From assembly GCA_034188985.1 (NCBI GenBank), contig JAXHVT010000023.1, forward strand, positions 62,005 to 126,004: DNA of 64,000 bases. Direction: 5' to 3'. This DNA is from Actinomycetota bacterium. GTDB lineage: Bacteria; Actinomycetota; Geothermincolia; Geothermincolales; RBG-13-55-18. The notes under the pieces were generated by a model. It had not been told where the DNA came from. It did no database searches and worked only from the letters and a program-made list of their open reading frames with translations. Each line of letters begins with the position of its first letter. Positions within the stretch are counted from its first letter, which is position 1. Shown here one piece after another: positions 1 through 64,000 of the stretch. A program made the translations under genes and the position numbers.

Positions 1-1106
1 GGCGATAATCGGTCTACCGGCTCCCAGGTACTCGAAGATCTTGCCCCCGTACACGCCCTTGGTGTAGGGATCGTTCCACTGGAGTATCAACAGCGCCGTC
101 GATTCCTGCTGACGGCGTATCGATTCCGAGCGGCTTATAACGCCGCGGATCTCCACGATCTCCGGATGTTGGAGTGAGTTCCTCAATTGCGTCAATTTCG
201 GCTCGTAGGGACCGTAGAACCTGATGCCGACATCCCCGGGATCGACAAACCCCTCGTCTATCAACTGCTCGACGGCTTCGACCACCACGGTAGGATCGCG
301 CTTGAATCCGTAGAGCATGCCCGCGTAGGTAAGTATGAACCTGTCGGTCGTCGGGGTCATCTTCTCCTCGTAGTCATCGGGATCGAAACCGCTCATTATG
401 CAGCGAACGCCATGGGGCCTCTGGCCGTGAAGCTCCCGCAGGGCGTCGGCCCAGGGCCGGGTAACGGCGACAATCGCGCCGGCGCGAGAGAGGACGAATC
501 TCTCGAAACGTCGTTCTATGGAAAGCCTCAAGGGAGAGAGCTTCTCGGCCAGGAAGTCGTTCTGGGTCCAGGGATCGCGGAAATCCGCCACCCATGGCAA
601 GCCGCTAAGCCTCTGCAGGGCCGCGGCGACGACGTGGTTGGTGACGGGGGGAGAGGTGCTGTATAAGGCCCGGTAATCCCCCGAAAGAAGCTCCAGGCCC
701 CCCTTGAACAGGGCGAAGGGAAACCACAGGGAATAATCGTCGGGGAAGACGATCCATTGCCTGGCGCCCTTGCGTATACCCTGGAGGAAACGCCTGATCT
801 TTCTCTTGTACCCGGGCTCGTCCCCGCTCTCCACCAGCCCCTCTTCCTCGCCGGGATCCCAGGAAGGGAAGATCCCCATGGAGATCATCGTTCTCTTGGC
901 GGCCTGAATGATATCCGGAAAAGCGGCACGTATGACCTTGCACTCCGCGCCGTTTATCTCCGCAGGCTCCCCTTGCGCCCAGAAGGTCCTGTCCCTCTTT
1001 ACCGTCAAAACGGTCGGAACCCATCCGTGATCGGGCAGGTACTTGGCGAATTTCTGCGTACGTACGCCCCCCATGGTGCCGATGGGGGGGTAGACGTAAC
1101 TTACCA
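1..1106 (-). CDS. Glycosyltransferase family 4 (GT-B fold), 3'-truncated by window edge
   Basis: Manual minus-strand translation from the ATG at 1104-1106 gives an uninterrupted >360-aa frame (MVSYVYPPIGTMGGVRTQKFAKYLPDHGWVP...GGKIFEYLGAGRPIIA). The ORF track omits it because it has no stop inside the window. It has a GT4-like N-domain and an E-x7-E-type C-motif. Its ATG overlaps the upstream GT2 stop (TAATG). Confidence 0.55.
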
Positions 1107-2120
1107 TTAGGACCCGGCTCGCCACGGTGATCCCTTCCGGTAGGAGGTGCGCTGAGGATAAAATGCCGATGCAGCCGCCAATACCTGCATGCCCAGGGTG
1201 ATTACGAAAGCCGACAGAGTCAGGAAGGCGCTTGAATGCCGGTCGGGACGAGCCAGTCTGCAGAAGACGTAGCGGTAGCAATTATAGATCCAGTTATGAC
1301 CGCTCACTTTCTTGACGATCCGCCTGTTTCTGTAGAGGAACCTCCATGTGTTTACGAGGCGAAACAGGCTTATCGCCAATCTATCCCCGCCCAGTCGCCG
1401 GTGACCCCCGGTATCCCACGTATTGCCCCTCAAGTGGTAACATCTGGCGTCCGGGACATACACGAGGGTTTCACCGAGATCCAGCGCTCGGTAGTAGAAA
1501 TCCGTCTCCTCACGGAAGGAGTTCCACCTGTAACCGGGGTCGAAGGCCAGCTTCCCAAGCAGCGAGTTGTGGATCAACGCGATCGCGCACAGGTTGGGCG
1601 TCTCGACCGGTGTTTCCGAACCGGCTTCGAGTTCTAAGAATATACATCCGCCGACAGCCGGGTTCTCCCGTATCTCGAAATCCGTTATCTCCTTTTCGGC
1701 CAAGCCATGAGTACCCCCCGGGATATTTACATCGAGGCAATCGCCCGCCGCTATCGAGGCCCCTCTGGTCACGATGCTTTCGAGCAATAATTCGATATAA
1801 TCGTCCGCTAGAAGGACGTCGTCTTCACCGATGAGAACGTAATCGCCGACGGCCATGGATGCGCCGTCGTTCTTGGATATCTGTGAGCCCATTCTGCGAT
1901 CGTGCTTCAGGTACTTGATGGGCACGGGGCATTCAGCCCGCAATCCCGGTACCAGCTCTTCCATGTGGTCCGGGGACGCATCGTCAACGACGATTATCTC
2001 CACGACGTGAGGCTGGATGTACGATTTCAGGGTGTGGGAAAGGATGTCCGCGCGATTATAGGTTGGAATTATCACGGAAACAGAGTGCTCTCCCAGGGGC
2101 ATATTATTCTCCGTCGTCAT
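1107..2120 (-). CDS. Glycosyltransferase family 2
   Basis: 337-aa ORF. N-terminal VSVIIPTYNRADIL and a DDASPD-type motif are typical of GT-A/GT2 enzymes. Confidence 0.8.
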   Translation of the reverse strand: MTTENNMPLGEHSVSVIIPTYNRADILSHTLKSYIQPHVVEIIVVDDASPDHMEELVPGLRAECPVPIKYLKHDRRMGSQISKNDGASMAVGDYVLIGEDDVLLADDYIELLLESIVTRGASIAAGDCLDVNIPGGTHGLAEKEITDFEIRENPAVGGCIFLELEAGSETPVETPNLCAIALIHNSLLGKLAFDPGYRWNSFREETDFYYRALDLGETLVYVPDARCYHLRGNTWDTGGHRRLGGDRLAISLFRLVNTWRFLYRNRRIVKKVSGHNWIYNCYRYVFCRLARPDRHSSAFLTLSAFVITLGMQVLAAASAFYPQRTSYRKGSPWRAGS

Positions 2121-2407
2121 GGTGAGAATTATATACTTCCCCGTAAATCATATTCAATCGCTATGAGCGACGTATCCCGGCCGCGCGAGAGGGATTGATT
2201 ACTCATGAGGATGTCGCGATCTCCCGAGCCATGCACAGCCCGCTGCAACGCCCGCGCCATACGACAGGACGGGTGTCCACTCGGCGCGCCGCGGCGACGG
2301 CCCCACGGCCGCCGGCGCGGAGAACCGGGGCAGACCTAGCGGACGCTCGGGGCGGCGGCGACGGATATCGACAGCCGGTAAGCACCGGGAGGAGAGAGAT
2401 GTCCCGC

Positions 2408-2436
2408 TTTCCAGCCGGTGGTTATTCCAATAGAAT
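2408..2436 (+). promoter_or_regulatory. Candidate sigma70-like promoter (TTCCAG-16nt-TAGAAT) for wecB
   Basis: The track ORF 2195-2506 preceding wecB has low third-position GC, unlike true genes here, so it is read as non-coding. It contains a -10-like TAGAAT with a plausible -35. Confidence 0.25.
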
Positions 2437-2506
2437 TGTGCGTGTGCGAGAGATGCTATCGACAGCGATTACCGCTCGCACCGCGTCGTTTATATGCGTA
2501 GAAGGC

Positions 2507-3610
2507 ATGGTGAATGAATTGAAGATCGCCCTGATAGTCGGCGCACGGCCCAATTTCATAAAGATCGCCCCCATAGTCAGGGAGCTGGAAGAGCGACGCA
2601 TGGACTACACCCTGATACATACCGGCCAGCATTACGATTTCGAGATGAGCGAGACCTTCTTCGCATCCCTGGGCCTGCGGGAGCCCGATTACTATATCGG
2701 GATTGGATCGGGTACTAACAATTACCAGACGGCGAAGGCGATGCTCGGGCTCGAGGGGGTCCTCGACGAGACGGGGCCGGATCTCGTCGTGGTGGTCGGG
2801 GACGTGAACAGCACCCTCGCCGGTGCCCTGTCCGCGGTCAAACTAGGTATCGAGGTTGCTCACGTCGAGGCGGGCTTGAGAAGCTTCGACCGTTCCATGC
2901 CCGAGGAGATAAACAGGGTCCTCACCGACGCCATATCCGACCTGCTTTTCACCTCCTGCGAGGACGCCGACGAGAATCTCGCGAGAGAGGGTATCAGCAG
3001 GGACAAGATATTCTTCGTCGGCAATATCATGATAGATACGCTGGTGGACCTGATGCCCGAGATCAGGCGATCCACGATACTGGAGGAATTTGGCCTGAAG
3101 CGCGGGGAGTACGCATTCGTCACGTTGCACCGACCCAGCAACGTCGATGCCAGAGAGACGCTCGCCGAGATCGCCGGGGCGCTCGAGTCGATAGGAGGCA
3201 TGGGGCTTAGAATCGTTTTTCCGGTGCATCCGCGCACAAGACGGAGGATCGGGGATTTCGGATTAACGGGCAGGTTCGACGGGATTCAGAACCTGATACT
3301 ACTCGATCCTCTGGGTTACGTGGAGTCCATGGCCGCCACGTATTCGGCGCGGCTCGTACTCACCGATTCCGGGGGCTTGCAGGAGGAGACGACTTACCTC
3401 GGGATTCCCTGTCTGACGTTGAGGCCCAACACGGAACGCCCCGTTACTATCCGCATAGGGACCAACGTGTTGCTCGATAAAGGACCGTCGATGATACCCT
3501 CGGCGATGTCGACGATTCTCGAGGGCGGCGAAATACCACACCGGATTCCTGATCTATGGGACGGAAATACAGCGAAGAGGATAATCGAGACGGTGATCGA
3601 CCGCCTGTAG
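2507..3610 (+). CDS. wecB: UDP-N-acetylglucosamine 2-epimerase (non-hydrolysing)
   Basis: MVNELKIALIVGARPNFIKIAPI...HTGQHYD...HVEAGLRS... is the canonical WecB/MnaA signature. Start moved to the ATG at 2507. The ORF-track extension back to 2195 is Ala/Arg-rich with low GC3. Confidence 0.85.
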   Translation: MVNELKIALIVGARPNFIKIAPIVRELEERRMDYTLIHTGQHYDFEMSETFFASLGLREPDYYIGIGSGTNNYQTAKAMLGLEGVLDETGPDLVVVVGDVNSTLAGALSAVKLGIEVAHVEAGLRSFDRSMPEEINRVLTDAISDLLFTSCEDADENLAREGISRDKIFFVGNIMIDTLVDLMPEIRRSTILEEFGLKRGEYAFVTLHRPSNVDARETLAEIAGALESIGGMGLRIVFPVHPRTRRRIGDFGLTGRFDGIQNLILLDPLGYVESMAATYSARLVLTDSGGLQEETTYLGIPCLTLRPNTERPVTIRIGTNVLLDKGPSMIPSAMSTILEGGEIPHRIPDLWDGNTAKRIIETVIDRL

Positions 3611-3636
3611 AGCCCATTCACTCGCCCCGCCCGCGA

Positions 3637-3650
3637 TGACGTTTACGTCA
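3637..3650. promoter_or_regulatory. Perfect palindrome TGACGTTTACGTCA downstream of wecB
   Basis: 14-nt inverted repeat seen directly, followed by a GC-rich hairpin (CCGGCcgtGCCGG). Possible terminator or regulator site. Confidence 0.25.
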
Positions 3651-3874
3651 CCGGCCGTGCCGGTCGTCTCATTAGGCCACGGCTGGACGCCTGGAACGGC
3701 AAGGCGATCTTGAAGGTGAATTACCACACACGACGCCCTTATCAACCCGATAAGAGGTTGCAGGTTTCACCCCGGCCCGTGTTTTACGCCGCCCCAGAGG
3801 AACGACGCAACCCCGTGTATGCCTGTGAAGCAAGAACACATAACCATCCTGACCGGCCTGTCTTATAAAGTAGT

Positions 3875-3906
3875 ACACACTAAATACACATAAAGTGTGT
3901 TATAAT
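3875..3906 (+). promoter_or_regulatory. Extended -10 promoter (TGTTATAAT) with overlapping inverted repeat ACACACT-n12-AGTGTGT (candidate RHH operator)
   Basis: TATAAT at 3901-3906 is preceded by TG, an extended -10. A 7-bp inverted repeat at 3875-3881/3894-3900 lies immediately upstream of the RHH-domain gene. This is the typical arrangement for autoregulated antitoxin operons. Confidence 0.45.
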
Positions 3907-3937
3907 TTGCGTTAGCAATGATTTCGAAGGGAGCACG

Positions 3938-4597
3938 ATGGCGATCAGGGTGAACGTAACCATGCCCGAGAAGTTCCTCGAGGCGGTGGATGACGCGGCT
4001 AGGGAGGAACACCGCGGCCGCAGTGAGCTGATAAGAGAGGCACTCAGGTTGTACCTAAGCCGGGTCGGTGAAAGCGGCGGAGGGGCCGGGGAGGCGAAAC
4101 GGAAGGTGGAGGGAGATACTAAAGCGATGAACGCCGCCAGGGAGGCTGCGCCGGTATCCGGTACGCCCGGGACCGGCTCGCGCCAGGCGCTTCGCGATAT
4201 CCTCCGGGGGGATGGTGACGTGGAGTTGGCCTTTCTCTTGCCGCCCCCGGCTGCGGGTGGAGCGGGGATAGAGGGAGAGGCCCATTTAGCCGTGCTGTTA
4301 AAGAAGGACTTGACGGGAGGAACGCTCGAGCGGAAGCGGCTCGAACTGCGCCGGCTTGCCGCGGGGGCGGCGGGACCCGACGTTGCGGACGTAATCGTCC
4401 TCAACCGGGCGCCGCCGGGGCTTAGTTACGATGTGGCGGGGAAAGGAAGGGCCGCGTACGAAAAGGAGGATGGGGTGAGGCAGTCCTTCGAGGTGAGCGC
4501 GATAAACGGGTATCTCGATTTCGCGAAGGTGGAGAAGGAATACAACGCCCTCCTGGCCGAGAGGATAAAGAAAGGGGAGATGGTATCTGAACGCTAA
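3938..4597 (+). CDS. RHH (CopG/MetJ-like) DNA-binding domain fused to MntA-like minimal-nucleotidyltransferase-fold antitoxin with degenerate catalytic motif
   Basis: N-terminus MAIRVNVTMPEKFLEAVDDAAREEHRGRSELIREALRLYL is a ribbon-helix-helix. C-terminus VADVIVLNRAPPGLSYDVAGKGRAAYEKEDGVRQSFEVSAINGYLDF matches the MNT C-terminal helix region. The GS...DxD position reads LAFLLPPPAAGGAGIEGEAHLAVLL, giving GS->PP and DID->EAH. Confidence 0.65.
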   Translation: MAIRVNVTMPEKFLEAVDDAAREEHRGRSELIREALRLYLSRVGESGGGAGEAKRKVEGDTKAMNAAREAAPVSGTPGTGSRQALRDILRGDGDVELAFLLPPPAAGGAGIEGEAHLAVLLKKDLTGGTLERKRLELRRLAAGAAGPDVADVIVLNRAPPGLSYDVAGKGRAAYEKEDGVRQSFEVSAINGYLDFAKVEKEYNALLAERIKKGEMVSER

Positions 4598-5015
4598 ACC
4601 GATCTGGAGGCTTCTCGATCATCTCAGGGAGGTTCTTGGCGAGCTCTCGAGGCTGCATGCGTGGGGAGCGGCGGATCTCCGGGAGCAGCGGGATTTCAAG
4701 GAGGAGAGAGCCCTTGAGCGCTGCCTTTACCTGGCCATCCAGGACGTGCTGGATATCGGTTCCCACATCGTTTCCTCGCTGTCTCTGGGGATGCCCGAGT
4801 CCTACCGGGACATCGTGGATAAGCTGGGCGGCGAGGGGGTAGTCCCCATGGAGCTGGTGGAGCGCTTGAGGGAGCTGGCCTCCTTCAGGGACGTCCTGGA
4901 GCACGGGTACCTGGCGCTCGATGCCTCCCAGGTCCGCGAATATCTTGAGCGGGGTGGAGACATGGAGGAATTCGCCCGCTGCGTGGTGGACTTTCTCGAT
5001 GACCGCGGGACTTAA
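4587..5015 (+). CDS. hepT: HepT-like HEPN toxin (DUF86), start codon uncertain
   Basis: Rx4HxY HEPN motif (FRDVLEHGY). ORF track gives 4746-5015 from an internal GTG. The same frame is open back to 4569 and encodes a HepT-like N-terminus (IWRLLDHLREVLGELSRLHAWGAADLREQRDFKEERALERCLYLAIQD). That stretch has no in-frame ATG/GTG/TTG. It overlaps the mntA-like stop at 4595-4597. Confidence 0.55.
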   Translation: MNAKPIWRLLDHLREVLGELSRLHAWGAADLREQRDFKEERALERCLYLAIQDVLDIGSHIVSSLSLGMPESYRDIVDKLGGEGVVPMELVERLRELASFRDVLEHGYLALDASQVREYLERGGDMEEFARCVVDFLDDRGT

Positions 5016-5331
5016 GTGACTCGCGTCGTGACCGGCCGGCGCAATAGCTAAGCTAGGGGCGGGGAGGCCGGAAGGTTGATCGAAGATTTGGTTGGAGGTG
5101 CGGTAATGCGGGAGACGGGATGCGGGATCGACGGCGTGGAGCCCATATGGCGGCGGTATCAGCCCTCGATCGGGTCGAAAACCGAAGACCTCGGCGCGGA
5201 ACGTGAGATCGACGTGAGATACCGGGGGACCCGGGAGGCGGACCACGGCGTCGTAAGTCTGGGACATGGTTGTAGAATCGGGTATAGGCCCGGGTGGGTC
5301 GATGATAGCGATGCGAGGGAGGGACGTTGAT

Positions 5332-6147
5332 GTGAGAAGAGCGATACCGGCGTCCTTGGCCCTGCTGTTGGTGGCCGCTGTGGCCTGCTGGGGATGCGGC
5401 GGCGGAAAGGAGCCCCGGGCCTGGCTGGACGAGACCTCCCAGTCCGCGTCCCGATATATCGAGGATGGGGGCTATCTCCATTTCGGGGAGGAGGTTGAAT
5501 ACCGGCTGACCACCGGGGAATCCAGCGTGGAACAGTCGATCGAGATGGAGGGCGACAACATCTTCCCCTACCGCCAGCGTTACGATTACCGGGAGACGGT
5601 GATCAGCGCGGAGATGCCGGATCAACCCCAGGAGAACAGTTTCTCCTACTTGACCGTCGATGGCGGAGCGACGGCGTTCGTGGAGGGGGAGCGCCTCACG
5701 GAGCAGCTGGGAGTTATCGGATGGATACATTACACTCCCACCGAGGAGGAAAACCGTTTCTTCAACTACCCCGACCTGATAAAGACCCTTACCAGCACCG
5801 AGGACGAGGTGAGGAGCCTGGGTTATAAGGAAGTCGACGGGACGAGATGCGTCCATCTCCAGTACAAGGTCAGCGGGGAGGATCTGATGCGGATGCGCCT
5901 GCAGGAGGATCCCTCACTGCAGGAGAAATACCAGGACGTGGATATATCAGAGCTGTTCGATGACATGGAAGTAGAGCTGTGGATAGGCGAGGACGACGGC
6001 CTGCCCCGGCAGGTTGTCATGAGCCAGGTTATCCTCGAGGAGGAGCAGGCGAATGCCGAGATACGCTTTCATATCCTGCTGAGTGGATACGGTGAGGAGG
6101 CGCCTGTGCAGATTGAGCAACCCGCCTTCTTCACAGATGCCATGTGA
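5332..6147 (+). CDS. Lipoprotein of unknown function
   Basis: GTG start with an AGGGAGGGA SD. Signal peptide MRRAIPASLALLLVAAVAC has a lipobox (AVAC). The mature ~250-aa acidic domain has no recognised motif. Confidence 0.55.
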   Translation: MRRAIPASLALLLVAAVACWGCGGGKEPRAWLDETSQSASRYIEDGGYLHFGEEVEYRLTTGESSVEQSIEMEGDNIFPYRQRYDYRETVISAEMPDQPQENSFSYLTVDGGATAFVEGERLTEQLGVIGWIHYTPTEEENRFFNYPDLIKTLTSTEDEVRSLGYKEVDGTRCVHLQYKVSGEDLMRMRLQEDPSLQEKYQDVDISELFDDMEVELWIGEDDGLPRQVVMSQVILEEEQANAEIRFHILLSGYGEEAPVQIEQPAFFTDAM

Positions 6148-6183
6148 CTCGAGGGACCGGGTGCTGAAAATGGGATTTGCGGC

Positions 6184-6192
6184 TGGTATAAT
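6184..6192 (+). promoter_or_regulatory. Extended -10 element TGgTATAAT upstream of the 6251 operon
   Basis: TATAAT at 6187-6192 preceded by TG. Candidate promoter for the EamA-like/GT4/GT2/GT2/membrane-protein operon. Confidence 0.3.
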
Positions 6193-6250
6193 ACGCTAGA
6201 TTCTTTCATCAACCGGATATGGATTCCGTAACGCGGGGTTAGGAGGAGAT

Positions 6251-6661
6251 ATGCACGCAGCGATCAAGCCGACGTCTTTCGTTTTAATATTTTTCGCGGT
6301 GACCCTTGCCGTAGCGGGCCAGATCTGCCTCAGGCGGGGGATGAACACCCTGACGGAGAGGACGGGTCTGGAGGGCACCGACCTCCTCAAGCAGCCGATC
6401 ACATTCATAAAGGAGATCTGCAAGACCTGGGTGGTCTTGCTGGGACTGCTCTTCTTCGTCTCCTCTGCCTTCTTCTGGCTGATGGTACTGTCATCCGTAC
6501 CGCTGGGCGTGGCGTATCCCTTCGTAGCCCTTACCTATATCGCGGTCATGGTTTACGACAAGATATTCGAGAACTATCCCATCAACGCATGGAACTGGGT
6601 GGGGGTGTTCTTGATCGTCACGGGAGTGATCATGATATCGATGAGGGCCACTCCGGAATGA
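6251..6661 (+). CDS. Small 4-TM DMT/EamA-like membrane protein (ArnE/ArnF-like candidate lipid-linked sugar flippase subunit)
   Basis: 136 aa with four hydrophobic segments and an EamA-like C-terminal pattern (...GVAYPFVALTYIAVMVYDKIFENYPINAWNWVGVFLIVTGVIMIS). Confidence 0.6.
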   Translation: MHAAIKPTSFVLIFFAVTLAVAGQICLRRGMNTLTERTGLEGTDLLKQPITFIKEICKTWVVLLGLLFFVSSAFFWLMVLSSVPLGVAYPFVALTYIAVMVYDKIFENYPINAWNWVGVFLIVTGVIMISMRATPE

Positions 6662-6693
6662 CGCCTGTAAGGGAGGCTGGAGCTGAACTGAGG

Positions 6694-7854
6694 ATGAAGG
6701 TCGTATTCGACGGCACTCCTTTCCTGCTGGAGAAGACGGGGATAGGGCATTACACCGACAACATGATCGCCCAGCTCCTACGGGAGTCGGCGGGGCTGGA
6801 GATAAGCCTATTCACCATCTCTTTACGGGGCGGTCACCGCCTGAAACGATCCGCCCCCGCTATTCCCGGGGTGGAGGCTAGAGGCTATAACCTTCCAGCC
6901 AACTTCCTGTACTATCACTGGTGGAATAGGACTTCTCTTTTTCCCGCGGAGAGACTGGTGGGCGAGTTCGATATCTTCCATTCCACCAACTACCAGGCGC
7001 CGGTCCTGCGGGAGGCGCGACTGGTATCCACGGTACACGATATAAATTTCGTGCGCTTCCCGGAGATGCAGAGCAGGGGCATCAGGCGATTCATCAAGGC
7101 CCTGCCGCCCCTCCTGGAGAGGTCCAGCGCCGTCCTGGCCGACTCCCACTTTACAGCCGGGGAGCTGATGGAGGTCTACGGCCTGCCCGGGGATAAGCTG
7201 CGGGTGGTCTATCCTGGCCTGAACCCTGTTTTCAGGGACGAGCCCGGGGCGGAGGAGACGGAGACCTCGCTGCGCGCCTACTGCCTGGAACCCCCCTACC
7301 TCGCCTATATCGGCAGCCTGCATCCCCGCAAGAACCTGGCCACGCTGATCGAGGCCTATTCCATGTTGCGTGACCGGGGTCTGGAGCACCGCCTGGCGGT
7401 GATAGGCGGAGGGGGCTTGGGGCAGCTTCATAACGTCGAGTATCGCAAGCTCACCAGGCGGGTGAGGGAGCTGGGCCTGGAGGAAAACATAGTGTTCACC
7501 GGGTACGTACCCGACGAGCGCCTGAAATGCCTACTAGTCGCGGCGGACATGATGGTGTTCCCGTCCATCTACGAGGGATTCGGCCTGCCGCCGCTGGAGG
7601 CCATGGCCTGTGGCGTGCCCGTCATCACCTCGCGACGGGCCTCCCTGCCGGAGGTGGTGGGTGATGCCGCCCTGCTTCTGGAGGACCCCCTGGAACCCAC
7701 CGAGATAGCGGACAAGGCGGAGGCCCTGCTCTCCGATACCTCCCTTCGCTCCGAACTGGTGGAGCGGGGCCGCGAGCTATCGCGCCGTTTCACCTGGGCG
7801 AAGGCGGCCCGAGAAGTGCTGCAGGTCTACCGCCAGGTAATGGAGGGAGGATAG
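6694..7854 (+). CDS. Glycosyltransferase family 4
   Basis: Starts MKVVFDGTPFLL (GT4 N-domain). C-terminal EGFGLPPLEAMACGVPVITS is the E-x7-E motif. An alternative ATG at 6658 overlaps the upstream stop as ATGA. Confidence 0.8.
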   Translation: MKVVFDGTPFLLEKTGIGHYTDNMIAQLLRESAGLEISLFTISLRGGHRLKRSAPAIPGVEARGYNLPANFLYYHWWNRTSLFPAERLVGEFDIFHSTNYQAPVLREARLVSTVHDINFVRFPEMQSRGIRRFIKALPPLLERSSAVLADSHFTAGELMEVYGLPGDKLRVVYPGLNPVFRDEPGAEETETSLRAYCLEPPYLAYIGSLHPRKNLATLIEAYSMLRDRGLEHRLAVIGGGGLGQLHNVEYRKLTRRVRELGLEENIVFTGYVPDERLKCLLVAADMMVFPSIYEGFGLPPLEAMACGVPVITSRRASLPEVVGDAALLLEDPLEPTEIADKAEALLSDTSLRSELVERGRELSRRFTWAKAAREVLQVYRQVMEGG

Positions 7855-7858
7855 GGGT

Positions 7859-8833
7859 GTGTCGGGGGGAGAGGCTGACGACCGCCGCGATGCCGGGATC
7901 TCCTTGATAGCAACGCTGCTCGACGAGAAGGCGACCCTCGGGGAGTGGTGGCGGAGTATCATGGCCCAGACCCGGCCGCCGCGGGAGATAGTGGTGGTGG
8001 ACGGCGGGTCGAGGGACGGCACCCCCGGGATTCTACGCGAGATGGCCGAGGAAGCGCCCTTCCCGGTGCGTATCCACGAGGAGCCCGGCTGCAATATCGC
8101 CCGGGGAAGAAACCGCGCAATAGAGCTGGCCTCGCATCGCGTCATCGCCGTGACCGACGGCGGCTGCGTGCTGCATAAGCGCTGGCTGGAGAACCTGGTG
8201 CGTCCTATGCTGGACGATCCGGAGATCAACCTGGTGGCCGGTTTTTACCAGCCCCTGGAGGGCGACTGGTTCCAGGGGCTTTCCGCCTGCGCCACACTTC
8301 CCCTGCCCTGGGAGGTGAGGGCGGGCCGCTTCATGCCCTCCTCGCGCTCCATCGCCTTCCGGCGCGAGGTTTGGGAGGAGGTGGGCGGTTATCCGGAATG
8401 GCTGGATATAGGCGAGGATATGTACTTCAATCATGCCTGGAAGGTCTCCGGAATCAGCTTCGCCACGGCCAAGGGAGCCCTGGCTTACTGGAGGATGAGA
8501 AAGGACCTGGCCGGCCTGCTGAAACAATATTTCCTTTACGCCCGGGGGGACGGGGAATCCGGCATGTATCCCCAGCGCCACGCCATACGCTTCTCGGCCT
8601 ACGGCTGGCTGGTTCTGGCCGCGTTCTCGTGGCGCGGGTTCTTAGAACCCACCCTGGTCGCGGCGTCGCTTTACAGCGGCAGGCGCTGGCTGCGCGTCCC
8701 TTTCTATATGCGTAACGAGACCCCGCTGCGGCAGGCGGCGGCCTACGCGGCCCTCCCGCCACTCCTGGCGGCCATCGACGGCGCCAAGATGGCGGGATAT
8801 ATATGCGGTCTGCTCGGAGGGCGGCGGAGATGA
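7859..8833 (+). CDS. Glycosyltransferase family 2
   Basis: GTG start after a GGAGG SD. GISLIATLLDE...VVVDGGSRDGT... is GT-A/GT2-like. Confidence 0.75.
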   Translation: MSGGEADDRRDAGISLIATLLDEKATLGEWWRSIMAQTRPPREIVVVDGGSRDGTPGILREMAEEAPFPVRIHEEPGCNIARGRNRAIELASHRVIAVTDGGCVLHKRWLENLVRPMLDDPEINLVAGFYQPLEGDWFQGLSACATLPLPWEVRAGRFMPSSRSIAFRREVWEEVGGYPEWLDIGEDMYFNHAWKVSGISFATAKGALAYWRMRKDLAGLLKQYFLYARGDGESGMYPQRHAIRFSAYGWLVLAAFSWRGFLEPTLVAASLYSGRRWLRVPFYMRNETPLRQAAAYAALPPLLAAIDGAKMAGYICGLLGGRRR

Positions 8834-9702
8834 ACCTGGCTCTGATCATCGTCAACTACAACACCAGGGAAGATCTGCGCAAGTGCCTGCTGTCCCTGCG
8901 TGAAAAGCTGGACGAACCGTATACCGTGGTGGTTGACAACGGGTCTAGCGACGGCAGCAGGGAGATGGTCCTTGAGGATTTTCCCTGGGTCCGGTTGGTG
9001 GACAACCCCGGCAATCCCGGCTACGCTTCCGCCTGCAACCGGGGCCTGGCGGAGACGACCCAGCCCTACGTGCTCATACTCAACAGCGACGTGGAGTTCG
9101 AGGAGAACGGGCTGCGGGAAGTCCTGGCCTACCTGGAGCAAAACGAGGACGTGGGGGTCCTGGGACCCCTGGTCCTCAACAGCGACGGCTCCGTTCAGAT
9201 GTCCTGCCGGCGCTTTCCCTCCATGCGCCAGAACGTGGTCCACGGCTTCCTGGGGGATATCTGGCCCGACAATCGCCTCACCCGCTCCTACCAGATGAAG
9301 GAGCTCGAGCGGGACCGGCCCTGCGAGGTGGACTGGGTATCCGGCGCGGCCATATTTCTCAGGCGCAGCGCCGTCCGCGAGGTTGGCGGTTTCGACGAGG
9401 ACTATTTCATGTACGTGGAGGACGTGGACATCTGCTGGCGCCTGGCCCGGGCGGGTTTCAGGACGGTGTTCCACCCCGCCTTCAGCCTGGTCCATCACAT
9501 AGGCAGGACCAGCTCGCAGCAGTCCGTTCGTATGCTCTACCAGCACCACCGCAGCATGTACATTTTCTTCCGCCGCAGGTACGAGGGGTGGAGGGGTGCG
9601 GCGATGGCACCCGTGGTGATGGCCGGGCTGGCCGGCAGGTTCCTGCTTTCCCTGCTCATCCAGAGGTTACGAGCCCGGAGAGAAAGGGTGGGAGGGTCTT
9701 GA
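8830..9702 (+). CDS. Glycosyltransferase family 2 (rhamnosyltransferase-like)
   Basis: MNLALIIVNYNTREDLRKCL...VVVDNGSSDGS...DVDICWR; WbbL/GT2-like. Its ATG overlaps the previous stop (ATGA). Confidence 0.8.
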   Translation: MNLALIIVNYNTREDLRKCLLSLREKLDEPYTVVVDNGSSDGSREMVLEDFPWVRLVDNPGNPGYASACNRGLAETTQPYVLILNSDVEFEENGLREVLAYLEQNEDVGVLGPLVLNSDGSVQMSCRRFPSMRQNVVHGFLGDIWPDNRLTRSYQMKELERDRPCEVDWVSGAAIFLRRSAVREVGGFDEDYFMYVEDVDICWRLARAGFRTVFHPAFSLVHHIGRTSSQQSVRMLYQHHRSMYIFFRRRYEGWRGAAMAPVVMAGLAGRFLLSLLIQRLRARRERVGGS

Positions 9703-11906
9703 TCGCCCTCAAGGCCCTGGCCCTGGCGGCGTTCGTATTCGTCCCGGGGTGGTTGGCCGCGTCCCTTCTCGACGGCACCTGGGGTTGGCTGGATAACCGG
9801 GACAGGCTGTTTCTGGCTTTATGCCTGGGGGCCGGCGTGGTTTCCGCGGCGGCCCTGGCCCTCTCCCTGGCCTCCACCTACAGCCTGCCCAGGTTGCTTC
9901 TCCTGGTGGGTTTCGCCAGCGCCCTGCTGGTTATCGCTGCAGGGAAAAAGATATCCTGGATTAGGCGGGTACGGCCCGGTGACGTCCTCCTCGTCATCCT
10001 ATTCGTCATCGTAGGCCTTATCCTCTTCTCCCCACCCGGCCGCACCGTCTTCGGCTGGTCGGACGTGGGCATCTACCCTAATATATCCGCCAACGTGGTG
10101 CGGGAGGGGGGAGAAGTCATGGAGGCGACGACGGTGAGGGAGGTGTCACCCGAGCACCGCGAGCTTTTGTACATGCGGAACGACAACCCCGACGTTTCCT
10201 ACGAAGCCTACGAGAACAAAGCCTTTTTTATAACGGATTACGACAGTGGAAGGGTTATTCCCCAGTTCTACTTCCTCTGGCCGGCGTTTATGGCCGTCTT
10301 CGCCTCTTTCCTGGGATTGGAGGCGCAATTCTGGGCCGTAACGGCGATGGGGATCCTGGCCCTGATGGGGATCTATCTCCTGGCCCACAGGTTTCTGGGC
10401 TGGAGGTGGGGGTTGGCCGTCACCGTGCTGGGTGCGTTGTCGCCCCTGATGATCTATTTCACCCGCTATGCGTCGACGGAGATGATGAACATGGCCTTCT
10501 TCATCCCCGGGGCCTTTTGCCTGGTGGGGTACCTGCGGGCTGAGGGCGAGGGCATGAGGAGAACGGGTATGCGGCTGACAGTGGCCGCGTCCTTCTTTTT
10601 CACGCTGTGTTTTCTGTGCCGCATCGACTTCCTGCTCGTGCTCATCCCCATAGGCTTGAGCTATCTGGGAAGGCGGGTTTATAACGGCCTGTCAAGGGTC
10701 GACTGGTGGTTCCTGGGCCTGACCCTGGCCGGCGCGGTGCTCGCCGTCCTGGTGGGGGTGGTATATTCCGCGCCGTACTTCTATTCCATACTGGGCTCAT
10801 TTGCTAGTTTCCGGGATTTCATTTTCAATCCCTTCGCCCTGGCCTTCCTGGTGATAGCAATCGTCTTCATATTCGCACCTGGATTGAGGGGGGCGGCGAG
10901 GCGGCTGGCTGCCGCCCGCGGTCTTCTGCTGGCCGTTTTCTGGCTGGCGCTTGCAGGCGGCTTTATATTTCTATATTTCGTGCGGCCGTCCGGCGGGGAC
11001 CCGGTCATCGAGTACGGCATAATCAATCCCATCCAGGGCTCGTCCTACGTAAGCCAGACCATGGTGAGGTGGGGATGGTATTTCTCCTTCGTGGGCACCC
11101 TGGCCATATTCGCCGGCTACGGTCTGTGGTTTACACGGCGCAGGAGATTCGACCATATCACTGTGGGTATGATAGGGTTCGTTTTCACGCTGGTATACAG
11201 CTGGAGTATGCGCTGCACCCCCATGCATATTCTCACCATGCGACGCCTGGTTCCGGTTGTTCTGCCCATGGCGGTGATCATGATCGCCTATGCCCTGAAA
11301 AGCCTGGTGGAGGGTGCGAGCCGTGTCTCGAGGCGCGGATCGTGGGGGACGTGGACCGCCAGGCTGGCCGCCGCGGCCGTGCTGTTCTATCTCGTATGCT
11401 ACCTGGCGAATGCCTCCATACCCATAATGGGCCTGGAGGAGGGAGGCAACCAGTTGGAGCTTTGCGGGGAGATAGCGCGGGAGGCCGGGGAGGATGCCGT
11501 CGTGCTCATGGATTTCAACCTGGGCGATCTGTTCGGCCCACCGCTGCGCTGTTTCTACGGCGTGGAGAACGGGTGGATAATGGACAACGGGGATATGGAC
11601 ACGGAGGATTTCCGGGGACTGCTCGGCGACCTGGGATTCCCGAACAGGAAGGTGTGCATACTGTGGCGCCCCGGGTTGTCGGGAGAGCACGTGCCCCTTC
11701 CCGATAGCCTGGGCTACGATCTCGAGGGCGAATATGTTTCTAGGGAGGAGATGCTGGAGAAGAGCTTCGAGCACCGGCCGGACCGGAGGGAATACGAGCA
11801 AGAGGAGATATGGCTGCTGCGGTTGAAAGAGGAATACGGGGAGGGTGACGTGCCCAGCGGCGGCCTGGAGGCGCGCGGCCGGAATCTCGAGAATGCCCGC
11901 AGCTGA
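9699..11906 (+). CDS. Large polytopic membrane protein (~735 aa, >=12 TM), GT-C-like candidate glycosyltransferase/polymerase
   Basis: TTG start with a GGGAGGG SD, overlapping the upstream stop (TTGA). There are many hydrophobic helices, plus a large loop after TM3-4 and a C-terminal soluble domain. No confident family assignment. Confidence 0.55.
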   Translation: MIALKALALAAFVFVPGWLAASLLDGTWGWLDNRDRLFLALCLGAGVVSAAALALSLASTYSLPRLLLLVGFASALLVIAAGKKISWIRRVRPGDVLLVILFVIVGLILFSPPGRTVFGWSDVGIYPNISANVVREGGEVMEATTVREVSPEHRELLYMRNDNPDVSYEAYENKAFFITDYDSGRVIPQFYFLWPAFMAVFASFLGLEAQFWAVTAMGILALMGIYLLAHRFLGWRWGLAVTVLGALSPLMIYFTRYASTEMMNMAFFIPGAFCLVGYLRAEGEGMRRTGMRLTVAASFFFTLCFLCRIDFLLVLIPIGLSYLGRRVYNGLSRVDWWFLGLTLAGAVLAVLVGVVYSAPYFYSILGSFASFRDFIFNPFALAFLVIAIVFIFAPGLRGAARRLAAARGLLLAVFWLALAGGFIFLYFVRPSGGDPVIEYGIINPIQGSSYVSQTMVRWGWYFSFVGTLAIFAGYGLWFTRRRRFDHITVGMIGFVFTLVYSWSMRCTPMHILTMRRLVPVVLPMAVIMIAYALKSLVEGASRVSRRGSWGTWTARLAAAAVLFYLVCYLANASIPIMGLEEGGNQLELCGEIAREAGEDAVVLMDFNLGDLFGPPLRCFYGVENGWIMDNGDMDTEDFRGLLGDLGFPNRKVCILWRPGLSGEHVPLPDSLGYDLEGEYVSREEMLEKSFEHRPDRREYEQEEIWLLRLKEEYGEGDVPSGGLEARGRNLENARS

Positions 11907-11957
11907 TCCGGGGGGATGAGAGAGCGTGGGCTTCCCCGAGGCTGGAGATGGGATTAT

Positions 11958-13310
11958 ATGGGACGGAAGGGCGGTTTTTCCGTAAACCTGGTGCTCAACG
12001 TTCTCCTGGCCGCGGCCATCGCTTTGGCCCTGTGGGGATTCGCGGCCGACGTCGACAATACCCTGGATTACGGCGGCGTCGACTTGAGAAACCGGGTCGT
12101 AGGCGCCCGGGTAATGCTGGAGGACCAGGATCCCTACTACTATAAGTGGAGCGAGGGTCAGCCCTATACCCTCCTGGACCCCATCGACAACCTTGAGAAT
12201 CCCGTCTCCAGGATAACGGTTACCCCTACGGCCTTGATGCTGCACGCGCCTTTCGCGTGTATCCCCTACCGGGCCCAGAGGATCGCCTGGCTGGTGGGGC
12301 AATGGCTGCTGCTGCTGGCGAGCATCCTCCTCTTCGCGTCTCGTGCGGACAGCGGGATCAAGCGCAAGATTATATGGATTATCGGCCTGTTTTTCTCCGC
12401 CACGTATATATGGCGTTTTCACGTCGAGAGAGGCCAGATGTATATCCTCTACGTTTTTCTTATAGCCCTGTCCTTTTGGGTGGCGGACGGTTCGAGCAGG
12501 TATTCCGGTTTCGTGGGGGGGGTGGTGCTCGGCATCGCGGTCAGCCTGAGGCCCACGCTTGTGGTCATGGCCATACCCATATTGATCTACAGGAAGTGGT
12601 CGCTGGTGCTGGGGGTGGTCGCCGGGATGGTCATCTTCGTATCCCTCTCCCTGGCCGTTTTCGGGCTTCCCGCGTGGAGAAGCTATGCCTCGGCCATGCG
12701 CTATCATCAGAAACCGAACCTGGGAGAGGCGATCATGGAGAGCTTCGACCACCACGATGTCACCATCGAGGGGATGGACAACATCGATGACTACCTGCCC
12801 TTCCCGAATGTCAACACCTCGCTGCAATATACCTTCAGGCGCGCCTTCGACGTTAAAGTCTCCTCCACCGCCTTTCTCGTGGCGCTCTTCTTGATAACGC
12901 TGCTGATGTCCGTTTACCTGTTACGGTACCGCGAAGCCAGGCTTTCGCTGAGTGCGATCTTCGTAATCGGCTCGACAATGATGCTGGTGGCCGACTTCTT
13001 TCTACCGGCCATCAAGGCCTATTACTCCGATATCATGTGGTTGGTGCCCCTGGCGTTTGTCATCATCGAGGGGGACAAGCTGCTGTCCGTGAGCAGGATT
13101 ATCATCGGAACCTGCCTGTTTCTGCTTGTTACAGGGTTGTTTCTTTCCTTCTCCGTTTTGTGGGCCGGCTACGACGTCCTGCTGGGCGAGTGGTGTATTA
13201 TATTGTTTCTAATAGTGGTTTCGTGGTTCCTGCCGAGGTCGTACCGGGGTGCTACCGGGCCGGATAGCGAGGTGAGTGGGTACGGGCTGGAGACGAGCGG
13301 TGGCCCTTGA
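11958..13310 (+). CDS. Polytopic membrane protein (GT87/DUF2029-like or GT-C) with DPYYY first-loop motif
   Basis: 451 aa. TM1 is followed by the loop ...VMLEDQDPYYYKWSEGQPY..., then ~10 further TM segments. Confidence 0.55.
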   Translation: MGRKGGFSVNLVLNVLLAAAIALALWGFAADVDNTLDYGGVDLRNRVVGARVMLEDQDPYYYKWSEGQPYTLLDPIDNLENPVSRITVTPTALMLHAPFACIPYRAQRIAWLVGQWLLLLASILLFASRADSGIKRKIIWIIGLFFSATYIWRFHVERGQMYILYVFLIALSFWVADGSSRYSGFVGGVVLGIAVSLRPTLVVMAIPILIYRKWSLVLGVVAGMVIFVSLSLAVFGLPAWRSYASAMRYHQKPNLGEAIMESFDHHDVTIEGMDNIDDYLPFPNVNTSLQYTFRRAFDVKVSSTAFLVALFLITLLMSVYLLRYREARLSLSAIFVIGSTMMLVADFFLPAIKAYYSDIMWLVPLAFVIIEGDKLLSVSRIIIGTCLFLLVTGLFLSFSVLWAGYDVLLGEWCIILFLIVVSWFLPRSYRGATGPDSEVSGYGLETSGGP

Positions 13311-13457
13311 GGCCGGTGACCGAGGTCTTATATAAGGGTTAAAACCAGGCGCTCGACTCCAGGCGGCGGGGTTTGGCAATATGATTCGGGAAAGCGTTGT
13401 TCAGTAACGGATAAGCCGCATTGCCGGCGGGTTTATATACGGTGGTGAAAAGAGGAT

Positions 13458-14948
13458 ATGGTGATGTCCGGTTATCCCAGGTGGCGAAGGGCCAGGTTTG
13501 CCGTCACCATGCTGATCACCCTGGCGGTGATCGTTTTATTCCTGGTATTGATCTTCAAGAACGTGGCCCCCTTTGGGGCGTCGGTCGAATACCATATCGA
13601 TCTGGAAACGGGCGTCGGCGACAAAGCCTTGCCGTCTCCCCTGGAGCCATCGGCCGCCTTGGGGGTGGATGAAAACGGGGTAGCCTACCAGGTACCCCAG
13701 AGCATGATGACGAGCGATTTGTTGACCTTCGAACTCGAGATCCCCTACGAGAATTTCGATACCGCCGAGCTGACTATCAGGTACCAGGGTGATCCCGAGG
13801 AGTTCCTGTTCGGCCTCAGGGGGGATAAGGAGAGCGAGTATCGGTATAAGCCCATACACAACAGGTCCTTGAACGAGTTGGACTGGTTCAATACGGAGGA
13901 TGCCGGTATCACCCTGTGGGAGAGGCAGGAGGATTACGCGAGCGTCGAGGAGTTCATAAGCGATCCCCTGGTGACCTCGAGCGAAGACGGACAGGAGGCT
14001 GGTCGCGCTCTCGTAGCCAGCTATTACTACGAGGTCGAACAGCCTTACCCGGAGATCGACGCTTCCGGAATCGACAGCGGCACGCGGGTCGGATCGTTAC
14101 TGAGGGGATTGCATGTTTTCTACACCGTAGTGGGCGTGGAACCACTCAGCTTCTCCTTCGACAAGAGGGAGCTGAACTGGAAAGAGGGCCCGGATCCCCT
14201 GGGTGTATTCGTTTATTCCGGCTCGGAGCTGATATGGTCCACGAGTATACCCGATGACGGGGATGAATTCGAGAGCGGCGTCATATCGCCCGCCGTGGAG
14301 TTCGACCTCACTCTTCCGGACCTGCCGGAGGGAGTATACAGGATCGAGCTGTTCTGCGACACCGATGTGATAATCGAGAACTTGAGAGCCACTCAAGGAT
14401 ACCTGAGCTTCGTGGACAAGATATTCGTGGCCGATCACGAACTCTACGAAATCGCCCCGAGCAGGCCGCAGACTGTATTCACCAACGCCGAGGCACTGTA
14501 TGTATGGACCTGGCACCCCGAGGCCTATCAGACCATAGGCGTGGACGGGGAAGAGGAGATAGTGATGGAAGAGGCGGGAATCAAGACATTCGCCTTATTG
14601 CCATATGGTGTCAAGGAATTGCGGATGGAGATGGGCGATCTGTCTTTTCTCTCTAAGGAAAGCAGCTTCGCCTTTTCCAGGGCATCGTTTTTCGATCCCT
14701 ATCCCGTGAAGGTAAAGGAATACAGCAGGGAGATCCTATATTCCGATATCGAGTACGTGATCGCGGACTACACTGTCCCGGACGAAGAGGGGGAGTGGCT
14801 GACCAGAAAGTTGACCTTCGATCTGGAGGATATGGAGATCGAGGACAATAAACTCAGATGCACGCTATGGGCACCGAACCTGGCGGTTCTTGATGGAGAG
14901 ATCGTGCTCGGTTCCCTCGATATAAAGCTGCAAAAGGATGGATCGTGA
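13458..14948 (+). CDS. Membrane-anchored acidic extracytoplasmic protein, unknown function
   Basis: 496 aa. A single N-terminal TM (FAVTMLITLAVIVLFLVLIF) is followed by a ~460-aa Asp/Glu-rich domain without recognisable motifs. Good SD (AAGAGGA). Confidence 0.5.
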   Translation: MVMSGYPRWRRARFAVTMLITLAVIVLFLVLIFKNVAPFGASVEYHIDLETGVGDKALPSPLEPSAALGVDENGVAYQVPQSMMTSDLLTFELEIPYENFDTAELTIRYQGDPEEFLFGLRGDKESEYRYKPIHNRSLNELDWFNTEDAGITLWERQEDYASVEEFISDPLVTSSEDGQEAGRALVASYYYEVEQPYPEIDASGIDSGTRVGSLLRGLHVFYTVVGVEPLSFSFDKRELNWKEGPDPLGVFVYSGSELIWSTSIPDDGDEFESGVISPAVEFDLTLPDLPEGVYRIELFCDTDVIIENLRATQGYLSFVDKIFVADHELYEIAPSRPQTVFTNAEALYVWTWHPEAYQTIGVDGEEEIVMEEAGIKTFALLPYGVKELRMEMGDLSFLSKESSFAFSRASFFDPYPVKVKEYSREILYSDIEYVIADYTVPDEEGEWLTRKLTFDLEDMEIEDNKLRCTLWAPNLAVLDGEIVLGSLDIKLQKDGS

Positions 14949-15418
14949 TGGAGACGGGAGCGGACGACATGGCCTCCGGGCCGCGAGACGGCGGCCCGGC
15001 CGGTGGCGGACTCGCATATTATCTGAGGGGATCCCTCAAGTTTCTGCTCTACATAAACTGGAACGTCTTCGCGGCCTCCTTGAACGCGTATATCGTCCTG
15101 ATAGTGCTGGACAAGCTGAAATATGGTTTTGCCAGCTTTTTCTTCAACATGAATATATTGCTGGCCGTAGTCGTGGTCACGGGCTGCGTGGCCGTTTTAA
15201 CTTCGAGCCTTACGAGAGATAGGGGAACCGCGACGACCCCGGCCCTATCCTGGAACAAGGTCTGTATTGCGGTGGTATTTCTGGGCGTAGCCGGGGCGAT
15301 CATGATCTATTTCGGATCCGCCACGACGGGCGCGACCTTGATCGTGTCGCTGGTGGTGGGAGGGGTATTGATATACGTGCTGGCTCTGCTGCTGATTTTG
15401 GACCAGGCTCTATCCTGA
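14948..15418 (+). CDS. Small 4-TM membrane protein (GtrA-like flippase candidate)
   Basis: 156 aa and hydrophobic. Its ATG overlaps the upstream stop (GTGATG). Confidence 0.45.
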   Translation: METGADDMASGPRDGGPAGGGLAYYLRGSLKFLLYINWNVFAASLNAYIVLIVLDKLKYGFASFFFNMNILLAVVVVTGCVAVLTSSLTRDRGTATTPALSWNKVCIAVVFLGVAGAIMIYFGSATTGATLIVSLVVGGVLIYVLALLLILDQALS

Positions 15419-15435
15419 TTTCCGATCCCGCTCGT

Positions 15436-15449
15436 TTTGACGTCCGCAT
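15436..15449. promoter_or_regulatory. 14-mer TTTGACGTCCGCAT, exact copy of the motif at 19974-19987
   Basis: Exact 14-nt identity between two intergenic regions, each upstream of a glycosyltransferase operon. Contains the palindromic core GACGTC. Confidence 0.35.
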
Positions 15450-15683
15450 AAACACGCCGCGTCCTTTCCCGCCCCTTTGCGACGGTCCGGCACTTTGCCG
15501 TCACGAGCATGATGGTGGGGGTGTCTTCACAATCGGCCGCTCGCATGCGGAATCTTGACTGATCCATATCCGAACCGTAGGATGATATTTGGCATAATGG
15601 TAGGGATCAAAATTCAATGGACAGCTGTTTCCAGGCCAGCGTGATAGGGAAACAACAAAGGCTTCGTAGACAAGGGAGATGCG

Positions 15684-16853
15684 ATGAACGTCGTTATTAT
15701 GCAGAATGTTAGTCTGTGCACCCATCTGGCGCTGTCGACGTATCTGAGGAGCATCGCCAAGTACCTGGCGGCACGCGAGGAAGTGAACCTGTACCTGGTG
15801 GTACAGGGCCCGGTCGCGACCCTGCCGGAAGTGCCGCCGCGCAATATTTGCTTTATCGACGCCGATACCTATTCAATCAAGTCCAATTTCAGGTTCTCCT
15901 GGCTGTCGTATAAGGCCCTCAAGGAGCTGAACAGGGAGTCGAGTATAGACCTGATCCATTGCCTGTACCCCAATTCCTCGTTGATGGGAGCGGCCATGTT
16001 CAAGCACTTGTACTCGCCGGACGTGAAGATAATCTACGATGTCCGGAGCCCCTGGATAGAGGCGAGTATCGGCAGGTTGTCCCTGGGCCTGGAATCGATA
16101 CTGTACCGCAAGATCGCCTATGCCGGCGAGGGCTTCCTGGGCCGCTTCGTGGACGGGTACATATTCATCACCAGGGGGCTGAAGGATATCTACGAGGAGA
16201 TGCTGAAGGGAGACCTGGAGCCCTCGATACTCATCCCCTCGGGCGTGGACCTCGACATCTTCGCGCGCATGGATTCGTCATCGGTCAGGGACAGTTACCG
16301 TATCGATGATGACGATATCCTGATAGGATACGTGGGGGTCCTGTCGAGGGAGAGAGAGCTGGATTTCTCCATCAGGGCGCTGCACGAGCTGAGCGATGAA
16401 GATGATAGATATAAATTGATGTTCGTAGGTCGTGGAGACGACCAGGACAGGCTGCGGCATATCTCCAGGGAGCTGGGCATCCAGGAGAAGATCATCTTCA
16501 CCGGGAGCGTGGATTACGAAATGGTTCCACAGTTCATCTCCGCCTTCGATTTCGGCTTATGCCATCTTCCGGACAAGCTGTTTTTCCGCCACAGCTTTCC
16601 CATGAAAGTCCTTGAGTACATCGCCTGCGGAACGCCGGTTCTCGCGTCCAACATAGCGGCACACCGCGATATCGCCGAGGATATCCCCATGAGCTTGTAC
16701 GGCAACGGTAGCCCGTCCGAACTGGCGCGGAAGGTGATGGAACTCAATGGCGACAACGCGGAGGCAGAGGATAACATACACATGTTCGCCTGGCCCAATA
16801 TAGCCAGCGACCTGGTTGAATACTACAGGGATATGACGGGATCCCAAGCCTGA
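15684..16853 (+). CDS. Glycosyltransferase family 4
   Basis: GT-B architecture. ...FPMKVLEYIACGTPVLAS is the E-x7-E motif. Confidence 0.8.
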   Translation: MNVVIMQNVSLCTHLALSTYLRSIAKYLAAREEVNLYLVVQGPVATLPEVPPRNICFIDADTYSIKSNFRFSWLSYKALKELNRESSIDLIHCLYPNSSLMGAAMFKHLYSPDVKIIYDVRSPWIEASIGRLSLGLESILYRKIAYAGEGFLGRFVDGYIFITRGLKDIYEEMLKGDLEPSILIPSGVDLDIFARMDSSSVRDSYRIDDDDILIGYVGVLSRERELDFSIRALHELSDEDDRYKLMFVGRGDDQDRLRHISRELGIQEKIIFTGSVDYEMVPQFISAFDFGLCHLPDKLFFRHSFPMKVLEYIACGTPVLASNIAAHRDIAEDIPMSLYGNGSPSELARKVMELNGDNAEAEDNIHMFAWPNIASDLVEYYRDMTGSQA

Positions 16854-16859
16854 TGCCAA

Positions 16860-18350
16860 ATGGATGCGGTTGAAGGGCTGAGACCCGAGGAAAAACCCGG
16901 ATTACCACCCTTATTGAGGCGGATTCCCGCTGATACATGTATATATGTCGTCCTGGTTCTCGTCCTGGTAGCATTCTCGGTATTCGTCCTCATCGAGGTA
17001 TACAGCGTGGACGGCCTTTTCTCATACGACCCTTACTATCACATGCACCTGTCCGAGTTGATGGAACGGGAAGGGGATCTGGTAACCGAGATCCAGTTCT
17101 ACGAAACCGAAGAGGCTCCTCAATACGTGAGCAGCATGAGATCGCTCACGGCTCTGATACACGAATATACCGGCATTTCGTATTTAAATATCTATAAGGG
17201 GTTCGGTCTTTTCTGTAGGATTTTCACCGCGCTGGCCCTGTTCATCACCGCCGCTTATTTCCTGCGAAGCAAGAAATACGCCCTGATCGCGGTGATCCTC
17301 TTTCTGTCGTCGCCGTACATCATTTACAGGAGCTTCATCACCTTCCCTGAGAACCTGGTTATGCCCTTCCATATCCTCATCTTCTATTCCCTGATAAAGA
17401 GCCTGAGGGAGAAAAAGGCGGACCATATTCTGCCCGTATTGATCGCCGCTTCTCTTTACATCCATTACAGGTCGATTATCGTGCCGGCGGTTCTGGTACT
17501 GGTATTTCTGCTCTTCTGGAGGAGGATAAGATACACCGTCGGTCTGCTGGCGAGCATGGCGATTCTCGCCGCCCCCATACTGGTAAGCGCGGTGGAGCAA
17601 TACGTGGCATATCTGCAGGTGAACGTAGGACCCAGCGCGGCCTGGAAACCTTATACAGTGGCCGATCCCAGCTATACCGTCCCCACGCTCAGTGGTTATC
17701 AATCTCAACTCGGAGCCCTTCTATTGCTCTTCTCCCTGCTGGGCATCCCCTTTCTCATACGCAAGATCAACGCCCAGAAATTCCTGCTGCTGGTATGGCT
17801 GGTATTCACTTTCGCGCTTACCAGGGGAAAGGCGATCGGCCTGTATGTACCCCCGGACAGGATGCTGGCGTATCTCTGCATGCCGGCCGCGCTGACGGCC
17901 GCGGTATTCTTCAAGGAGATAGTCGGACTTGAGGTTCTCACCTCGCGGGCCAGATACGTATTCGTGGCGGCGGTAACGGTGGTCCTGATCTTCTTCTTAT
18001 TCGTAAACCTGCCCTCCGTACACGGCTGGGTCGGCGTGGGAGCGGACGAGCTGAACACGTCCGAATGGCTCAACGACAACGTGTCGCAGGACGCGGTGAT
18101 TCTGCCCTTCGACCTGGACCTTATAACCATCGGTCTCGAGAGCTATAAGAACGTGGACGGCTTGAGCTATGGCGATTGGACGGAGATCTTCAGCCATCCG
18201 CTGGGCGTGAAGGACAGACTGAGGCAGTTGTATCCCGACAAGCGGATATATATCGTGACCGGAAACAAGGTTTTCTCGCTACATGACGCGGAGATCGTCT
18301 TCAGCGAGGGCGATATGAGAGTCTATACTTACTGGGATGAAGGAACATGA
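16860..18350 (+). CDS. GT-C fold polytopic membrane protein with STT3/AglB-like first-loop motif (candidate polyprenol-linked glycan transferase)
   Basis: 496 aa. TM1 is followed by ...YSVDGLFSYDPYYHMHLSELMEREGD... (compare eukaryotic STT3 HEFDPYFNYR). About 11 TM follow, then a ~110-aa C-terminal soluble domain. No WWDYG motif. Confidence 0.55.
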   Translation: MDAVEGLRPEEKPGLPPLLRRIPADTCIYVVLVLVLVAFSVFVLIEVYSVDGLFSYDPYYHMHLSELMEREGDLVTEIQFYETEEAPQYVSSMRSLTALIHEYTGISYLNIYKGFGLFCRIFTALALFITAAYFLRSKKYALIAVILFLSSPYIIYRSFITFPENLVMPFHILIFYSLIKSLREKKADHILPVLIAASLYIHYRSIIVPAVLVLVFLLFWRRIRYTVGLLASMAILAAPILVSAVEQYVAYLQVNVGPSAAWKPYTVADPSYTVPTLSGYQSQLGALLLLFSLLGIPFLIRKINAQKFLLLVWLVFTFALTRGKAIGLYVPPDRMLAYLCMPAALTAAVFFKEIVGLEVLTSRARYVFVAAVTVVLIFFLFVNLPSVHGWVGVGADELNTSEWLNDNVSQDAVILPFDLDLITIGLESYKNVDGLSYGDWTEIFSHPLGVKDRLRQLYPDKRIYIVTGNKVFSLHDAEIVFSEGDMRVYTYWDEGT

Positions 18351-18441
18351 ATACCCGCCAGCCTGTAGATGGGTTCCATACGAGGCGGTCCGGCGTGGAC
18401 GGCTGCATGGAAAGGCGCGTTATTAATCGGGGAGGACAGCC

Positions 18442-19584
18442 TTGAAGGTACTCTTCGTAACGAGTGAGCTGTATCCCTGGAAGACGGGCGGAGTGCAGAA
18501 CGTGGTTTATAACCTCGCCGCCCGGCTGGGGGAAGAGATCGATCTGGAGATGATCTGTATTCACCTCGGCGACGGCGAAGAGGGCCTGGACGGCTACGGC
18601 GACGGAGTCACCTTTCGCTTTATCGAGGACCGGGGAGCCGGCCCCCTCAAGTACCTGTACCGCAACCTGGCCTACATCCGGGCCGACGGTGGCCTGGAGG
18701 ATTTCGATATCGTGCATTTCCATATCCTCCCAGGCGCTAACTGCGCGTTTCTTCCCCGCCATATCAAAAGGCGTTCGGAGGCCAGGCTCCTGCTCTCCGT
18801 GTATGATTGGATTCCCGATGAGCTGGAGTTCTATGATACGGGCGAGAAGGTGAGGCATCTTATGCATTGGGCGGCCGCGAAGCGGGGTCTCAAGAATTTC
18901 GACGGCTATATCGTGAACAGTTCATACGTAAAGGACATTGTCGAATCCTACGGCCTTACCGGGGTGACGATAATGCCCAACGGTATCGATATGGATGAAT
19001 GGAGGACCTCGAGAAGGCTGGCCTTGCGAGGATCGACGAACATCCTGTTCTGGGGACGGCTGTTTCCCAAGAAAGGCGTGGATCACCTTATCAAGGCCTT
19101 TGCCGTGGTGACGCGGCGGTACAGGGACATTCATCTCTATATCGGAGGAGAGGGCCCCCACGAATGTCACTACCGGAAGCTATGCCGCCGTCTAGGCCTG
19201 GAAAACAGGACGACCTTTCTGGGAGGGTTGAGCAAGGATGACCTGAAGGCTTACCTGAATTCATGTGACTTCTGCGTCTTTCCTTCCATCTACGAGGGTT
19301 TCGGGATAGCGGTACTGGAGGCCATGGCGGCCTCCAGACCGGTCATCGTCTCCGAGAGGGGTGGGCAGGTCGATTTCGCCAGGCATGCATTCAACGCCTT
19401 ACTGGTCGACCTCGACAAGCCCGACCAGTTGCCCCACGCGATCCAGAGCCTGGCCACGGATGAGCGCCTGAGGCGGGAATTGGGCGAAAACGCCGCGAGG
19501 ACCGCCACCGAGTATAACTGGCGCGATATCGCCGGGCGTTATGTCGAACTGTACGAGAGCATGTTATCGAAGGGTGGGATATAA
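18442..19584 (+). CDS. Glycosyltransferase family 4
   Basis: TTG start with a GGGGAGGA SD. MKVLFVTSELYPWKTGGVQNVVYNLA...FPSIYEGFGIAVLEAMAASRPVIVS. Confidence 0.8.
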   Translation: MKVLFVTSELYPWKTGGVQNVVYNLAARLGEEIDLEMICIHLGDGEEGLDGYGDGVTFRFIEDRGAGPLKYLYRNLAYIRADGGLEDFDIVHFHILPGANCAFLPRHIKRRSEARLLLSVYDWIPDELEFYDTGEKVRHLMHWAAAKRGLKNFDGYIVNSSYVKDIVESYGLTGVTIMPNGIDMDEWRTSRRLALRGSTNILFWGRLFPKKGVDHLIKAFAVVTRRYRDIHLYIGGEGPHECHYRKLCRRLGLENRTTFLGGLSKDDLKAYLNSCDFCVFPSIYEGFGIAVLEAMAASRPVIVSERGGQVDFARHAFNALLVDLDKPDQLPHAIQSLATDERLRRELGENAARTATEYNWRDIAGRYVELYESMLSKGGI

Positions 19585-19586
19585 AT

Positions 19587-19913
19587 ATGGCGTTTCTCGA
19601 CGGCCTCAGGTCCATAGCGGCACTGCTGTTTCTGATTTTCATTCCGGGCTTCGCCTGGACCTTGGTCTTTTTTAAAGAGAGGGAGGTGGACATTCTGGAG
19701 AGGTTCGTCTATTCCATCGCCCTCTCCATCGCCCTGATGGCCATAGCCCTGTTCTTCGCGAACCGGCTCCTGGGCGTGAGGATCAACGTTCCCAACTCCT
19801 TTGCAATCGTCGTGGTGCTGACCGCGATACCGTTCATCCATAGATTTTTAAGCAAGCGGGGACACTACGACAGATTGCGCCTGAGGAGGTCGCGGAACGG
19901 CTTGAAGACCTGA
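19587..19913 (+). CDS. Small 3-TM membrane protein, unknown
   Basis: 108 aa and hydrophobic. Its ATG sits 2 nt after the upstream stop. Confidence 0.45.
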   Translation: MAFLDGLRSIAALLFLIFIPGFAWTLVFFKEREVDILERFVYSIALSIALMAIALFFANRLLGVRINVPNSFAIVVVLTAIPFIHRFLSKRGHYDRLRLRRSRNGLKT

Positions 19914-19973
19914 GGTATTCATGCCACGATAGCTTTGCGTCGACTCCGTTATTCTCGCGGGAATCAGGTTATC

Positions 19974-20002
19974 TTTGACGTCCGCATTTGGGAATCTATA
20001 AA
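19974..20002 (+). promoter_or_regulatory. Promoter TTGACG-16nt-TATAAA containing the shared 14-mer TTTGACGTCCGCAT
   Basis: The -35 TTGACG (19975-19980) and -10 TATAAA (19997-20002) lie upstream of the GtrB-like gene. Confidence 0.45.
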
Positions 20003-20058
20003 ATGGGTGGCGAATTTATGAGATATCTAGCGGAATCAGTTGATTAGGGGGTATTTTC

Positions 20059-20919
20059 TTGAAGGTAAGCCTGGTGATACCGGCCTACAACGAGGAAAAG
20101 GCCATCCCCGGCGTCATAAGGGAAGCCGTGGAGGTCTTGGAGGCCAGCCCGTACGAATGGGAGATAGTAGTGGTGGATGACGGATCCAGTGATGGCACCG
20201 CGGATATCGCGGTCTCCTTCCCCGAGGTGAACCTGGTGAGACACCCGTACAACATGGGAGGCGGCAGGGCTCGAAACTCCGGGATCGACAAGGCCACGGG
20301 GGACGTGGTCGTGATAACGGATGGAGATGGCACCTATCCCATGCAGGACATCCCCAGACTGGTGGAGGAGCTGGAAGACTGCGACATGGTCGTCGGGGCC
20401 CGCACCAGGGAGGCGGGGACGATGAAAGCGTTGCGGATCCCCGCCAAGTTCGTTATCCGCAAGCTGGCGGAGTTCATAAGTGGTTCCAAGATTCCGGACC
20501 TGAACTCCGGCATGAGAGCCATGCGCAAGGAGATCATGCTTCCATATTTACACATGCTGCCGCCCGGCCATTCCTGGGTGAGCACCATAACCCTGATTCT
20601 CTTGAACAGCGGTCGCAGCGTCAAATACGTGCCTATCGCCTACTATCCCCGCAAGGGCAAATCGACCTTTCATCCCATAAGGGATACTGGAAGCTATCTC
20701 ATGACCATATTCCGTACAATAACCTGGTTCAGCCCGCTGAAGATATTCCTGCCGCTGGGCCTGCTGCTGCTTCTGGGGGGCTTCGCAAAGCTGATAGCTG
20801 ATTTCGTGCGATATAACTGGTCCGTTACCCCGAGCACGGTGATCCTGCTGTTGGGAGGCTTGCAGATACTCGTTTTGGGCTTGATAGCCGATCTGATCGT
20901 AAAAAGGAGTGGGCCATGA
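20059..20919 (+). CDS. GT2 polyprenyl-phosphate hexose synthase (GtrB/DPM1/ArnC-like) with C-terminal TM helices
   Basis: TTG start. MKVSLVIPAYNEEKAIPGVIRE...VVVDDGSSDGT...VITDGDGTYP plus two C-terminal TM segments is the typical Und-P/Dol-P sugar synthase layout. Confidence 0.8.
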   Translation: MKVSLVIPAYNEEKAIPGVIREAVEVLEASPYEWEIVVVDDGSSDGTADIAVSFPEVNLVRHPYNMGGGRARNSGIDKATGDVVVITDGDGTYPMQDIPRLVEELEDCDMVVGARTREAGTMKALRIPAKFVIRKLAEFISGSKIPDLNSGMRAMRKEIMLPYLHMLPPGHSWVSTITLILLNSGRSVKYVPIAYYPRKGKSTFHPIRDTGSYLMTIFRTITWFSPLKIFLPLGLLLLLGGFAKLIADFVRYNWSVTPSTVILLLGGLQILVLGLIADLIVKRSGP

Positions 20920-21890
20920 GCGATAAAGTACTCATTACCGGAGCGGACGGTTTCGTGGGAAGGCATCTGGCGGCGTATCTTGCCGACGAGGTGGGGACGG
21001 AGGTGTTGGGCCTCGACCTGAAACCGGCCAGGTTCCCCGAGCCCTGGGACAGGTGTGGCTACGGGGAGTGCGACGTTCTGGATCGCGACAAGGTCTTCTC
21101 CTACGTGCATGGATTCAAGCCGGATTACGTGTTCCACCTGGCCGCCCAGAGCTCCGTACGCCTGTCCTGGGAGGAACCCCAGCTCACATACAATATCGCC
21201 CTTACCGGGCAGGCCAACATCTTCGACGCGGTAAGGGATACGGGCAGGGATGCGGTTCTGCACGTAGCCTGCTCGGCCGAGGAATACGGCCGGGTGAGCG
21301 AGGACGATCTCCCCATAACCGAGCGGCAGCCCTTGAGGCCGGCGAGCCCCTATGCCCTGAGCAAGGTGATGCAGTATTACCATGCCGTTTTCAACCACCA
21401 GGCTTACGGTACCCGGGTCGTTATCACCCGAGCCTTCAACCAGACCGGCCCGGGGCAGGCCCCCGAGTTCGTGGTCTCCGACTTCGCCAGGCAGATAGCC
21501 GAGGCGGAGGCGGGCGACAGGACCCCGGTAATAAGGGTGGGCAACCTGGAGGCCAGAAGGGACTTCTCCGACGTGCGCGACCTGGTGGGCGCCTACTGGC
21601 TCCTGGTCCAGAAGGGGAAGCCGGGGGAGGTGTACAACGTATGCTCCGGCTGCGATTATTCCATAAGGGAGATCCTGGACATGCTGCTGTCCCACAGCAA
21701 GGTTCCCATCAGGGTGGAGGTGGACCCCACGCGTATGCGCAAGGCGGATATCCCCGTTCTGAAGGGGGACAACACCAAGATGAGGGAGCTGGTGGACTGG
21801 GCCCCGGTGTGCGCCCTGGACAGGACCCTGGAGGATGTACTGGAATGGTGGCGGGAGGAGATACGGTCGAGGAAGGAAGGCGGCAAATAG
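20916..21890 (+). CDS. NAD(P)-dependent extended SDR, GDP-4-keto-6-deoxy-D-mannose reductase (Rmd)-like
   Basis: ITGADGFVGRHL and a YxxxK motif (YALSK). Homologous to the gmd-like gene downstream (shared FN.TGP....FV...F.RQ.A block). ATGA overlap with the upstream stop. Confidence 0.65.
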   Translation: MSDKVLITGADGFVGRHLAAYLADEVGTEVLGLDLKPARFPEPWDRCGYGECDVLDRDKVFSYVHGFKPDYVFHLAAQSSVRLSWEEPQLTYNIALTGQANIFDAVRDTGRDAVLHVACSAEEYGRVSEDDLPITERQPLRPASPYALSKVMQYYHAVFNHQAYGTRVVITRAFNQTGPGQAPEFVVSDFARQIAEAEAGDRTPVIRVGNLEARRDFSDVRDLVGAYWLLVQKGKPGEVYNVCSGCDYSIREILDMLLSHSKVPIRVEVDPTRMRKADIPVLKGDNTKMRELVDWAPVCALDRTLEDVLEWWREEIRSRKEGGK

Positions 21891-21994
21891 CCCGCGGGGC
21901 ACGGCGCGTCCGGACCGGAGGCCCGCCGCCTGTAGACCGGGATGGAGAGCACCTACGACGGCGGAGAGGCGGAGACTGATACGGAGGTCTATAA

Positions 21995-23107
21995 ATGCAG
22001 GCTGTGATACTGGTAGGGGGGCAGGGAACGCGGCTGAGGCCGCTCACTCTGACCGTCCCCAAACCCATGCTGCCCCTGATGAACAGACCCTTTCTCGAGT
22101 TCCAGGTCCAGCTGTGCCTGCGGCACGGCATCTCCGACATCATTATGAGCACGGCCTACCTGCCAGAGGTCTTCGAGGAGCATTTCGGGGACGGCAGCGG
22201 CCTGGGGGCGAAGATGACCTACGTCACCGAGGACGAGCCCCTGGATACGTGCGGCGCGGTCAAGAACGTGGAGGAGTATATCAAGGGCCCTTTCCTGGTG
22301 TTCAACGGTGATATCCTGACCGATCTCGACCTGACCAACCTTATCGCCTATCACCGCGAGAAGGGCTCGAAAGCCACCATCTCGCTGACCAGGGTGGAGG
22401 ATCCCACCGCCTACGGACTGGTGCCCCTGGACCGGTCCGGGCGTATAAATGAGTTTCTGGAGAAGCCGAGCTGGGAACAGGTGGTCACCGACCTGATCAA
22501 CGCCGGGACCTACGTGATGGAACCCGAGCTCCTGGACAGAGTGCCGCGAGGTGAGCGCTACTCCTTCGAGCGGCAGCTTTTTCCCCAGCTGCTGGAGGAC
22601 GGGGTGCCCATGTACGGCTTCGCAACCGATGCCTACTGGATGGACATCGGCACGCCGGCCAAGTACCTGCAGGCGCATTACGACATACTGGGCCGGATGA
22701 TCCCCTTCGATTTCGCGGGAGACGAGATAAAGCCCTCGGTCTGGGCGGAGGAGGGGGCGGAGATATCCCCCGAGGCCTCCGTTTTCGGCCCCACCATAAT
22801 CGGCTCCGGATGCCGTATAGCTCCCCATGCCATCGTATCCAGCCGATGTGTATTGGGTCCCGATTGCGAGCTGGGTGAGGGCGTGCACGCGGAGGGGGTG
22901 GTGATGCACTCCGGCTGCAAGGTGGGAGAGGAGAGCGTATTGAGCCGCTGCGTCATCTCCAGCGACGTGGAGATCGAGGAGAAGGTACACGTCGCCGATC
23001 AGTCCGTGCTGGGCGGGAGAGTAGTGGTGGAGAGGGAAAACGACCTGAAATGCGGCATCAGGGTATGGCCGGAGGCCCATATCCCGCCCTCCACATTGCA
23101 CTTCTAG
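21995..23107 (+). CDS. manC: Mannose-1-phosphate guanylyltransferase (NDP-sugar pyrophosphorylase with LbH C-domain)
   Basis: MQAVILVGGQGTRLRPLT...PKPMLPL... N-terminal NTP-transferase signature, plus C-terminal hexapeptide repeats. Confidence 0.8.
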   Translation: MQAVILVGGQGTRLRPLTLTVPKPMLPLMNRPFLEFQVQLCLRHGISDIIMSTAYLPEVFEEHFGDGSGLGAKMTYVTEDEPLDTCGAVKNVEEYIKGPFLVFNGDILTDLDLTNLIAYHREKGSKATISLTRVEDPTAYGLVPLDRSGRINEFLEKPSWEQVVTDLINAGTYVMEPELLDRVPRGERYSFERQLFPQLLEDGVPMYGFATDAYWMDIGTPAKYLQAHYDILGRMIPFDFAGDEIKPSVWAEEGAEISPEASVFGPTIIGSGCRIAPHAIVSSRCVLGPDCELGEGVHAEGVVMHSGCKVGEESVLSRCVISSDVEIEEKVHVADQSVLGGRVVVERENDLKCGIRVWPEAHIPPSTLHF

Positions 23108-23196
23108 CGGGCTCTGGAAAAAGAGGCGGTTTACAGTCATAATATTACGGATGATGTAAGAGACTGCGTATTGATACGCCGACAAAGGAGGAAGGC

Positions 23197-24150
23197 TTGC
23201 GGATTCTTATAACGGGAATAACCGGCTTTGTGGGCAGCCATCTGGCGGAATATACTTTTAGCAAGGACGGCGTAGAGGTTTACGGGACCGTCCGCTGGAG
23301 ATCCCGTATGGAGAACGTCGAGCATATCCTGGACCGGATTAATCTCGTCGACTGCGACCTGCGCGATGCCGCGGCGGTCAGGAACACTCTGGACGAGGTG
23401 AGGCCGGATTTTATCTTTCACCTGGCGGCGCAGAGCTTCGTGCCCACCTCCTGGAAGGCGCCGGAGGAGACCCTGACCACCAACATCATCTCCGAGCTGC
23501 ACCTGCTGGAGGCCATGCGCGAGTCGAAGCTGGATTGCCGCATACAGGTGGCAGGCTCCAGCGAGGAATACGGCCTGGTACGCGAGGAAGAAGCCCCGAT
23601 TACCGAGGACAACCCGCTGCGGCCTTTGTCCCCCTACGCGGTGAGCAAGGTGGCCCAGGACTTGCTGGCTTACCAGTACCATAAGAGTTACGGCCTCTTT
23701 ACCGTGCGCACCCGCGCCTTCAACCACACCGGCCCCAGGCGTGGACACGTCTTCGTCACCAGCAACTTCACCCGCCAGGTGGCCATGATAGAGCGGGGAA
23801 AGAAAGAACCGGTTATCGAGGTGGGCAACCTGGAGGCCAGGAGGGACTTCACGGACGTCAGGGACATCGTGCGCGCCTACTGGCTCAGCCTGGAGAAGGG
23901 GGAGCCGGGGGAGGTATATAATATCGGCTCCGGCAAGGCCATCACCATCCGGGAGCTCCTGGACCTCATCCTCTCCATGACCGACGTGGAGATAGAGGTG
24001 AGACAGGACCCCGCGCGCATGCGACCCTCGGACGTCATGCTCCTGCTCACCGACTACGGCAAGTTCAACAGGGCCACGGGATGGAAGCCCGAGATACCCC
24101 TGGATAAAACGGTCGGGGACCTCCTCGACTACTGGCGCGAGAGGGTCTGA
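23197..24150 (+). CDS. gmd: GDP-mannose 4,6-dehydratase (short form)
   Basis: TTG start. ITGITGFVGSHL...VRWRSRMENVEHI...FNHTGPRRGHVFVTSNFTRQVA matches the Gmd block [22 protein letters not shown]. Confidence 0.7.
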   Translation: MRILITGITGFVGSHLAEYTFSKDGVEVYGTVRWRSRMENVEHILDRINLVDCDLRDAAAVRNTLDEVRPDFIFHLAAQSFVPTSWKAPEETLTTNIISELHLLEAMRESKLDCRIQVAGSSEEYGLVREEEAPITEDNPLRPLSPYAVSKVAQDLLAYQYHKSYGLFTVRTRAFNHTGPRRGHVFVTSNFTRQVAMIERGKKEPVIEVGNLEARRDFTDVRDIVRAYWLSLEKGEPGEVYNIGSGKAITIRELLDLILSMTDVEIEVRQDPARMRPSDVMLLLTDYGKFNRATGWKPEIPLDKTVGDLLDYWRERV

Positions 24151-24363
24151 CCCCGTCCCGTACGGCCCGGCGCGGTTTAATAAGCCGGGTAAGCCGCTCG
24201 CTTACGATTGATTCTATATGGAGCATATGCGAACTGGACTCTGTTCCTTTACCGCCGAGCACTCCGCAGATGTGACGGGCCAGGGATTGTTCCTCGAGGT
24301 CAGGCGCCATACTTCGATGACGGCGGGACCGGATCGGCCCCCGTGATGTCCCCCCGTAGATAC

Positions 24364-26988
24364 CTACTCGCTGGGAGTGTATATCTGTTCGTCCTCGCTC
24401 CAGGCCTCGTACCAGCCGGAGTCGTAGCCCTCGCGGTAGCCGTCGATGTAGCCGAAGATGTATTCCTCGTTGGGGCCTACGGCGTCGAAGGGTTCCGAGT
24501 AATAGGGCGTCCCTGCGTAGTAGTCGCTGTACCCCATGCTATGTCCCTCCGCGAACCCCGTGTTGTAGCCGTAGTCGTAATCGGTCATGGTCCAGCCGTC
24601 GTCCTGCGGCACGGGGGCCGGCTCGGGCTGTGGTGCCGGGGCCTCCGGCTGGGGCTTCGCCGGCTGCGGTTCCGGCTCGGGCTGTGGCTCCTCCCCAGTC
24701 TCTTCCTCCTCCCCGTCCGGCTCCTCCCAGGCTACGGCCATCGTCTCCGGATTGACGGCCGTAATCCCCTCGCCGTCGGTCTTGAGCAGCCAGGCGTCTC
24801 TCATGCCGCTGCCGAAGGATACGGTATAGCCGGCCAGGATATAACCGCCATCCGGTGTCTGCCGCAGGGAATTGAAGCCGTCCTCGTAATCCCCCCCATA
24901 AACCTCGCTCCACATGTACTCACCGTCGCCGTCGGTTTTCACCAGCCAGCCGTCGCCGCCCTCGCCGTAGGAATCGCTCTGGCCGGCGAGAGCGTATCCA
25001 CCATCCGACGTCTGCACTACGCTTTTCGCGCTGTCGCTTTCCGGCCCGCCGTAATTACGGCTCCACAACTCGTTGCCGTCGTCGTCGGTCTTGACTATCC
25101 AGGCATCCCTGCCTTCCCCCATGGAGTCGGTATAACCCGCCAGGATATAGCCGCCGTCGGAGGTCTGTTGAAGCGAGCTGGCCAGATCCGATTTAGTGCC
25201 ACCGTAGGTATGGCTCCAGAGCTGGGTTCCCTCGGAGTCGGTTTTCACCAGCCAGGCGTCCCTCATATCACTGTCGGAGGATTGGGTATAGCCCGCCATG
25301 GCGTAACCTCCGTCGGAGGTCTGAACGGCGGTGGAGAAACGGTCGGTATTCTCCCCGCCGTAGTCCTGCCTCCAGAGCTCCTCGCCGTCCACGTCGGTCT
25401 TTATCAGGAAGCCGTCCCCGGCCTTGTCGGAGGACTCGGTATAGCCCGCCAGGATATAGCCGCCGCCGGAGGTCTGTTGGACCGAATTGGAGAGATAGGC
25501 CACCTCGCCACCGTAGGTCCGATCCCAGAATTGGGATCCCCGGGAATCGACCTTGATCATCCTGGCGTCGTTCTCCCCGCCCGAGGAGGGCGGCGTGAAG
25601 ACAGCGACGGCATACCCGCCGTCGGAGGTCTGCTGGACGGAGGTGGCGGCGTCGTCTTTCTCCCCGCCACAGGCGCTGTCCCATACCAGGTTGCCCTGCG
25701 CGTCCGTCTTGACCACCAGGGCATCGCTTTTGCCGGAGTCGGAGGAGAGCGCTTTACCGCCCAGTATGTATCCGCCGTCCGCTGTTTCCCCCACCGACAT
25801 GAAGGCATCGTCCAGCTTCCCGCCGAAGACCTTCTGGAAAGTGATCGTGGCCCCTCCGTCTCCCTTGAACGCGAAAACCAGGCCGATCGCCGCTCCGCCG
25901 GCGATCAACAGGGAGAGGACCACGACGAGCCACAGCTTGCCGCGTTTCCTGGCGGGTTTCTCCAGCCCCGGGATACCGGGGGCCGTCATCTCACCGGCGG
26001 CGGCGGCCGATACGGCCTGGTCGGGGGGCAGTCCGGGAGCCGCCGGTGCGGCCGTTATCGCCGTCGTTTCCACGCCGACTTGCGGCAGTGGAGCCTGCGT
26101 CTTGATGGTAGGCGGGGAAGGGGGCGGTACCACGACCGTGGGAGGAGAAACGGCCGCCGCGGTCTCCGGGGAGGCCTTTATTTTCTCGAGGTCCTCTTTC
26201 ATCTCCCGGATATCCTGGTAGCGGTCCTCCTTCTTCTTGGCAAGGGTCCTGTCGACGACCGCCTGCAGGTGGGAGGGCAGGGAGGAATCGTGATCGCTTA
26301 AGGGCCGCGGTTGGTCGTGGACTACCTTATACATGGCCGAGGGGAGGCTGTCGGACAGAAAGGGATTGACGCCGGTGAGCATCTCGTAAAGGAGCGCGCC
26401 GGTGGAGAAGATGTCGGTGCGCCAGTCGGTCTTCTCGCCCCGTACTTGCTCGGGGCTCATGTAACCCGGGCTGCCCATAACCGTGCCAACCCTGGTCATG
26501 GTGGAGGAGCTCATGATGCGGGCGATGCCGAAGTCGGTTATCTTGGCCCGCCCGTCGAAGAGAAGGAAGATGTTGTCCGGCTTGACGTCACGGTGGGCTA
26601 TGTCGTGGTCGTGGGCATAGGCCAGGGCATCGCATATCTGGCAGGCGATGTCCATGGCGCGCTCGGGCTCCATGGCGCCTTCCTGCAGGGCCTTGTGGAG
26701 GGTGATGCCCTCCAGGAACTCCATGACGATGAAAGGGGTGCCGTCTGCCTTCTCCACCCCGTACACAGTAACGATATTGGGGTGGGAAAGTCCGCCCGCC
26801 GCCTGGGCCTCGCGCGTGAAGCGCTCGAAGGCATCCTCTATCTCCTCCGGGCTGAGGCCGTCGGGAAGGACGAGTTCCTTCACGGCCACGTTGCGTTTGA
26901 TGACCTCGTCGTAGGAGAGATAAACACGGCCCATAGCGCCGCGCCCTATCTCCCTGAGCACGCTGTAGTTGCCGATATTCTCGCGCAT
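24364..26988 (-). CDS. Ser/Thr protein kinase with TM helix and 7-repeat beta-propeller-like extracellular domain
   Basis: Hanks kinase motifs (VAVKEL, HRDVKPDNIF, DFGIA, SPGYMSPE). It has a Pro-rich linker, one TM (LWLVVVLSLLIAGGAAIGLVFAF), and seven ~48-aa repeats (..QTSDGGYILAGYT...DAWLVKTD..G..LW..TYGG). The tail is acidic Pro-rich, then Tyr/Gly-rich. Confidence 0.8.
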   Translation of the reverse strand: MRENIGNYSVLREIGRGAMGRVYLSYDEVIKRNVAVKELVLPDGLSPEEIEDAFERFTREAQAAGGLSHPNIVTVYGVEKADGTPFIVMEFLEGITLHKALQEGAMEPERAMDIACQICDALAYAHDHDIAHRDVKPDNIFLLFDGRAKITDFGIARIMSSSTMTRVGTVMGSPGYMSPEQVRGEKTDWRTDIFSTGALLYEMLTGVNPFLSDSLPSAMYKVVHDQPRPLSDHDSSLPSHLQAVVDRTLAKKKEDRYQDIREMKEDLEKIKASPETAAAVSPPTVVVPPPSPPTIKTQAPLPQVGVETTAITAAPAAPGLPPDQAVSAAAAGEMTAPGIPGLEKPARKRGKLWLVVVLSLLIAGGAAIGLVFAFKGDGGATITFQKVFGGKLDDAFMSVGETADGGYILGGKALSSDSGKSDALVVKTDAQGNLVWDSACGGEKDDAATSVQQTSDGGYAVAVFTPPSSGGENDARMIKVDSRGSQFWDRTYGGEVAYLSNSVQQTSGGGYILAGYTESSDKAGDGFLIKTDVDGEELWRQDYGGENTDRFSTAVQTSDGGYAMAGYTQSSDSDMRDAWLVKTDSEGTQLWSHTYGGTKSDLASSLQQTSDGGYILAGYTDSMGEGRDAWIVKTDDDGNELWSRNYGGPESDSAKSVVQTSDGGYALAGQSDSYGEGGDGWLVKTDGDGEYMWSEVYGGDYEDGFNSLRQTPDGGYILAGYTVSFGSGMRDAWLLKTDGEGITAVNPETMAVAWEEPDGEEEETGEEPQPEPEPQPAKPQPEAPAPQPEPAPVPQDDGWTMTDYDYGYNTGFAEGHSMGYSDYYAGTPYYSEPFDAVGPNEEYIFGYIDGYREGYDSGWYEAWSEDEQIYTPSE
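24756..25851. repeat. Intragenic tandem repeat (~144-nt units x7) encoding the kinase ectodomain blades
   Basis: Periodic protein repeat seen directly. It also creates the long spurious antisense ORF 24208-26301. Confidence 0.6.
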
Positions 26989-27149
26989 ATCTCACCCCGT
27001 CGCTCCATACTCCCCGTTTATCGACGTTTGTCGATTATGATATCACGAGGGGGACCTTAAGGTCGTAGGCGGGGGTTTCTTGAGATAGTCGGGCCGTGGA
27101 ATTATACTTCTAGGGATATGGACGAGAGGGATAAACCAAGGAGTGTGAT

Positions 27150-28406
27150 ATGGATTACGATGTGAGATACCTGGGTAAGGCCGATGAGGGAAGGCTAAGG
27201 ACAGAGTGGGCGGAACGGGACATGCCCGTAATGCGCATGATAAAGGAGCGCTTCGAGCGAGAGAAGCCCCTGGAGGGCGTGAAGGTGGGAGCGTGCCTTC
27301 ACGTCACCACGGAGACCGCCAACCTGGCCATAACCCTGAAGGCGGGAGGGGCCCAGGTGGCCCTTTGCGCTTCGAACCCGCTTTCCACCCAGGACGACGT
27401 GGCGGCCTCGCTGGTCAAGCACAGTGAGATACCGGTTTTTGCCATCAAGGGGGAGGATAACGATACCTACTACGAGCATATAAACGCCGTTCTGGACAGC
27501 TCGCCCCAGATGACCCTGGACGACGGCGCGGACCTCATATCCACCCTGCACGCGGACAGAGAGGATCAGGCCCGGCAGGTGTGGGCAGGGGCGGAGGAGA
27601 CCACCACCGGCGTCATCCGCTTGAGGAGCATGGCTGAAAAGGGGGTGCTTCTCTACCCGGTTATCGCGGTGAATAACGCCATGACCAAGCATCTCTTTGA
27701 CAACCGCTTCGGCACCGGGCAGTCCACCCTGGATGGCATAATGCGCGCCACCAACGTCCTGTTCGCGGGAAGGCGGGTGGTGGTATGCGGTTACGGAATG
27801 TGCGGCAGGGGGGTGGCGTCCCGGGTGCGCGGGCTGGGGGCCAACGTCACAGTGGTGGAGGCCGAGCCGCTGAAGGCGCTGGAGGCCGTCATGGAGGGCT
27901 TCGATGTCTGCGGAGGCCTGGCCGCGGCGGAGAAGGGAGATATCTTTATAACCGTGACCGGGGATATCCACGTCCTGAGGCGTGAGCATTTCGAGAGGAT
28001 GAAGGACGGGGCCATAATGTCGAACTCCGGCCATTTCAACGTGGAGATAGATATCCCGGTCCTGGAGGAGATGGCCAAATCCAAACGCAGGGTGAGGGAG
28101 AACGTCGAGGAATTCGTCATGCCCGACGGCAGAAAGCTCTACCTGCTGGCCGAGGGAAGGCTGGTCAACCTGGCATCCGCTGAAGGCCATCCCGCCTCGG
28201 TTATGGACATGAGCTTCGCCAACCAGGCCCTTTGCGTGGAGTACGTCAAGGATCAGCACAAGTCGCTCGACCGGGTTGTATACGACGTGCCCGAGAAGGT
28301 GGACTCGGAGATAGCGCGCCTGAAACTGGAGAGCATGGGCATAGAGATAGACGATCTCACCGAGGAGCAGGACGAATACCTGCACTCCTGGGAGATGGGT
28401 ACCTAG
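27150..28406 (+). CDS. ahcY: Adenosylhomocysteinase
   Basis: The 418-aa protein matches SAH hydrolase throughout, including the NAD-binding segment GYGMCGRGVASRVRGLGANVTVVE and the downstream HFNVEID motif. Confidence 0.9.
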   Translation: MDYDVRYLGKADEGRLRTEWAERDMPVMRMIKERFEREKPLEGVKVGACLHVTTETANLAITLKAGGAQVALCASNPLSTQDDVAASLVKHSEIPVFAIKGEDNDTYYEHINAVLDSSPQMTLDDGADLISTLHADREDQARQVWAGAEETTTGVIRLRSMAEKGVLLYPVIAVNNAMTKHLFDNRFGTGQSTLDGIMRATNVLFAGRRVVVCGYGMCGRGVASRVRGLGANVTVVEAEPLKALEAVMEGFDVCGGLAAAEKGDIFITVTGDIHVLRREHFERMKDGAIMSNSGHFNVEIDIPVLEEMAKSKRRVRENVEEFVMPDGRKLYLLAEGRLVNLASAEGHPASVMDMSFANQALCVEYVKDQHKSLDRVVYDVPEKVDSEIARLKLESMGIEIDDLTEEQDEYLHSWEMGT

Positions 28407-28528
28407 CTGCCGGAAACGGCCCGGGAGCGTAATCGTAGGGGCTCAACACCGTTGAGCCCGCAAGCAGCGAGGCCGGACAGTGGCTGGCGTCCATAAAGGC
28501 GCCGTTAGAGGAGTGACATCATAATCCC

Positions 28529-29557
28529 ATGAGCGGTTTCAAGGCTGTGGATTGGAAGGACGGGAAGATGGTTCTTCTCGACCAGACGGCGTTGCCCTCG
28601 CGAGAGGAGTACCTGAGCCTTGATGACTGGAGGGACGTGGCGGAGGCCATTCGAACCATGCGGGTACGAGGTGCCCCGGCCATCGGTATAGCCGCGGCAT
28701 ATGGGGTGGCGCTGGCGGCCCGTTCTTCTGGTAACCCCGATGAGGAAGTGCTCCGCGCCTGCGAGGGGCTGTCGGGTACCAGGCCCACGGCCGTCAATCT
28801 CTTCTGGGCCCTGGAGCGTATGAGGCGAGCGGCGGTGATGGCGAAAGGACGGGAGATGGGAGAGGTCCTGCTGGCCGAGGCGAGGGCTATCGCCGAGGAG
28901 CAGGATGAAGCCGACCGTGCCATCGGAGAACTGGGCGCGGAGCTGCTGTCCCCGAGGTGCCGGATTCTGACCCACTGCAACGCGGGAGGTCTGGCCACCC
29001 ATTCCCTTGGCACCGCGCTGGGGGTGATAAAGACCGCGCATCGTGCCGGCAAGGAGATATTCGTGTGGGTGGACGAGACCAGGCCGCTTCTGCAGGGAGC
29101 ACGCCTCACCGCCTGGGAGCTGCGGCGGGAAGAAATCGAGATGGCGGTTATCTGCGACAACATGGCCGGCCATATCATGTCAAGGGGAGAGGTGGACGCG
29201 GTGGTGGTGGGGGCCGACCGTATAGCCGCCAACGGGGACACCGCCAACAAGATAGGTACGTACACCCTGGCCGTTCTGGCCGAACGGCACCGCATACCAT
29301 TCTACGTCGCCGCCCCCTCCTCAACCCTGGACTCGGAGCTCGGGCAAGGTTCCGATATACCCATAGAGGAACGGGATCCCGGAGAGGTCACCGAAGTCGG
29401 GGGGCTCGCGGTTACGCCGCAGGGAACCCGGGCTCGTAATTTCGCCTTCGACGTTACGCCCTCTGGGCTGATTTCGGCTATTATTACCGAGGAAGGAGTC
29501 GCACGCCAGCCTTTCCGGGAGGCACTGAGGCGGTTCGTGAAGAAAGGCAGACGATGA
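28529..29557 (+). CDS. mtnA: Methylthioribose-1-phosphate isomerase (eIF-2B alpha/beta/delta family)
   Basis: VRGAPAIGIAAAYG...THCNAGGLAT...GADRIAANGDTANKIGTY is the MtnA signature. Confidence 0.85.
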   Translation: MSGFKAVDWKDGKMVLLDQTALPSREEYLSLDDWRDVAEAIRTMRVRGAPAIGIAAAYGVALAARSSGNPDEEVLRACEGLSGTRPTAVNLFWALERMRRAAVMAKGREMGEVLLAEARAIAEEQDEADRAIGELGAELLSPRCRILTHCNAGGLATHSLGTALGVIKTAHRAGKEIFVWVDETRPLLQGARLTAWELRREEIEMAVICDNMAGHIMSRGEVDAVVVGADRIAANGDTANKIGTYTLAVLAERHRIPFYVAAPSSTLDSELGQGSDIPIEERDPGEVTEVGGLAVTPQGTRARNFAFDVTPSGLISAIITEEGVARQPFREALRRFVKKGRR

Positions 29558-30711
29558 AGGCGATGATATTGGCGGCGGGTCTGGGAACGCGGCTGCGCCC
29601 CCTGACGGTGGAGATATCCAAGCCCATGGTGCCCATCGTGAACCGCCCGGTGATGGAGCATATAGTGGAACTGCTGTACCGGCACGGCTTCCGGGACATA
29701 TACGTCAACCTTCACTGGCACCCGGACGTGATTACCAGCCATTTCGGCGATGGAGCGAAATGGGGGGTCTCTCTCTCCTACTCCTACGAGGAGAAACTTC
29801 TGGGCACGGCGGGAGGGGTGAAGAAACTGGAAGGCGAGCTGGGCGACGGGACCTTCCTGGTCATAAGCGGCGATGCCCTGACCGACCTGGACCTGACCGC
29901 GCTGGTCGATTTCCACCGCGGGCACGGCGCGATCGCGACCCTGGTTACAACCCCTGTGAGCGACCCCTCCAAATACGGAGTGGTGATTACCGACGAGGAG
30001 GGTCGTATCACCGGTTTCCAGGAGAAGCCCAAGCGAGAGGAGGCCAGGAGCTACGTGGCCAACAGCGGCATATACGTATTCGAGCCCGGGGTGCTAGAGA
30101 TGATGCCGGAGGGTTCCTTCTACGATTTCGGCTCGCAGCTCTTCCCGCGCTTCCTGGAAGAAGGGCTGGATTTCTATGGCTACATACACTTGGATTACTG
30201 GAACGACGTGGGTAGCCTGGAGGAATACAAGGCGGGCAATTTCGATGCCCTGAATGGTAAGGTGGATATCAAGATACCCGGCGTACGCATCGGCGAGGAT
30301 GTGTGGATCGGAGACGAGACGGTGATAGAGGAAGATGTAGTCATGATGGGGCCCATCTGCGTCGGTTCCAACTGCCAAGTCAAGCGAGGGGCCAGACTTT
30401 TCGGCCCCCTGGTGGTGGGGGACAAGACGGTTATCGACCAGGGCGCCATCCTTTATCGCGGCATCAAGTGGGGCGACAGCTATATCGGTAAGGACGCTCA
30501 TCTCATGGACAGTATCGTGGGGCTCAAGACGGAGATAGGGGAGGGTGCGGCCGTGCTCTCCGATACGGTGGTGGGACACCGCAGTATCATCGGTGACGGC
30601 AGTATCATCCATCCCAGCGTTAGCATCATGCCCGGCTCCGTTATCGAGAAAGACCTCCACTTCAAGGGGGAGGAAGACCGAAAAGACGGGGGCAAAGACC
30701 CCGAGCGATAA
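29554..30711 (+). CDS. NDP-sugar pyrophosphorylase (mannose-1-phosphate guanylyltransferase-like) with LbH domain
   Basis: MKAMILAAGLGTRLRPLT...SKPMVPI... Second manC-like paralog. ATGA overlap with the mtnA stop. Confidence 0.75.
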   Translation: MKAMILAAGLGTRLRPLTVEISKPMVPIVNRPVMEHIVELLYRHGFRDIYVNLHWHPDVITSHFGDGAKWGVSLSYSYEEKLLGTAGGVKKLEGELGDGTFLVISGDALTDLDLTALVDFHRGHGAIATLVTTPVSDPSKYGVVITDEEGRITGFQEKPKREEARSYVANSGIYVFEPGVLEMMPEGSFYDFGSQLFPRFLEEGLDFYGYIHLDYWNDVGSLEEYKAGNFDALNGKVDIKIPGVRIGEDVWIGDETVIEEDVVMMGPICVGSNCQVKRGARLFGPLVVGDKTVIDQGAILYRGIKWGDSYIGKDAHLMDSIVGLKTEIGEGAAVLSDTVVGHRSIIGDGSIIHPSVSIMPGSVIEKDLHFKGEEDRKDGGKDPER

Positions 30712-30724
30712 CAACCCCAACCCT

Positions 30725-30769
30725 AAAACATCGGAAGATGGGGTCAGGCACTGACATCGGACATTTTCG
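30725..30769. repeat. Dispersed palindromic repeat family, copy A
   Basis: aaaacatcggaagatggggtcaggcactgacatcggacattttcg shares the GTCAGAAGACGGGGTCA...CATCGGACATTTTCG core with copies at 41.8, 50.3 and 59.7 kb. Confidence 0.5.
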
Positions 30770-30974
30770 TCCGAGCCCTCGTGACTGACCGGCAGCCCCC
30801 ACACGATAAGGCCTCGGTTATAAGCGATAGATCCATATGGGCAACCCGCCTCGGGGCGGGAGCGTTTGGGTCACTTCGTCGGCGCGGGCGCCTCCTCGCG
30901 ATGACGGTCACGTGATTTGAGACCCCATCCGGTGCTTTTCGGATAGAGTTATCCCCACTGGCACCGAGAATCGG

Positions 30975-31003
30975 TTGACTTTAATAGTTAACTATTATAT
31001 GTT
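30975..31003 (+). promoter_or_regulatory. Sigma70-like promoter TTGACT-15/16nt-TATATG with 10-bp palindrome TAGTTAACTA in the spacer
   Basis: AT-rich island in otherwise GC-rich DNA, immediately upstream of comF. The perfect palindrome at 30985-30994 is a candidate operator. Confidence 0.4.
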
Positions 31004-31028
31004 ATAGAACATGATTAACTATGGCAAT

Positions 31029-31733
31029 ATGGCGGAACTGTTCTTCCCCACGCGCTGCGCCGGCTGCGGAAGGTATTCCGGCAGGCCGCTTTGCCTGGAG
31101 TGCACCGCCTCGCTTCCCCTGATAAGAGGCCCGGTATGCAGCCTCTGCGGCAAGCCCACGCTCTATGACGTGGAGGACTGCCTCGAATGCCGGGGCAGGA
31201 TAAGATACCTGGATGCGACCGTGGCCCTGGCCGTCTACGAAGAGCCCTTGAGGTCGATGATCCACAAGTTGAAATATCGCAATGGGTGGAGGCTGGCGAT
31301 GCCCCTCGGGGCCATGGCCGCCGTGCGGCTGGCTCCAATGCTCGGCGGGGACGAGCCTGTCGTTACCTACGTGCCCATGTACCGCCGTAATCGCAAGGCA
31401 CGCGGCTACGATCATGCGGAGGAGCTGGCCCGAGGCGTGGCAAGGGCTCTAGGCTTGAAGGTTGAAACGCTCCTGGGCAGGACGCGCCCCTGCAAAGCCC
31501 AGAGCGGTCTGACCCATGAAGACAGGAGAGTGAACGTACTGGGGGCCTTCCAGGAGCGAGCCACGGCGGCACATGTGAGGGAGGCCGTGCTGGTGGACGA
31601 CGTACTGACCACCGGTTATACACTGCGCGAGTGCGCTGGTGCGTTGAAGAAAGCGGGAGTGGAAAGGGTGATCGCCTGCGTTCTGGCCAGGGATCTGCTG
31701 GGCGAACCCACCCGCCGTCATGGTACGGGATAA
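31029..31733 (+). CDS. comF: ComF-family phosphoribosyltransferase (competence protein ComFC-like)
   Basis: N-terminal Cys-rich zinc-finger-like CAGCG...CLEC...CSLCG, then a PRTase fold (VLVDDVLTTGYTL). Confidence 0.7.
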   Translation: MAELFFPTRCAGCGRYSGRPLCLECTASLPLIRGPVCSLCGKPTLYDVEDCLECRGRIRYLDATVALAVYEEPLRSMIHKLKYRNGWRLAMPLGAMAAVRLAPMLGGDEPVVTYVPMYRRNRKARGYDHAEELARGVARALGLKVETLLGRTRPCKAQSGLTHEDRRVNVLGAFQERATAAHVREAVLVDDVLTTGYTLRECAGALKKAGVERVIACVLARDLLGEPTRRHGTG

Positions 31734-31814
31734 ATTGCAGCGCCTTTTTTTCGCGTAAATAGAACCCCCCGGGATGACGATAAAAATCATAGAGCCTAAG
31801 GAGGCAAGTGAGGC

Positions 31815-32069
31815 ATGCGAATATCGGACAGAGAGATAGAGAACTCGCTGCGGTTTTTATCCCAGGAGCCCTTCGCATCGGGCGGAAAGCCGCACATTGC
31901 GCAGGATATAGAGCAGATGGTGCTGGGGCAGCTGAGGGAGATGCCGGATGTCCGGATGGACAGGGTGCTATCACTACGCACCGCCATCCAGGAGAAACGC
32001 TATTCGGTGTCCAGCGAGGACGTGGCCAAGAAGATACTTGGCCGCTGCGTTGCCGATCATATCCGTTGA
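31815..32069 (+). CDS. flgM: FlgM-family anti-sigma-28 factor (orphan)
   Basis: 84 aa. C-terminus RVLSLRTAIQEKRYSVSSEDVAKKIL resembles the FlgM sigma-28-binding helix. Strong SD (AAGGAGG). No flagellar genes in the window. Confidence 0.45.
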   Translation: MRISDREIENSLRFLSQEPFASGGKPHIAQDIEQMVLGQLREMPDVRMDRVLSLRTAIQEKRYSVSSEDVAKKILGRCVADHIR

Positions 32070-32138
32070 CGTGCAAGAGATGGTGCTCAGAAGAAAGGCG
32101 GCCCCTGCGGGGGCCGCCTTTGATATCGGTAGGGTCCG

Positions 32139-33330
32139 TAGCTGAATGGCCTCGATAAGGTTGGCTCCCTCCTGTACGCCGCCGCACAGGGTAGCCATAT
32201 CGTACCTGGCGCCTTTCTCCTTGAGGATGCGGGCCAGGGAGCAGGTGAGCATGGGCCCGGAACAGGCCAGGGGGTGGCCTATGGCGATAGTGCCCCCTTG
32301 ACGTTGACCTTCTCCGGGCCCAGTCCCAGCTCCCTGATGCCGTACAGGGTGATCACGGCGAAGGTCTCGTTTATCTCTCAGTACTCGATATCGCCAATAT
32401 CCATCGCAGCTTTCTACAGAGTCATCCTGGAGGCGGGGAACGGACCCACGCCCATTAAACCGGGATCGACGCCCGTCCATTCCATGGATACGACCCTCGC
32501 CAGGGGCTTGAGTCCCAGTGAATCGGCCTTGTTCTCGTTCATAAGGAGCACCGCGGTGGCCCCGGCGTTCAGGGATGAGGAGTTTCCGGCCGTTATCTGA
32601 CCATCGGGCTTGAAGGCCGGCTTGAGCTCGGCCAGCTTCTCCATGGTGGTGCTGGCGCGCATGGAGAGATCGGTGTCGAAGCGCTGCACGCTTCCGTCCT
32701 CCTGCTCCACCTCGACTGGAAGGATCTCGCCCGCGAAATAGCCCTCCTTTACCGCCCTTGCGGCTCTCTGGTGGCTGAACAGGGACCACTCGTCCATCTC
32801 CTCCCTGGTGATGCCAGACTGGCCATGGAGCTTCTCGGCGGTCAGCCCCATGCTCATAGCGGTCTGGAAATCGAGCTGCTTCAGGCTCTCGTCCTGGAAG
32901 AACCTGGGGTTTATAGCCATGAGGTCGGTGCTCCCCGGCGGATCCAGGGGAACGTGAGTCATGTGCTCCATGCCGCAGACCAGAACTAGGTCGGAACAAC
33001 CGAGAATTTTATCCATGGAACCCTGGTGGAGGGCGGACACCCCGGAGATACATACCCGGTCCATTCCCTGTGCCGGGGTGGTCACGGGCAGGCCGGCCAG
33101 GAAGGCAATGGTTCGACCGCCCATGAGGTAGTACGCATCTGCAGGGCGCAGCCCACCAGGAGGTCGTCGATATCCTCCGGGTTCACCTGGTTGCGGGACA
33201 GTATCTCCTTCACCAACAGAGACAGCGCATCGTCCATCCTCAACTTGTTGAAGGCGTCTCTCTCCGGTTGACGGGACCTGGATCTGGAGTAGGGGGCTCT
33301 GAGCATGTCCACGATAACCGCTTCGGTCAT
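32139..33330 (-). pseudogene. Acetyl-CoA acetyltransferase (thiolase) pseudogene with multiple lesions
   Basis: Thiolase homology is spread over three frames: N-terminus 33330-33130, middle 33124-32417, C-terminal fragments 32376-32139 (contains GHPLACSG). There is a frameshift near 33125-33135. In-frame TAG at 32414-32416 (GPFPASRMTL*KA). In-frame TGA at 32378-32380 (DIEY*EINETF). A frameshift sits in the C5 run at 32294-32298 (KGG/TIAIGHP). The native stop after ...IEAIQL is absent. Confidence 0.6.
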
Positions 33331-34219
33331 CTTTTCCTACTTTGGTTACGTTTCCCAGAATATATTAATCGTAGGTTAATACTATTGTGGTTCCGTATGT
33401 CTTAACGGAACTTAGGCCCGGGCATAGCATATATAGATGCCGTAATGGCTCTCGCGCGACCCAAGGCCCGCTTATGAGCCGAGAGGTTCCGGGATCCGAG
33501 ACCTTGCGGCTCTCCTTGAACGGTTGGGCTTGCCACCTGGGACCCGTTCGGATCATTCCAGCCTTATCCTGGGCATGAAGAGGGAGAGGGCGAAGGCCAG
33601 ACCAGCCACCACCACCGCCGTAAACACATGTGGCTTCAACAGGGTCGGTGCCGGCCCTTCAGACTCGGGCCGAAGAGACTTATAATAATGGTGGAAGGTT
33701 TCGGCCCGGGTCTGTGGTTGAAAGTCGATGCTAGCCGCAGGCGAAACGACCCACGTAAGCCAACTTTTTGTTGGTGAGCATGGTGCGGCTTAGGGGTAAG
33801 ACCTGCCCGGCTCAGATCCGGAGAAGCGCAATAGTGGCGGGCATTCCGGTAACCCTTGAAGGGCGGATTCCCGCTGCGAGCCGCTCAGCAGGCGAGTGTG
33901 GGGTCAAAGACCAGGTCAGCCGGGTTCGAAACCTTTTAATAAAAACGATGCTCCCCGCGGTTATACGCGGAGGCCTGGTGGGGGCCCCGCCGGAAGGGAA
34001 ACGACGGACGGGGACCCTGCGATGAGACGGCGTATCGAAAAGCGAGTGGGATTCGAGGGATTGTGTGGAGGCCCGGAAACGCGGGGTTCATATGGTGGTG
34101 GACTTTCTTGGCACAGGAATAAACCTGTGGTAGGCTTATGCGAGTCAAAAACGAGATAAACCGGGGCAGCCCCGGGTATTCGATGAGCTTATATAGCTTA
34201 TTTATAGGGATCGAGGTCG

Positions 34220-34254
34220 GCCCATACCGCACCTTGTAAGGGTATGGGCTTTTG
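34220..34254 (+). terminator. Intrinsic-terminator-like hairpin (9-bp stem GCCCATACC/GGTATGGGC, 12-nt loop) followed by TTTT
   Basis: Seen directly. It lies 26 nt upstream of the hpf start, at the end of a 0.9-kb ORF-free region. Confidence 0.4.
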
Positions 34255-34279
34255 CACGGAAGAGAAGGGAGCAAAGGTT

Positions 34280-34834
34280 ATGCAGATCATCGTGAAAGGC
34301 AAGCACCTTGAGATGACGGATGCCCTGCGGAGCTATGCGGAGGAAAAGGTGGGCAAGGTAGAGAAGTACTTCGACCGCATACTCAAGACGGAGATCGAGA
34401 TGAGTGTGGAGCGTAACCCCAAGATCTCGGATAACCAGGTAGTGGAGGTTACCATCTTTACCTCCGGACCGGTAATCAGGGCAAAGGAAAGCGCTTCGGA
34501 TATGTACCAGGCTATAGACCTGGTCACCAGCAAGTTGGAGCGCCAGGCCAGGAAGGCGAAGAAGAAGATGATAGACAGGTCTCATCATGCTAAGAATCCC
34601 TTCAAGGAGCCATCATCCCTGCACCTGGAGGAGGAGGAGGAGGAAGAGGAAGAAGCCTTGATCGTAAAGACCAAGAGCTTCCCGCTCAAGCCCATGATAC
34701 CCGAGGAAGCCTGCCTGCAGATGGACCTGGTGGGACACGATTTCTTCGTCTTTATAAATGCCGATACGGAGGAGACTAACGTGGTTTATAGAAGAAAAGA
34801 TGGGAACTACGGCTTGATAGAGCCAGGAGGTTGA
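34280..34834 (+). CDS. hpf: Ribosome hibernation promoting factor (long HPF)
   Basis: MQIIVKGKHLEMTDALRSYAEEKVGKVEKYFDRI... is the RaiA/HPF N-domain. C-terminal extension carries a poly-Glu linker. Confidence 0.85.
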   Translation: MQIIVKGKHLEMTDALRSYAEEKVGKVEKYFDRILKTEIEMSVERNPKISDNQVVEVTIFTSGPVIRAKESASDMYQAIDLVTSKLERQARKAKKKMIDRSHHAKNPFKEPSSLHLEEEEEEEEEALIVKTKSFPLKPMIPEEACLQMDLVGHDFFVFINADTEETNVVYRRKDGNYGLIEPGG

Positions 34835-34941
34835 TATGCGCAAGTTCCTGGACATGGTGCGGCAGGTGCTCGATTACGTGATACGACGCGGGGCCTCGAT
34901 GCGCCTTTGAGATCCCGTCGGAGAAGAGTAGAAAGGCAATC

Positions 34942-36564
34942 ATGAACAGGCGAGTTACAACCCTGGGCGCCCCGTTCCTGGTGGGCTCGTTGGGGGTCAT
35001 ACTCTACCTTACCTTGGTCTCCGACCAGCCTATATTCTGGTTCTCGGTGATCCTTCTGGGGATGCTGATCGTAATCTGCGAGACTCTGGGCGAGAAAATG
35101 GTATCGGGAGGCAGGTCCACCTACGGTATCATAGCGCTTTTCGGTGCTATCGCAGCTCTCAATACACCCTCGGCCATGATAGTCGCGCTGCTCGGTTCGT
35201 TACATCTGCTTCTTATACGTCGCAAAGACGAGCCGGGGAATATGCTCTATAGCGGCGCGGTTTATGCCATAGGTACCTGGGCGGCGGCCGCTCTCTATCA
35301 CGCCCTGGGCGGGACCTCACGCCTGTTCACGTTCGGTGACGGAATGCGTTCCATAGCGCCTCTCCTGGCGGCGGCGGCGGCCTTCTGGGTCATAAACACC
35401 GTTTTCGTTGCCGTGGCCCTGCATTGGTCGAAGGGGGTGAAACCCAGGGATTTCCTGGCCTCGGACGCCTTGAGGCTGCTCCCCAACCAGCTCATATACG
35501 CCCTGGTGGGGTTGGGAGTGGGAGTTATATATGCCCAGAACGCCTTTCACCTGGACCCTCTCAGTGGAATGATTGTGGGCTCCACGGCCGAATCGCTGCG
35601 CGGCCTCTTCGCCGTGCTGTGCCTGATCGCGCTTCTCGGTGTGGCCTGGTATTTCAGCGGCAAGAACATCGAGCTCCTGGAGGCTTATGACCGCAGCATA
35701 GAGGTTCTGGTTACCCACCTGGAGAAGAGGGAGCCCTACCTCGACGGCCACGCCGTGCGGGTGGCGGAATACGCATCCATGATCGCCAGTGATATGCATC
35801 TGCCCTTTTATGAGGTCAACCGCATACGACACGCTGCCTTGCTGCATGACCTGGGGCGCCCGGCGATACCCCGCGAGATACTGCTGAGGCGTGGAGCCTT
35901 GAGCGAGGAGGAATTCGAGAAGGTCAAGACGCATCCTCTGGAGGGAAGCACGCTGCTCGAAGAGGTGGAGTATCTCTCCGATATGGCGGAGGCGGTGCGT
36001 CACCACCACGAGTATTACGACGGTGGAGGCTATATAGACCATATCTCCGCCGACACCATACCGCTGAGCGCCCGCATTATCGCGGTGGCCGACGCTTACG
36101 ACGCTATGCTTCACCACAGGCCCTGGAGGGATGCCAAGGGCCCGAAAGGAGCGGCGGCGGAGTTGAGGCAGAACAGCGGCAGGCAGTTCGACCCCGATGT
36201 AGTGGAGCATTTCCTATCCTCCCTGGAGCGGTCCGCGGTGGTGGAGGAGGCCGGTGCCGAGACCATGGGGCGGGCGCCGGTCGAGGCGGAGCCGCGGGAC
36301 AAAGCCGAACCTCGTCCTAGGGGGCGCAGGACGAAGCGGCGCGAGGAGATGCTGCGCGCCCGCCGGGAGGCGAGGGAGCGTATAGAGCGAGAGGCCTTGC
36401 AGGCCCTGGAGGAGCCACGGGATACGGAGAAGGAGGAAATGTATTCAGGCGGCGGAGCCGGCGATTACGCGGATACCACGGGTCGGGATCCCGGGCCCGT
36501 TGAGCCGGAGGAGAACCCGCCTCCGGAGGATAGGCCACCCGATGAGGGGGGTGAGAGGCCGTGA
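34942..36564 (+). CDS. 7TM-sensor membrane protein with HD-GYP-type phosphodiesterase domain (variant HHExxDGGGYI)
   Basis: ~8 N-terminal TM segments, then an HD domain (LLHDLGRPAI...HHHEYYDGGGYIDH). Arg/Glu-rich low-complexity tail. Confidence 0.7.
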   Translation: MNRRVTTLGAPFLVGSLGVILYLTLVSDQPIFWFSVILLGMLIVICETLGEKMVSGGRSTYGIIALFGAIAALNTPSAMIVALLGSLHLLLIRRKDEPGNMLYSGAVYAIGTWAAAALYHALGGTSRLFTFGDGMRSIAPLLAAAAAFWVINTVFVAVALHWSKGVKPRDFLASDALRLLPNQLIYALVGLGVGVIYAQNAFHLDPLSGMIVGSTAESLRGLFAVLCLIALLGVAWYFSGKNIELLEAYDRSIEVLVTHLEKREPYLDGHAVRVAEYASMIASDMHLPFYEVNRIRHAALLHDLGRPAIPREILLRRGALSEEEFEKVKTHPLEGSTLLEEVEYLSDMAEAVRHHHEYYDGGGYIDHISADTIPLSARIIAVADAYDAMLHHRPWRDAKGPKGAAAELRQNSGRQFDPDVVEHFLSSLERSAVVEEAGAETMGRAPVEAEPRDKAEPRPRGRRTKRREEMLRARREARERIEREALQALEEPRDTEKEEMYSGGGAGDYADTTGRDPGPVEPEENPPPEDRPPDEGGERP

Positions 36565-37931
36565 AATTCGACCGCGAGAAGGCGTTGCGCTGGTTGTCCA
36601 GCATCCTGTGCCTGTTGGTACTGGCGGCCTGCATACCTTTCATAAAGTGGGGCGACCTGGATCCGGGAAGAACCCTGGGGCTGGTGGCCATACTGGCCTT
36701 CTTCGAGACGTGGCGTATCCAGTATCGTTGGGGAAGGCCGCTGCGCCTGGGCATGGCCGTCACCCTATGCGTCATGGCCATAAGGCCCCTCCCGGAGGCG
36801 GTCTGGATATTCTTCCTGGGAAGCATGCTGGGCCGGGGGGTCTCAATGGCCATCCACAAGGAGGAGGAGAGCGATTTCTTCCACATCGTGCAGCGTACCT
36901 ATATCGTGGCCTTGACCGCCCTGGTCTACCAGGTGATTATCAACCTGGGATGGAATTTCACCTGGAATCCCTACCCGCCCAATTTCTTCGGGCCGGGACC
37001 GGCCAGCGCCACGGAGTTCTTCACCTATTACAATCCCGCCGTGCTCCAACGCGCCCTGGTCTTTCCCATCGCCTTTATCGTTATGGCCGTAATCTTCTAT
37101 CTGGGCGAGGTCTTCACGTCTTCGGTGGAGACGGGGATGACGCTCTCCGGCAGCTGGAGGGTAATCCTCCCCCAGCATATGCGGCAGACCTTTCCCGCCT
37201 ACCTCGCCATCTCGGGGGCGGGCGCCCTCATGGCCCTGTATTTTCCCCGCATCGCCTGGTTCAACTTTCTGATCTTTTTCATACCCTTGTTGCTGGTACG
37301 CCTGGAATCCAACCGGGACAAGGAGCTGGACGAGAGATATTTCCAGACCATGCGCATCATTGGCGATGCCTTCGACCTGGCCAGGGGCCTTCCCGGTCAT
37401 TCCGGCCGGGTGAGCAACCTGTCCGCGGAGGTTGCCAGGGAGATGGGCGTGGCCAGGGACCTGACCCGCAATATCCGCTACGCAGCCGCGCTGCACGATA
37501 TCGGCCGCGTCGAGTTCGAGGGCGATGAGGAGGCCAAGGGACACGCGGAGCGGGGCGCGGAGGTGCTCGAGCAGGTACCTCGCCTCCAGCCTATCGCGGA
37601 TATTGTGCGTTACCACCATCCCGGTCCAGGTGATGAGGCTGGAACCCAGCGCCTGGAGATGGGGTCGAAGATTATCGGAGTGGTCAGCGACTACGACCTG
37701 CTGACCAACCGGGCCTCCAACAAGCTCTCCTCGGAGGAAGCATTGAAGGAGATGAGCGTGGAGCGAGGAAAGCTCTACGATTCCAAGGTGCTGCGAACCC
37801 TGGCCCAGGTGGTGGAGACGCAGGCCATGGCGCGTCGCCGCCCGGAGAGGGAGATCCAGCAAAGAGCCAAGGTCCTCGAGAAGGAGGAGCTGGGGGAGAG
37901 CCTGGAGGAGATATTCCGGGATAAGGAGTAG
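36561..37931 (+). CDS. 7TM-sensor membrane protein with divergent HD domain (paralog of upstream gene; HHP, no GYP)
   Basis: GTG start overlapping the upstream stop (GTGA). It has the same architecture as its upstream neighbour. HD is present (LHDIGRVEF), but the metal-binding HHE is replaced by [11 protein letters not shown] and the GYP motif is absent. Confidence 0.65.
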
Positions 37932-37938
37932 ATGCCTG

Positions 37939-40599
37939 ATGCTCAAAGCACTGGGCAAAGTCCTGCGCATGGGGGAGCGCAAGCGGCTGGAACAATTTAT
38001 GGAGATGGCCCAGGTCGTAAACGACCTGGAACCGGAGGTCAAGAAGCTAGGCGACCAGGAGCTCAAGGCCAAGACGGATGAGTTCAGGTCGAGGCTGGAT
38101 AAGGGCCAATCGCAGGACGACATCCTTCCCGAGGCATACGCGGTGGTAAGGGAGGCGGCGGTCCGAACCCTGGGGCAGAGGCACTTCGACGTCCAGGTCG
38201 TGGGGGGCATAGTCCTGCACCAGGGCAAGATAGCGGAGATGAAGACCGGGGAGGGTAAGACCCTGGTTTCCACGCTTCCCGCCTACCTCGACGCCCTGCA
38301 GGGGAAGGGCGTACATATAGTAACCGTAAACGATTACCTGGCCCGACGCGATAGCGAGTGGATGGGAACCATCTACAGGTTTCTGGGTCTGGAGGTGGGG
38401 CTTATACAGGCCCAGATGCCCAAGGATATCAGGAAAGTGGCCTACGGGGCGGATATCACCTACGGTACCAACAACGAGTTCGGTTTCGATTACCTCCGCG
38501 ACAACCTGGAGGCGAATCCCGAGCGCATGGTACAGCGCGGTCACAATTACGCCATCGTGGACGAGGTCGACTCCATCCTGATAGACGAGGCCAGAACCCC
38601 GCTCATAATATCCGGTGCCTCGGAGGAATCCGCCCGCCTCTACCGCCAGTTCTCGGGGGTGGCCCCGCGCCTGAAGGAAGGCCAGGACTACGAGGTGGAG
38701 GAGAAATCCCGCACCGTGGCCGTGACCGAGGAGGGCATCCGCAAGGTGGAGGGTATCCTGGGGCTGGATAACCTCTACGATCACGTCAACACGCCCCTGG
38801 TTCATCACCTGCAGAACGCCCTCAAGGCCAAGGAGCTCTACCGGCGTGACGTGGATTACGTGGTCAAGGAAGGGCAGGTGGTCATCGTGGACGAGTTCAC
38901 CGGCCGCCTCATGCCGGGCCGCAGGTGGAGCGATGGCCTGCACCAGTCCGTGGAGGCCAAAGAGAACCTCAAGGTCAGGCAGGAGAACCAGACCCTGGCT
39001 ACTATCACCCTGCAGAACTACTTCCGTATGTACGACAAGCTGGCCGGCATGACCGGCACGGCGGCCACGGAGGCGGGCGAGTTCGAGGAGATATACGACC
39101 TGGAGGTGGTGGTTATCCCCACCAACGAGCCCATGATACGCGAGGACAACAACGACGTCATCTACAAGAACGAGGAGGCCAAGTTCAACTCCGTGGTGGA
39201 GGATATCGCATCCTGCTACGAGAGGGGCCAGCCGGTCCTGGTGGGAACCATATCCATCGAGAAGTCGGAGATCCTCTCGGATATGCTCAAGAAGAGAGGC
39301 ATCAAGCACCAGGTCCTCAACGCCAAGCAACACGCCAGGGAGGCGGAGATAGTGGCCCAGGCCGGGCGCCTGGGAACGGTTACCATAGCGACCAACATGG
39401 CCGGACGGGGTACGGATATCATGCTCGGGGGCAACCCAGAGAAGATGGCCCGTAAAACAATCACCGGCAGGTTTATAGACAGCGAGGAGGAATGGGAGGG
39501 CATCCTCGAGGAGGTAGGCGAGGAGGAGTGGAACCAGGTTTACCGGGAGACACTCGGTGAATGCGAGGAGGAGAAGAGCAAGGTAATCGAGTTGGGGGGC
39601 CTGTACGTTCTGGGCACGGAACGCCACGAGGCCAGGCGCATCGACAACCAGTTGCGGGGCCGTTCCGGCCGGCAGGGGGATCCCGGGTCCTCACGATTTT
39701 ACCTGTCCTTGGAGGACGACCTGATGAGGGTCTTCGCCGCTAGCGCCGTATCCTCCCTGATGGAGAGGTTCCGTTTTCCCGAGGACGTCCCCATCGAGAA
39801 CAAGATGGTTACCAAGGCCATAGAGACGTCGCAGAAGAACGTGGAGGCCAACAACTTCGAGACAAGGAAGAACCTTCTCAAGTACGACGATGTCATGAAC
39901 ACTCAGCGAGAGGTTATCTACGAGGAGAGGGATAAGATACTGCTGGGTCAGGATCTCCAAGCCCAGGTGGAGGAGATCATACCCGACGTGATAGAGGACG
40001 TCCTGATGAGGTATATCGATCCCCAGGCGGATCCCTCGGACTGGGATCTCGAGGGCCTCTTTCTGTACATAAAAGGGCTATTCCCGGCCAGCTTCGATAT
40101 CGGGGATATCGACATGGAGGTGGTGAGCCCGGAGGGTCTCAAGGAAGCCCTGGTGGAAGACGCTACGGAGGCTTATTCCAGGAGGGAGGAGGAGTTCGCC
40201 GAATCCGGCGAGGACATAAGGGACCTGGAGCGGCTGGTAATGCTCAGGGTCGTCGACAACCGCTGGAGGGATCACCTCTACGATATGGATCATCTCCGGG
40301 ACTCCGTAGGCCTGCGTTCCATGGCTGGTCGCGACCCGCTTATCGAGTACCAGAACGAGGCCTTCAGTACCTTCCAGGAGCTCACCTTCAACATCCAGGA
40401 GGAGTTCCTACGCTACATGTATCACGTCAAGGTGGTCAAGGCGGAGGAGCGACCATCCCTCCACCTGGTGGAGGAAGGTATAGGGGGAGAGAAGAAGAAG
40501 AAGCCCGCGCAGGCCCGCTCCCAGAAGGTGGGGAGAAACGCTCCATGCCCCTGTGGGAGCGGAAAGAAGTACAAGCACTGCTGCGGCAAGAGCGTTTGA
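37939..40599 (+). CDS. secA: Preprotein translocase ATPase SecA
   Basis: 886 aa. N-terminus [37 protein letters not shown]..., Walker [10 protein letters not shown]-terminal zinc finger [14 protein letters not shown]. Confidence 0.95.
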
Positions 40600-40698
40600 T
40601 TATCATGGGAAGACGCCGCCGGTCTCCGGGGCTTACCGGAGGCGGCACAGCTGGATTGTGAGATCGGATAGGGACTTGGATAATGCGAGGTTGATAGG

Positions 40699-41803
40699 AT
40701 GCTTGGCGATCATGTAAGCGAACTGGAGGGGTTGGCCGGCAGGCTCGTGAAGATAAAGGAGTATCTTTGACATAGAAGGTAAAAGGAGCCGGGTGGCCGA
40801 GCTCGAGAAACAGAGCGCCAGGCCCGATCTCTGGGATGACCAGGAGAATGCCCGGCGCCTGTTGGGGGAGCTCTCCAATACCAAGGAACTGGTGGATAGC
40901 TGGGAGAGGCTATCGGGGGACAGCGGGGAGTTGGGCGAGTTGATCCAGTTGGCAAGGGAGGAGGATGACTCCAGCCTCAGCGAAGAGATAATCCAGGGCG
41001 TGGAAAGGCTGCGACGTGAGGTGAATCGGCTGGAGGAGGAGAGTCTCCTGGGCGGAGAGCTTGACTCCCACGACGCCATCGTCAGCATCCATCCTGGAGC
41101 GGGTGGGCTGGAATCCCAGGACTGGGCTGAGATCATGCTGCGGATGTACCTGCGTTGGGCGGAGTCGAGGGGGTTCAAGGTGGATCTCAACGACGTGCAG
41201 CCCGGGGATGGAGGCGGGATTAAGAGTGCCACCTTTACCATTCATGGCCACAACGCATACGGTCTTTTCATGTCTGAGAAAGGCGTTCACCGCCTGGTGC
41301 GCATCTCCCCCTTCGACGCCTCGCATCGCCGCCACACCTCCTTCGCCTCACTGGACGTGATCCCCATGCTGCAGGAGACGGGCGAGATCGAAATAGACCC
41401 CAAGGATCTCCGCGTGGAGACCTACAGGTCGAGCGGGGCCGGGGGGCAGCACGTTAACGTCACCGATTCGGCCGTGCGCATCACCCACGAACCCACGGGC
41501 ATTGTCGTTTCCTGCCAGAACGAGCGTTCTCAGATATCCAATCGTCAGACGGCCATGCGCATATTGGAGGCACGGCTGGCTGAGCGGGTGCGGCAGGAGC
41601 GGGAAAAGAGGATAGAGAAGCTGCGGGGCGAGAGGAAGGATATCGGCTTCGGGAGCCAGATACGCTCCTACGTACTCCATCCCTATCGCATGGCCAAGGA
41701 CCACCGAACCGATCTGGAGATAGGCAACGCGGACGCCGTGCTGGACGGCGACCTGGACGACCTCGTCGACTCCTACCTGCGCTGGAAGGCCACCCCCGAC
41801 TAA
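40699..41803 (+). CDS. prfB: Peptide chain release factor 2, programmed +1 frameshift at CTT TGA C (40765-40771)
   Basis: Frame 0 runs ATG 40699...AAGGAG TAT CTT TGA (40768-40770). The +1 frame continues GAC ATA GAA GGT... into the RF2 body. GGQ appears as SSGAGGQHVNVTDSAVRITH. ORF track only reports 40793-41803. Confidence 0.9.
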
Positions 41804-41817
41804 GATGAGGCCAGGCG

Positions 41818-41836
41818 CTTACATCGGACATTTTCA
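41818..41836. repeat. Dispersed repeat family, partial copy B1 (CTTACATCGGACATTTTC)
   Basis: Matches the 3' arm of copies A and D. Confidence 0.4.
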
Positions 41837-41925
41837 TATCGAAAGCGTGGGAAAACACCCGTCCTCGAGCCTGAGGGGCACCAAAGGACAGCGGCGCCAT
41901 CGCAACCGTTTTTACTCTGGACCTG

Positions 41926-41966
41926 CAAAATGTCAGATGTGAGTGACCCCGTCTTCTGAGGTTTTT
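41926..41966. repeat. Dispersed repeat family, copy B2 (inverted orientation)
   Basis: Its reverse complement, aaaaacctcagaagacggggtcactcacatctgacattttg, aligns with copy D. Confidence 0.5.
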
Positions 41967-42007
41967 GGGTGCAGGTGTTAGTATAATAGGCGCTTTGAAA
42001 GGAGAAG

Positions 42008-42763
42008 GTGACGGTGAACGAAAAGCGTGGCTACGACATCAAGGTGGATCTGCACGTTCATACCATTTCAAGCGGGCACGCCTATTCCACGGTGGAGGAG
42101 TGTGTGCGAAGCGCCTCGGAGAAGGGGCTGGAGGCTATCGCCATCTCCGATCACGGGCCGGCTATACCCGGATCCGGCAACCTTTATCATTTCCGGAACA
42201 TGAAGGTGTTGCCGCGTTGCTGGCATGGCATATGGGTATTGCGTTCAGTCGAGGCAAACATACTGGATACGGAGGGAAACCTGGACCTGCCGGACAAGGT
42301 CCTCAACAGCCTGGACGTGGTTCAGGCCGGCCTTCATCCCTATACCGGATACCAGGGTGAGAGCCGGGAGGAGAATACGGAGGCCCTTATAGGCGCCCTG
42401 TCACATCCTCTGGTGGATGTCATCGCACACCCCGACAATCCCAACTATCCCGTGGACATGGAGAGAGTGGTGGAGGCGGCGGTCGGTGAGGGCAAGGCAC
42501 TGGAGATAAACAACAGCTCCTTTGTATATACCCGCGACGGCAGTGAGGAGATATGCTTGGAGATGGCTCGGGAAATAAAGCGAAAAGGAGGGTACGTAAC
42601 GGTGGGAAGCGACGCTCATGTGGCCACTTTTGCAGGAGAATTTTCGCGGGCGGTAGAAATATTACTCGAAACTGACATAGCTCCTCATAGCGTGATAAAC
42701 TACTCCATCGGGAGGCTGGCGGATTTTCTGCGGTCAAGGGGCAGGGAGCTTATCCTGGAGTGA
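42008..42763 (+). CDS. PHP-domain phosphoesterase (YcdX/histidinol-phosphatase family)
   Basis: VDLHVHTISSGHAYSTVEE...ISDHGP...DVIAHP...GSDAHV metal-binding motifs. GTG start. A TATAAT -10 sits at 41982-41987. Confidence 0.7.
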   Translation: MTVNEKRGYDIKVDLHVHTISSGHAYSTVEECVRSASEKGLEAIAISDHGPAIPGSGNLYHFRNMKVLPRCWHGIWVLRSVEANILDTEGNLDLPDKVLNSLDVVQAGLHPYTGYQGESREENTEALIGALSHPLVDVIAHPDNPNYPVDMERVVEAAVGEGKALEINNSSFVYTRDGSEEICLEMAREIKRKGGYVTVGSDAHVATFAGEFSRAVEILLETDIAPHSVINYSIGRLADFLRSRGRELILE

Positions 42764-42797
42764 GGGAGAGAGGTAGCGAAGAGGGAAGGAAGTCGAT

Positions 42798-43670
42798 ATG
42801 AGCGTCGATACGAGAGGATCGGAAGGTGTCGGTTTGAGGGAAGGCGAAGCGAGGGAGATGCAGGGCAAGCTGGAATCTGTTTCCAGAGATATCCGTTGGG
42901 ATATAGTCCGCATGATAGGGCTAGCTGGAAGCGGGCATCCCGGTGGCTCCCTCTCCTGCGTGGAGATACTCGTATCTCTCTATCTCTATAAGATGAACCA
43001 CAACCCCAAGAAGCCGGACTGGCGCCTTCGCGACCGTTTCGTACTCTCCAAGGGACATGCGGCTCCCGCCCTCTACGCCGTGCTGGCCAGGTGCGGATAT
43101 TTCGATCGCGAGGAGCTGTGGAAATTGAGACAGCTCGGTTCCATCCTGCAGGGTCACCCGGACAGGATCGGCACACCGGGGGTGGAGATATCTACGGGAT
43201 CCCTGGGACAGGGGCTCTCCGCCGCCTGCGGCATGGCCCTGGGATTGCGCATGGAGGATATGACCTCGATGGTCTATGCGCTGGTCGGCGACGGAGAGAG
43301 CCAGGAGGGGAATATCTGGGAGGCGGCCATGCTGTCGGCCCACCATTGTCTGGACAACCTGGTGGTGATCACCGATCGTAACAACATGCAGATCGACGGC
43401 AGGTGCTGCGAGGTGGTCAGCATGGATGGATTGGCCGACAGGTGGAGTTCCTTCGGCTGGGATGTCCAGGAGGTGGACGGCCATGACGTTCTGGCGCTCT
43501 GCGACGCGCTGGACCGCGCCGGTGGGACTCCGGACCAGCCGAGCATGATAATAGCCGATACCGTGAAGGGAAAAGGCGTTTCCTTCATGGAAAATGTCCT
43601 GGAGTTCCACGGCAAGGCTCCCACCCTCGAGCAGATGGAAGAGGCTCTGAAGGAGATCGAGCGCTCTTGA
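42798..43670 (+). CDS. Transketolase, N-terminal subunit
   Basis: GSGHPGGSLS...GHAAPALYA...GSLGQGL...GDGESQEGNIWEA thiamine-diphosphate-binding motifs. Split-gene form. Confidence 0.85.
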   Translation: MSVDTRGSEGVGLREGEAREMQGKLESVSRDIRWDIVRMIGLAGSGHPGGSLSCVEILVSLYLYKMNHNPKKPDWRLRDRFVLSKGHAAPALYAVLARCGYFDREELWKLRQLGSILQGHPDRIGTPGVEISTGSLGQGLSAACGMALGLRMEDMTSMVYALVGDGESQEGNIWEAAMLSAHHCLDNLVVITDRNNMQIDGRCCEVVSMDGLADRWSSFGWDVQEVDGHDVLALCDALDRAGGTPDQPSMIIADTVKGKGVSFMENVLEFHGKAPTLEQMEEALKEIERS

Positions 43671-44614
43671 TACCCGATAGAGGCAGTAAACACACCCGCG
43701 AGGGATACGCGGAGGCTCTCCTGGAGCTGGGAGAAAAGGATCCCCGTATAGTGGTGCTCGATGCCGACCTGGCCAAGTCCACGAAGACCGAGAAATTCGC
43801 ACAACGTTTTCCCGAGCGCTTCGTGGACTGCGGCGTGGCCGAGCAGAACCTCATGACCACCGCCGCCGGATTGGCGGCCACCGACAAGATCGTTTTCGCC
43901 TCCACCTTCGCCATGTTCGCTACCGGGCGCGCCTACGACCAGGTACGCAACACTATCTCTTATTCGAGGCTCAACGTGAAGATATGTGCTACCCACGGCG
44001 GTATAACTGTGGGCGAGGACGGCTCGTCCCATCAGGCGCTGGAGGATGTAGCTCTGATGAGATTGATACCGGGCATGCAGGTGGTTGTTCCCGCGGACTA
44101 TATCGAGGCCCGCGAGGCGGTGAAGGCGGTGGCCTATATCGACGGGCCCTTCTATGTGCGGCTGGGTCGGCCGAGCGTGCCCGTTCTCTACGATGACGAT
44201 TACCGTTTCGACTTCGGAAGGGCCGTCAGCATGCGTTCCGGGAAGGACGTGAGCATCATGGCCTGCGGGCTGATGGTCTATAAAGCCCTGGTGGCGGCCG
44301 AACAGCTGGCGGACGAAGGTATAGAGGCCGAAGTCTTGAACGTGCATACCATCAAACCCCTGGACGAGCAAGGCCTGCTGGAATCGGTATCGATAACCGG
44401 AAGGGTGGTTACCTGCGAAGATCATACCGTTTTGGGGGGTTTGGGCGGGGCGGTGGCCGAGTTGCTGGGAGAGAGGATGCCCGCGCCCATGCGCCGAATA
44501 GGGATAAGGAATCATTTCGGCGTCTCCGGCAAGGCGGATGAGCTGGTGGAACATTTCGGCCTCAGCCCCCGTCACATCGCCGAGGCGGCACGTGACCTGT
44601 GCGAGTCGGGATAG
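43667..44614 (+). CDS. Transketolase, C-terminal subunit
   Basis: TTG start overlapping the upstream stop (TTGA). Pyrimidine-binding and C-terminal domains (...EDGSSHQALEDVALMRLIPGM...). Confidence 0.85.
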   Translation: MIPDRGSKHTREGYAEALLELGEKDPRIVVLDADLAKSTKTEKFAQRFPERFVDCGVAEQNLMTTAAGLAATDKIVFASTFAMFATGRAYDQVRNTISYSRLNVKICATHGGITVGEDGSSHQALEDVALMRLIPGMQVVVPADYIEAREAVKAVAYIDGPFYVRLGRPSVPVLYDDDYRFDFGRAVSMRSGKDVSIMACGLMVYKALVAAEQLADEGIEAEVLNVHTIKPLDEQGLLESVSITGRVVTCEDHTVLGGLGGAVAELLGERMPAPMRRIGIRNHFGVSGKADELVEHFGLSPRHIAEAARDLCESG

Positions 44615-44657
44615 GATCGAAAGAGCGGATCGAGAGAATACGAGGAGATGATGACGC

Positions 44658-45341
44658 GTGATCCGTATGAGAAGGGTCACCAAGGTATATAAGGGCAACG
44701 TATTCGCACTGGAGGACGTTACCCTGGACATCGAGAAAGGGGAGTTCGCCTTCCTGGTGGGACCCTCCGGCTCTGGAAAGACGACCTTCATAAAGCTTCT
44801 GATCAAGGAGGAGGAACCCACCCAGGGGCAGATATACATTGCGGATACCAATATCGGCCAGATGCGCAAGTGGAAGGTACCCTACCTGAGGCGTAAGATG
44901 GGAACGGTTTTCCAGGATTTCAAGCTGTTGCCCCACAAGACCGTATTCCAGAACGTGGGATACGCCATGGAGGTGACGGGGAAGAGCCGGCGCCTCATCG
45001 ACCAGCAGGTACCGGAGGTTCTCAAGCTGGTGGGACTGGGCCACAAGCTGGATTCCTTCCCGGACGAGCTCTCCGGCGGCGAGCAGCAGCGTGTGGCTAT
45101 AGCCAGGGCTTTCATCAACCGCCCTCCTATCCTACTGGCCGACGAGCCCACCGGGAACGTCGATCCCTCCCTGGCCGAGGGTATCGTGCGCCTGCTTGAG
45201 AAGATCAATTCCGGCGGCACCACGGTGATCATGGCCACCCATGACAAGCAGATAGTCAACGCCTTCCGCAAGCGGGTGATCGCCATGGAAAACGGGCGTA
45301 TAATCCGCGACCAGGACAGGGGCGTGTACGGATATGAATAG
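44658..45341 (+). CDS. ftsE: Cell-division ABC transporter ATP-binding protein FtsE
   Basis: GTG start. Walker A GPSGSGKTT, signature LSGGEQQRVAIARA, Walker B ILLADEPTGN. Confidence 0.9.
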   Translation: MIRMRRVTKVYKGNVFALEDVTLDIEKGEFAFLVGPSGSGKTTFIKLLIKEEEPTQGQIYIADTNIGQMRKWKVPYLRRKMGTVFQDFKLLPHKTVFQNVGYAMEVTGKSRRLIDQQVPEVLKLVGLGHKLDSFPDELSGGEQQRVAIARAFINRPPILLADEPTGNVDPSLAEGIVRLLEKINSGGTTVIMATHDKQIVNAFRKRVIAMENGRIIRDQDRGVYGYE

Positions 45342-46233
45342 CGTAAAGTACTTCACCTCCGAGACCTGGGCTTCCCTGCGCAAGAACATCATCCTGGCCG
45401 TGGCCGCCATAGCCGTGGTCTGCGTTTCCCTGGCCATCCTCGGGCTGGTGGTCATGGGATGGGACATGTTCAGCAACATGATAAAAAACGCCGAGCGCAA
45501 AGTGGGGGAGATCGACATATACCTGACGGACCTGACCATGGAGGAGGAACGCCAGGCCATACAGGATTTTATCATCTCCATACCGGAGGTTGATCCCAAC
45601 ACGGTGGTTTACAAGACCAAGGGAGAGGCGCTGGAGGAGTTCAAGGAGCGCTTCTCCGACCAGCCGGAGCTGTGGGAATACATACAGGAAAACCCCCTGC
45701 CCAACTCCTTCGAACTCATGACCAAGGACCCCAAGAACGTGGGCGTGGTAGTCAGCAAAATCGATGTCGAGTCGCCGTACAGGGAACGCATCGAGGATAT
45801 CCGTTCGGCCAGTTCGGCCATCGAGAAGCTGGAGAATATCTTCGACAAGTTTCGCCAGATAGGCATCGTGGCCGTGGTGGCGCTGGCCGTGGTGGCCATA
45901 CTGCTGGTGTCGGTAACCATACAGGTGGCCATCTTCGCCCGCCGCAGGGAGATCGGCATCATGAAACTGGTGGGCGCCACCAACTGGTTCATCCGCTGGC
46001 CTTTCCTCCTGGAGGGGGTTTTCGAGGGGCTGGTGGGTTCGCTGGTGGCCGTCCTGGTGGCGCTGGCCGTAAAGGTGTGGATCCTGGACAGGCTTGTCGA
46101 GAACCTGGCATTCTTAAGGCTGTCTTTCTCATCGGGCCTGCTCGCGGTGCTCATCCCCTGCATGCTGGTGGGGGGTATAGTTATCGGCGCGCTGGGCAGC
46201 GCCTACGCTCTGGGGCGTTTCCTGGAGGTGTGA
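45334..46233 (+). CDS. ftsX: Cell-division ABC transporter permease FtsX
   Basis: 4-TM FtsX topology with a large periplasmic loop. 8-nt overlap with ftsE. Confidence 0.85.
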   Translation: MNSVKYFTSETWASLRKNIILAVAAIAVVCVSLAILGLVVMGWDMFSNMIKNAERKVGEIDIYLTDLTMEEERQAIQDFIISIPEVDPNTVVYKTKGEALEEFKERFSDQPELWEYIQENPLPNSFELMTKDPKNVGVVVSKIDVESPYRERIEDIRSASSAIEKLENIFDKFRQIGIVAVVALAVVAILLVSVTIQVAIFARRREIGIMKLVGATNWFIRWPFLLEGVFEGLVGSLVAVLVALAVKVWILDRLVENLAFLRLSFSSGLLAVLIPCMLVGGIVIGALGSAYALGRFLEV

Positions 46234-46273
46234 TCCTCCTCATCAGGTACAATAGAACTGGCGAGATAATCCC

Positions 46274-47551
46274 ATGAGAGAAAAAATGACCCGCCGCGAG
46301 AGGAATATCCTCATCCTGGTGGTCGCCCTGTCCCTGATAGTGGTGGCCTCCTGTTTCGCCTTGCCCTATATCCTGCGATCCAGGGATTCCTCCACCTCTT
46401 CGTCGGGCGAATCGGGCCCGGAATCCGAAAACCTCGTGGAGCTGCTTGAGGGCAGCGAGGCCTACCGCGACGCGCGGGACATCGTGGAGAGAAATTACGT
46501 GGAGGAGGTGGACGGCGACGATCTTCTCGAGGCGGCGGAGAAGGGCATGCGCAGGATGGCCGAGGAGGGCTACGACGATGAGGAGCTGGTGGAAAGGGGC
46601 ATCGTGGCCATGATAGATTCCCTGGAGGATCCCTTCTCGTCCTACATGGACGCCAGGCAGGTGGAGATGCTGGATACCCAGCTCGCCGGGCATTTCTCGG
46701 GTATCGGGGTGGCCATGCAATCGGTGAAGAACGAGATCCGTGTGGTGGAGGTGCTCAAGAATACTCCGGCCGAGGAGGTCGGCCTGCAGGAGGGAGATAT
46801 CATCAGGGAGGTTGACGGTGCCGACGTGACGGATATGGCGCTGGACGAAGTGGTGATGCTTATCAGGGGCCCCGAGGGTACGACCGTGAACCTGGGGATC
46901 TTGAGGGCACCCTCCTCCAGCCTCGAGTATTACGATATCGTCAGGCGGGAGATAGAGCTGCCGGTCATAGAATACGAGATGAAGGAGGGAGACATAGGGT
47001 ACCTCAGGCTGACGGACTGGACCGAGGACGTTGATGCAAAGCTCACGGAGGTATTGAGGGAACTCAAGTCCCAGGGGGCCAAGGGCCTGGTGCTGGACCT
47101 GCGGGGAAACACGGGGGGCTATATGGATCCGGCCATCCGGGCGGCGGACCTCTTTCTGCACGGCGGCGTGATAGTGACCAGCAAAGGCCGCATCGGGGGC
47201 GCGTCCAACGAGTACGAGGTGGACGACGCGGTGGAGTGGGACCTGCCCGTCGTGCTCCTGGTGAACCGGGGCTCGGCCAGCTCGTCTGAGATCTTCTCCG
47301 CCGCCCTGCGCGATAACGACCGCTGCCTCCTGGTGGGCGAGACCACTTTCGGCAAAGGCTCTATCCAGAAGTTATACCGGCAGGATGACGGGACCGCACT
47401 GAAGCTGACCATCGCCCTCTACTACACTCCCTCGGGGATCAACATCACCGACGAGGGCATAGAGCCGGACGTGTTCGTCAAGAACCCAGTGGTGGGGGAT
47501 GAGGATCTGCAACTGCGGGAAGCCCTCGAGTTGGTCTCAACAGAGATTTGA
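46274..47551 (+). CDS. ctpA: Carboxyl-terminal processing protease (S41) with PDZ domain
   Basis: PDZ (GDIIREVDGADV), catalytic Ser context LVNRGSASSSEIFSAAL, and the Lys region. Confidence 0.85.
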   Translation: MREKMTRRERNILILVVALSLIVVASCFALPYILRSRDSSTSSSGESGPESENLVELLEGSEAYRDARDIVERNYVEEVDGDDLLEAAEKGMRRMAEEGYDDEELVERGIVAMIDSLEDPFSSYMDARQVEMLDTQLAGHFSGIGVAMQSVKNEIRVVEVLKNTPAEEVGLQEGDIIREVDGADVTDMALDEVVMLIRGPEGTTVNLGILRAPSSSLEYYDIVRREIELPVIEYEMKEGDIGYLRLTDWTEDVDAKLTEVLRELKSQGAKGLVLDLRGNTGGYMDPAIRAADLFLHGGVIVTSKGRIGGASNEYEVDDAVEWDLPVVLLVNRGSASSSEIFSAALRDNDRCLLVGETTFGKGSIQKLYRQDDGTALKLTIALYYTPSGINITDEGIEPDVFVKNPVVGDEDLQLREALELVSTEI

Positions 47552-47555
47552 TCGC

Positions 47556-47768
47556 TCAGTTGGAGGGCGGGGATTCCACGGCTACATTCAGTATAAACTG
47601 GAACTCCGTCAGCTCCCTTTCCCTTACCGAGCCCCTCTGTTCCGCCACCTGGAAGAAATGCACCTTGTCATCCGATGCGACATTTCCTCCGCCGCGCCCC
47701 TCACCGCCTCGGAATAACCTATGGGCGATGTGTCGGATACCTCCCTGAATACGAGCATTTTCACCCTC
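47556..47768 (-). pseudogene. Dodecin-family flavin-binding protein, disrupted by a 1-nt frameshift
   Basis: Minus-strand ATG at 47768 with SD GGAGGGTG. Frame 1 gives MLVFREVSDTSPIGYSEAVRGAAEEMSHRM, then stops. The +1 frame continues DKVHFFQVAEQRGSVRERELTEFQFILNVAVESPPSN*. Junction at ATGAC, inferred ancestral ATGGAC, near 47655. Confidence 0.5.
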
Positions 47769-48289
47769 CTTTTCTTCTCCCTGTTCGGATACTCACCCGC
47801 GAAGGCGGTGAAAAGGTTGCCGTCGCGAGTGAGCGCCGTTGAGGACCGGCCGCTCGAAGAGCCGGTCTACGATATTGTTCCCTCTTGATCGCGATGAAAA
47901 CCAGTTGGCCCATCCACCGCGAATACGGGCATGCCGGTGCTGGTGATGCAGCGCCCCTGCGAAGAGCTGGTTGAAATCCAGGCGTCATGTAAGGGGCGAA
48001 AGAGGGGTTAGCAGACGGTCGGGATTATCGTATTCGAACTGCAATAGGATAGAATTGCCGTAAGACTTGACGCGGTGAGCATGAACGAGATAGCCTTACG
48101 GCTTATGGCGCGCAGGACCCCGTGGCAGCCCGAGTAGCGATGGAACGTCGCGGGGGTGCGCCGTCCGTTGAAATCCTCGTGGGCGGCGGGGGTCCGTCGG
48201 GCTGGAGAGAAGTTCCGGGGCGACTCGAGGACGTTGGGGTAGAGAGAGCGGAACGCAATCAGGAGGTAATGGGGTTGACCGGAGGCTGC

Positions 48290-50281
48290 ATGGGAGAGGT
48301 ACTGGTGGTGAACCTGTCCGATTGCGACAGCGAGAAGCAGGAGGTACCCGAGGATGTTTACCGGGATTTCATAGGGGGCTATGGGCTGGGCGCATGGTAT
48401 ATATATCGTGGCCAGCCCAAGGGAGTTGATCCCATGGGCGATAAGGCCGTCCTGGGTTTCCTCCCCGGACTTCTGGGGGGTACCTCCGTGCCCTTCAGCG
48501 GCAGGTTCATGATAGCGGGCAAGTCCCCCCTTACGGGTGGATGGGGCGACTCGAACGGCGGAGGTCATCTCTCCCCCGCCATAAAGGCCGCGGGATACGA
48601 CGGGATATTTGTCACGGGCGTTTCGCCGGATCCCGTGTATGTAGTGATCAGAGGAAAAAAAGTAGAGATAAAGAGCGCCTCCCATCTCTGGGGAAAGGAT
48701 ACGGTGGAGACGGAGGAGATAATCCGGAGAGAGACCGGAGACCCCAGGCTGCGCGTGGCCTGCATAGGACCGGCGGGTGAGAAGAGGTCGCTACTGTCGG
48801 GGGTGGTTACTGAGGGAGGAAAGAGCGCCTCCGGCTCGGGGCTTGGGGCGGTGATGGGCTCCAAGGGACTCAAGGCCCTGGCGGTAAGCGGCAGACGGGA
48901 GACGCCCCTGGCTCGGGCCTTGGAGCTCGGAGAGCTCAACCGCCATTACCTGGACGGTTACGGCCGTTCCTCGTATCTGGGTCGAGCGGCTGCCAGGAGG
49001 ATAAGGATTCTCAGCAGCCTGCCGCGTTTCGTGCCCTCCAGGCTGTGGCGCAAAGCGCCGGTTCTAAAGGAGCTGTTACGGGCTTACGGCACGGCCGCCT
49101 GGACGACCGCCGCGGTGGGTCTGGGCGACTGCCCGGTAGGGAATTTCGCCGGCGGAGGCTTTGTCGATTTTCCCTTCAATGGCAGGGCGGGGGCCGTAAG
49201 CGGATGGGAGCTCGAGCGTTACCGCGTCAGGAGATACCACTGCCACGATTGCCCCCTGGGCTGCGGTGGCATATACGTTCTGGAGGAGGGTCCTTACGCG
49301 GTGGAGCAGTCCCTTGGGCCAGGATACCGGGCACTGGCCGCCTTGGGGCCCGACTGCATGTGCTCCGACCTCAAGGCTATCTTGTACATGAACGACCTGC
49401 TCAACCGGGCGTGTATGGACGTTGAGGCCGCCGGGGTGGTCCTGTCCTTTGCCATGGAATGTTTCGAGAAGGGCGTTATATCCACTGCGGATACCGGGGG
49501 CCTCGAGCTGACCTGGGGAAACAGCCGGGCCATGGTCGAGATGGCAAGGAAGATGATCAGGAGGGAGGGGCTGGGAGAGATCCTGGCGGATGGAGTCGAC
49601 AGAGCGGCCCTGAGCCTGGGAAAGGGATGCGAGGAATGGGCCATGAGCGCCGGCGGCAATGAGCTGGCCATGCACGACCCCCGACGCGACCCCGCGGTGG
49701 GCCTGTCCTACGTCGTGGAGCCCGTGCCCGGACGTGTCGGTATATATGGCGCTCCACGTGCCGAAGTACAGGAGCTGGAATTCGATATGGAGGAGGCCGG
49801 CGGGCTTGCCCCGGAGTTCACCGGGGGGGGCGGAGGTGAACGGGAGGGGTCGGGTAGAGCGCTCGCTTTACGTAATCACTGGTCGCGGCTGCTGGACTGC
49901 TCAGGGCTCTGCCGCCTCGGAGCGGCCACCAGCGAGCTTCCGCTGGTGGAGTGGTTGAACGCCGTGACGGGCTGGGATCGTGATTTCGCCTTCTATCTGG
50001 AGGCGGGGGAGAGGATAGACGCCATCAGGCAGTGTTTCAATGCTAGGGAGGGCATAAGGCCGGAGAATATCGGCCTGCCAAACCGGGCCAGGGGAGTACC
50101 GCCCCTGGAAAAGGGACCCCTGGCGGGCGTGACCATCGATATCGAGTCCTCGCTGCATGCTTATCACGAGGCCATAGAATACGATCCAGAAAAAGGTTGG
50201 CCAAGCGAGAGGAAGCTGCGCCGGCTGGGCATGGTCTGGTGCCTGCCGGGCAAAGGCCAGAGGATGCAGTTCTTCCGCTAG
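48290..50281 (+). CDS. Aldehyde:ferredoxin oxidoreductase (tungsten-type AOR family)
   Basis: MGEVLVVNLSD...KSPLTGGWGDSNGGGHLSPAIKAAGYDGIFVTG... aligns with AOR N-terminal and catalytic domains. In-frame TTG 48275 or ATG 48269 are alternative starts. Confidence 0.85.
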   Translation: MGEVLVVNLSDCDSEKQEVPEDVYRDFIGGYGLGAWYIYRGQPKGVDPMGDKAVLGFLPGLLGGTSVPFSGRFMIAGKSPLTGGWGDSNGGGHLSPAIKAAGYDGIFVTGVSPDPVYVVIRGKKVEIKSASHLWGKDTVETEEIIRRETGDPRLRVACIGPAGEKRSLLSGVVTEGGKSASGSGLGAVMGSKGLKALAVSGRRETPLARALELGELNRHYLDGYGRSSYLGRAAARRIRILSSLPRFVPSRLWRKAPVLKELLRAYGTAAWTTAAVGLGDCPVGNFAGGGFVDFPFNGRAGAVSGWELERYRVRRYHCHDCPLGCGGIYVLEEGPYAVEQSLGPGYRALAALGPDCMCSDLKAILYMNDLLNRACMDVEAAGVVLSFAMECFEKGVISTADTGGLELTWGNSRAMVEMARKMIRREGLGEILADGVDRAALSLGKGCEEWAMSAGGNELAMHDPRRDPAVGLSYVVEPVPGRVGIYGAPRAEVQELEFDMEEAGGLAPEFTGGGGGEREGSGRALALRNHWSRLLDCSGLCRLGAATSELPLVEWLNAVTGWDRDFAFYLEAGERIDAIRQCFNAREGIRPENIGLPNRARGVPPLEKGPLAGVTIDIESSLHAYHEAIEYDPEKGWPSERKLRRLGMVWCLPGKGQRMQFFR

Positions 50282-50295
50282 CGAACGATATCACC

Positions 50296-50430
50296 AAGAA
50301 TGTCAGAAGACGCGGTCAGCCCCGAAAATCTGACATTTTCGTGAATCGGGAAGTGAATGATCCAGACGATATCGCTCTCTTGCGATAAGCCTCAGGCATG
50401 TATCCAGGCCTGATCCCGGTGCCTAAGGCA
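50296..50430. repeat. Dispersed repeat family, copy C (long form)
   Basis: aagaatgtcagaagacgcggtcagccccgaaaatctgacattttcgtgaatcgggaagtgaatgatccagacgatatcgctctcttgcgataagcctcaggcatg... aligns over ~130 nt with copy D. Confidence 0.5.
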
Positions 50431-50562
50431 TGGCGCGAACGCTGAGGTTGTTCGCGGCAATCCATGATTCCCGTGATAAAGCATGAATATGGCCATAGCT
50501 CAACCCCGCTAGTTTGGCAATTTGTGGGTGATAATTTAAGATAAAAGATGCGACCCCACAAA

Positions 50563-51812
50563 TATTTCACATCGGGTTGCATCAGTAAGCGGGGACTATT
50601 GAAAGGGCATTCACCGGGCAGATCGAAACACATACACCGCAACGTTCGCAGAGTTCGAGCTCTATTTCCGGCTTGTCCCGGTTCACGGTAACCGCTCCGT
50701 AGATACAGGCGGAGCATTTACCGCAACCGTCGCACTTGTCCTAGCTCAAAACCAGGCGAAGGGTATCGGGCTCGGCGGCTGAGGCCATGAAACGGGAGAG
50801 GAACTCATCGAGGTTATATATTTGGGGCAAGGCGAGTCCGATCATATCCGGAACCCGCTCGTAGCCTTTTCTATTTATGAAGCGCCCGACGCCTACGATC
50901 GTATCCGTAAGAGCCTTGTAGCCCTTGTATTGGACCGCGCTCTCGAGGGCGGCCACAGTCGCCCCGAACATCAGGCGTTCGACGGCGTCCTTCCAGGTCC
51001 AGATGCCACGCTGCTGATGATGTGCAACTCGGTTCCATTGGCCGAGAGGTAGGCGACGTAATTTCCGAGACCTCTCAACCAGCGTCCGTAGCCGAAAGGG
51101 ACGTTGATGGGAGGGCTAGCCGTCTGCATATCCAGAGAAGTGATCCGGAAATCGCTGTAGACGTGTAGCGCTCCCGCGCCCCGGTCCCACATCTCGGCGA
51201 TATAGCGGTTCCAGTATACGTCGTGGTTAAACCCGAGTTTCAACCGGAAGGGAATCCCGAGGTGACCGTCGAGCGCCTCTAACGCCAGAGGAACGGCACT
51301 CTCGAGGAAGGTGGCGGTGTCACTGGGGGACAGGGACATGCCGCAGGTCCCTCGATGGCATCCGAGCCGGCTTCCTCGAGCTGCGTTATCATCACCCTCA
51401 GGGCTACCTCCGCTGGCGGCGATATCTCCTCGCAGGGGGACAGGCCGCTCCAGGGGTTGACCATGAATACGCCTCCTACGATCCGCGCGTCCTCACTCTC
51501 GGCCGGATCCTTGGAAGCGCTTACGCATTCGACGGCTTTCTCCAGGGGCAGAAGCCCCGAGTAATAGTTCATGAGAGTGCAGCGGTCGCCTATACCATAG
51601 TAAAACCAGTTGTCCGGACGGGGCGGAAGCTGCGCCAGTGGATCCAGACAGACGTGTTTTAGAACCAGCGCGCCTACGCCGGCTTCGATACAGCACTTGA
51701 TGGTATACGGTGCCGAGGCGATGGGACCCGCCGCATCTGCTATCGAATTCTTGAAACGCATCCCCGAGAACTCGACTTCCATTTCAGGCATTGTGTCGTA
51801 GCTCCACTTCAC
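50563..51812 (-). pseudogene. PreA/dihydroorotate-dehydrogenase-like flavoprotein with C-terminal 2x[4Fe-4S] ferredoxin domain, fragmented
   Basis: Four consecutive minus-strand pieces. 51812-51279 is a DHOD-like TIM-barrel N-terminus (VEFSGMRFKNSIADAAGPIA...). 51339-50974 and 50971-50744 are in other frames. The ferredoxin segment DKCDGCGKCSAC...CERCGVCVSICP (50738-50563) follows an in-frame TAG at 50741-50743. The pieces sum to ~420 aa, typical for PreA. Confidence 0.45.
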
Positions 51813-52026
51813 TTGCCTTACATCCCGGTGCTATCCCCCTTCAGGCTGGGGGTTGACGGCGGCCAGGAGCGTCTCAATACGGGATTTGTAACAAGCCCAC
51901 GATTCGTCCCCGGATCTAATCCGTGTCATCTTATTGTTCATGAACGCGGTCAGCCCGTCGAATGACGAGTATCCGTCAATATAATGACAATGTGTTCGAT
52001 ATTCGACAGGCTGACCCAATAAAAAA

Positions 52027-52374
52027 TGGTGGAGGCGGGGGGAGTCGAACCCCCGTCCAGAAACCCGGCCCAGTGGGCTCTACGAGTGTATTCGCCGGTT
52101 ACATTCGCCCCCGGGAAGCCCGGCGAAAGGCTGACCCGGTGACTATCCCGTTAAGGATGTCCCTAAGCCCTTACGGGAGTCGGGCTTCGGTGATCCCGCT
52201 AAACGACGCCCCTTCCCCGGTCGCGGGCCTCCCGGAGAGGAACGGGTCGCGTTATTACGCGGCCAGAGCTAACTCGCTGTCAGCATCTATTGGTTTTCCC
52301 GATTCTTAACGGGGTTCGGGGCCCCGGCTCGCTCCCGCTCGAACCGCCGATCCCTGTCGAAGCCGTTTCGCCCC
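52027..52374 (-). ncRNA. ssrA: tmRNA (SsrA)
   Basis: Minus strand reads 5'-GGGGGCGAAACGGCUUCGACAGGG...GGACGGGGGUUCGACUCCCCCCGCCUCCACCA-3'. Acceptor stem has a G3:U70 pair. Tag ORF GCT GAC AGC GAG TTA GCT CTG GCC GCG TAA TAA encodes ADSELALAA. Lies downstream of smpB. Confidence 0.85.
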
Positions 52375-52497
52375 CACGTTTTCAATGTCCAATGGATAAT
52401 CGATATCCTACCAATATTTTAGCACCTGAAGTCCGAGGCTGTATCGCACACGACCATGGCGGGCACGATCGCCGGGCATACCCCGGCGCTAAGTTCT

Positions 52498-52974
52498 CTA
52501 CCTTTCCCGGCCCTTCTTACTGCCAGTTTTCAAGGTTCTCTCCATGTCCCGCCGGGCCTCCCTTTCCATGATGTCGCGCCGGCGGTCGGCCTTCAGTTTT
52601 CCTTTGGCCAGCCCGAGTTCAACCTTTATCTTTCCCCGGTCGGTCGTGTACAGGCTGAGCGGGATCAGGGTATACCCCTTCTCGGCCACCTTGCCCTCCA
52701 GGCGGCGTATCTCATGTTTGTGCATGAGAAGCTTCTTGTCCCTCAAGGGCTGGTGGTCGAAGGCGCCGCCGTGGCTGTAGGGGGCGACGTGCATATTCTC
52801 CAGGAACAGCTCTCCGCCCTTGATCCTGGCGAAACTGTCCCTGAGATTGGCCCTGCCCTCACGGATGGACTTGACCTCGGAACCCAGCAGGGACAGGCCC
52901 GCCTCGAATTTTTCCTCTATATGGTAGTCATGCCTGGCCTTGCGATTCTCGGCCAGCGTTTTCAACCTGCTCAT
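52498..52974 (-). CDS. smpB: SsrA-binding protein
   Basis: MSRLKTLAENRKARHDYHIEEKFEAGLSLLGSEVKS... Start moved to the ATG at 52974 with a GGAGG SD; the ORF track starts at an upstream TTG. Confidence 0.9.
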   Translation of the reverse strand: MSRLKTLAENRKARHDYHIEEKFEAGLSLLGSEVKSIREGRANLRDSFARIKGGELFLENMHVAPYSHGGAFDHQPLRDKKLLMHKHEIRRLEGKVAEKGYTLIPLSLYTTDRGKIKVELGLAKGKLKADRRRDIMEREARRDMERTLKTGSKKGRER

Positions 52975-53138
52975 GATTCCTCCACGCAAGGGTCTTTGTG
53001 ACTATGATAACCCAGCCCGTGGTGGCTTGTAAGATACCCGGGCGGATTCCACATGCTGTTGGACGGGATCGCCCCATCCACGATACTCCTTCGAGGCGAG
53101 TCGGCCCTTTCGAGATCCCTGCTGCGTAACAGGCCGGC

Positions 53139-53858
53139 CTAGCCCTTTTCCGATAAGGGCCAGAGTTTGCCGTCGCGGTACAGGTCTCGGAAGATAGGTC
53201 CCGCGCTGGCCAGGATGGGATAACCGTGACCCGGCAGAAGGATATCGAAATCGTAGTCCGCTATGCGGTGCAGGGAGCGAACGGCGGCGGCGGGGTCGGG
53301 GGTGAACTGGGGCGGCGGACCCTCCATGACGCCGTTCTCGTTGCGTATGAGATCGCCGCTGAAGAGAATTTTCTTCTCACGGTTGTAGAGGCATATGCTG
53401 CCCACGGTATGTCCCGGGGTATGTACGACCTCCAGGCCTCCCAGGATGTCCAGGGCGTCGCCGTCCCGCAAAGAACGGTCCACGGAGAAGTGCCGGTAGC
53501 GGAAAAAGGGCCAGAGAAAGGTGTAGAAGACCAGCCGGGAGGTCGCAACCTCGAACCTCTCGTAAGGACGTTCCCCGCAGGCGAAGGGCACATCCTCCTC
53601 GTACATGGCGATGCGCGTCCCGTAGCGCCTCTTAATCCCGGCCATCGTCCCCACGTGATCTCCATGATAATGGGTGGCTACCATGAGGTTTATATCCCGG
53701 GGCCTGGCTCCGAGCCCCCTCAGCCCGAGGTGTATACAGGGCAGATCGACGGGGAAACCGGCATCAATCAGCGTCAATCCATTATCGGTGACCAGATAGA
53801 TGTTGGATCCGAAAGATCCCTTCACATGGTACAGGTTTTCCGCCAGATTGGTCGGCAT
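53139..53858 (-). CDS. MBL-fold metallo-hydrolase
   Basis: HYHGDHVG and TPGHTVGS/ LPGHG motifs. Start ambiguous between 53858 and 53879. Confidence 0.7.
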   Translation of the reverse strand: MPTNLAENLYHVKGSFGSNIYLVTDNGLTLIDAGFPVDLPCIHLGLRGLGARPRDINLMVATHYHGDHVGTMAGIKRRYGTRIAMYEEDVPFACGERPYERFEVATSRLVFYTFLWPFFRYRHFSVDRSLRDGDALDILGGLEVVHTPGHTVGSICLYNREKKILFSGDLIRNENGVMEGPPPQFTPDPAAAVRSLHRIADYDFDILLPGHGYPILASAGPIFRDLYRDGKLWPLSEKG

Positions 53859-54228
53859 TGTCCGCTTTTCTCCTCTCATTCAACCAGAGTTCTCGATGAC
53901 GCGGGACTTAAAAGGCCGCCGCCCACCCCCCTTCCGCAAACGCGGGGATACGACCTCCCACCGGGTGGCATATCCCGCATTATAGTCCCTGGACGGCGGT
54001 ATGCGCCAAGACATCATCTCATGCTGGAAAGGGCGGGGGTACGCGGGTGAGGCGGGCGAACCGCCGGAGGCGCTTGAATCTCGACCCGAGAGGCTTATGC
54101 GTACCGCGGCTCGATCCCCGATGAGGCCTTCAGATCGCGCTCCCGGGGACGCGCGGGAAGGAAGGCTATATGTCCGCGATATGTCCGCGGGGCGGTTGAT
54201 CCAGGGCGGTATAGGGGGTAGGCCGGGC

Positions 54229-55848
54229 CTATTCCCTCTCGGCCAGGCGCCTTGTCAGGGAGACTCGCTCGGCCCGCAGGCGATTCCGGAGCCTCCTGAG
54301 GCGCCCGGGGTACTGCTGGTCGAAGGAACCCTGGCAAAGGCGTTCATCTATGAAGCCGGCGGTACGCAGGGCCAGGGCCATGGTAGTCAACTGGGGATTT
54401 ACGCCGAGGGAAGTGGGAAGCACGCTGGCGTCGCATATGAAGAGGTTCTCCACCTCCCAGGTCTCACCGGATGGCTGTACCACGGACCAATCCGGATCGG
54501 AACCCATACTGCAGGTTCCCATGGGATGATAGGCGGTCAGGCCATAGATGCTGGCGCGCTTGATAGAGATGCGCGCCAGGCGCTGCAAGTCCTTGGGACT
54601 GGACAGTTCCTTGAAGCCGTCGATGGGCGTCTGTACGCTCCTGGCACCCGCGGCGAACCAGATCTCGGCCAGGAGCAGAATGGAGCGCTTTACCCTGTCC
54701 AGGTCCTCGCGACCTATCTGGTACAGGGTCAGGGGCTGCCTGGCGGAGGGTCCTGCCACCACCTTGCCCACCGAGTCGTGCTCGCAGATCATGGAGCCGA
54801 AACTGCCACAATAGGGGTAGTCGAGCATGGCCCTGGAATGGCGCCTGCCCACCCAGGGTATGGAGATGGCATAGACGAAAGGCGGCAGGGTAACCCCCTC
54901 CAGCATGATGCCCTCGGGGGCGAACTCGTCGACGTAGGTGCTCTGGGGTATACCCTTGGGGTTACCCAGCTTCTCATCCAGGATAGCCGTGACGCAGGCA
55001 CAGGGGTGGATAGACAGGTTCTTTCCCACCTGTCCCGATGAGAGGCAGAGGCGGTTGTGCATGAGCAGGGAGGGAGACTGTACGGCCCCACCTGCCAGTA
55101 CCACCACCGCGGCCTCCACCTCGATACGGTGGCTTTTCCTGCGCGTGACGGGATCGATAAACCGGCCCCGTACGCCCACCGCACGTCCGGAGCGTACCAG
55201 GATACGCTCGGCACGGCAATTGGTGTATACATCCGCTCCCGCTTTGACGGCGTCGGGTATGTAGGAGACGTTCACGCTTTGCTTGGCGCCGGAGGGACAC
55301 CCGTAGGCGCAGACACCGTATCCCTCGCAGTCCTTGGCATTGCGAGGCAGAAAGCCACCGGAGTAACCCAGTCCCTCCGCCGCTTCCAGGAATATTAGGG
55401 CGTTCTTCCCGGCGACCTCGGGATCGGCGCGCTTGACAAAGAGGTATTCCTCCACCGCGCTGTAGAGAAGATTGAGTTCGTCCTCGCTTATGTCTCTCAG
55501 CCCACGCTCCAGGTGCCAGCGCTTGAGGACATGGCGGGGTATGCGCAGGCAGGTGCCCGAGTTCACGGTAGTGGTGCCGCCCACGGTCTTACCCTGGGGC
55601 AGGAGGACAACCGGGAGTCCCAGGGTCACGGTCTGGCCGCCGTCGCGGTAGAAGCGGGTGAAGGCCGCTCCGGCCCGGAAATCAAAGTCCTCCCTGGTGA
55701 AACAGCCGCCTTCCTCCAGCACCACAACACTGTAGCCCTCCTCGGCCAGCTCCTTGGCTATGGGGCCGCCTCCCGCTCCGGAGCCGATGATTACCACGTC
55801 GGCGTCCCTGCTTATGTTGCCCGGTACCTCCCTCGGTTTTATTATCAA
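54229..55848 (-). CDS. GMC-family FAD-dependent oxidoreductase
   Basis: N-terminal Rossmann motif DVVIIGSGAGGG, and a C-terminal GMC block with the His active-site region (AYHPMGTCSMG). Confidence 0.8.
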   Translation of the reverse strand: MIIKPREVPGNISRDADVVIIGSGAGGGPIAKELAEEGYSVVVLEEGGCFTREDFDFRAGAAFTRFYRDGGQTVTLGLPVVLLPQGKTVGGTTTVNSGTCLRIPRHVLKRWHLERGLRDISEDELNLLYSAVEEYLFVKRADPEVAGKNALIFLEAAEGLGYSGGFLPRNAKDCEGYGVCAYGCPSGAKQSVNVSYIPDAVKAGADVYTNCRAERILVRSGRAVGVRGRFIDPVTRRKSHRIEVEAAVVVLAGGAVQSPSLLMHNRLCLSSGQVGKNLSIHPCACVTAILDEKLGNPKGIPQSTYVDEFAPEGIMLEGVTLPPFVYAISIPWVGRRHSRAMLDYPYCGSFGSMICEHDSVGKVVAGPSARQPLTLYQIGREDLDRVKRSILLLAEIWFAAGARSVQTPIDGFKELSSPKDLQRLARISIKRASIYGLTAYHPMGTCSMGSDPDWSVVQPSGETWEVENLFICDASVLPTSLGVNPQLTTMALALRTAGFIDERLCQGSFDQQYPGRLRRLRNRLRAERVSLTRRLAERE

Positions 55849-56267
55849 CGCGTTACCTCCCTCTTGGCCGCTTCCTCGCGTAGGGCTTCTACCTCGAACC
55901 CCAGATATATCTGTACGTCGTCACGGTTGTAGTGGGACATGTAGATGGGGGTACCCAGAAGCATCGGTATAGCACTTACGGTGGCGAAACGGCTGGAGAA
56001 AAGGGACTGGATAAAATCCTCCGCCTCCTCTTGCGGCAATGCGTACAGGGACTTCCCGCGCAAGAGCAGGCAGAGCCCCTGCAGGATCAGGATGAGAAAG
56101 AAGTAGAGCAAACGGTAAGCGGGCGTCCCATTTGTAAAGAACTCCTCTCCGAACTCATGTAGTTCGCGCGGGTCCGGCTGTGGCATTCCCGGCTGTGGAG
56201 AGATAAAATAGGGCGCGAGCGCGTTCATTCTCTGCAGGCAATAGCTCTTCATTCCTTCCACCTTCAT
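55845..56267 (-). CDS. Small subunit associated with GMC oxidoreductase (gluconate 2-dehydrogenase subunit 3-like)
   Basis: 140 aa, directly upstream with a 4-nt overlap. One hydrophobic segment. Confidence 0.45.
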   Translation of the reverse strand: MKVEGMKSYCLQRMNALAPYFISPQPGMPQPDPRELHEFGEEFFTNGTPAYRLLYFFLILILQGLCLLLRGKSLYALPQEEAEDFIQSLFSSRFATVSAIPMLLGTPIYMSHYNRDDVQIYLGFEVEALREEAAKREVTR

Positions 56268-56513
56268 GTATAATCCCGGTTATCCAGGTCAAACCTCTTT
56301 CTCCACTGAACATTCTAGCTGTTCCCTGTATAAGGGGTCAATGAAGCATCGCCGCTCAGCCCAGGCGCGTGGCGGGATTGCCGGGCCCCCGCGCTGTGCT
56401 ACAATTTATTGAAATCCGGATGCGGGAAAAGGGCAATGCCGCGCCCGGCGCGAACATGTGATATCCTCCTTGGAAGTGCTAATCGATACAATGGTCTGGG
56501 AGGGCGACAGGTT

Positions 56514-57332
56514 TTGAACGAGTCCCCGATAGGAGTATTCGATTCGGGCGTCGGCGGCCTCACGGTCGTAAAAGCCATGATGAGCAGGCTGCCGCGGGAA
56601 TCTATCTGTTATTTCGGAGATAACCAACGCGGTCCTTACGGCCCCAGGAACCTGGGGGAGATACGGGATTTCGCTCATGAGATCGCCGCTTTCCTGGAGA
56701 GCATGGGAGTCAAACTCATCGTCATCGCCTGCAACTCCGCCACCTCGGCCGGCTTGCTGGACGTGCAGCGCGAATGCCGGGTGCCGGTGTTGGGCGTAGT
56801 CGAGCCCGGGGCCAGAGGAGCCGTGCAGGCCACTGTAAACCGCTGTATCGGGGTTATAGGAACCACGGCCACCATCAAAAGCCGAGCCTACCAGAGGGGG
56901 ATACGCGTCCTGGACGCCGGGGCGCATGTACATTCCCGCGCCTGCCCCACCCTGGTGGAATTCGTGGAGAGAGGTGAGGTGAACGGTCCCGGTATAGAGG
57001 GGGAGATAAGGCAATACGTCAGGCCGCTCGTAAGGCGTGGCGTGGATACCCTCGTCCTGGGTTGTACCCATTACCCCCTCCTACGCGAGGTAATCGGCGA
57101 GGTGATGGGAGAGGACGTGCGCCTGATCAGCTCTGACGAGGAGGTGGCCAGGGAGGTAGAGGAGAACCTGGTGCGGCGTGGCTACCTGAGGGAATCGAAG
57201 TCACCGCCGGCGCACCGCTTCCTGTGCTCGGGCAGCGTGGAGCAGGCCATAAGCCTCGGCCGCATGTTTCTGGGGCCGGAGGTGGAGAGGGTTGAGAAGG
57301 TGGATCTGTCGTTGCAAGGGGTGAGATTATGA
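56514..57332 (+). CDS. murI: Glutamate racemase
   Basis: IGVFDSGVGGLTV...VIACNSAT...LGCTHYP motifs. TTG 56514 with a GGGAGGG SD is the likely start; the ORF track starts at 56409. Confidence 0.8.
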   Translation: MNESPIGVFDSGVGGLTVVKAMMSRLPRESICYFGDNQRGPYGPRNLGEIRDFAHEIAAFLESMGVKLIVIACNSATSAGLLDVQRECRVPVLGVVEPGARGAVQATVNRCIGVIGTTATIKSRAYQRGIRVLDAGAHVHSRACPTLVEFVERGEVNGPGIEGEIRQYVRPLVRRGVDTLVLGCTHYPLLREVIGEVMGEDVRLISSDEEVAREVEENLVRRGYLRESKSPPAHRFLCSGSVEQAISLGRMFLGPEVERVEKVDLSLQGVRL

Positions 57333-58105
57333 GGTTGGTGATACTGGGTTCCTCCGGGACCTATCCGCGACCCGGCGGTGCATGCAACGGCTTCCTCATC
57401 CAGGAAGGGGAAACGAACCTGATACTGGATTTGGGTAACGGGTGCCTCTCCAATTTCCTCCTGGAAGCGGACCTTACTTCGTTGGACGTGGTGGCTGTAT
57501 CCCATATGCATATAGATCATTTCGGCGATCTCTACCCCCTCTATTACGGCCTGCGTTTTCACCCTGACAAGCCTTGGGGGATGCGCCTGCTCATACCGGA
57601 GAGAGGACTGGATATCATGGGCCGTCTTCTGAGCGAGGACGCGAGAGCCTATCTTACGAGGATATACGAGGCGGAAACGGTGGCGGCCGGAAGGGAATAC
57701 ACGGTGGGAGATATGAAGCTGACATTCCACCCCACGCGACATCCCGTGGAGAGCTATGGTATAAGAGTGGAGGGGGAGGACTGGGTGCTGGCATATTCCT
57801 CGGATACCTCTCCCTGCGCGGGGCTGGATGAAGCGGCCAGGGGGGCGGACGTGTTCATATGCGAGGCGACGATGTCCCCGGAGAACGCCGACAAGGCGGA
57901 GGAGTACGGCCATATGACCGCGGCCCAGGCCGGGGAAGCGGCGGAAAGAGCGGGGGTGGGCCTTCTCATGCTCACCCATGTATGGCCTACCCGGGATCCG
58001 GCGGACGCGGTGAGGGAGGCCGGGAAGGCTTATTCGGGAAGGGTCCTGTACGAGCCGGAGGGCTGGTCGATGCATTGGGGAGGTGACTCTGATGCCCAGG
58101 AATGA
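57329..58105 (+). CDS. MBL-fold metallo-hydrolase
   Basis: HMHIDH motif. ATGA overlap with the murI stop. Confidence 0.7.
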   Translation: MRLVILGSSGTYPRPGGACNGFLIQEGETNLILDLGNGCLSNFLLEADLTSLDVVAVSHMHIDHFGDLYPLYYGLRFHPDKPWGMRLLIPERGLDIMGRLLSEDARAYLTRIYEAETVAAGREYTVGDMKLTFHPTRHPVESYGIRVEGEDWVLAYSSDTSPCAGLDEAARGADVFICEATMSPENADKAEEYGHMTAAQAGEAAERAGVGLLMLTHVWPTRDPADAVREAGKAYSGRVLYEPEGWSMHWGGDSDAQE

Positions 58106-58838
58106 AGGAAGAAAGGCGCGGGATATGCGGCCTATGAAGATCGTGCGCAACTGCATGATGTATGCGGAGGGATCCGCCCGGGTGGAGATGGGCAATACCA
58201 TCGTGATATGCACCGCCAGCTTGGAATATCGCGTACCCCAGTTCCTGAGGGGCACTGGGAAAGGATGGGTGACGGCGGAATACTCCATGCTTCCCCGCTC
58301 CACCCAGGAGAGAATCAACAGGGAGTCCTCGATCGGAAGGCAAGGGGGCAGAACCCTGGAGATACAGAGGCTTATAGGCCGATCCCTGAGGGCGGTAACC
58401 GATCTGGAGGCACTGGATGAATATACCCTTTGGATCGACTGCGACGTTATCCAGGCCGATGGGGGCACCAGGACGGCGGCGATAAACGGCGCCTACGTCG
58501 CTCTGCACGACGCCTTTCGGGGCATGGTCGAGAACAGGAAGTTGAAGGAGCTTCCCCTCTCCGATTTCGTAGCGGCCGTGAGCGTGGGCATGGTCGACGA
58601 ACGGCCTCTCCTGGACCTCGATTTCGAGGAGGATTCACGGGCGGACGTGGACATGAACGTGGTCATGACCGGCGACGAAAGGCTGATAGAGATACAGGGA
58701 ACAGCGGAGAAAAAGGCCTTTACCCGTGGGGAGCTCGACGAGATGCTGCAGCTAGCCCAGGAGGGCATCCAGAAAATGATTGATCTGCAGAAGCGGGTTT
58801 TGATGTCCGAGAACGGGATCGCCGCTTCGGGGGATTGA
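58092..58838 (+). CDS. rph: Ribonuclease PH
   Basis: ...RNCMMYAEGSARVEMGNTIVICTAS...DCDVIQADGGTRTAAINGA... is the RNase PH signature. ATG 58092 follows a GGAGG SD. Confidence 0.9.
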   Translation: MPRNEGRKARDMRPMKIVRNCMMYAEGSARVEMGNTIVICTASLEYRVPQFLRGTGKGWVTAEYSMLPRSTQERINRESSIGRQGGRTLEIQRLIGRSLRAVTDLEALDEYTLWIDCDVIQADGGTRTAAINGAYVALHDAFRGMVENRKLKELPLSDFVAAVSVGMVDERPLLDLDFEEDSRADVDMNVVMTGDERLIEIQGTAEKKAFTRGELDEMLQLAQEGIQKMIDLQKRVLMSENGIAASGD

Positions 58839-59464
58839 AAGTGATCCGTAAACGGCTGGTTTTAGCCACCCGCAACGCCGGAAAGATAAAGGAATTGCGG
58901 GACCTTCTGAGGGATATGCCCGTCGATATCCTTACCCACCGTGATCTCGATGGATGGCCCGATATGGAGGAAACAGGCGATACCTTCGAGGAGAATGCGG
59001 CCATCAAGGCCGAGACCATGGCGGCGTGGAGCGGCTTTCCAGCCCTGGCGGACGACTCGGGGCTGGAGGTGGAGGCGCTGGGAGGCGCCCCGGGGGTTAT
59101 AAGTGCTCGCTATAGCGGGAGCGAGGGGGGTGATGCCGCGAATATCGCCCACCTGCTGTGGGAACTGGAGGGGATACCGCAGGGAAAGAGGGGTGCCCGT
59201 TTCGCCTGCGTGCTCACCCTGGCGTATCCCCCCGAAGCCTCCCTGGAGGTCAGGGACATATGCGAGGGGGATATTATGCAGGAGCCAAGGGGTGAGGGCG
59301 GTTTCGGTTACGACCCCGTATTCCTGCCGAGGGGCATGAGCCGCACCATGGCCGAGCTCACCCGTGAGGAGAAGAACGCCATCAGCCACCGCGGGAAGGC
59401 GCTGCGCCGCCTGCGCGCGCTACTGGAGGCGGGCCAGCCCGCATGGTTCTGGGAAAAAGGCTGA
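58835..59464 (+). CDS. rdgB: dITP/XTP pyrophosphatase (RdgB/Ham1)
   Basis: LVLATRNAGKIKEL...FGYDPVF...EKNAISHRGKA motifs. Classic rph-rdgB pair. Confidence 0.85.
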   Translation: MKVIRKRLVLATRNAGKIKELRDLLRDMPVDILTHRDLDGWPDMEETGDTFEENAAIKAETMAAWSGFPALADDSGLEVEALGGAPGVISARYSGSEGGDAANIAHLLWELEGIPQGKRGARFACVLTLAYPPEASLEVRDICEGDIMQEPRGEGGFGYDPVFLPRGMSRTMAELTREEKNAISHRGKALRRLRALLEAGQPAWFWEKG

Positions 59465-59489
59465 AGGCCTGGGCCCTCAGCCTTAGCTT

Positions 59490-59565
59490 TGGAGCGGGAG
59501 ACGGGATTCGAACCCGCGACACCGAGCTTGGAAGGCTCGTACTCTACCAACTGAGCTACTCCCGC
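59490..59565 (-). tRNA. tRNA-Gly(TCC)
   Basis: Reverse complement GCGGGAGUAGCUCAGUUGGUAGAGUACGAGCCUUCCAAGCUCGGUGUCGCGGGUUCGAAUCCCGUCUCCCGCUCCA folds as a cloverleaf. Anticodon loop CUUCCAA. Confidence 0.85.
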
Positions 59566-59656
59566 ATGATGACAGACCATATTTTATCATAGCAGCACCC
59601 GATGTCCGATGCCGGTGAACGAACCCATCCCCGTGGATCATGAGCGCCCAGAACCC

Positions 59657-59780
59657 AAAACGTCAGAAGACGGGGTCACTAACATCGGACGTTTTCGGGG
59701 ACTGGAACATGAATGGCCTCAACCGTATCGCTATCCTGCGATGAGCTCCAGGCATCAGGCCGTGGCTGACCCCGGTGCAT
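59657..59780. repeat. Dispersed repeat family, copy D (long form) between tRNA-Gly and tRNA-Pro
   Basis: aaaacgtcagaagacggggtcactaacatcggacgttttcgg has terminal inverted arms AAAACGTC/GACGTTTT. It is followed by ~80 nt alignable with copy C. Confidence 0.5.
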
Positions 59781-59801
59781 GGGGTGATATAATCTTGGCG
59801 T

Positions 59802-59879
59802 CGGGGTGTAGCGCAGCTTGGTTAGCGCGCATGCTTTGGGAGCATGAGGTCGGCGGTTCAAGTCCGCCCACCCCGACCA
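59802..59879 (+). tRNA. tRNA-Pro(TGG)
   Basis: CGGGGUGUAGCGCAGCUUGGUUAGCGCGCAUGCUUUGGGAGCAUGAGGUCGGCGGUUCAAGUCCGCCCACCCCGACCA; anticodon loop UUUGGGA. A TATAAT lies at 59787-59792. Confidence 0.85.
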
Positions 59880-59933
59880 GATTTTGAGGCCATGAACACC
59901 GGTGCTCTTGATCGATGTTTAGGGGGGAGAGAG

Positions 59934-60560
59934 ATGCCCGAGGAAACAGGCTGGTTTGTACCGACCATACAGTTTGGAAAGGAGGACGTTTTTCTCTTTG
60001 AGGATTGGGAGGAAACGCCGGTAGGGCCTTACAGGGCCGTCTTTCATTTCAACCCCGACGATTTCCGCACCCTCTACGCCTCCACGCCGGAGGGTGGGGA
60101 TTTCGTCTCGAGCGTTCACCGCTTCGACGAAAAAAACGTAGTCGAGGTGAAATCGAGGCGAAACGGCGGCAGGTGGACCATAGAGGCGGACACGGGGGAT
60201 AAGGGCCCGCTGAAGATAGAGATAGACTACCGCGAGACCGGCCTGCTCAAGCTGGTGAATCCCATCGCTGCATATACTCCGAAGGCGATCGCCCGCAATG
60301 CCCTGTACTGCCGGCTGCTTCCCCGTATCGCCGGCCCCATGCTGGGGATTGACTCCGACCAGAAGATCGCGGCGGAGACGGAGATGGGACGTAAGGGCTG
60401 TTTCCAGATGTACAGGATCTACAGGGTTATCGCCGCCACCTGCACCTGGGGCGACAGGGATATGGGCCCCCTCGAGGATTGCTGCTACGATCACGACATA
60501 GGCGGTTTTAAGTTAACCACCAAGCCCATTATCAGTTATCTCACCCTCTATCTGGACTAG
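59934..60560 (+). CDS. Hypothetical protein
   Basis: 208-aa ORF after a GGGGGGAGAGAG SD. The ORF-track start (59844) would overlap tRNA-Pro. No recognised motif. Confidence 0.45.
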   Translation: MPEETGWFVPTIQFGKEDVFLFEDWEETPVGPYRAVFHFNPDDFRTLYASTPEGGDFVSSVHRFDEKNVVEVKSRRNGGRWTIEADTGDKGPLKIEIDYRETGLLKLVNPIAAYTPKAIARNALYCRLLPRIAGPMLGIDSDQKIAAETEMGRKGCFQMYRIYRVIAATCTWGDRDMGPLEDCCYDHDIGGFKLTTKPIISYLTLYLD

Positions 60561-60715
60561 CCCGCCTCCGCGCGAGAAAGACAGGGGAGGTCGGGAACTT
60601 GTCGGCAGGGCATAGCGGAGATATCATTAACCACTGAGCAATCAGCGATCAGGCTCGACCCATGTGGGCGTGTATCACGGGGACGGGTCGATGTTGGTCG
60701 AGGGGAGCCGGTGGG

Positions 60716-62218
60716 ATGCTCAAACCTACTCGGAAGGATCTGCGCAACATCTTCCACAACGTGGGGGGAGTCCTCATGCTGCTCGGATTATGCATGCTGG
60801 TCCCCCTCATCATCAGCGTGGTCGCGAAGGAATGGGGGACGGTCATCGATTTCGCCATCTCCGCTTTCGTCACCGTCGGGGTGGGCAACCTGCTCTATTT
60901 CGGCCTGCGTTCCCGCGGCAGGGTCACCTGGAACCAGGGCCTGGTTATCGTGGCTCTCTCCTGGTTTCTGGCCATGCTCTTCTCCGCCATCCCCCTCTAC
61001 CTGTCTGGCCATTTCGCCTCCTATCTCGACGCCTGTTTCGATTCCATGTCCGGCCTGGCCACCACCGGCCTGGCCCTTATCCACGACCTGGATCACCTTG
61101 CTTACGGCATGAACTTCTGGCGCCATCTAATCATGTTCCTGGGTGGCCAGGGGATCGTCATCCTGGTCATAGCCTACTTCGTCGCCGGCTCCAGCACCGC
61201 GACTCAGATGTACACGGGCGAGGGCCGGGAGAGCATCATGCCCAACGTTATCGAGAGTTCCCGCTTCATATGGAAGGTCAGCGTCATCTACTTGGCCGTA
61301 GGCACCATTTCGCTGGGCCTCTGTCTGCTCTTCCAGGGCATGGCGCCCGTGCGGTCCTTCTTCCAGTCTTCCTGCTTATTCATGGCCGGATTCGATACCG
61401 GGGGCTTCACCCCCCAGGCACTGAGCATCATCTATTACCACAGCATGCCGGTGGAGTTGATCACCATAGCCTTCATGCTCCTGGGCATGTTCAATTTCGC
61501 CGTGCAGTACGAGGTATGGAACCGCCGTCCCCGCGAACTGGTCAGGAACATCGAGACGCGGACTCTTACCTTCACCGTCCTGGCCACCATGGTGCTGGTG
61601 ATAGCCGGCTTGTGCATAGTGGGGGCCTTCGGCTCCTTCGAGGCCACCCTGCGCCGGGGTGCCTACCAGCTAATATCGGGCCACAGCGGTACCGGATTCA
61701 TGACCGTATACGGCACCCAGATGGGGATGCGCTGGGGCGAGATAGCGCTCTTCGGGCTGATTATAGCCATGGGCCTGGGGGGCTGCGCCTGCTCGACATC
61801 CGGGGCTATCAAGGCTTTCCGGGTGGGGGTGGTGTTCAAGTGGCTGAAGCTCAAGATAAAGCAGGCCCTGTCCCCGGCCTCCGCGGTGGTCATAGAGCGC
61901 ATCCACCACGTAAAGGATTTTACCATGACCGAGGGGCTGGTCGGCGCCGCTCTGCTGACCACCCTGCTCTACATCGGGCTCTACCTGCTAGGGGCCCTGG
62001 TAGGTCTATTCTACGGCTACGGCTTTACCGCCTCCGCCTTCGAGTCGGTATCCGCGGCGGGCAATGTGGGCATGACCACCGGCGTTACCCATTACACCAT
62101 GCCGGTATTTCTAAAGATCGTATATATAGTCGAGATGTGGGCCGGAAGGCTGGAGATACTGGCCGTGGTGGCCATGTTCGCCTACTTCTTTAACTTCCTG
62201 AGGAGGGGGCGGCGTTGA
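60716..62218 (+). CDS. trkH: TrkH/KtrB-family cation (K+) transporter
   Basis: 500 aa polytopic; repeated M-P-M units with SGLATTG-type selectivity motifs. Confidence 0.8.
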   Translation: MLKPTRKDLRNIFHNVGGVLMLLGLCMLVPLIISVVAKEWGTVIDFAISAFVTVGVGNLLYFGLRSRGRVTWNQGLVIVALSWFLAMLFSAIPLYLSGHFASYLDACFDSMSGLATTGLALIHDLDHLAYGMNFWRHLIMFLGGQGIVILVIAYFVAGSSTATQMYTGEGRESIMPNVIESSRFIWKVSVIYLAVGTISLGLCLLFQGMAPVRSFFQSSCLFMAGFDTGGFTPQALSIIYYHSMPVELITIAFMLLGMFNFAVQYEVWNRRPRELVRNIETRTLTFTVLATMVLVIAGLCIVGAFGSFEATLRRGAYQLISGHSGTGFMTVYGTQMGMRWGEIALFGLIIAMGLGGCACSTSGAIKAFRVGVVFKWLKLKIKQALSPASAVVIERIHHVKDFTMTEGLVGAALLTTLLYIGLYLLGALVGLFYGYGFTASAFESVSAAGNVGMTTGVTHYTMPVFLKIVYIVEMWAGRLEILAVVAMFAYFFNFLRRGRR

Positions 62219-62805
62219 AGAAGATAATCCTGCTCCTGATGCTGGCGGTGGCCGTCATGGCCCTCTTCACCGTCCCGGCGACGGCGCGGGGGGAGGGGAC
62301 CGAGGTCACTGTCTCTCAACTGTTGGAGGACTGGGAGGAATACGACGGGCGTGAGGTTATCCTGTGCGGCGAGGTGGTGGGGGACGTCATGGCCAGGGGC
62401 GAATACGCCTGGATAACCGTAAACGACGATACCTACAGCCGCCAGGCCCTGCATGAGGAGGGAACCCTGGACGGGCAGAACAGCGGCATCGGGGTGTGGC
62501 TCCCGACCGGCGAGGCGGAGAAGATAGGGCGGCTGGGCAGGTACGGGAGCATGGGCGATTTCGTAGAGGTGCGGGGTATATTCCGTGCCGATGACGAGCA
62601 GCACGGCGGGGATTTCGATATCCAGGGCCAGTCATTGACTATCCTGGAGAAGGGGCGGTCGGTGGACACTTCCCCAGACGGCTGGGAGTACTTCGCGCTG
62701 GGAGCGGCACTGCTGTTTCTACTGGTAAGCCTGACCCCCATCCTCAAGCGGAGGGCGCTCGAGATGCAGAGAGCCAAGGCTCTCCTGGCCCGTGAGGAGG
62801 ACTAA
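62215..62805 (+). CDS. Secreted OB-fold (YgiW/BOF-like) protein with C-terminal TM anchor
   Basis: TTG start overlapping the trkH stop (TTGA). Signal peptide MKKIILLLMLAVAVMALFTVPATA, BOF-like TVSQLLEDWEEYDGREVILCGEVV, C-terminal hydrophobic helix. Confidence 0.45.
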   Translation: MKKIILLLMLAVAVMALFTVPATARGEGTEVTVSQLLEDWEEYDGREVILCGEVVGDVMARGEYAWITVNDDTYSRQALHEEGTLDGQNSGIGVWLPTGEAEKIGRLGRYGSMGDFVEVRGIFRADDEQHGGDFDIQGQSLTILEKGRSVDTSPDGWEYFALGAALLFLLVSLTPILKRRALEMQRAKALLAREED

Positions 62806-62839
62806 GCCGTCACCCGTTACCGGTCTTACTTAAAAAAAA

Positions 62840-62916
62840 TGGGGTGAGGGACGGGACTTGAACCCGCGACCTCTGGGGCCACAACCCAGTGCTCTACCTG
62901 CTGAGCTACCCCCACC
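62840..62916 (-). tRNA. tRNA-His(GTG)
   Basis: Reverse complement GGUGGGGGUAGCUCAGCAGGUAGAGCACUGGGUUGUGGCCCCAGAGGUCGCGGGUUCAAGUCCCGUCCCUCACCCCA. Has the extra 5' G(-1) typical of tRNA-His. Anticodon loop UUGUGGC. Confidence 0.85.
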
Positions 62917-62928
62917 ATATTATTATCC

Positions 62929-63004
<76 letters not shown>

Positions 63005-63238
63005 ATATCATACCGGGGGAAATATCCCTCCCGACAAGGTGAATTATAGCATGGGACAGCCTCGCATTGTCTCGTTGCCGGAGCAAGTTGCCGTGATAGA
63101 ATGAGGTCATATCGGAGCGCCCAGCGGCTTGCTTCCAACGTATTCTCAGGCCGCGGAAGCCATGCCCTTTGTCTTGGGCTTTGACGTTTGCCATGCCCCT
63201 TTCCCTGTAGTAGCATTAATTACGTTCCACCGGGACGG

Positions 63239-63323
63239 GCGAGAGTGGCGGAATAGGCAGACGCGCTGGGTTTAGGACCCAGTGGGTAAAACCGTGGGGG
63301 TTCGAATCCCCCCTCTCGCACCA
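63239..63323 (+). tRNA. tRNA-Leu(TAG), long variable arm
   Basis: GCGAGAGUGGCGGAAUAGGCAGACGCGCUGGGUUUAGGACCCAGUGGGUAAAACCGUGGGGGUUCGAAUCCCCCCUCUCGCACCA. Anticodon loop UUUAGGA. Confidence 0.8.
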
Positions 63324-63407
63324 AGCTTTCCTGCACCTGATATCGGGTGGGGATTATTTATCAGACATCGAGTGTAAGTGAATGATAGATGGGAAGGAGC
63401 TCTAGAG

Positions 63408-64000
63408 GTGGCAGTAAAGGCAGAGAAGGAAGTGCTGGAGGGTAACAAGGTGAAGATCAAGGTGGAGGTTCCCGCCGAGGAAGTGGACGGAGCCATCGAC
63501 CGCGCCTTCCGCGATATCTCCAGAGAGGTTTTCATCCCCGGATTCCGTAAGGGGAAGGTCCCGAAGAGGGTGCTGCAGGCCAGGCTGGGCATGGACGCCA
63601 TTTACGAAGAGGTAAAGCAGTCCAACCTGCCAGATTACTATGCCGAAGCACTGGACCAGCTGGGTATAAAGCCCATAGATGAGCCCGATATAGACATCGA
63701 AGAGCTCGAGATCGAGGAGGGTAAGCCCCTGGTCTTCGAGGCCGAGGTGGAGATAAAGCCCCAGGTGGAGCTGGAGGGGTATATAGGGATAGAGGTCGAG
63801 AAGCCTGACGAGGAAGTTGCCGACGAAGATATCGACAAAGCCCTGGAGAGCGTGAGGGAGAATTTCGCTCAGCTGGAGGTGGCCTCGGGGAAGGCATTGG
63901 ACGACGGCGATTACGCCCTCATCGACTACACCGGTACCGTCAACGGCGAGCCCTTCGGGGGCAGCAACGCTAAGGATATGATGCTGGAGTTGGGCACCGA
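63408..64000 (+). CDS. tig: Trigger factor, 3'-truncated by window edge
   Basis: GTG start after a GGAAGGAG SD. VAVKAEKEVLEGNKVKIKVEVPAEEVDGAIDRAFRDISREVFIPGFRKGKVPKRVLQARLG... is the canonical TF N-terminus. Runs off the window, so absent from the ORF track. Confidence 0.85.
   Translation, partial: MAVKAEKEVLEGNKVKIKVEVPAEEVDGAIDRAFRDISREVFIPGFRKGKVPKRVLQARLGMDAIYEEVKQSNLPDYYAEALDQLGIKPIDEPDIDIEELEIEEGKPLVFEAEVEIKPQVELEGYIGIEVEKPDEEVADEDIDKALESVRENFAQLEVASGKALDDGDYALIDYTGTVNGEPFGGSNAKDMMLELGT

What the first reader, a model, noticed from the sequence alone, without database searches (positions are those of the whole stretch)
24364..26988. Ser/Thr kinase with a seven-blade repeat ectodomain and Tyr/Gly-rich acidic tail, convergent with the glycan island
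The extracellular part has seven ~48-aa repeats (QTSDGGYILAGYT...DAWLVKTD.DGN.LWS.TYGG), predicted to form a 7-bladed beta-propeller. This is not the PASTA domain usual for bacterial cell-wall-sensing kinases. The C-terminus is EPQPEPEPQP... followed by DYDYGYNTGF...YYAGTPYY.... A propeller ectodomain next to a glycan-assembly locus could sense carbohydrate or cell-envelope ligands. The repeat also produces a 697-aa spurious antisense ORF.
Basis: partly seen in the sequence, partly recalled or inferred. Interest (0 to 1): 0.55.

Follow-up and report, generated by a model that had tools for sequence, protein, structure and literature searches.

The report
Receptor kinase with seven-bladed propeller sensor
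This gene encodes a membrane-spanning bacterial Ser/Thr kinase whose usual PASTA cell-wall sensor is replaced by a seven-bladed beta-propeller plus a conserved Tyr/Gly-rich tail: a rare domain combination, but a variation on a known type of receptor kinase.

Summary
ORF 24364-26988 (-) encodes an 874-aa protein, listed in NCBI only as "protein kinase" from an Actinomycetota MAG.

Its parts are:
- A complete Hanks-type kinase domain with all catalytic motifs. The closest solved relative is M. tuberculosis PknB.
- An Ala/Pro-rich linker and one TM helix.
- Seven repeats of 51-52 aa (not ~48).
- A Pro/Glu spacer.
- A conserved 78-aa Tyr/Gly/acidic tail.

AlphaFold models the repeats as a 28-strand, seven-bladed propeller (pLDDT 92, pTM 0.90). 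Its best solved match is the propeller domain of CylK (TM 0.82; profile E 1e-34). The repeats belong to a very large family of secreted proteins, distantly related to DUF5122, SBBP and delta-60 repeats.

The kinase-propeller fusion is rare. I found one other example, a 51%-identical metagenomic ortholog with the same neighbours on both sides.

In a kinase-domain tree the two proteins nest among PASTA kinases, which suggests ectodomain replacement.

The glycan-sensing idea is untested. The gene is a separate, convergent transcription unit, and the shared synteny covers both flanks.

The antisense ORF is a codon-bias shadow.

Verdict: a new variant of a known kind (compare PknD's NHL propeller), of modest interest.

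The parts
24364..26988 (-). Complete CDS, 874 aa plus stop: receptor-type Hanks Ser/Thr kinase (NCBI MDY6794633.1, 'protein kinase')
26215..26967 (-). Cytoplasmic kinase domain (aa 8-258) with G-loop, Lys37, HRD Asp134, DFG Asp152, SPE, and a Thr-rich activation loop (SSSTMTRVGT)
   Evidence: Pfam Pkinase E 3e-51; motifs; closest solved structure is M. tuberculosis PknB, E 3e-57
25936..26163 (-). Ala/Pro/Thr-rich juxtamembrane linker (aa 276-351), poorly conserved in the ortholog
   Evidence: composition; alignment
25867..25935 (-). Single transmembrane helix (aa ~352-374). The basic cluster KPARKRGK on its N-terminal side implies N-in/C-out topology
   Evidence: hydropathy scan; the topology is inferred from the positive-inside rule
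24754..25866 (-). Extracytoplasmic seven-bladed beta-propeller (aa 375-745): seven 51-52-aa repeats. The N-terminal strand ITFQK is probably what closes blade 7 (inference)
   Evidence: AF2 pLDDT 92.3, pTM 0.90, 28 strands; Foldseek best hit CylK 7ROO/7RON, TMq 0.82, E 3e-24; profile vs PDB CylK E 8.5e-35; repeat alignment
24601..24753 (-). Pro/Glu/Gln-rich acidic spacer (aa 746-796), variable in length between the two orthologs
24367..24600 (-). Conserved C-terminal Tyr/Gly/acidic module (aa 797-874) with two G-[aromatic]-x-x tetrad runs (GYNTGFAEGHSMGY and GYIDGYREGYDSGWYEAW)
   Evidence: 68% identity to the ortholog tail, higher than the 49% of the propeller; G-x3-G excess 6/20000 shuffles and G-aromatic excess 3/20000; faint FliH and Yae1_N motif hits
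24208..26301 (+). 697-aa antisense shadow ORF (not a gene)
   Evidence: GC1 0.79 / GC3 0.62 mirrors the sense-frame GC3 of 0.82
26989..27149 (.). Divergent intergenic region shared with the AdoHcyase gene, presumed to hold the kinase promoter
   Evidence: gene map; one promoter-like site was found, but on the + strand

Best explanation
The gene encodes a single-pass receptor Ser/Thr kinase. The catalytically competent PknB-type kinase domain sits in the cytoplasm. After a flexible linker and one TM helix, the extracytoplasmic part is a rigid seven-bladed beta-propeller, homologous to the CylK C-terminal propeller and to a very large family of secreted and surface proteins. A Pro/Glu spacer and a conserved Tyr/Gly-rich tail follow.

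Most likely mechanism (inferred by analogy with PknB and PknD): the propeller binds an extracellular ligand or envelope partner. Binding or clustering brings two receptors together, the kinase domains autophosphorylate their activation-loop threonines, and cytoplasmic substrates are then phosphorylated. The tail, with its two GxxxG/aromatic helix-like motifs, probably provides self-association or attachment at the far end of the ectodomain.

In evolutionary terms it looks like a PknB-like PASTA kinase whose ectodomain was replaced.

Shown here: the architecture, intact catalytic motifs, the propeller fold and its homology, the rarity of the fusion, and conservation of the tail.

Inferred: the topology, the sensing and dimerisation mechanism, Ca2+ binding, and the role of the tail. 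The ligand is unknown.
For: - Kinase domain and motifs. The closest solved structures are PknB, Stk1 and StkP.
- TM helix with a basic cluster on the kinase side.
- High-confidence propeller model. It is structurally closest to CylK, with sequence homology at E 1e-17 for the single sequence and 8.5e-35 for the profile.
- More than 8000 secreted homologs carry T9SS, PKD, dockerin or PGF-CTERM modules, which fits an extracellular binding domain.
- An independent full-length ortholog, P0122, has the same architecture. This rules out a chimeric assembly.
- The two propeller kinases are sisters nested among PASTA kinases at 60-63% identity.
- The tail is more conserved than the propeller, and its motif pattern is non-random.
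- Propeller-bearing bacterial Ser/Thr kinases (NHL, WD40, PQQ) are documented (PMC1262709).
Against: - No ligand, substrate or phosphatase/FHA partner was identified, and none lies among the annotated ORFs of the window.
- The tail could not be modelled (pLDDT 42). It has no detectable homologs beyond P0122.
- Dimerisation-driven activation is by analogy only.
- The kinase tree is a neighbour-joining tree without support values.
- The ranked list from the exhaustive search stops at ~445 bits, so fusions of kinases to more divergent propellers of this superfamily would not have been seen.
Confidence: 0.72

Rival explanations
1. Glycan-locus sensor. The propeller and/or aromatic tail binds the polysaccharide or glycolipid made by the adjacent 1-24 kb glycan-assembly locus, or its precursors. 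The kinase then feeds back on that pathway.
For: - The gene abuts a large glycan locus: GT2 x5, GT4 x3, GT87, UDP-GlcNAc 2-epimerase, two GDP-mannose-dehydratase-like enzymes and an NDP-sugar pyrophosphorylase.
- The same four sugar genes flank the ortholog.
- Tyr/Trp-rich sequences and propellers can bind sugars. Photorhabdus propeller lectins appear among the weaker fold hits.
Against: - The gene is convergent with the locus and not co-transcribed with it.
- The opposite flank (AdoHcyase) is conserved as well, so the synteny is probably just shared ancestry between two related genomes.
- With only two genomes there is no comparative power.
- The lectin hits are generic propeller similarity (TM ~0.6, 14% identity).
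- No carbohydrate-binding family is detected.
Confidence: 0.15
2. Localisation/anchor model. The ectodomain is not a ligand-gated sensor. It is a tether that positions a constitutively active kinase at a particular envelope site, with the Pro/Glu stalk spanning the wall and the aromatic tail sticking to a wall polymer or partner protein.
For: - The order is TM, propeller, extended Pro/Glu spacer, then a highly conserved terminal module.
- The tail is the best-conserved extracellular part.
- From general knowledge, PASTA domains of PknB-type kinases also act in localisation.
Against: There is no homology of the tail to any known wall-binding module. The tail fold is unresolved.
Confidence: 0.2
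3. The propeller is catalytic, a CylK/BrtB-like alkyl-halide-activating enzyme domain displayed on the cell surface.
For: CylK is by far the best solved structural and sequence match.
Against: - The CylK active site lies at the interface with an N-terminal Ca2+ beta-roll domain and needs Arg105 from that domain. The paper treats only proteins with both domains as family members (PMC8916777).
- Here the propeller starts directly after the TM helix, with no beta-roll.
- No halogenase or resorcinol genes were found among the annotated neighbours.
Confidence: 0.02
4. Artefact: a chimeric assembly or mis-called ORF that joins a kinase gene to an unrelated secreted propeller gene.
For: The fusion is extremely rare, and free-standing propeller proteins of this family are abundant.
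Against: - The identical protein occurs in an NCBI MAG contig of 130 kb and in an independent Logan assembly.
- A 51%-identical ortholog with the same full architecture and neighbours comes from a different metagenome.
- GC3 is uniformly high at 0.82 across the ORF.
Confidence: 0.01

Closest known systems
PknB / Stk1 / StkP PASTA-domain receptor Ser/Thr kinases
   Same: The kinase domain is most similar to these: PDB PknB E 3e-57 and NCBIfam PknB_PASTA_kin best hit over aa 7-395. Metagenomic PASTA kinases are 60-64% identical in the kinase domain and surround it in the tree. The layout is the same: kinase, linker, single TM helix, ectodomain.
   Different: It has no PASTA repeats, and its score of 326 is below the family cutoff of 450. 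The ectodomain is a 7-bladed propeller plus spacer and tail.
M. tuberculosis PknD (receptor Ser/Thr kinase with extracellular NHL beta-propeller)
   Same: The design logic is the same: cytoplasmic Hanks kinase, one TM helix, extracellular beta-propeller (PMC1262709). From my own knowledge, PknD is activated by dimerisation.
   Different: PknD's propeller has six NHL blades. Here there are seven blades of an unrelated repeat family, with no NHL Pfam hit and NHL structures ranking only as weak generic fold matches. PknD also lacks the Pro/Glu spacer and the GxxxG tail.
CylK / BrtB C-terminal seven-bladed propeller (PDB 7RON, 7ROO, 7FH6)
   Same: It is the best solved structural match (TMq 0.82, 24-25% identity, E 3e-24). 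The blade motif DAWLxKxDxxGNxxW is shared. CylK has a Ca2+ site at each blade junction (PMC8916777), so Ca2+ binding here is plausible.
   Different: CylK is a soluble two-domain enzyme whose active site needs the N-terminal beta-roll. That domain is absent here.
Free-standing secreted propeller proteins of the same repeat family (DUF5122 / delta-60 / SBBP-like)
   Same: They are 40-52% identical over the whole seven-blade unit. More than 8000 hits were returned and the best E-value is 2e-173. The consensus W..TYGG...D.A.SV.QTSDGGYI.AG.T.SFGAG..D.WLVKTD..GN is shared.
   Different: They are secreted or surface proteins of ~400-640 aa, or giant multi-propeller proteins, carrying T9SS, PKD, dockerin or PGF-CTERM modules. 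None of those listed carries a kinase.
GX3 (GxxxG-repeat) helical motifs of FliH and Yae1/Lto1
   Same: The tail has two runs of G-[Y/F/H/W]-x-x tetrads. NCBIfam FliH models and Pfam Yae1_N pick out exactly these runs.
   Different: The E-values of 0.03-0.08 are far below the family cutoffs, so this is motif resemblance and not homology. The location is extracellular, and the fold was not predicted with confidence.

Membership tests
Hanks-type (eukaryotic-like) Ser/Thr protein kinase, Pfam PF00069 | Pkinase profile match above the gathering score | tested here: met
   174.7 bits against a cutoff of 31.7, aa 8-258
Hanks-type (eukaryotic-like) Ser/Thr protein kinase, Pfam PF00069 | Catalytic residues: Gly-loop, VAIK Lys, HRD Asp, DFG Asp, APE | tested here: met
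   GRGAMG15, K37, HRDVKPDN132, DFG152, SPE178; all conserved in P0122
PknB/Stk1 PASTA kinase (NCBIfam NF033483) | Whole-protein score at or above the curated cutoff (450 bits) | tested here: not met
   326 bits, match limited to aa 7-395
PknB/Stk1 PASTA kinase (NCBIfam NF033483) | Extracellular PASTA repeats (PF03793) | tested here: not met
   No PASTA hit at E<=1 on the whole protein or E<=10 on the ectodomain
PknD-type receptor kinase | Extracellular six-bladed NHL-repeat propeller | tested here: not met
   No NHL Pfam hit; the model has seven blades; NHL structures rank at 30 or lower with TM <0.5
PknD-type receptor kinase | Architecture: N-terminal kinase, single TM helix, C-terminal beta-propeller | tested here: met
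CylK/BrtB alkylating enzymes | C-terminal seven-bladed propeller homologous to CylK | tested here: met
   Profile E 8.5e-35; Foldseek TMq 0.82
CylK/BrtB alkylating enzymes | N-terminal Ca2+-binding beta-roll domain carrying Arg105 (both domains required, PMC8916777) | tested here: not met
   The propeller begins ~8 residues after the TM helix, and the N-terminal part is a kinase
CylK/BrtB alkylating enzymes | Propeller catalytic residues Tyr473 and Asp440 | not tested
   The residue numbering of the deposited chains could not be mapped reliably from the HMMER alignment
DUF5122 (PF17164) / SBBP (PF06739) / delta-60 (TIGR02608) propeller repeats | Repeat profile match above the curated threshold | tested here: not met
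   No Pfam hit on the ectodomain at E<=10. delta_60_rpt scores 26 bits against a cutoff of 76.5, and Lepto_SBBP_lipo 46 bits against 400. Close homologs do pass DUF5122 (39-60 bits against 27), so the relationship is at superfamily level.
FliH / Yae1 GX3-motif proteins | Family profile match above threshold | tested here: not met
   FliH models E 0.026 and 0.07 (14 and 12.7 bits against cutoffs of 180-260); Yae1_N E 0.079
FliH / Yae1 GX3-motif proteins | Consecutive GxxxG tetrads | tested here: met
   Six G-x3-G pairs in 78 aa; 6 of 20000 shuffles reach this

The most novel reading that the evidence does not exclude
This is a lineage-specific envelope sensor. A Ca2+-stabilised CylK-type propeller, together with a distal GxxxG/aromatic tail held on a Pro/Glu stalk, reads the state of the cell-wall glycopolymer made by the adjacent locus and controls its synthesis by phosphorylation. 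On this reading it is a functional replacement of PASTA-based peptidoglycan sensing by a new glycan-sensing module.
Probability: 0.1. Interest if true: 0.5.

Novelty: new variant of a known kind. Interest (0 to 1): 0.3.

Why it matters
Bacterial receptor Ser/Thr kinases are mostly understood through PASTA sensors (PknB) and one NHL propeller (PknD). This protein shows a PknB-clade kinase that has exchanged PASTA for a member of a very abundant but functionally uncharacterised family of secreted propellers. It would give that family its first link to a signalling output. It also offers a handle for finding a ligand: what the propeller binds should switch a kinase. The conserved GxxxG/aromatic tail is an undescribed extracellular module. 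The practical impact is limited, because the organism is an uncultured Actinomycetota MAG and only two examples are known.

Tried and rejected
1. Homolog search with the 81-aa tail returned nothing, not even the query's own database entry. This is a word-index limitation and is uninformative.
2. AF2 on the tail with a two-sequence alignment gave pLDDT 42 and no secondary structure. The GxxxG-helix idea is neither supported nor refuted.
3. A tail-motif scan of species-representative genomes found no relative. The same scan of JGI metagenomes found only the P0122 contig again.
4. The genome scan with the full-length alignment keyed on the generic EIGRGAMG motif. It returned only unrelated kinases at <=50% identity, and no locus matched beyond about residue 370. 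It therefore gave neither a refined taxon nor new orthologs.
5. High-scoring kinase hits that looked like possible fusions turned out to be tandem two- or four-kinase proteins without a propeller. These were P0128, P0129, P0131-P0134, P0137, P0294, P0326 and P0339.
6. I tested whether the closest PASTA kinase (P0135) or the paralog with another ectodomain (P0142) occupies the same genomic position. Neither does, so there is no positional evidence for a recent swap.
7. The AFDB50 fold library was unavailable.
8. The terminator/promoter scan gave nothing convincing for the minus-strand gene.
9. The CylK-like enzyme reading was rejected because the N-terminal beta-roll domain is absent.
10. The idea that halophilic proteome-wide acidity explains the acidic ectodomain was rejected. 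Most window proteins have pI 5-6, and some 8-9, against ~4.1 for the propeller, spacer and tail.
Full report
**Observation.** The ORF at 24364..26988 on the minus strand is real and encodes 874 aa. It is identical to NCBI protein MDY6794633.1, annotated only as "protein kinase [Actinomycetota bacterium]", from a MAG contig of 130 kb. The same protein is also present in an independent Logan assembly. GC3 is 0.82, typical of coding sequence in this window. The 697-aa ORF on the opposite strand (24208..26301) has the mirror-image composition: GC1 0.79 and GC3 0.62. It is a shadow ORF caused by codon bias, not a gene and not specifically a product of the repeat.

**Anatomy.** Residues 8-258 match Pfam Pkinase at E 3e-51. 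Every catalytic motif is present: GRGAMG, Lys37, HRDVKPDN, DFG and SPE. The activation loop is Thr-rich, and all of this is conserved in the ortholog.

The closest solved kinase domains are M. tuberculosis PknB (E 3e-57), S. aureus Stk1/PknB and S. pneumoniae StkP. The best NCBIfam model is the PASTA kinase equivalog, but the score is 326 bits against a cutoff of 450 and the match covers only aa 7-395. No PASTA domain is present.

Going towards the C-terminus, the protein continues as follows:
- An Ala/Pro/Thr-rich linker (aa 276-351).
- One TM helix (aa ~352-374), preceded by KPARKRGK. By the positive-inside rule this places the C-terminal 500 residues outside the cell (the topology is inferred).
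- Seven repeats of 51-52 aa, 37-62% identical to each other.
- A Pro/Glu spacer (aa 746-796).
- A 78-aa Tyr/Gly/Asp/Glu-rich tail.

**The ectodomain is a propeller.** I built an 87-sequence alignment (A1). With it, AlphaFold2 gives a model with mean pLDDT 92.3 and pTM 0.90. The model has 28 strands, which is seven four-stranded blades.

Foldseek against the PDB puts the C-terminal seven-bladed propeller of the Friedel-Crafts alkylating enzyme CylK first, at TM 0.82 normalised to the query, 24-25% identity and E 3e-24. The next hits are generic WD40, lectin and sialidase propellers, fifteen orders of magnitude weaker. Sequence alone also finds CylK, at E 1e-17 for the single sequence and 8.5e-35 for the family profile. 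The blade motif DAWLxKxDxxGNxxW is shared.

The CylK paper reports a Ca2+ site at each blade junction of that propeller (PMC8916777). The many invariant Asp residues in this family make Ca2+ binding plausible here, but I did not test it.

The same paper shows that CylK catalysis needs an N-terminal beta-roll domain and Arg105 from it. It treats only two-domain proteins as family members. That domain is absent here, so the relationship is at the domain level and an enzymatic role is unlikely.

**Family of the repeat.** The ectodomain alone retrieves more than 8000 proteins (the candidate cap) at up to E 2e-173 and 40-52% identity. Most are ~400-640-aa secreted proteins carrying T9SS sorting, PKD or dockerin modules, with PGF-CTERM in a longer (944-aa) homolog, from diverse bacteria and archaea. 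The exhaustive representative search adds giant multi-propeller proteins.

Several close homologs pass Pfam DUF5122. The window protein itself gets no Pfam repeat hit. It gives only sub-threshold NCBIfam matches to delta-60 and to the Leptospira SBBP lipoprotein. The repeat therefore belongs to the DUF5122/SBBP/delta-60 superfamily but is poorly covered by the curated models.

**Rarity of the fusion.** Among the 240 proteins retrieved by the word-index searches and the 150 best representatives out of 1.84 billion, only the window protein and P0122 combine a kinase with this propeller. P0122 is 875 aa and comes from JGI metagenome 3300018080. Other high-scoring kinases were tandem multi-kinase proteins.

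A fusion of a Hanks kinase to a propeller of this family at >=40% identity should score well above 600 bits and would have been listed. Fusions to more divergent propellers could have been missed, because the list ends at 445 bits. Scans with the tail motif found nothing else in species-representative genomes or in JGI metagenomes.

**Evolution.** P0122 is 68% identical in the kinase domain, 49% in the propeller and 48% over the spacer plus tail. Over the last 81 residues alone the identity is 68%. The Pro/Glu spacer differs in length and the juxtamembrane linker is barely conserved.

Metagenomic PASTA kinases are 60-64% identical in the kinase domain. In a neighbour-joining tree the two propeller kinases are sisters nested within that PASTA clade (no support values). 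This points to replacement of the ectodomain in a PknB-like ancestor. The nearest PASTA kinase and another paralog are not at the same genomic position, so the window gene is a distinct paralog.

**The tail.** Residues 797-874 contain two runs of G-[Y/F/H/W]-x-x tetrads: GYNTGFAEGHSMGY and GYIDGYREGYDSGWYEAW. Both the G-x3-G excess and the G-aromatic excess are well beyond shuffles (6 and 3 of 20,000).

Pfam Yae1_N and two NCBIfam FliH models pick out exactly these runs, but only at E 0.03-0.08. This is motif resemblance to GX3 helical self-association motifs and not membership. AlphaFold could not fold the tail, and nothing solved resembles it.

Its high conservation, at the end of a variable stalk, argues that it is functional. 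I favour self-association or attachment to an envelope component, as an inference.

**Context.** Upstream of the kinase's 3' end, from about 1 to 24 kb, lies a genuine glycan-assembly locus. It has five GT2 genes, three GT4 genes, a GT87, a UDP-GlcNAc 2-epimerase, two GDP-mannose-dehydratase-like enzymes, an NDP-sugar pyrophosphorylase and several large unannotated ORFs.

The kinase is convergent with the last of these genes. It is divergent from AdoHcyase, an IF-2B/MtnA-like gene and a second nucleotidyltransferase. In the ortholog contig both flanks are the same. The conserved neighbourhood is therefore best read as shared ancestry of two related genomes, and with two genomes no association test is possible.

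No FHA or PP2C partner and no second kinase or propeller is present among the annotated ORFs. The rest of the window is ordinary chromosome: SecA, RF2, FtsX, an S41 protease, tmRNA and tRNAs.

**Interpretation.** The best-supported reading is a receptor Ser/Thr kinase of the PknB clade with a non-PASTA sensor, a seven-bladed CylK-type propeller. In design it is analogous to PknD with its NHL propeller (PMC1262709). Ligand-induced or tail-assisted dimerisation leading to activation-loop autophosphorylation is the likely mechanism, by analogy only. Glycan or envelope sensing remains possible but has no specific support. A CylK-like enzymatic role and an assembly artefact are effectively excluded.

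**Verdict.** This is a new variant of a known kind of system. It is rare and tidy, and it ties an abundant orphan propeller family to a signalling output, but it is not conceptually surprising. Interest 0.3.

Noticed in passing
window 33701-33928 (+) and 34244-34834 (+): A strong raiA RNA motif (Rfam RF03072, 169.9 bits) lies directly upstream of an HPF/YfiA ribosome-hibernation factor gene (TIGR00741, E 9e-29). This is the expected pairing for the motif.
   Followed up: partly
window 52027-52375 (-): A full-length tmRNA gene (RF00023, 169.9 bits).
   Followed up: no
window 59493-63320: Five tRNA genes on both strands at 59493-59565, 59802-59876, 62843-62915, 62932-63004 and 63239-63320.
   Followed up: no
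window 9588-11906, 13458-14948, 16860-18350 (+): Three large ORFs (772, 496 and 496 aa) inside the glycan locus have no Pfam or NCBIfam hit. The 13458-14948 product is very acidic (pI 4.2). They may be novel polymerase-, flippase- or surface-type components.
   Followed up: partly
window 5266-6147 (+): A 293-aa, very acidic (pI 4.3) protein has only a sub-threshold match to the SCO4651-family lipoprotein model (36.6 bits against a cutoff of 65).
   Followed up: partly
window 31002-32999 (-): Overlapping minus-strand ORFs here have unusually low GC3 (~0.5). One matches only the C-terminal ~50 residues of acetyl-CoA acetyltransferases. This may be a frameshifted thiolase gene or an assembly error.
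   Followed up: partly
window 27150-30711 (+): Immediately divergent from the kinase are AdoHcyase, an IF-2B/MtnA-like gene and a second NDP-sugar-pyrophosphorylase-like gene (385 aa). The last is a paralog of the 370-aa one in the glycan locus. The pairing is conserved in the Logan contig.
   Followed up: no
P0128, P0129, P0131-P0134, P0137, P0294, P0326, P0339 (database proteins, not in the window): Proteins with two to four tandem Hanks kinase domains in one polypeptide turned up repeatedly among the kinase homologs.
   Followed up: partly

Follow-up and report, generated by a model that had tools for sequence, protein, structure and literature searches.

A dispersed repeat family in an actinobacterial genome segment resembles the units of TIRYT-type mobile elements

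Background

What are the short, related sequences dispersed over a 64-kb window (the whole stretch of DNA analysed) of an actinobacterial genome, several of them close behind genes? A sequence-only reading had presented them as a novel and strictly intergenic family of palindromic repeats, resembling either REP/MITE-like elements or small structured RNAs and terminators. Here, the units are defined, a related family with its transposase is described, and the alternative explanations are weighed.

Repeat units in the window

The repeat family is real. The unit, ~50 nt in length, can be written as ACCCAAAAYGTCAGAAGACGGGGTCA-N3/N7-ACATCKGACATTTTCG, and the 64-kb window has five clear copies, together with two or three weak remnants. 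A combined, strict degenerate pattern matches the window five times and none of 100 shuffles, the left core with up to 3 mismatches is present four times against 0.19 expected, and a profile made from the copies gives exactly five strong matches. Copies are present where the sequence-only reading had located them. Two blocks are recognisable in the unit, AAGAY-GGGGTCAS (outer) and ACATCKGACA-TTTT (inner), and the copies are 69-88% alike. A GGGGWSAS motif marks the outer end, as GGGGTCAG in unit A and as GGGGTCAC in units B′ and D, and is imperfect in C (GCGGTCAG, one mismatch) and B (GAGGCCAG, two mismatches). The window has seven GGGGTCAS octamers, four of which are inside the elements.

Unit A (30717..30772, + strand; profile match 30722-30770, E 2e-15) is a singleton, with GGGGTCAG at 30740, positioned 6-10 nt past the stop codon of a NTP_transferase (manC-like) gene and upstream of a ComF-like gene. 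Unit B (41789..41837, + strand; profile match from 41790, E 4e-12) is degenerate, with GAGGCCAG replacing GGGGTCAG, and opens an inverted doublet. A copy had been noted here at 41818-41836; it is present, but as a full degenerate unit with its start at ~41789. Unit B overlaps the end of the RF2 (prfB) coding sequence, its final codons and TAA stop included, and the family is therefore not strictly intergenic. The inverted second arm, B′ (41925..41970, - strand; profile match 41925-41968), is ~90 nt from B, ~40 nt upstream of a PHP-domain gene, and 88% complementary to D. Unit C (50294..50343, + strand), with terminal arms AATGTCAGA/TCTGACATT, is located 13 nt past the stop codon of an aldehyde:ferredoxin oxidoreductase gene. 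Unit D (59652..59700, + strand; profile match 59654-59698), the best-preserved copy, with terminal arms AAAACGTC/GACGTTTT, lies between divergent tRNA-Gly and tRNA-Pro genes. This location, and that of B′ upstream of the PHP gene, contradict the description of all copies as downstream of genes.

The suggestion that C and D have a further ~90 nt in common is borne out by local alignment (z = 12 versus shuffles). The C extension (50344..50436, + strand) and its homologue, the D extension (59701..59780, + strand), are ~70% identical. CTGATCCCGG, which closes the C extension at its 3′-end, is possibly a degenerate inverted second unit, and an inverted GGGGTCAG in the D extension (59766-59773, - strand) may be the outer end of another; C and D are probably doublets in which the second arm has decayed. 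Homology to this extension was also considered for the spacer between B and B′ and for the sequence flanking A, and rejected, with alignment scores at shuffle level, and the ORF-poor stretch beside C (50.5-51.85 kb) was rejected as a decayed transposase gene, having neither a Pfam nor a TIRYT-profile match. The inverted GGGGTCAG had not been recorded previously, nor had two possible remnants. Remnant E (59598..59635, - strand) is 79% identical to A over 28 nt, with a weak profile match (nhmmer, E 4.4). The other (51941..51970, + strand) contains ACGCGGTCAGCCC, 13 nt that match unit C exactly, and is also weak (blastn-short E 0.18, profile E 34). In extragenic DNA, the family is dispersed as a single unit (A), an inverted dimer (B/B′) and a cluster with alternating orientation (E, D and the inverted GGGGTCAG).

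A related family and its transposase

A pattern derived from the window, with an information content of about 43 bits, was scanned against metagenomes and returned a single family, with 5 distinct sites in 10 loci; as a rough estimate, about one chance match at most would be expected for such a pattern in such a database. As this family (designated L003 after one locus) was retrieved by a window-derived pattern, the link is not an independent test. Its unit, AAGAYGGGGTCAAACCTACACATCTGACA, is identical to window units A and C at 21-22 of 29 nt (about 75%; manual count). On the left, the window units extend by a further arm, AAAAYGTCAG, with no counterpart in the L003 family, and their five-unit alignment has no conserved GTAG or CTAC; the L003 family has CCTACAC. 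The AAGAYGGGGTCAAACCTACACATCTGACA units are perfectly conserved and are always present as inverted pairs, 20-90 nt apart and directly past stop codons, the same arrangement as B/B′ has in the window. The spacers within these doublets are mutually unrelated.

At L003, a 34-nt perfect inverted repeat (3809-3842 / 4875-4908) surrounds a 315-aa ORF that matches Y1_Tnp (PF01797, E 1e-12) and, weakly and below the gathering score, Bac_DnaA_C (PF08299, E 4e-5). The ORF scores 74.5 bits on the NCBIfam model REP_Tyr_transpos, for which the cut-off is 80 bits, and the JGI annotation is RayT; it is an IS200-like Y1 transposase with a DnaA-like C-terminus. According to Di Nocera et al. 2013 (PMC3733652), the terminal inverted repeats (TIRs) on either side of TIRYT genes have a common GGGGWSAS motif, and 'moderately abundant' TIR families are organised as dimers or clusters. 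TIRYT corresponds to TnpA_Y1 subclass 2.1, with a Bac_DnaA_C/HTH (Quentin et al. 2018, PMC6006769). In the related L003 family, the transposase has the Y1 core with such a C-terminus that characterises this subclass.

More than 7,800 relatives of this transposase were scored, many with PF08299. Four homologues, chosen by protein similarity only (45-49% identity), have related inverted repeats (GGGGTC... or GTGTCA...) on both sides of the gene (GGGGTCGCGTCTACAC...; GGGGTCAGGTCTACATT..TTGACAAA; GGGGTCAAACCTAC...; GTGTCAGGTCTACACATTGACAA), so that inverted units surround a Y1 transposase gene in the L003/L012 family and in these four; often, the 3′-repeat overlaps the stop codon of the flanked gene. 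The window units and the homologue repeats have in common an outer GGGGTCA(G/C) and an inner (T/G)GACA followed by a W-run. The two blocks are 12 nt apart in B and C, as in L003 and L037; in unit A the distance is 12 nt to the terminal GGACA when read by eye and 5 nt, to an earlier TGACA, in the scripted count. Built into a profile, the four TIRs that were found independently gave no significant match to the window units (best E 6.8) and, as single-TIR queries, L037, L039 and L042 also had none; the L003 repeat alone matches. The likeness to these independent TIRs is limited to short motifs.

No Y1/TIRYT gene was detected in the 64-kb window by tblastn or by a profile search of six-frame ORFs, and the pattern GAAGAYGSGGTCAN{3,7}AMATCKGAC identified no family copy in the GTDB representatives. 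Two GTDB matches, in coding-like DNA and with the flanks missing, and 21 viral-contig matches to CAGAAGACGGGGTCA, all without the right half of the unit, were dismissed as chance matches. A TIRYT protein pattern identified one locus in the viral contigs, L042, where the upstream sequence, AGGGTCAGGCCTGAC..TTGAC, bears a loose likeness to unit A. The claim of novelty holds for this particular sequence family, absent from the GTDB species representatives, but not for the kind of element, which was described in 2013 and 2018.

The repeats are probably REP/TIR-type units of non-autonomous elements, of the kind that flank TIRYT-class, RAYT-like Y1 (HUH) transposases. The earlier comparison with REP/MITE-like elements is upheld by the singletons and inverted doublets, by the GGGGWSAS motif, and by the nearest relative, whose units flank a RAYT/TIRYT Y1 gene. 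TIRYT-class enzymes are thought to move such units in trans. If the biochemistry of IS200/IS605 and RAYT is taken as a model, a single-copy TIRYT encoded elsewhere in the genome would recognise the units on single-stranded DNA, where two inverted units, or the short arms of one, would fold back. The enzyme would cut beside the outer block, possibly at AAGAY|GGGG, and the element would be re-ligated into new sites, preferably gene 3′-ends, without target-site duplication. With an identity of only 69-88% to each other, the copies in the window are probably old and mostly inactive.

Insertion sites

The prfB-PHP spacer was compared with the orthologous spacer in syntenic host relatives (Actinomycetota, Geothermincolia-like). 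Two relatives, L035 and L041, have other GGGGTC doublets at this site and a third, L040, has none; L035 has an additional GGGGTC doublet elsewhere, where its CtpB gene ends, and the profile of independent TIRs gives weak matches (E 0.27 and 1.5) to the L041 doublet. These differences among relatives point to insertion and turnover of the repeat rather than a conserved cis-element. Neither the window doublet nor the L003-L012 doublets are flanked by target-site duplications or other direct repeats, as expected for Y1 transposition.

The same observations bear on the possibility that the repeats are MITEs of a DDE-type insertion sequence or transposon, with the units serving as terminal inverted repeats cut on double-stranded DNA. 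B/B′ has inverted termini that enclose a short stretch of non-coding DNA, the unrelated spacers of the metagenome doublets have parallels in some MITE-like captures, and the outer ends start with GGGG, as do the inverted repeats of the Tn3 family, which is therefore a candidate. Tn3-type inverted repeats are, however, ~38 bp long with an inner TAAG, and the window units have neither this length nor this tetranucleotide. Direct repeats are lacking, the sole type of gene between such termini is a Y1/HUH transposase (5 of 5 loci), and a singleton such as A and the tail-to-tail arrangement of E and D are typical of REP/BIME rather than of MITEs. A DDE-type origin is, on this evidence, very improbable.

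Folding and promoter overlap

Terminal arms able to form a hairpin had been ascribed to each copy. Only two copies have good arms, D with 8 bp (fold z -3.2) and C with 9 bp (fold z -2.6); those of B′ are broken, A and B have none, and A, B, B′ and E fold no better than shuffles. The B/B′ doublet folds into one long imperfect hairpin and, at the level of the consensus, 76% of cells pair versus 26-46% with the partner slid. That the repeats evolved as structured RNAs, as small RNAs, 3′-end stabilisers or terminators, gains from the folding of C and D, from the few base pairs that these two sequences, and only two, keep through double changes, and from the several copies close behind stop codons. 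Against this, no Rfam covariance model matches any copy at the gathering score or at E <= 5, no copy has a terminator-like site (a GC-rich hairpin with a T-run), and covariation in the five-unit alignment is at shuffle level. Relative to the genes beside them, the units point either way, and some are upstream of a gene; the same site in relatives holds different sequences or nothing. The proposal of structured small RNAs or terminators is not supported, and an RNA origin is very unlikely. It is plausible that hairpins at mRNA 3′-ends are a secondary effect of the units.

Both tRNA genes beside unit D have a promoter-like site with its -35 hexamer inside a repeat unit. For tRNA-Pro, the hexamer is CTGACC (59766-59771), in the inverted GGGGTCAG of the D extension and, for tRNA-Gly, CGGACA (59608-59603), in remnant E. 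Both sites have a TGn extended -10, and the scan gives two such sites versus 0.2 expected. Outward-facing TGAC(A/C) hexamers plausibly serve as -35 elements for these two genes. For the -10 box that precedes the PHP gene, B′ was rejected as the -35 element; it offers no acceptable hexamer.

From this placement, and from the likeness of the inner block, TCTGACA, to TTGACA, the whole family might be taken for operator or promoter modules: sites where a nucleoid protein or a regulator would bind, or portable -35 elements retained for the control of transcription. Only two of ~7 units are so placed, however, A, B and C are behind genes with no matching -10 downstream, and the inverted doublets and the link to a transposase-flanking family are left unexplained. 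Such modules are a highly improbable origin, and the -35 overlap is more readily understood as a by-product of insertion.

The TIRYT-type reading can be extended. The host of the AAGAYGGGGTCAAACCTACACATCTGACA family would be a diderm bacterium from freshwater-sediment-type metagenomes, and the ~75% identity over 29 nt between its unit and the window unit, about as close as the window copies are to each other, would imply a cross-phylum transfer of transposase and repeat. It is, nevertheless, unlikely that a TIRYT repeat population with such a transfer, the co-option of units as two tRNA -35 elements, and AAGAY as a cleavage or target site all hold together.

The window adds a repeat family in Actinomycetota to a known kind of element, rather than a new category. 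In the literature searched, TIRYT-type systems have few mentions, without biochemistry, yet the scored transposase relatives number over 7,800. Related genomes have doublets of different sequence at one intergenic site, and AAGAY|GGGGTCAS...KGACA is a concrete unit for cleavage and binding assays. For annotation, five puzzling intergenic blocks are explained, with the warning that repeat sequence makes up part of the RF2 gene 3′-end and of two predicted tRNA promoter-like sites.

Comparison with known systems

IS200/IS605 elements and their miniature derivatives (PATEs) resemble the proposed system in Y1 HUH catalysis on single-stranded DNA and in insertion at short targets without duplication, but their ends are two unlike subterminal hairpins, not identical inverted repeats, and their transposases are ~150 aa and multi-copy. 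The CGTC-tagged REPs (PMC3733652) are matched by unit D (AAAACGTC...GACGTTTT), whereas the other window copies have CATC, CCTC or TGTC.

The REP/REPIN-RAYT systems of Pseudomonas and Enterobacteria (Bertels & Rainey 2011, PMC3116915; Nunvar 2010, PMC2817692) have in common with the window family and its relatives short extragenic repeats near gene 3′-ends, inverted doublets that can fold into a long hairpin, a HUH Y1 transposase that is single-copy and flanked by repeats, and no target duplications. In contrast, the window units have no GTAG tetranucleotide and are not, singly, strong palindromes, the related transposase is just under the RAYT cut-off (74.5 versus 80 bits) and has an extra C-terminal HTH, and the related doublets lack a conserved spacer. 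The REPIN layout, two inverted units with a short spacer that form a hairpin, fits B/B′; C and D have at best a decayed second arm and A has none. A high copy number, tens to hundreds per genome, is a further feature of REP/REPIN systems; the window has five clear copies in 64 kb.

The closest counterparts are the TIR repeat families of TIRYT genes, or 'TIRtrons' (Di Nocera et al. 2013, PMC3733652), together with TnpA_Y1 subclass 2.1 (Quentin et al. 2018, PMC6006769). The available text names Acidobacteria and Proteobacteria as hosts, whereas the window is from an uncultured Geothermincolia-like actinobacterium, has no cognate gene within its 64 kb, and has units with an extra left arm, by which some are self-complementary. 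Common to both are the outer GGGGWSAS, units of 25-50 nt, a moderate abundance and an occurrence as single units, dimers and clusters, and, in the nearest family and four other examples, the repeats enclose the gene of a ~315-aa Y1 transposase that has a DnaA_C-like HTH.

Repeat units in the window

The repeat is real. Direct reading of the window located the sequences reported by the sequence-only reading in all four regions in which it placed them, and its count of at least five copies in 64 kb stands. The left core GTCAGAAGACGGGGTCA has four window matches at ≤3 mismatches (0.19 expected) and the right core has five (1.7 expected), with five matches also to the combined degenerate pattern AAGAYGNGGYCAN{3,7}AMATCKGACRTTTT versus none in 100 shuffles. 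A search with a profile made from the copies returned five strong units, A (30722-30770, +), B (41790-41837, +), its inverted partner B' (41925-41968, -), C (50294-50343, +) and D (59654-59698, +), with the rest of the window at noise level. As aligned, these consist of ACCCAAAAYGTCAGAAGACGGGGTCA and ACATCKGACATTTTCG with 3 or 7 variable bases between them, and the unit extends slightly beyond the ~45 nt originally described. E (~59598-59635, -) is a weak remnant, with a profile E-value of 4.4, as are an inverted GGGGTCAG at 59766-59773 and, perhaps, 51941-51970. C and D do have in common ~90 additional bases beyond the units (z = 12 versus shuffles), and the inverted GGGGTCAG lies within this extension of D. 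Neither the spacer between B and B' nor the sequence flanking A, both considered as relatives of the extension, is similar to it. The copies are 69-88% identical among themselves, and this divergence suggests that they are old.

The copies were thought to be strictly intergenic and downstream of genes. Unit B, full-length and degenerate, covers the last codons and TAA stop of the RF2 gene, so the family is not strictly intergenic, and D and E lie between the divergent tRNA-Gly and tRNA-Pro genes, upstream of both. A small GC hairpin, AAGACGGGGGCAAAGACCCCG (30681-30703), which resembles the outer block AAGACGGGGTCA, is located 20 nt before unit A at the extreme end of an NTP_transferase ORF.

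Folding and RNA readings

Terminal inverted arms had been ascribed to every copy. They are present in D (8 bp, fold z -3.2) and C (9 bp, fold z -2.6), interrupted in B' and absent from A, B and E. With all five units aligned, pairing covers 76% of cells, versus 26-46% with the partner slid, with no excess of covariation over shuffles. As the arms are convincing only in C and D and covariation is at the shuffle level, the palindromic character is a property of the consensus and not evidence for a selected RNA fold. The suggestion that the copies are terminators or structured RNAs fares no better in other respects, as none of the copies has an Rfam match, whether at gathering score or at E ≤ 5, or carries a hairpin-plus-T-run site.

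Neighboring features and putative promoters

A promoter scan of the tRNA spacer identified two sites (0.2 expected), both with a TGn extended -10 and a -35 hexamer within repeat sequence. For tRNA-Pro (59766-59793, +) the -35 is CTGACC (59766-59771) in the extension of D, with TATAAT at 59788-59793, and for tRNA-Gly (59581-59608, -) it is CGGACA (59608-59603) in E, with TAAAAT at 59586-59581. The C/D similarity ends immediately before the tRNA-Pro -10, a textbook arrangement for a hybrid promoter. We hypothesize that both sites may be hybrid promoters made by the elements.

Within 47551-52522, a CtpB-like gene and tmRNA/SmpB are separated by an aldehyde:ferredoxin oxidoreductase gene (48122-50281), which is followed by ~1.4 kb of fragmented minus-strand ORFs (50.5-51.85 kb) without Pfam matches. 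The oxidoreductase gene is absent between CtpB and SmpB in three syntenic relatives (L035, L040 and L041), and the segment in the window may have been inserted or be decaying, with unit C at its junction. A raiA RNA (Rfam RF03072, 169.9 bits) is encoded at 33701-33928 (+), upstream of ORFs, where syntenic relatives hold a ribosome hibernation factor gene (Ribosomal_S30AE). The CTTTGAC motif at which RF2 classically undergoes programmed +1 frameshifting is located at 40765-40771, immediately upstream of the long RF2 ORF (40793-41803). Several imperfect repeats in apparent coding sequence at 24767-25788 (period ~153-156 nt, 60-88% identity) probably encode a repeat-domain protein. Diverged duplicated segments (70-72% identity; 21261-21650 versus 23545-23934, and 21995-22089 versus 29554-29648) take in two NTP_transferase (manC-like) gene starts, which indicates paralogous sugar-nucleotide genes in a polysaccharide cluster.

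Doublets at the prfB-PHP site of relatives

The SecA of the window matches an NCBI protein from a MAG labelled Actinomycetota at 100% identity, has its next relatives at 77-82% identity, Candidatus Solincola among them, and has a 74% match labelled Candidatus Geothermincolales. We compared the prfB-PHP spacer with those of the three syntenic relatives. Where the window has B/B', L035 has a different doublet, GGGGGTCGGCGCCTTCAGCTTTCACATGATC ... GATCGTGTGAACGCGAAGGCCTGACCCC, L041 has a third, GGGGTCAAGTCTTGATCTTTT / GGGGTCAGGTCTTGATTTTTA, that again overlaps the RF2 stop, and L040 has none. L035 has an additional GGGGTCAGGTCTTCGATTT doublet, which overlaps CtpB at the 3' end. Of these GGGGTC-type inverted doublets in Geothermincolia-like relatives (L035 9373-9463 and 15196-15266; L041 14112-14225), two share the prfB-PHP site with B/B' and two run into the final codons of the gene that precedes them (RF2, CtpB). 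Since the relatives' spacers hold different doublets or none, the pattern, at the level of sequence comparison, fits repeated insertion and turnover of such doublets in the lineage rather than a conserved cis-regulatory element.

A related family flanks a Y1 transposase

The repeat family was not found in GTDB species representatives, where two pattern matches inside coding-like DNA were dismissed as chance, or in viral contigs, and the 64-kb window contains no Y1 transposase, whole or decayed. A metagenome scan found ten loci, representing five distinct sites and a single family, with perfectly conserved units, AAGAY-GGGGTCAAACCTACACATCTGACA-WWWW, that usually start at or inside a stop codon and always have an inverted partner 20-90 nt distant. 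Over a 29-nt core these units match A and C at 21-22 positions, a similarity no lower than that among the window copies themselves, a comparison that is not an independent test of the link as the family was retrieved with the window-derived pattern. For this ~43-bit pattern we roughly estimate at most ~1 chance match in such a database, nor would a chance match be expected to be a doublet family flanking a transposase.

One pair, ~1 kb apart, is a perfect 34-nt inverted repeat around a 315-aa ORF that matches Y1_Tnp (E 1e-12) and, weakly, Bac_DnaA_C, scores 74.5 bits on NCBIfam REP_Tyr_transpos, slightly below the cut-off of 80, and is annotated by JGI as RayT. The adjoining gene encodes a TonB-dependent-receptor-like outer-membrane protein, so this host is not an actinobacterium. 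The diderm host of the metagenome family (Ga0315273-289) and L036, a relative of the window's host (JGI 3300032069, Ga0315282), have neighboring JGI sample numbers, and may come from the same habitat.

Unit anatomy and doublets are observed in the sequence, and the transposase-flanking arrangement in related families; no target duplications are present at the doublet flanks examined (window and metagenome family). By analogy with IS200/IS605 and RAYT biochemistry (background in PMC3479197 and PMC6006769), the non-autonomous elements would be mobilized by a Y1 HUH enzyme whose gene would lie outside the window. Acting at the replication fork, where DNA is single-stranded, it would recognize the folded-back inverted units and cut beside the outer block, with AAGAY, conserved directly 5' of GGGG, as the candidate cut site.

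Probable relationship to the TIRYT class

Among >7,800 scored transposase homologues, four chosen purely by protein identity all have inverted repeats on both sides, the 3' repeat often running over the stop codon: GGGGTCGCGTCTACACTTTGCACTTTT (L034), GGGGTCAGGTCTACATT.TTGACAAA (L037), GGGGTCAAACCTACTTTTT (L038) and GTGTCAGGTCTACACATTGACAA (L039). In L037, from a Desulfobacterales MAG, the complete gene has a second, partial Y1 transposase match 3 kb away (4293-4514; residues 71-141, tblastn E 2e-12), which is likely a gene remnant. The 315-aa transposase and these four homologues belong to the published TIRYT/TIRtron class. In published descriptions of it, long terminal inverted repeats (TIRs) with a common GGGGWSAS flank RAYT-like genes, with moderately abundant families arranged as dimers or clusters (Di Nocera et al. 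2013, PMC3733652), and TIRYT is TnpA_Y1 subclass 2.1, with Bac_DnaA_C or HTH C-termini (Quentin et al. 2018, PMC6006769).

Neither single-TIR queries (L037, L039 and the viral-contig locus L042) nor a profile combining the four independent TIRs significantly matched the window units. At the end where the class has GGGGWSAS, the window units bear GGGGTCAG or GGGGTCAC; the window has seven such octamers, four of which fall inside elements. In the L003 (315-aa ORF) and L037 repeats, GGGGTCA is 12 nt from the inner (T/G)GACA block, as in B and C, and as in A if counted to the terminal GGACA (the scripted count is 5, at an earlier TGACA). The REP/MITE-like interpretation originally offered is supported, with a TIRYT/RAYT-type TIR/REP family being the best, and a likely, explanation of the window repeat. 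This is a known kind of element, to which the window repeat would add a new family.

Follow-up and report, generated by a model that had tools for sequence, protein, structure and literature searches.

Known thiolases (proteins matching PF00108 plus PF02803, NF005033 and TIGR01930, among them E. coli FadA-like enzymes) share a two-domain architecture. Bacterial unitary pseudogenes are known from surveys in Mycobacterium leprae, Sodalis and Salmonella Typhi, which serve here as the comparison set, and bacterial pseudogenes are said (by Mira, Ochman and Moran, 2001) to decay under a deletional bias. We found a thiolase gene in a 64-kb stretch of actinomycetotal DNA (the window) that has the two-domain architecture of known thiolases and is colinear with them over ~398 codons, and in which the motifs RVCISG, NE(A/T)F, GHP and LCGG are recognisable. 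Unlike known thiolases, the window copy is broken by two frameshifts and two nonsense codons and lacks a stop codon, and the glycine loop that follows its second catalytic cysteine is shorter and mutated. We conclude that this locus is very probably a unitary pseudogene, that is, the non-functional remains of what was once a stand-alone thiolase gene of 398 codons in an uncultivated member of the Actinomycetota. The features of the locus are listed in Table 1.

Table 1. Features of the thiolase locus, of its surroundings in the window and of the intact syntenic gene in a relative
Feature	Position	Strand	Remarks
flgM	31815..32069	+	convergent with the thiolase pseudogene
Read-through tail	31974..32141	-	results from stop-codon loss; no thiolase similarity
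Hairpin	32094..32121		12 bp, G+C-rich, followed by UUUCUUCU on the minus strand; ~20 nt past the ancestral stop
Thiolase pseudogene body	32142..33330	-	ancestral ATG 33330-33328 to ancestral stop position 32144-32142
Lesion 6, stop codon lost	32142-32144	-	TAG/TAA to CAG; the preceding ATG (Met) is now ATT
Lesion 5, in-frame 3-nt deletion in (GGC)n run, Gly to Val and Gly to Glu	32169-32183	-	orthologues TGC GGx GGC GGG GGC CAG GGG; window TGC GGC GGC GTA CAG GAG
Lesion 4, 1-nt deletion in G run	32293-32297	-	C5 on the plus strand; second frameshift; orthologues AAG GGC GGG GCC; window AAG GGG GCA C
Lesion 3, nonsense TGA	32378-32380	-	orthologues TGG, Trp in DYWEINEAF
Lesion 2, nonsense TAG	32414-32416	-	orthologues GAG/GAT (Glu/Asp) in ALEKAG
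Lesion 1, net 4-nt deletion	33131-33134	-	orthologues CG/GGAGAAC/TAC; window CG/TAC/TAC
Longest surviving ORF	32414..33124	-	236 aa, Thiolase_N fragment; GenBank SWK76_05065, MDY6794640.1
N-terminal ORF	33082..33330	-	82 aa; GenBank SWK76_05070, MDY6794641.1
raiA RNA	33701..33928		Rfam RF03072, 169.9 bits
hpf	34244..34834
Second pseudogene	50588..51791	-	PreA/dihydroorotate-dehydrogenase-like, with C-terminal 4Fe-4S domain
Intact syntenic thiolase	L097 4272..5504		contig Ga0618269_0000026, JGI 3300068092; 96% identical to P0003

Similarity to thiolases runs from end to end of the locus on the minus strand and is distributed across three frames, as a preliminary description of this DNA had claimed. 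Frame 0 reads MTEAVIVDML...LVGCALQM(R), frame 2 reads YYLMGGRT...GPFPASRMTL*KAAMDIGDIEY*EINETFAV...VNVK, and frame 1 reads GGTIAIGHPLACSGP...ATLCGGVQEGANLIEAI and then remains open without a stop. We took membership of the thiolase family to mean matches to PF00108 and PF02803 above the curated thresholds, and the translation stitched from the three frames scored above both. Residues 24-266 matched Pfam Thiolase_N (6.1e-60, 203 bits, cut-off 26.4) and residues 274-392 matched Thiolase_C (1.1e-32, 113 bits, cut-off 27), each over the full length of the domain. Chance similarity is excluded, because a tblastn search of the window with P0001, the closest intact orthologue, gave E = 1e-168 and a search of protein databases with the thiolase gave E = 4.5e-216. 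At the nucleotide level, the alignment with the locus that encodes P0001 (L002) is colinear from end to end and stops at the ancestral stop.

The best NCBIfam match of the stitched product was NF005033 (PRK06445, acetyl-CoA C-acetyltransferase); TIGR01930 and FadA models matched as well. By sequence, the locus is thus classed as a predicted FadA-like acetyl-CoA C-acetyl/acyltransferase gene of the PRK06445/NF005033 type. The stitched product scored 482 bits against NF005033, below the cut-off of 511 bits, whereas the intact P0001 scored 573. A functional gene would consist of one open reading frame of ~395-400 codons scoring more than 511 bits in this comparison, and the window thiolase contains no such frame. 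All four catalytic residues are still encoded in the stitched alignment: Cys (in RVCISG), Asn (in NETF), His (in GHP) and Cys (in LCGG).

We mapped the lesions by nucleotide and codon alignment to the coding DNA of four intact orthologues (P0001, P0002, P0003 and the gene in L097). The window thiolase has six lesions, and none of the six is found in any of the four orthologues. The frameshift suspected at 33125-33135 proved to be a net deletion of 4 nt (lesion 1). At this site all four orthologues read QMRENYLMGG; in the window the frame shifts after codon 66, and the first open reading frame then stops at 33084-33082, giving 82 amino acids. The TAG and the TGA that the preliminary description had reported are both present, on the minus strand. 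Its statement that they fall at conserved sense positions agrees with the alignments: the Trp column hit by the TGA is invariant in 118 homologues, and the TAG stands where the four orthologues have Glu or Asp. The second frameshift, placed in a homopolymer at 32294-32298, is also real; its coordinates were not right, since the C5 run lies one position lower (lesion 4). Loss of the stop codon was likewise seen: the ATG TAG/TAA of the orthologues corresponds to ATT CAG here, and the frame is open to 31974. All three indels in the pseudogene are deletions (net -4, -1 and -3 nt).

The in-frame deletion near the 3' end (lesion 5) was absent from the preliminary description. It changes the catalytic loop from C-G-G-G-G-Q-G to C-G-G-V-Q-E-G, with one Gly codon gone beside the second catalytic Cys. 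The loop columns that it alters are invariant in 118 homologues.

A homologue search covering 5.8 billion proteins found the intact 398-amino-acid orthologues P0001, P0002 and P0003, which are 83%, 76% and 73% identical, respectively, to the window thiolase. There were ~100 further homologues, mostly 55-65% identical and mainly from uncultivated Actinomycetota (Candidatus Anoxymicrobiaceae, Geothermincola). The closest intact relatives span 83-64% identity. In a search of GTDB species genomes for a close intact copy, the best was 65% identical (MAGs of Anoxymicrobiaceae and Geothermincola), and none was syntenic. Within the 64-kb window, tblastn detected no second thiolase.

The genes before the pseudogene are, in order, a Ser/Thr kinase gene (minus strand), AdoHcyase, an MtnA-like gene, an NTP-transferase gene, comF and flgM. 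The pseudogene, on the minus strand, is followed by raiA RNA, hpf, an HD-GYP gene, an HD gene, secA and prfB, and then by a PHP-domain gene, a split transketolase, ftsE, ftsX, ctpA and AOR. The raiA RNA accounts for part of the 900-nt gap upstream of the pseudogene.

Two loci from related uncultivated actinobacteria (L097 and L098; JGI 3300068092 and 3300068091) have an intact 398-codon thiolase gene (MADAVIV...) in the same position and orientation as in the window. As in the window, this gene is on the opposite strand from, and divergent from, the series raiA RNA-hpf-HD-HD-secA-prfB. At the nucleotide level the thiolase of L097/L098 shares 76.9% identity with that of the window, and the flanking genes share 75-78%; HPF is 84% identical. 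The similar divergence of the thiolase and its flanks fits vertical inheritance of the gene together with its neighbours. There are also differences: the left flank in L097 is a polysaccharide deacetylase gene, whereas in the window it is comF-flgM, and the spacer between thiolase and raiA is ~140 nt in L097 and ~350 nt in the window.

Other relatives lack the gene at this site. L086 has NTP-transferase-comF-flgM-raiA RNA-hpf with no thiolase, and the distance there from flgM to the raiA homology is only 146 nt. In L096 a DUF5719 gene lies upstream of hpf, with no thiolase upstream of hpf. The locus of P0001 was considered as a syntenic counterpart of the window and rejected, because its flanking genes differ. 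A nitroreductase gene lies upstream of P0001, unlike in the window, so that the history of the thiolase locus is resolved in part only; a tblastn search of the 900-nt upstream gap found no nitroreductase remnants. The Candidatus Anoxymicrobium japonicum homologue is not in a beta-oxidation operon; it stands alone among dnaX-ybaB-recR and ppx-eno. With the homologue standing alone among housekeeping genes, context gives no assignment to a pathway or reaction.

We compared substitutions in the window thiolase with those in its relatives, and the results point to relaxed constraint. The window sequence differs at 16 of the 83 columns that are invariant in 118 full-length homologues; in leave-one-out comparisons the homologues themselves differ at a mean of 0.14 such columns and at most at 3. 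There were 42 amino-acid changes unique to the window branch and 8 unique to the P0001 branch (binomial p = 1e-6). The ratio of replacement to silent changes was 42:9 for the window branch as against 8:34 for its sister, the branch leading to P0001 (Fisher p = 6e-10), as counted by parsimony with P0002 and P0003 as outgroups and not with a likelihood codon model; the silent counts are distorted by the lower GC3 of P0001 (0.72, compared to 0.81-0.86), which inflates its silent count, and dS to the outgroups is near saturation, so that these figures give a direction and not exact rates. The 66 nucleotide changes on the window branch are distributed evenly, 26:14:26, over codon positions 1, 2 and 3. 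Their spectrum (G>A 14, C>T 11, G>T 9, A>G 8, and others) has no dominant class, and we rejected hypermutation as an explanation.

Pairwise omega between the window thiolase and P0001 is 0.11 at dS 0.77. This low overall value indicates that decay is recent relative to divergence, the gene having been under purifying selection during most of the period after the two lineages separated. By a three-point distance decomposition, omega would be ~0.3 for the window branch as against ~0.04 for that of P0001. As a rough estimate, a quarter of the window terminal branch may have passed under neutrality. That would suffice for a few dozen neutral substitutions, and two nonsense codons are about what would be expected.

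What small doubt remains about the pseudogene concerns the frequency of the allele and possible differences between strains. The decayed allele could be real in part of the population only, with co-occurring strains keeping an intact copy that is hidden by the consensus. The consensus of a MAG does collapse strains. However, among 5.8 billion proteins no intact protein was more than 83% identical to the window thiolase, and the sole matches at 100% were the pseudogene's own fragments. In addition, the number of neutral changes implies a long-lived lineage and not a fresh mutant. We consider hidden intact copies of this kind improbable.

We judge it very improbable that the gene is intact and that the lesions are consensus artefacts of sequencing or assembly, for example miscalled homopolymers or poor polishing. 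The sequence does come from a metagenome-assembled genome, and one of the two frameshifts falls within a homopolymer of five bases, as an error of this kind might. However, the contig SRR24907504_156886, found with the longest fragment (P0110) and assembled independently in Logan from raw reads by de Bruijn graph, carries all six lesions and is 100.000% identical to window positions 30740..34555 (3816 nt, 0 mismatches, 0 gaps), a comparison that excludes assembler and polishing artefacts but, since the contig may share reads with the MAG, not systematic read error or a minority strain allele. Two of the lesions are base substitutions, and the net 4-nt change is outside any homopolymer. Error would not produce at least 11 missense changes at invariant residues, nor the excess of replacement over silent changes described above. 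Nor are there such breaks in ~50 other open reading frames in the window: every one of those recognised by Pfam matched its family over essentially the full length of the profile, and SecA, RF2, AdoHcyase, AOR and many glycosyltransferases are among those that look intact. A second broken gene in the window (see below) also has a nonsense substitution that is reproduced in Logan. Thus, the preliminary preference for pseudogenisation over assembly error is supported by the Logan identity, the intact orthologues, the changes in invariant columns and the two branch ratios.

The hairpin just past the old stop has a predicted folding energy of -29.2 kcal/mol (z = -4.4), and 0 of 200 shuffled sequences folded as well; a simple terminator scan did not flag it. 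With its U tract, it marks the original 3' end of the thiolase gene. It is likely a bidirectional terminator common to the thiolase gene and the convergent flgM. The frame left open by loss of the stop (ORF 31974..32999) crosses this hairpin and is antisense to the 3' end of flgM. It is exceedingly improbable that the remnant has taken on a new role, either through the longest surviving open reading frame, which keeps the nucleophilic Cys motif RVCISG, or through a transcript antisense into flgM, whose 3' end the read-through frame overlaps on the opposite strand: the former encodes half a thiolase fold that lacks the catalytic His, Cys and Asn of the C-terminal part, the strong hairpin should end transcription before flgM, and the fragments are found in no second genome, so conservation cannot be shown.

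TGA and TAG terminate genes neighbouring the pseudogene. In addition, prfB has the canonical +1 frameshift site TAT CTT TGA C, with the ATG at 40699, the TGA at 40768-40770 and the downstream frame entering the RF2 open reading frame. Such a site can function only where RF2 reads TGA as a stop, so both in-frame stops of the thiolase, TGA and TAG, are real nonsense codons. We rejected TGA as a Trp codon, or any other altered code, on the same two grounds. That programmed frameshifts together with read-through or reassignment of TGA and TAG yield an active thiolase has hardly any credence and is close to refuted: the TGA does coincide exactly with a Trp codon of the orthologues, as it would in a code with TGA=Trp, and there is one true programmed frameshift in the window (that of prfB), but four independent recoding events and a new stop would be required, no orthologue has such features (in all of them ordinary sense codons stand at these sites and the frame is not shifted), mutations have altered the invariant glycine loop as well as ~11 further invariant residues, and the stitched product falls under the family cut-off.

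The evidence for a unitary pseudogene is thus of three kinds: homology over the full length combined with disabling lesions found in none of the intact orthologues, marks of relaxed selection on the branch leading to the window copy, and lesions reproduced in a second assembly (from reads that are possibly the same as those of the MAG). The pseudogene is genuine and moderately aged, and its structure and mode of decay are ordinary. As for its history, the comparison with L097/L098 shows that the thiolase gene stood at this position, divergent from raiA RNA-hpf-HD-HD-secA-prfB, in an ancestor common to the window lineage and at least one relative that keeps it intact. Selection on the gene was probably then lost in the window lineage. 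Neutral changes would have built up: besides the three deletions, the two nonsense substitutions and the lost stop codon, these are roughly a dozen replacements at residues invariant elsewhere, among them the glycine loop beside the catalytic Cys. As the sequence stands, translation from the original ATG would end after 82 codons, and a full-length enzyme could not be made.

A second gene in the window, 17 kb from the thiolase pseudogene, appears as three abutting minus-strand open reading frames between 50741 and 51812. Intact homologues are 404-405 amino acids long and 54% identical. The window copy is disrupted by two frameshifts, one near 51350 and one near 51008, and by a TAG in frame at 50741-50743. 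Its fragments are in GenBank as 'hypothetical proteins' (SWK76_05135, _05140 and _05145) and are found exactly in a Logan contig. Pfam gave no match to the fragments, and it was homology search with the stitched sequence alone that revealed the gene.

The thiolase looks dispensable in the clade, because two relatives are without the gene at this site and a second metabolic gene in the window is decaying likewise. That some members of the clade keep the gene intact at this site, with the gene decaying or missing in others, is the pattern expected of a dispensable gene. The second decayed gene and the absence of the thiolase at the site in two relatives also suggest that accessory metabolic genes are still being lost in this little-known lineage of anaerobic Actinomycetota. 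Broken genes make up 2 of ~8 minus-strand and 0 of ~50 plus-strand protein genes in the window (Fisher p = 0.017), which with n = 2 is a lead at most. It is improbable that, in this lineage, conflict between replication and transcription causes head-on accessory genes to be mutated and purged more than others, the direction of replication being taken only from gene orientation and positive GC skew. If this were so, the thiolase would be one visible step in a genome-wide, strand-dependent streamlining.

The value of these findings is mainly for annotation and metabolic reconstruction. The pseudogene is unrecognised in public annotation: GenBank labels its two larger fragments, SWK76_05065 and SWK76_05070, 'hypothetical protein' and not pseudogene. 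Automated pathway calls could miss the locus, or could wrongly credit the organism with a thiolase. The thiolase step (cleavage or condensation of acetoacetyl-CoA or 3-ketoacyl-CoA) is not supplied from this locus. We found no literature on run SRR24907504, and in the literature on the clade we found nothing relevant to the thiolase gene. The pseudogene opens no new mechanism or question.

In its mode of decay the window thiolase is like other bacterial unitary pseudogenes. Small deletions and nonsense codons are mixed, and the indels are without exception deletions; omega rises towards 1 on the terminal branch; and the gene is absent in some relatives. Compared to such pseudogenes there is nothing unusual here: the 2 broken genes among ~58 in the window (64 kb only) are a modest density.

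The region beside the thiolase pseudogene (the decayed 398-codon thiolase gene of the window) is not empty. Part of the 913-nt gap there is filled by a full-length raiA RNA motif, which is preceded by a promoter-like site and followed downstream by the hpf/raiA gene (see table). The motif is 86-89% identical in the loci of relatives L086, L096, L097 and L099, and is the best-conserved stretch of the region. The spacer from the start codon of the thiolase pseudogene to the raiA RNA (33331..33680) is ~350 nt, compared to ~140 nt in L097, where the thiolase gene is intact. No recognised feature was found in the extra ~210 nt relative to L097. The spacer contains an A+T-rich stretch (33331-33400).

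We found a second pseudogene in the window, similar to PreA/dihydroorotate dehydrogenase and with a C-terminal 4Fe-4S domain. Two frameshifts, near 51350 and 51008, spread it over three frames, and a TAG lies in frame at 50741-50743. Its intact homologues, 404-405 aa in length, are 54% identical to it. The pieces, annotated in GenBank as the hypothetical proteins SWK76_05135, SWK76_05140 and SWK76_05145, recur without any difference in a Logan contig, which comes from an independent assembly of raw reads.

There is a strong gene-strand bias in the window: the + strand carries ~50 of the ~58 protein genes and has a positive GC skew. The minority strand holds both pseudogenes (Fisher p = 0.017, with tiny n). 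Also on this strand are the tmRNA gene and the adjoining smpB. A + strand ORF at 52456..53001, from the mechanical listing, is a shadow of smpB.

Features of the window, with strand and remarks
Feature	Position	Strand	Remarks
Large cell-envelope polysaccharide cluster	1..24150		
Promoter-like site before raiA RNA motif	33658..33686		
raiA RNA motif	33701..33928	+	Rfam RF03072, 169.9 bits, full length
hpf/raiA gene	34244..34834		
prfB (RF2)	40699..40771 and 40793..41803	+	Programmed +1 frameshift
Second pseudogene	50588..51791	-	
tmRNA	52027..52375	-	RF00023, 169.9 bits
smpB	52522..52959	-	

The polysaccharide cluster contains at least eight glycosyltransferases (GT2, GT4, GT87), together with a UDP-GlcNAc 2-epimerase, an NTP-transferase, and two genes of the GDP-mannose-dehydratase/epimerase type. 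Several of its long ORFs (9588..11906, 13458..14948 and 16860..18350) had no Pfam match at all.

In the window, secA is a single ORF of 886 aa. In contrast, secA in L096 (9803..12407; ENA ERZ25039461 contig_17003, a 221-kb contig) was broken by the gene calls into four successive pieces (87, 207, 372 and 93 aa). This fragmentation suggests that the L096 assembly is error-prone and possibly from long reads.

The prfB gene has the canonical arrangement for a programmed frameshift. A short ORF runs from the ATG at 40699 to TAT CTT TGA C, with the TGA at 40768-40770; an AGGAG-like element precedes this site, and the PCRF/RF-1 ORF follows on in the +1 frame. The presence of this canonical site proves that TGA is a stop codon in this organism.

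Follow-up and report, generated by a model that had tools for sequence, protein, structure and literature searches.

The Streptomyces proteins HdgA (vnz_24090/SCO5218) and HdgB (vnz_24095/SCO5219) are membrane-bound and encoded by adjacent, probably co-transcribed genes; HdgA consists of six transmembrane segments and an HD-GYP domain, and HdgB of six such segments and a degenerate HD-GYP domain without the GYP residues (Al-Bassam et al. 2018, PMC6205966). The membrane domain of HdgA has been assigned to MASE9 (Galperin and Chou 2021). S. venezuelae mutants lacking either hdgA or hdgB show no phenotype, and the authors are doubtful that the two genes have a conserved role in c-di-GMP metabolism (PMC6205966). 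Streptomyces has no other HD-GYP proteins, and no role is known for these two.

The metal ligands of the HD-GYP enzyme PmGH are E185, H189, H221, D222, H250, H276, H277 and D305; the Glu of its HHE motif is not among them (PMC4159591). HD-GYP folds without catalysis are found in DvhD (9RBZ), which is a c-di-GMP receptor, Bd1817 (3TM8), HnoD and ECA3548, and these proteins act by binding or through protein-protein interaction.

The locus described here lies on a stretch of 64,000 nucleotides (the window) from a member of the Geothermincolia. ORF A (34942..36564, 540 aa) and ORF B (36561..37931, 456 aa), both on the + strand, reproduce the HdgA/HdgB arrangement, in which a TM-HD-GYP gene directly precedes a same-strand TM-degenerate-HD-GYP gene that lacks GYP. 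The GTG start of B overlaps the TGA stop of A (GTGA, 36561..36564, + strand), and A and B are translationally coupled, as had been read from this overlap in the initial annotation. L001, L002, L007, L088 and L089 share this 4-nt overlap; the genes abut in L003 (0 nt) and are separated in L086 (+2 nt), and wherever the start of B is clear the A-B junctions span -4 to +2 nt. Taken as a whole, the locus is best explained as an hdgA-hdgB-type module in which an active A is accompanied by a non-catalytic partner B, a reading that we consider probable. In the following paragraphs we discuss the two gene products, their recurrence as a pair and their relationship to known systems.

Gene A (34942..36564, + strand) is assigned as an HdgA-like protein with a MASE9-like membrane domain and an HD-GYP domain from Pfam, PDB matches and 73 orthologs. 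A predicted MASE9-type membrane sensor of about eight helices (residues 1-240; 34942..35661, + strand) precedes the stalk helix and HD-GYP catalytic domain (residues 241-432; 35662..36237, + strand), after which come a charged, mostly disordered tail, delimited by pLDDT and conservation, and the stop codon (residues 433-540; 36238..36564, + strand). The tail has a single predicted helix (463-490), with pLDDT below 50 at 442-461 and 495-540, and is weakly conserved (mean top-residue frequency 0.41).

In Pfam, A matches HD_5 (4e-38) and HD (6.6e-19); among PDB sequences it matches V-cGAP3 (5e-27), DvhD (3e-26), PmGH (3e-23) and PA4781 (5e-17), and active HD-GYPs are matched strongly in both sequence and fold. 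The HD-superfamily fold carries the complete H...HD...H...HH...D ligand set, and all PmGH-equivalent ligands, HHE, DG.GY and RxxR are invariant in the 73 orthologs. A Tyr stands at the position of PmGH E185, a mark of the binuclear subtype; PA4781 and V-cGAP3 likewise have a Tyr there instead of the Glu for a third metal. The HHE region reads HHHEYYDGGGYI. The motif HHHEYYDGGGYID (residues 354-366; 36001..36039, + strand) is a GYP-to-GYI variant, HHEYYDGGGYI being the full HHExh(D/N)GxGYP apart from the replacement of Pro by Ile. That GYI is atypical, as had been remarked at the outset, is borne out by the counts: the residue after GY in A orthologs is I in 48, V in 19, L in 4 and P in 3, against P in 68 of the 76 other HD-GYP matches. 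The PmGH variants G284A, Y285A and P286A all stay active (PMC4159591), so the change is unlikely to affect catalysis, and we regard GY[I/V/L] as a fixed lineage-wide variant that, by analogy, should not abolish catalysis by A. RxY[K/R] is represented by R393-P-W-R396, both Arg residues being invariant. The KPG position is occupied by R316-R317-G318 (RRG; in the family Q/K/R, then P/K/R, then G/S), and because this element is itself degenerate the substrate is uncertain. From its motifs, A is most likely a binuclear phosphodiesterase hydrolysing c-di-GMP or a related cyclic dinucleotide.

Eight membrane segments, including two short helices, are predicted for A and fit the MASE9 layout; MASE9-HD-GYP proteins of the T. 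maritima TM1467 type (Galperin and Chou 2021) likewise have eight segments, two of them short helices, followed by HD-GYP. Unlike MASE9 proteins, A of the window stays below the Pfam threshold (PF20972; 19.4 bits vs a gathering score of 24.3), with 51 of the 77 A-family members being matched by the model (best E 1e-7). None of the 72 members of the B family matches it. The helix layout of B is the same as that of A, and the membrane domains are linked by profile-profile comparison only: hhalign gives 88-92% for profiles widened with distant relatives, against about 1% for a reversed control, and a probability of 0.6% for narrow, ortholog-only profiles. The HD domains of A and B are 25% identical (BLASTP E 1e-12). 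The initial annotation had described seven to eight TM segments plus an HD domain in each protein, and this is what is found, with about eight predicted helices in the N-terminal half and an HD/HD_5 match in the C-terminal half. The near-identical architecture that it attributed to the two genes holds for domain order and fold but does not extend to the sequences.

The predicted fold of both membrane domains resembles the S components of ECF transporters. Identity to the S components CbiM, RibU, FolT, BioY and ThiT is 6-14%, the likeness being one between predicted models only, and, unlike in ECF transporters, no ECF T or A components are found beside A and B in the window, the setting being one of signalling and not transport. 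An ECF-S-like fold of MASE9-type domains would provide a concrete, testable idea of how such sensors bind ligands; E49, W57, R59, P60 and R62 are conserved at the putative pocket of B, and vitamins and transition metals are candidate ligands.

The 7TMR-HD c-di-AMP phosphodiesterases typified by PgpH (PF07698 plus HD) also join a multi-helix membrane domain to a cytoplasmic HD-superfamily phosphodiesterase. Assignment of A and B to this group was rejected: there is no match to PF07698 at E<=1, and their HD domains are closer to HD-GYP structures than to that of PgpH.

Gene B (36561..37931, + strand; 456 aa) encodes an HdgB-like membrane domain and a degenerate HD-GYP-like domain predicted to be non-catalytic for c-di-GMP. 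Residues 1-250 (36561..37310, + strand) form the membrane domain of about eight helices, a remote homologue of that of A. Alignments of 68 orthologs delimit a stalk and degenerate HD domain (residues 251-420; 37311..37820, + strand) and a conserved, charged C-terminal helix followed by the stop codon (residues 421-456; 37821..37931, + strand). The membrane domain and this C-terminal helix are the most conserved parts of B; in the tail the mean top-residue frequency is 0.79, and all 68 orthologs share P428, R430, E431 and A436. The fold of B is that of HD-GYP in searches with the predicted model, and the NCBIfam HDIG cut-off is passed. Searched by sequence against the PDB, B retrieves no HD-GYP structure and only a Cas10 HD domain at E 1e-3.

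B reads RYHHPGPG at the HHE region. A loop at residues 350-361 (37608..37643, + strand) stands in place of HHExxDGxGYP; it is short, acidic and without Tyr, and pLDDT falls below 50 at 356-360. GYP is thus absent from the translation, as first annotated. The accompanying claim that the HHE metal ligand had been lost is wrong in detail, H352 and H353 being present and only the Glu replaced, by Pro; as set out above, this Glu is not a metal ligand in PmGH. H280, H312, D313, H328, H352 and H353 align with PmGH ligands, i.e. six of the seven ligands of the binuclear type. The sole altered position is the equivalent of D305, which the alignments agree in placing at S376, with D377 adjoining (S376-D377-Y378-D379; 37686..37697, + strand), the Asp being shifted by one; D379 is the equivalent of PmGH D308. 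Across the 68 orthologs, position 376 is S in 53, C in 8 and T in 7, position 377 is D in 55, A in 7 and T in 2, and position 379 is always D. The finding that the initial annotation had named as speaking against it, conservation of all metal ligands in the second copy, is thus nearly the case, because only the D305 position is altered.

The prediction that B is inactive towards c-di-GMP is still the better reading, although the argument from lost HH ligands fails. Neither HHExxDGxGYP, KPG nor RxY[K/R] is present in the window copy, and the ortholog alignments contain no conserved RxxK; a 13-residue deletion spans the loop equivalent to KPG of A, and no acidic residue of B aligns with D183. 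B has lost its nucleotide contacts (the loops bearing KPG and the GYP Tyr, and RxxK) together with the canonical Asp ligand, and the second metal site is unconstrained family-wide; B is therefore most likely not a c-di-GMP phosphodiesterase. Judged by its residues, with six of the seven ligands and an Asp beside the seventh, the protein in the window could still bind metal and hydrolyse something. We consider it unlikely that B is an active, metal-dependent HD hydrolase of another substrate (a linear nucleotide, a second messenger or a phosphomonoester), the pair then carrying out two sequential or parallel hydrolytic steps. The HD superfamily does include mononuclear phosphomonoesterases (PMC4159591), and none of the 68 orthologs departs from H280, H312-D313 and D379-R283; distant B-types retain a minimal H..HD..D set. 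An enzyme should keep its ligands, whereas H328 is retained in 57 of 68 orthologs and lost in 11, H353 is retained in 62, the H352 position is shared among H, C and S (30/14/14), and D377 is lost in 13. In P0072, the deepest ortholog, H328, H352 and H353 are missing, V replaces D377 and C occupies the D305 position. In deeper B relatives the H250 equivalent and HH are entirely lost, and in the B-types of Actinomycetes HH is missing and the D305 position is taken by N or S, comparable to N265 of the inactive Bd1817; moreover, no conserved new pocket motif was found in B.

B might alternatively be a catalytically dead c-di-GMP receptor comparable to DvhD, with the nucleotide bound in its HD-GYP pocket, signalling inside-out via its membrane domain. 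The three nucleotide contacts that DvhD keeps, namely GYP loop, KPG region and RxxR, are all missing from B, whose L7/8 loop is deleted as well, which makes such a role improbable. The interpretation of B as a decaying pseudogene was rejected: its frame is intact in 68 orthologs and it diverges no faster than A, with identities at the same loci of 72 vs 68%, 53 vs 55%, 50 vs 47% and 27 vs 28% for B and A, respectively. At least 95% conservation is seen in 23% of its membrane-domain columns, which also counts against a pseudogene. The window copy represents an intermediate state in which HD, HH and H328 are kept and the nucleotide contacts are lost; because it retains ligands but not these contacts, it could help to order the steps from HD-GYP enzyme to pseudoenzyme.

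Besides the window, 12 loci have the same-strand A-then-B arrangement, those of Lapillicoccus and Streptomonospora among them. The juxtaposition of A and B is not due to chance, because both genes recur in every related locus with enough flank. Geothermincolia have this order, and so do a distant lineage with about 27% identity, an Actinomycetota MAG, Lapillicoccus and Streptomonospora. The genes hpf and secA flank the pair in the window, as they do in L001-L007, L081, L082 and L084. Only in L086-L089 (the Actinomycetota MAG, Lapillicoccus and Streptomonospora) does it lie behind a sigma70 gene and a zf-HC2 anti-sigma gene; no such sigma/anti-sigma pair stands upstream of A and B in the window. 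SCO5216/5217 of Streptomyces we take to be sigR/rsrA, which would place hdgA-hdgB (SCO5218/5219) behind a sigma/anti-sigma pair as well.

Recurrence also bears on the idea that A and B are functionally independent, their adjacency being a remnant of tandem duplication. Each protein could homodimerise (the passages of the BACTH report at hand give a homomeric HdgB interaction and no HdgA-HdgB result), and ortholog counts in Streptomyces differ slightly, HdgA being found in 76 and HdgB in 79 of 93 genomes (PMC6205966). Yet A still precedes B, with stop and start codons overlapping or abutting, where identity is down to about 27%, this holds in three unrelated neighbourhoods (that of hpf and secA, and the sigma/anti-sigma one in each of two orders of Actinomycetes), and neither gene occurs without the other in any locus with enough flank; independence is, in our estimate, very improbable. 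Because the coupled pair persists at this identity across several actinobacterial classes and in three neighbourhoods, A and B likely work together under selection. In this respect the persistence of the pair argues for what the negative deletion phenotypes of Streptomyces could not show.

A B-type profile retrieves 807 cluster representatives at E<=1e-30, mostly of 410-450 aa and without GYP and HHE. The named members belong to the Micrococcales and Streptosporangiales (Lapillicoccus and Streptomonospora, from two cluster look-ups); among the matches of a word-indexed profile search with B-types there was no named Streptomyces protein. In a neighbour-joining tree built on 185 saturated columns the HD domains of the B-types group together as a single clade (bootstrap 0.71), some pairwise distances being saturated; support for B-type monophyly is moderate and may be inflated by long-branch attraction. 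With an HMM of the B orthologs, two canonical MASE9-HD-GYP proteins score as high as the Actinomycetes B-types.

A conserved small ORF of 24 codons (34836..34910, + strand) lies between hpf and gene A; neither its length nor its position differs among 7 loci. Its differences by codon position are 171/69/229, GGAGG is found upstream, and it has no Pfam match. It may be in the same transcription unit as A and B and is a putative member of the system. A terminator scan did no better than on shuffled sequence (7 vs 5.5), and it showed no clear terminator in any of the intervals separating hpf, A, B and secA. GGDEF and EAL motifs are absent from the long ORFs of the window, and no c-di-GMP riboswitch was found in it.

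In the favoured reading of an active A with a non-catalytic partner, A would pass signals from an eight-helix MASE9-type sensor through a long stalk helix to a complete binuclear-type HD-GYP domain. B would be an ancient paralog of A with the same layout and with the nucleotide-binding elements lost, and may have the role of a sensor, or of a partner regulating A, without catalysis of its own. Translational coupling would fix the A:B ratio, and pairing is plausible through the stalk helices, which dimerise other HD-GYP proteins. A more far-reaching version, to which we attach a rather low probability, is that A and B form an obligate heterodimer, ancient in Actinomycetota, in which the catalytically dead B would bind a membrane-accessible small ligand through its ECF-S-like membrane domain and gate the phosphodiesterase of A allosterically, the Geothermincolia module being part of a raiA-RNA/hpf/small-ORF/secA unit. 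If this were true, cyclic-dinucleotide turnover would be coupled to ribosome hibernation or dormancy in Geothermincolia.

Compared with PmGH (4MCW), PA4781 (4R8Z) and V-cGAP3 (5Z7C), active HD-GYP phosphodiesterases of known structure, A shares the fold, the binuclear ligands, HHE, the Tyr of GYP and RxxR, and differs in the Ile after GY, in RRG for KPG and in its membrane sensor, which takes the place of GAF or REC; B has no more than the fold and some of the ligands in common with them. Among the non-catalytic proteins, Bd1817, with Asn at the D305 equivalent and no GYP Tyr, is similar to the B-types. DvhD, HnoD and ECA3548 have lost HD and/or HH ligands and retained the GYP loop, whereas B shows the reverse pattern: HD and, in the window copy, HH are kept, and KPG, GYP and RxxK are gone.

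The pair is of a kind already described, a distant new example and not a new system; the basic classification is unchanged, and the interest is modest and mainly for specialists. With HdgA/HdgB it has in common adjacency, the succession of an active-type and a degenerate HD-GYP gene, multiple TM segments and an actinobacterial host, and related Actinomycetes pairs have the same order and a 4-nt overlap. It differs in coming from MAGs of the class Geothermincolia, in being about 25-30% identical to the representatives from Actinomycetes that were compared, in lying between hpf and secA where the HdgA/HdgB-type Actinomycetes pairs lie behind sigma/anti-sigma genes, in having GY[I/V/L] in place of the GYP of HdgA-type proteins, and in keeping in B the HH and the H250 equivalent, both lost in Actinomycetes B-types. 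Likened to it by architecture, gene order and the neighbourhood in other Actinomycetes, and not through Streptomyces sequences, the pair in the window is in our judgement likely to be the Geothermincolia version of the actinobacterial hdgA-hdgB module.

Genes A (34942..36564, 540 aa) and B (36561..37931, 456 aa) are both found on the forward strand, exactly where the initial annotation had placed them, and the proposed GTGA overlap is correct: nucleotides 36561-36564 comprise the GTG start of B and the TGA stop of A, with a purine-rich tract upstream. The start of B is well placed, because its orthologs are conserved at the N-terminus from residue 1. The architecture of seven to eight transmembrane segments plus an HD domain also holds, with about eight hydrophobic helices within the N-terminal 240-250 residues of each protein and a C-terminal half matching Pfam HD_5 and HD (4e-38 and 6.6e-19 in A; 6.8e-12 and 5.6e-11 in B). 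The pair follows a ComF-like gene, FlgM, a raiA-motif RNA and hpf, and precedes secA, prfB and a PHP-domain gene.

Several neighbouring elements were also recognized. The FlgM anti-sigma-28 homolog (31815..32069, +; Pfam 9e-11) sits after the ComF-like gene and before the raiA RNA, and the order comF-flgM-hpf-secA-prfB resembles the Bacillus arrangement. The raiA-motif noncoding RNA upstream of hpf (33701..33928, +; Rfam RF03072, 169.9 bits, full length), a member of a known RNA class (PMC10861870, PMC12968392), is directly preceded by a promoter-like TTCAGA-17-TATAAT (33658..33686). One nucleotide past the hpf stop there is a 24-codon ORF (MRKFLDMVRQVLDYVIRRGASMRL*, 34836..34910, +) with GGAGG 5′ of its start and no Pfam match. 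At an unchanged position and length (75 nt) it recurs in six related loci (L001-L004, L006, L007), with 171, 69 and 229 differences at the three codon positions; of the codon differences, 147 are synonymous and 173 non-synonymous. Loci L081 and L084 have a similar small ORF there. The prfB gene (40699..41803, +) contains the classical programmed +1 frameshift: a short ORF0 begins with ATG at 40699 and ends in CTT TGA C (40765..40771), with AGGAG just 5′, and the main frame runs into a 336-aa ORF listed from 40793. A thiolase-like gene on the reverse strand (~31974..33330) appears to be broken across three reading frames (33082..33330, 32414..33124 and part of 31974..32999), which could reflect frameshifts, a pseudogene or assembly errors. 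A tmRNA gene (52027..52375, −; RF00023, 169.9 bits, full length) and five tRNA genes (59493-63320) lie further downstream.

Residues ~250-430 of A match the solved HD-GYP proteins V-cGAP3 (5e-27), DvhD (3e-26), PmGH (3e-23) and PA4781 (5e-17). Residue equivalences for A were transferred from the active phosphodiesterase PmGH, whose ligands are taken from Bellini et al. (PMC4159591). The ligand positions of A are H270 (PmGH H189), H302/D303 (H221/D222), H331 (H250), H355/H356 (H276/H277) and D384 (D305); further equivalents are E264 (D183), R306 (K225), Y364 (Y285), D387 (D308) and R393/R396 (R314/K317). All are invariant or conservatively replaced among 73 orthologs. Y266 occupies the position of PmGH E185, and a Tyr here marks the binuclear subfamily. 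Residues 354-366 read HHHEYYDGGGYID, and the GYI motif is indeed atypical: GY is followed by I in 48 orthologs, V in 19, L in 4 and P in 3, whereas Pro occupies this position in 68 of 76 other HD-GYP hits. The closest outgroups carry canonical GYP, so GYI is a real, derived feature fixed in this lineage. The PmGH mutants G284A, Y285A and P286A are still active (PMC4159591), and GYI is therefore no ground for predicting catalytic loss. At the KPG that contacts the second guanine A has RRG, and this position is variable across the family; the substrate, c-di-GMP or another cyclic dinucleotide, is therefore a prediction.

The HD domain of B matches that of A with 99.5% probability in profile comparison, and BLASTP, hhalign and MAFFT agree on the equivalences. 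The HHE metal ligand was initially thought to be lost from B; both histidines (H352/H353) are in fact kept, and P354 replaces the Glu, which is not a ligand. With H280, H312/D313 and H328, six ligands are thus retained in the window copy, but S376 stands at the D305 position, with D377 the next residue; D379 and R283 are the counterparts of the structural pair D308-R192 of PmGH. The loss of GYP is borne out. All elements that touch the nucleotide are missing: the KPG-bearing loop is gone through a 13-residue deletion, the 19-residue GYP loop is exchanged for a shorter, acidic, Tyr-free one (residues 350-361), and there is no RxY[K/R]. No acidic residue of B aligns with the putative catalytic D183 of PmGH, the conserved D272 being two residues further upstream. 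The predicted inactivity of B toward c-di-GMP stands on the lost KPG, GYP and RxY[K/R] elements, on the Ser at the D305 position and on ligand losses across the family, and not on a loss of HH from this copy. With its six ligands, the window copy could still have residual metal binding or another activity.

Among 68 B orthologs H280, H312, D313, R283 and D379 are invariant, and H328 (57/68), H353 (62/68) and D377 (55/68) are mostly kept; H352 is found in only 30 (Cys in 14, Ser in 14). The H250 and HH positions are wholly lost in the deepest ortholog, P0072, and in more distant B-types, where the D305 position is N or S, as in the inactive Bd1817 (N265). B is nonetheless under purifying selection, being as conserved as A in the same genomes (B vs A identity 72 vs 68%, 53 vs 55%, 50 vs 47% and 27 vs 28%). 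Columns conserved at 95% or more make up 33% of the HD domain and 12% of the membrane domain in A, vs 19% and 23% in B, whose C-terminal helix is also highly conserved. Relative to A, constraint in B has thus moved to the membrane domain and C-terminal helix, the pattern expected of a pseudoenzyme or repurposed domain, not a working c-di-GMP phosphodiesterase.

Approximately 70 orthologs each of A and B (45-80% identity) were found, all of them in Actinomycetota MAGs that carry the names Candidatus Solincola, Geothermincola or Geothermincolales. The order comF-hpf-A-B-secA-prfB-PHP is retained in six genome loci, three of which have an A/B junction of −4 nt and one a junction of 0 nt. In a more distant lineage two B-like proteins (P0076, P0077; 27% identical to B over the full length) occupy the same place (FlgM-CSD-hpf-A-like-B-like-secA-prfB); they lack H250 and HH, and the motif of the A-like protein next to them is GYV or GYP. 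In a third group (P0081-P0089), set in a very different neighbourhood, the upstream partner is a MASE9/HD_5 protein with canonical HHERVDGRGYP, preceded by sigma-70-family and zf-HC2 anti-sigma genes. This context was observed in Actinomycetes relatives at L086 (1604..7320), L088 (1753..6326) and L089 (1695..6311), the latter two with a small unannotated ORF (44-86 aa) 5′ of the A-type gene. An exhaustive profile search yielded 807 cluster representatives (E≤1e-30), most of them 410-450 aa long; neither GYP nor HHE is present in 126 of the 147 top B-type representatives. Members with a name were found in Lapillicoccus (Micrococcales) and Streptomonospora sediminis (Streptosporangiales), where the B-type gene overlaps the preceding HD_5 gene by 4 nt, downstream of a sigma/anti-sigma pair. 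In a neighbor-joining tree built on the HD domains, all B-types fall together (bootstrap 0.71) and the A-types stand among canonical HD-GYPs; given saturation and long branches, this lends moderate support to a single ancient duplication.

The N-terminal domain of A is probably of the MASE9 type, which Pfam detects in 51 of 77 family members (best E 1e-7), the window copy falling just under threshold. Predicted models offer an ECF-like fold of the membrane domains as a lead; no link between MASE9 and S components was found in the literature consulted. In both proteins the N-terminus is probably cytoplasmic and the number of membrane passes even, which would place the HD domain on the cytoplasmic side. 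The final membrane helix appears to run on into this domain as an extended stalk (A 215-261, B 234-275); by such a stalk PmGH dimerises and transmits signals (PMC4159591), as does DvhD. A would act as a cyclic-dinucleotide hydrolase controlled by its membrane domain, and B, made in step with A through the stop/start overlap, would pair with it via the stalks and tune it, or add a second ligand input. We consider it likely that an active A and a B without catalytic activity, or at any rate without activity on c-di-GMP, form a module of the HdgA/HdgB type; a physical A-B heterodimer is a more doubtful proposal.

Inactive HD-GYP proteins are known in DvhD (a c-di-GMP receptor), HnoD, ECA3548 and Bd1817; these have mostly lost HD/HH ligands and kept the GYP loop, the reverse of B. 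The window pair has the same composition and gene order as Streptomyces HdgA/HdgB. S. venezuelae has exactly two HD-GYP proteins, the 6TM-HD-GYP HdgA (vnz24090) and HdgB (vnz24095), a 6TM-degenerate HD-GYP “missing the key GYP residues”; both are membrane-bound, and their adjacent genes are “very likely in an operon” (PMC6205966). HdgA is present in 76 and HdgB in 79 of 93 Streptomyces genomes, and neither has a deletion phenotype (PMC6205966). Galperin and Chou assigned HdgA to MASE9-HD-GYP, with c-di-GMP hydrolysis as a personal communication, and a 2026 study again predicts HdgB to be inactive and notes its homomeric interaction. The S. coelicolor orthologs are SCO5218 (HdgA) and SCO5219 (HdgB). 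Profile searches and the sigma/anti-sigma context tie the window pair to the Actinomycetes pairs; SCO5216/5217 are sigR/rsrA. Orthology with HdgA/HdgB is inferred through these ties, and the window pair would be a distant further example of this known kind.
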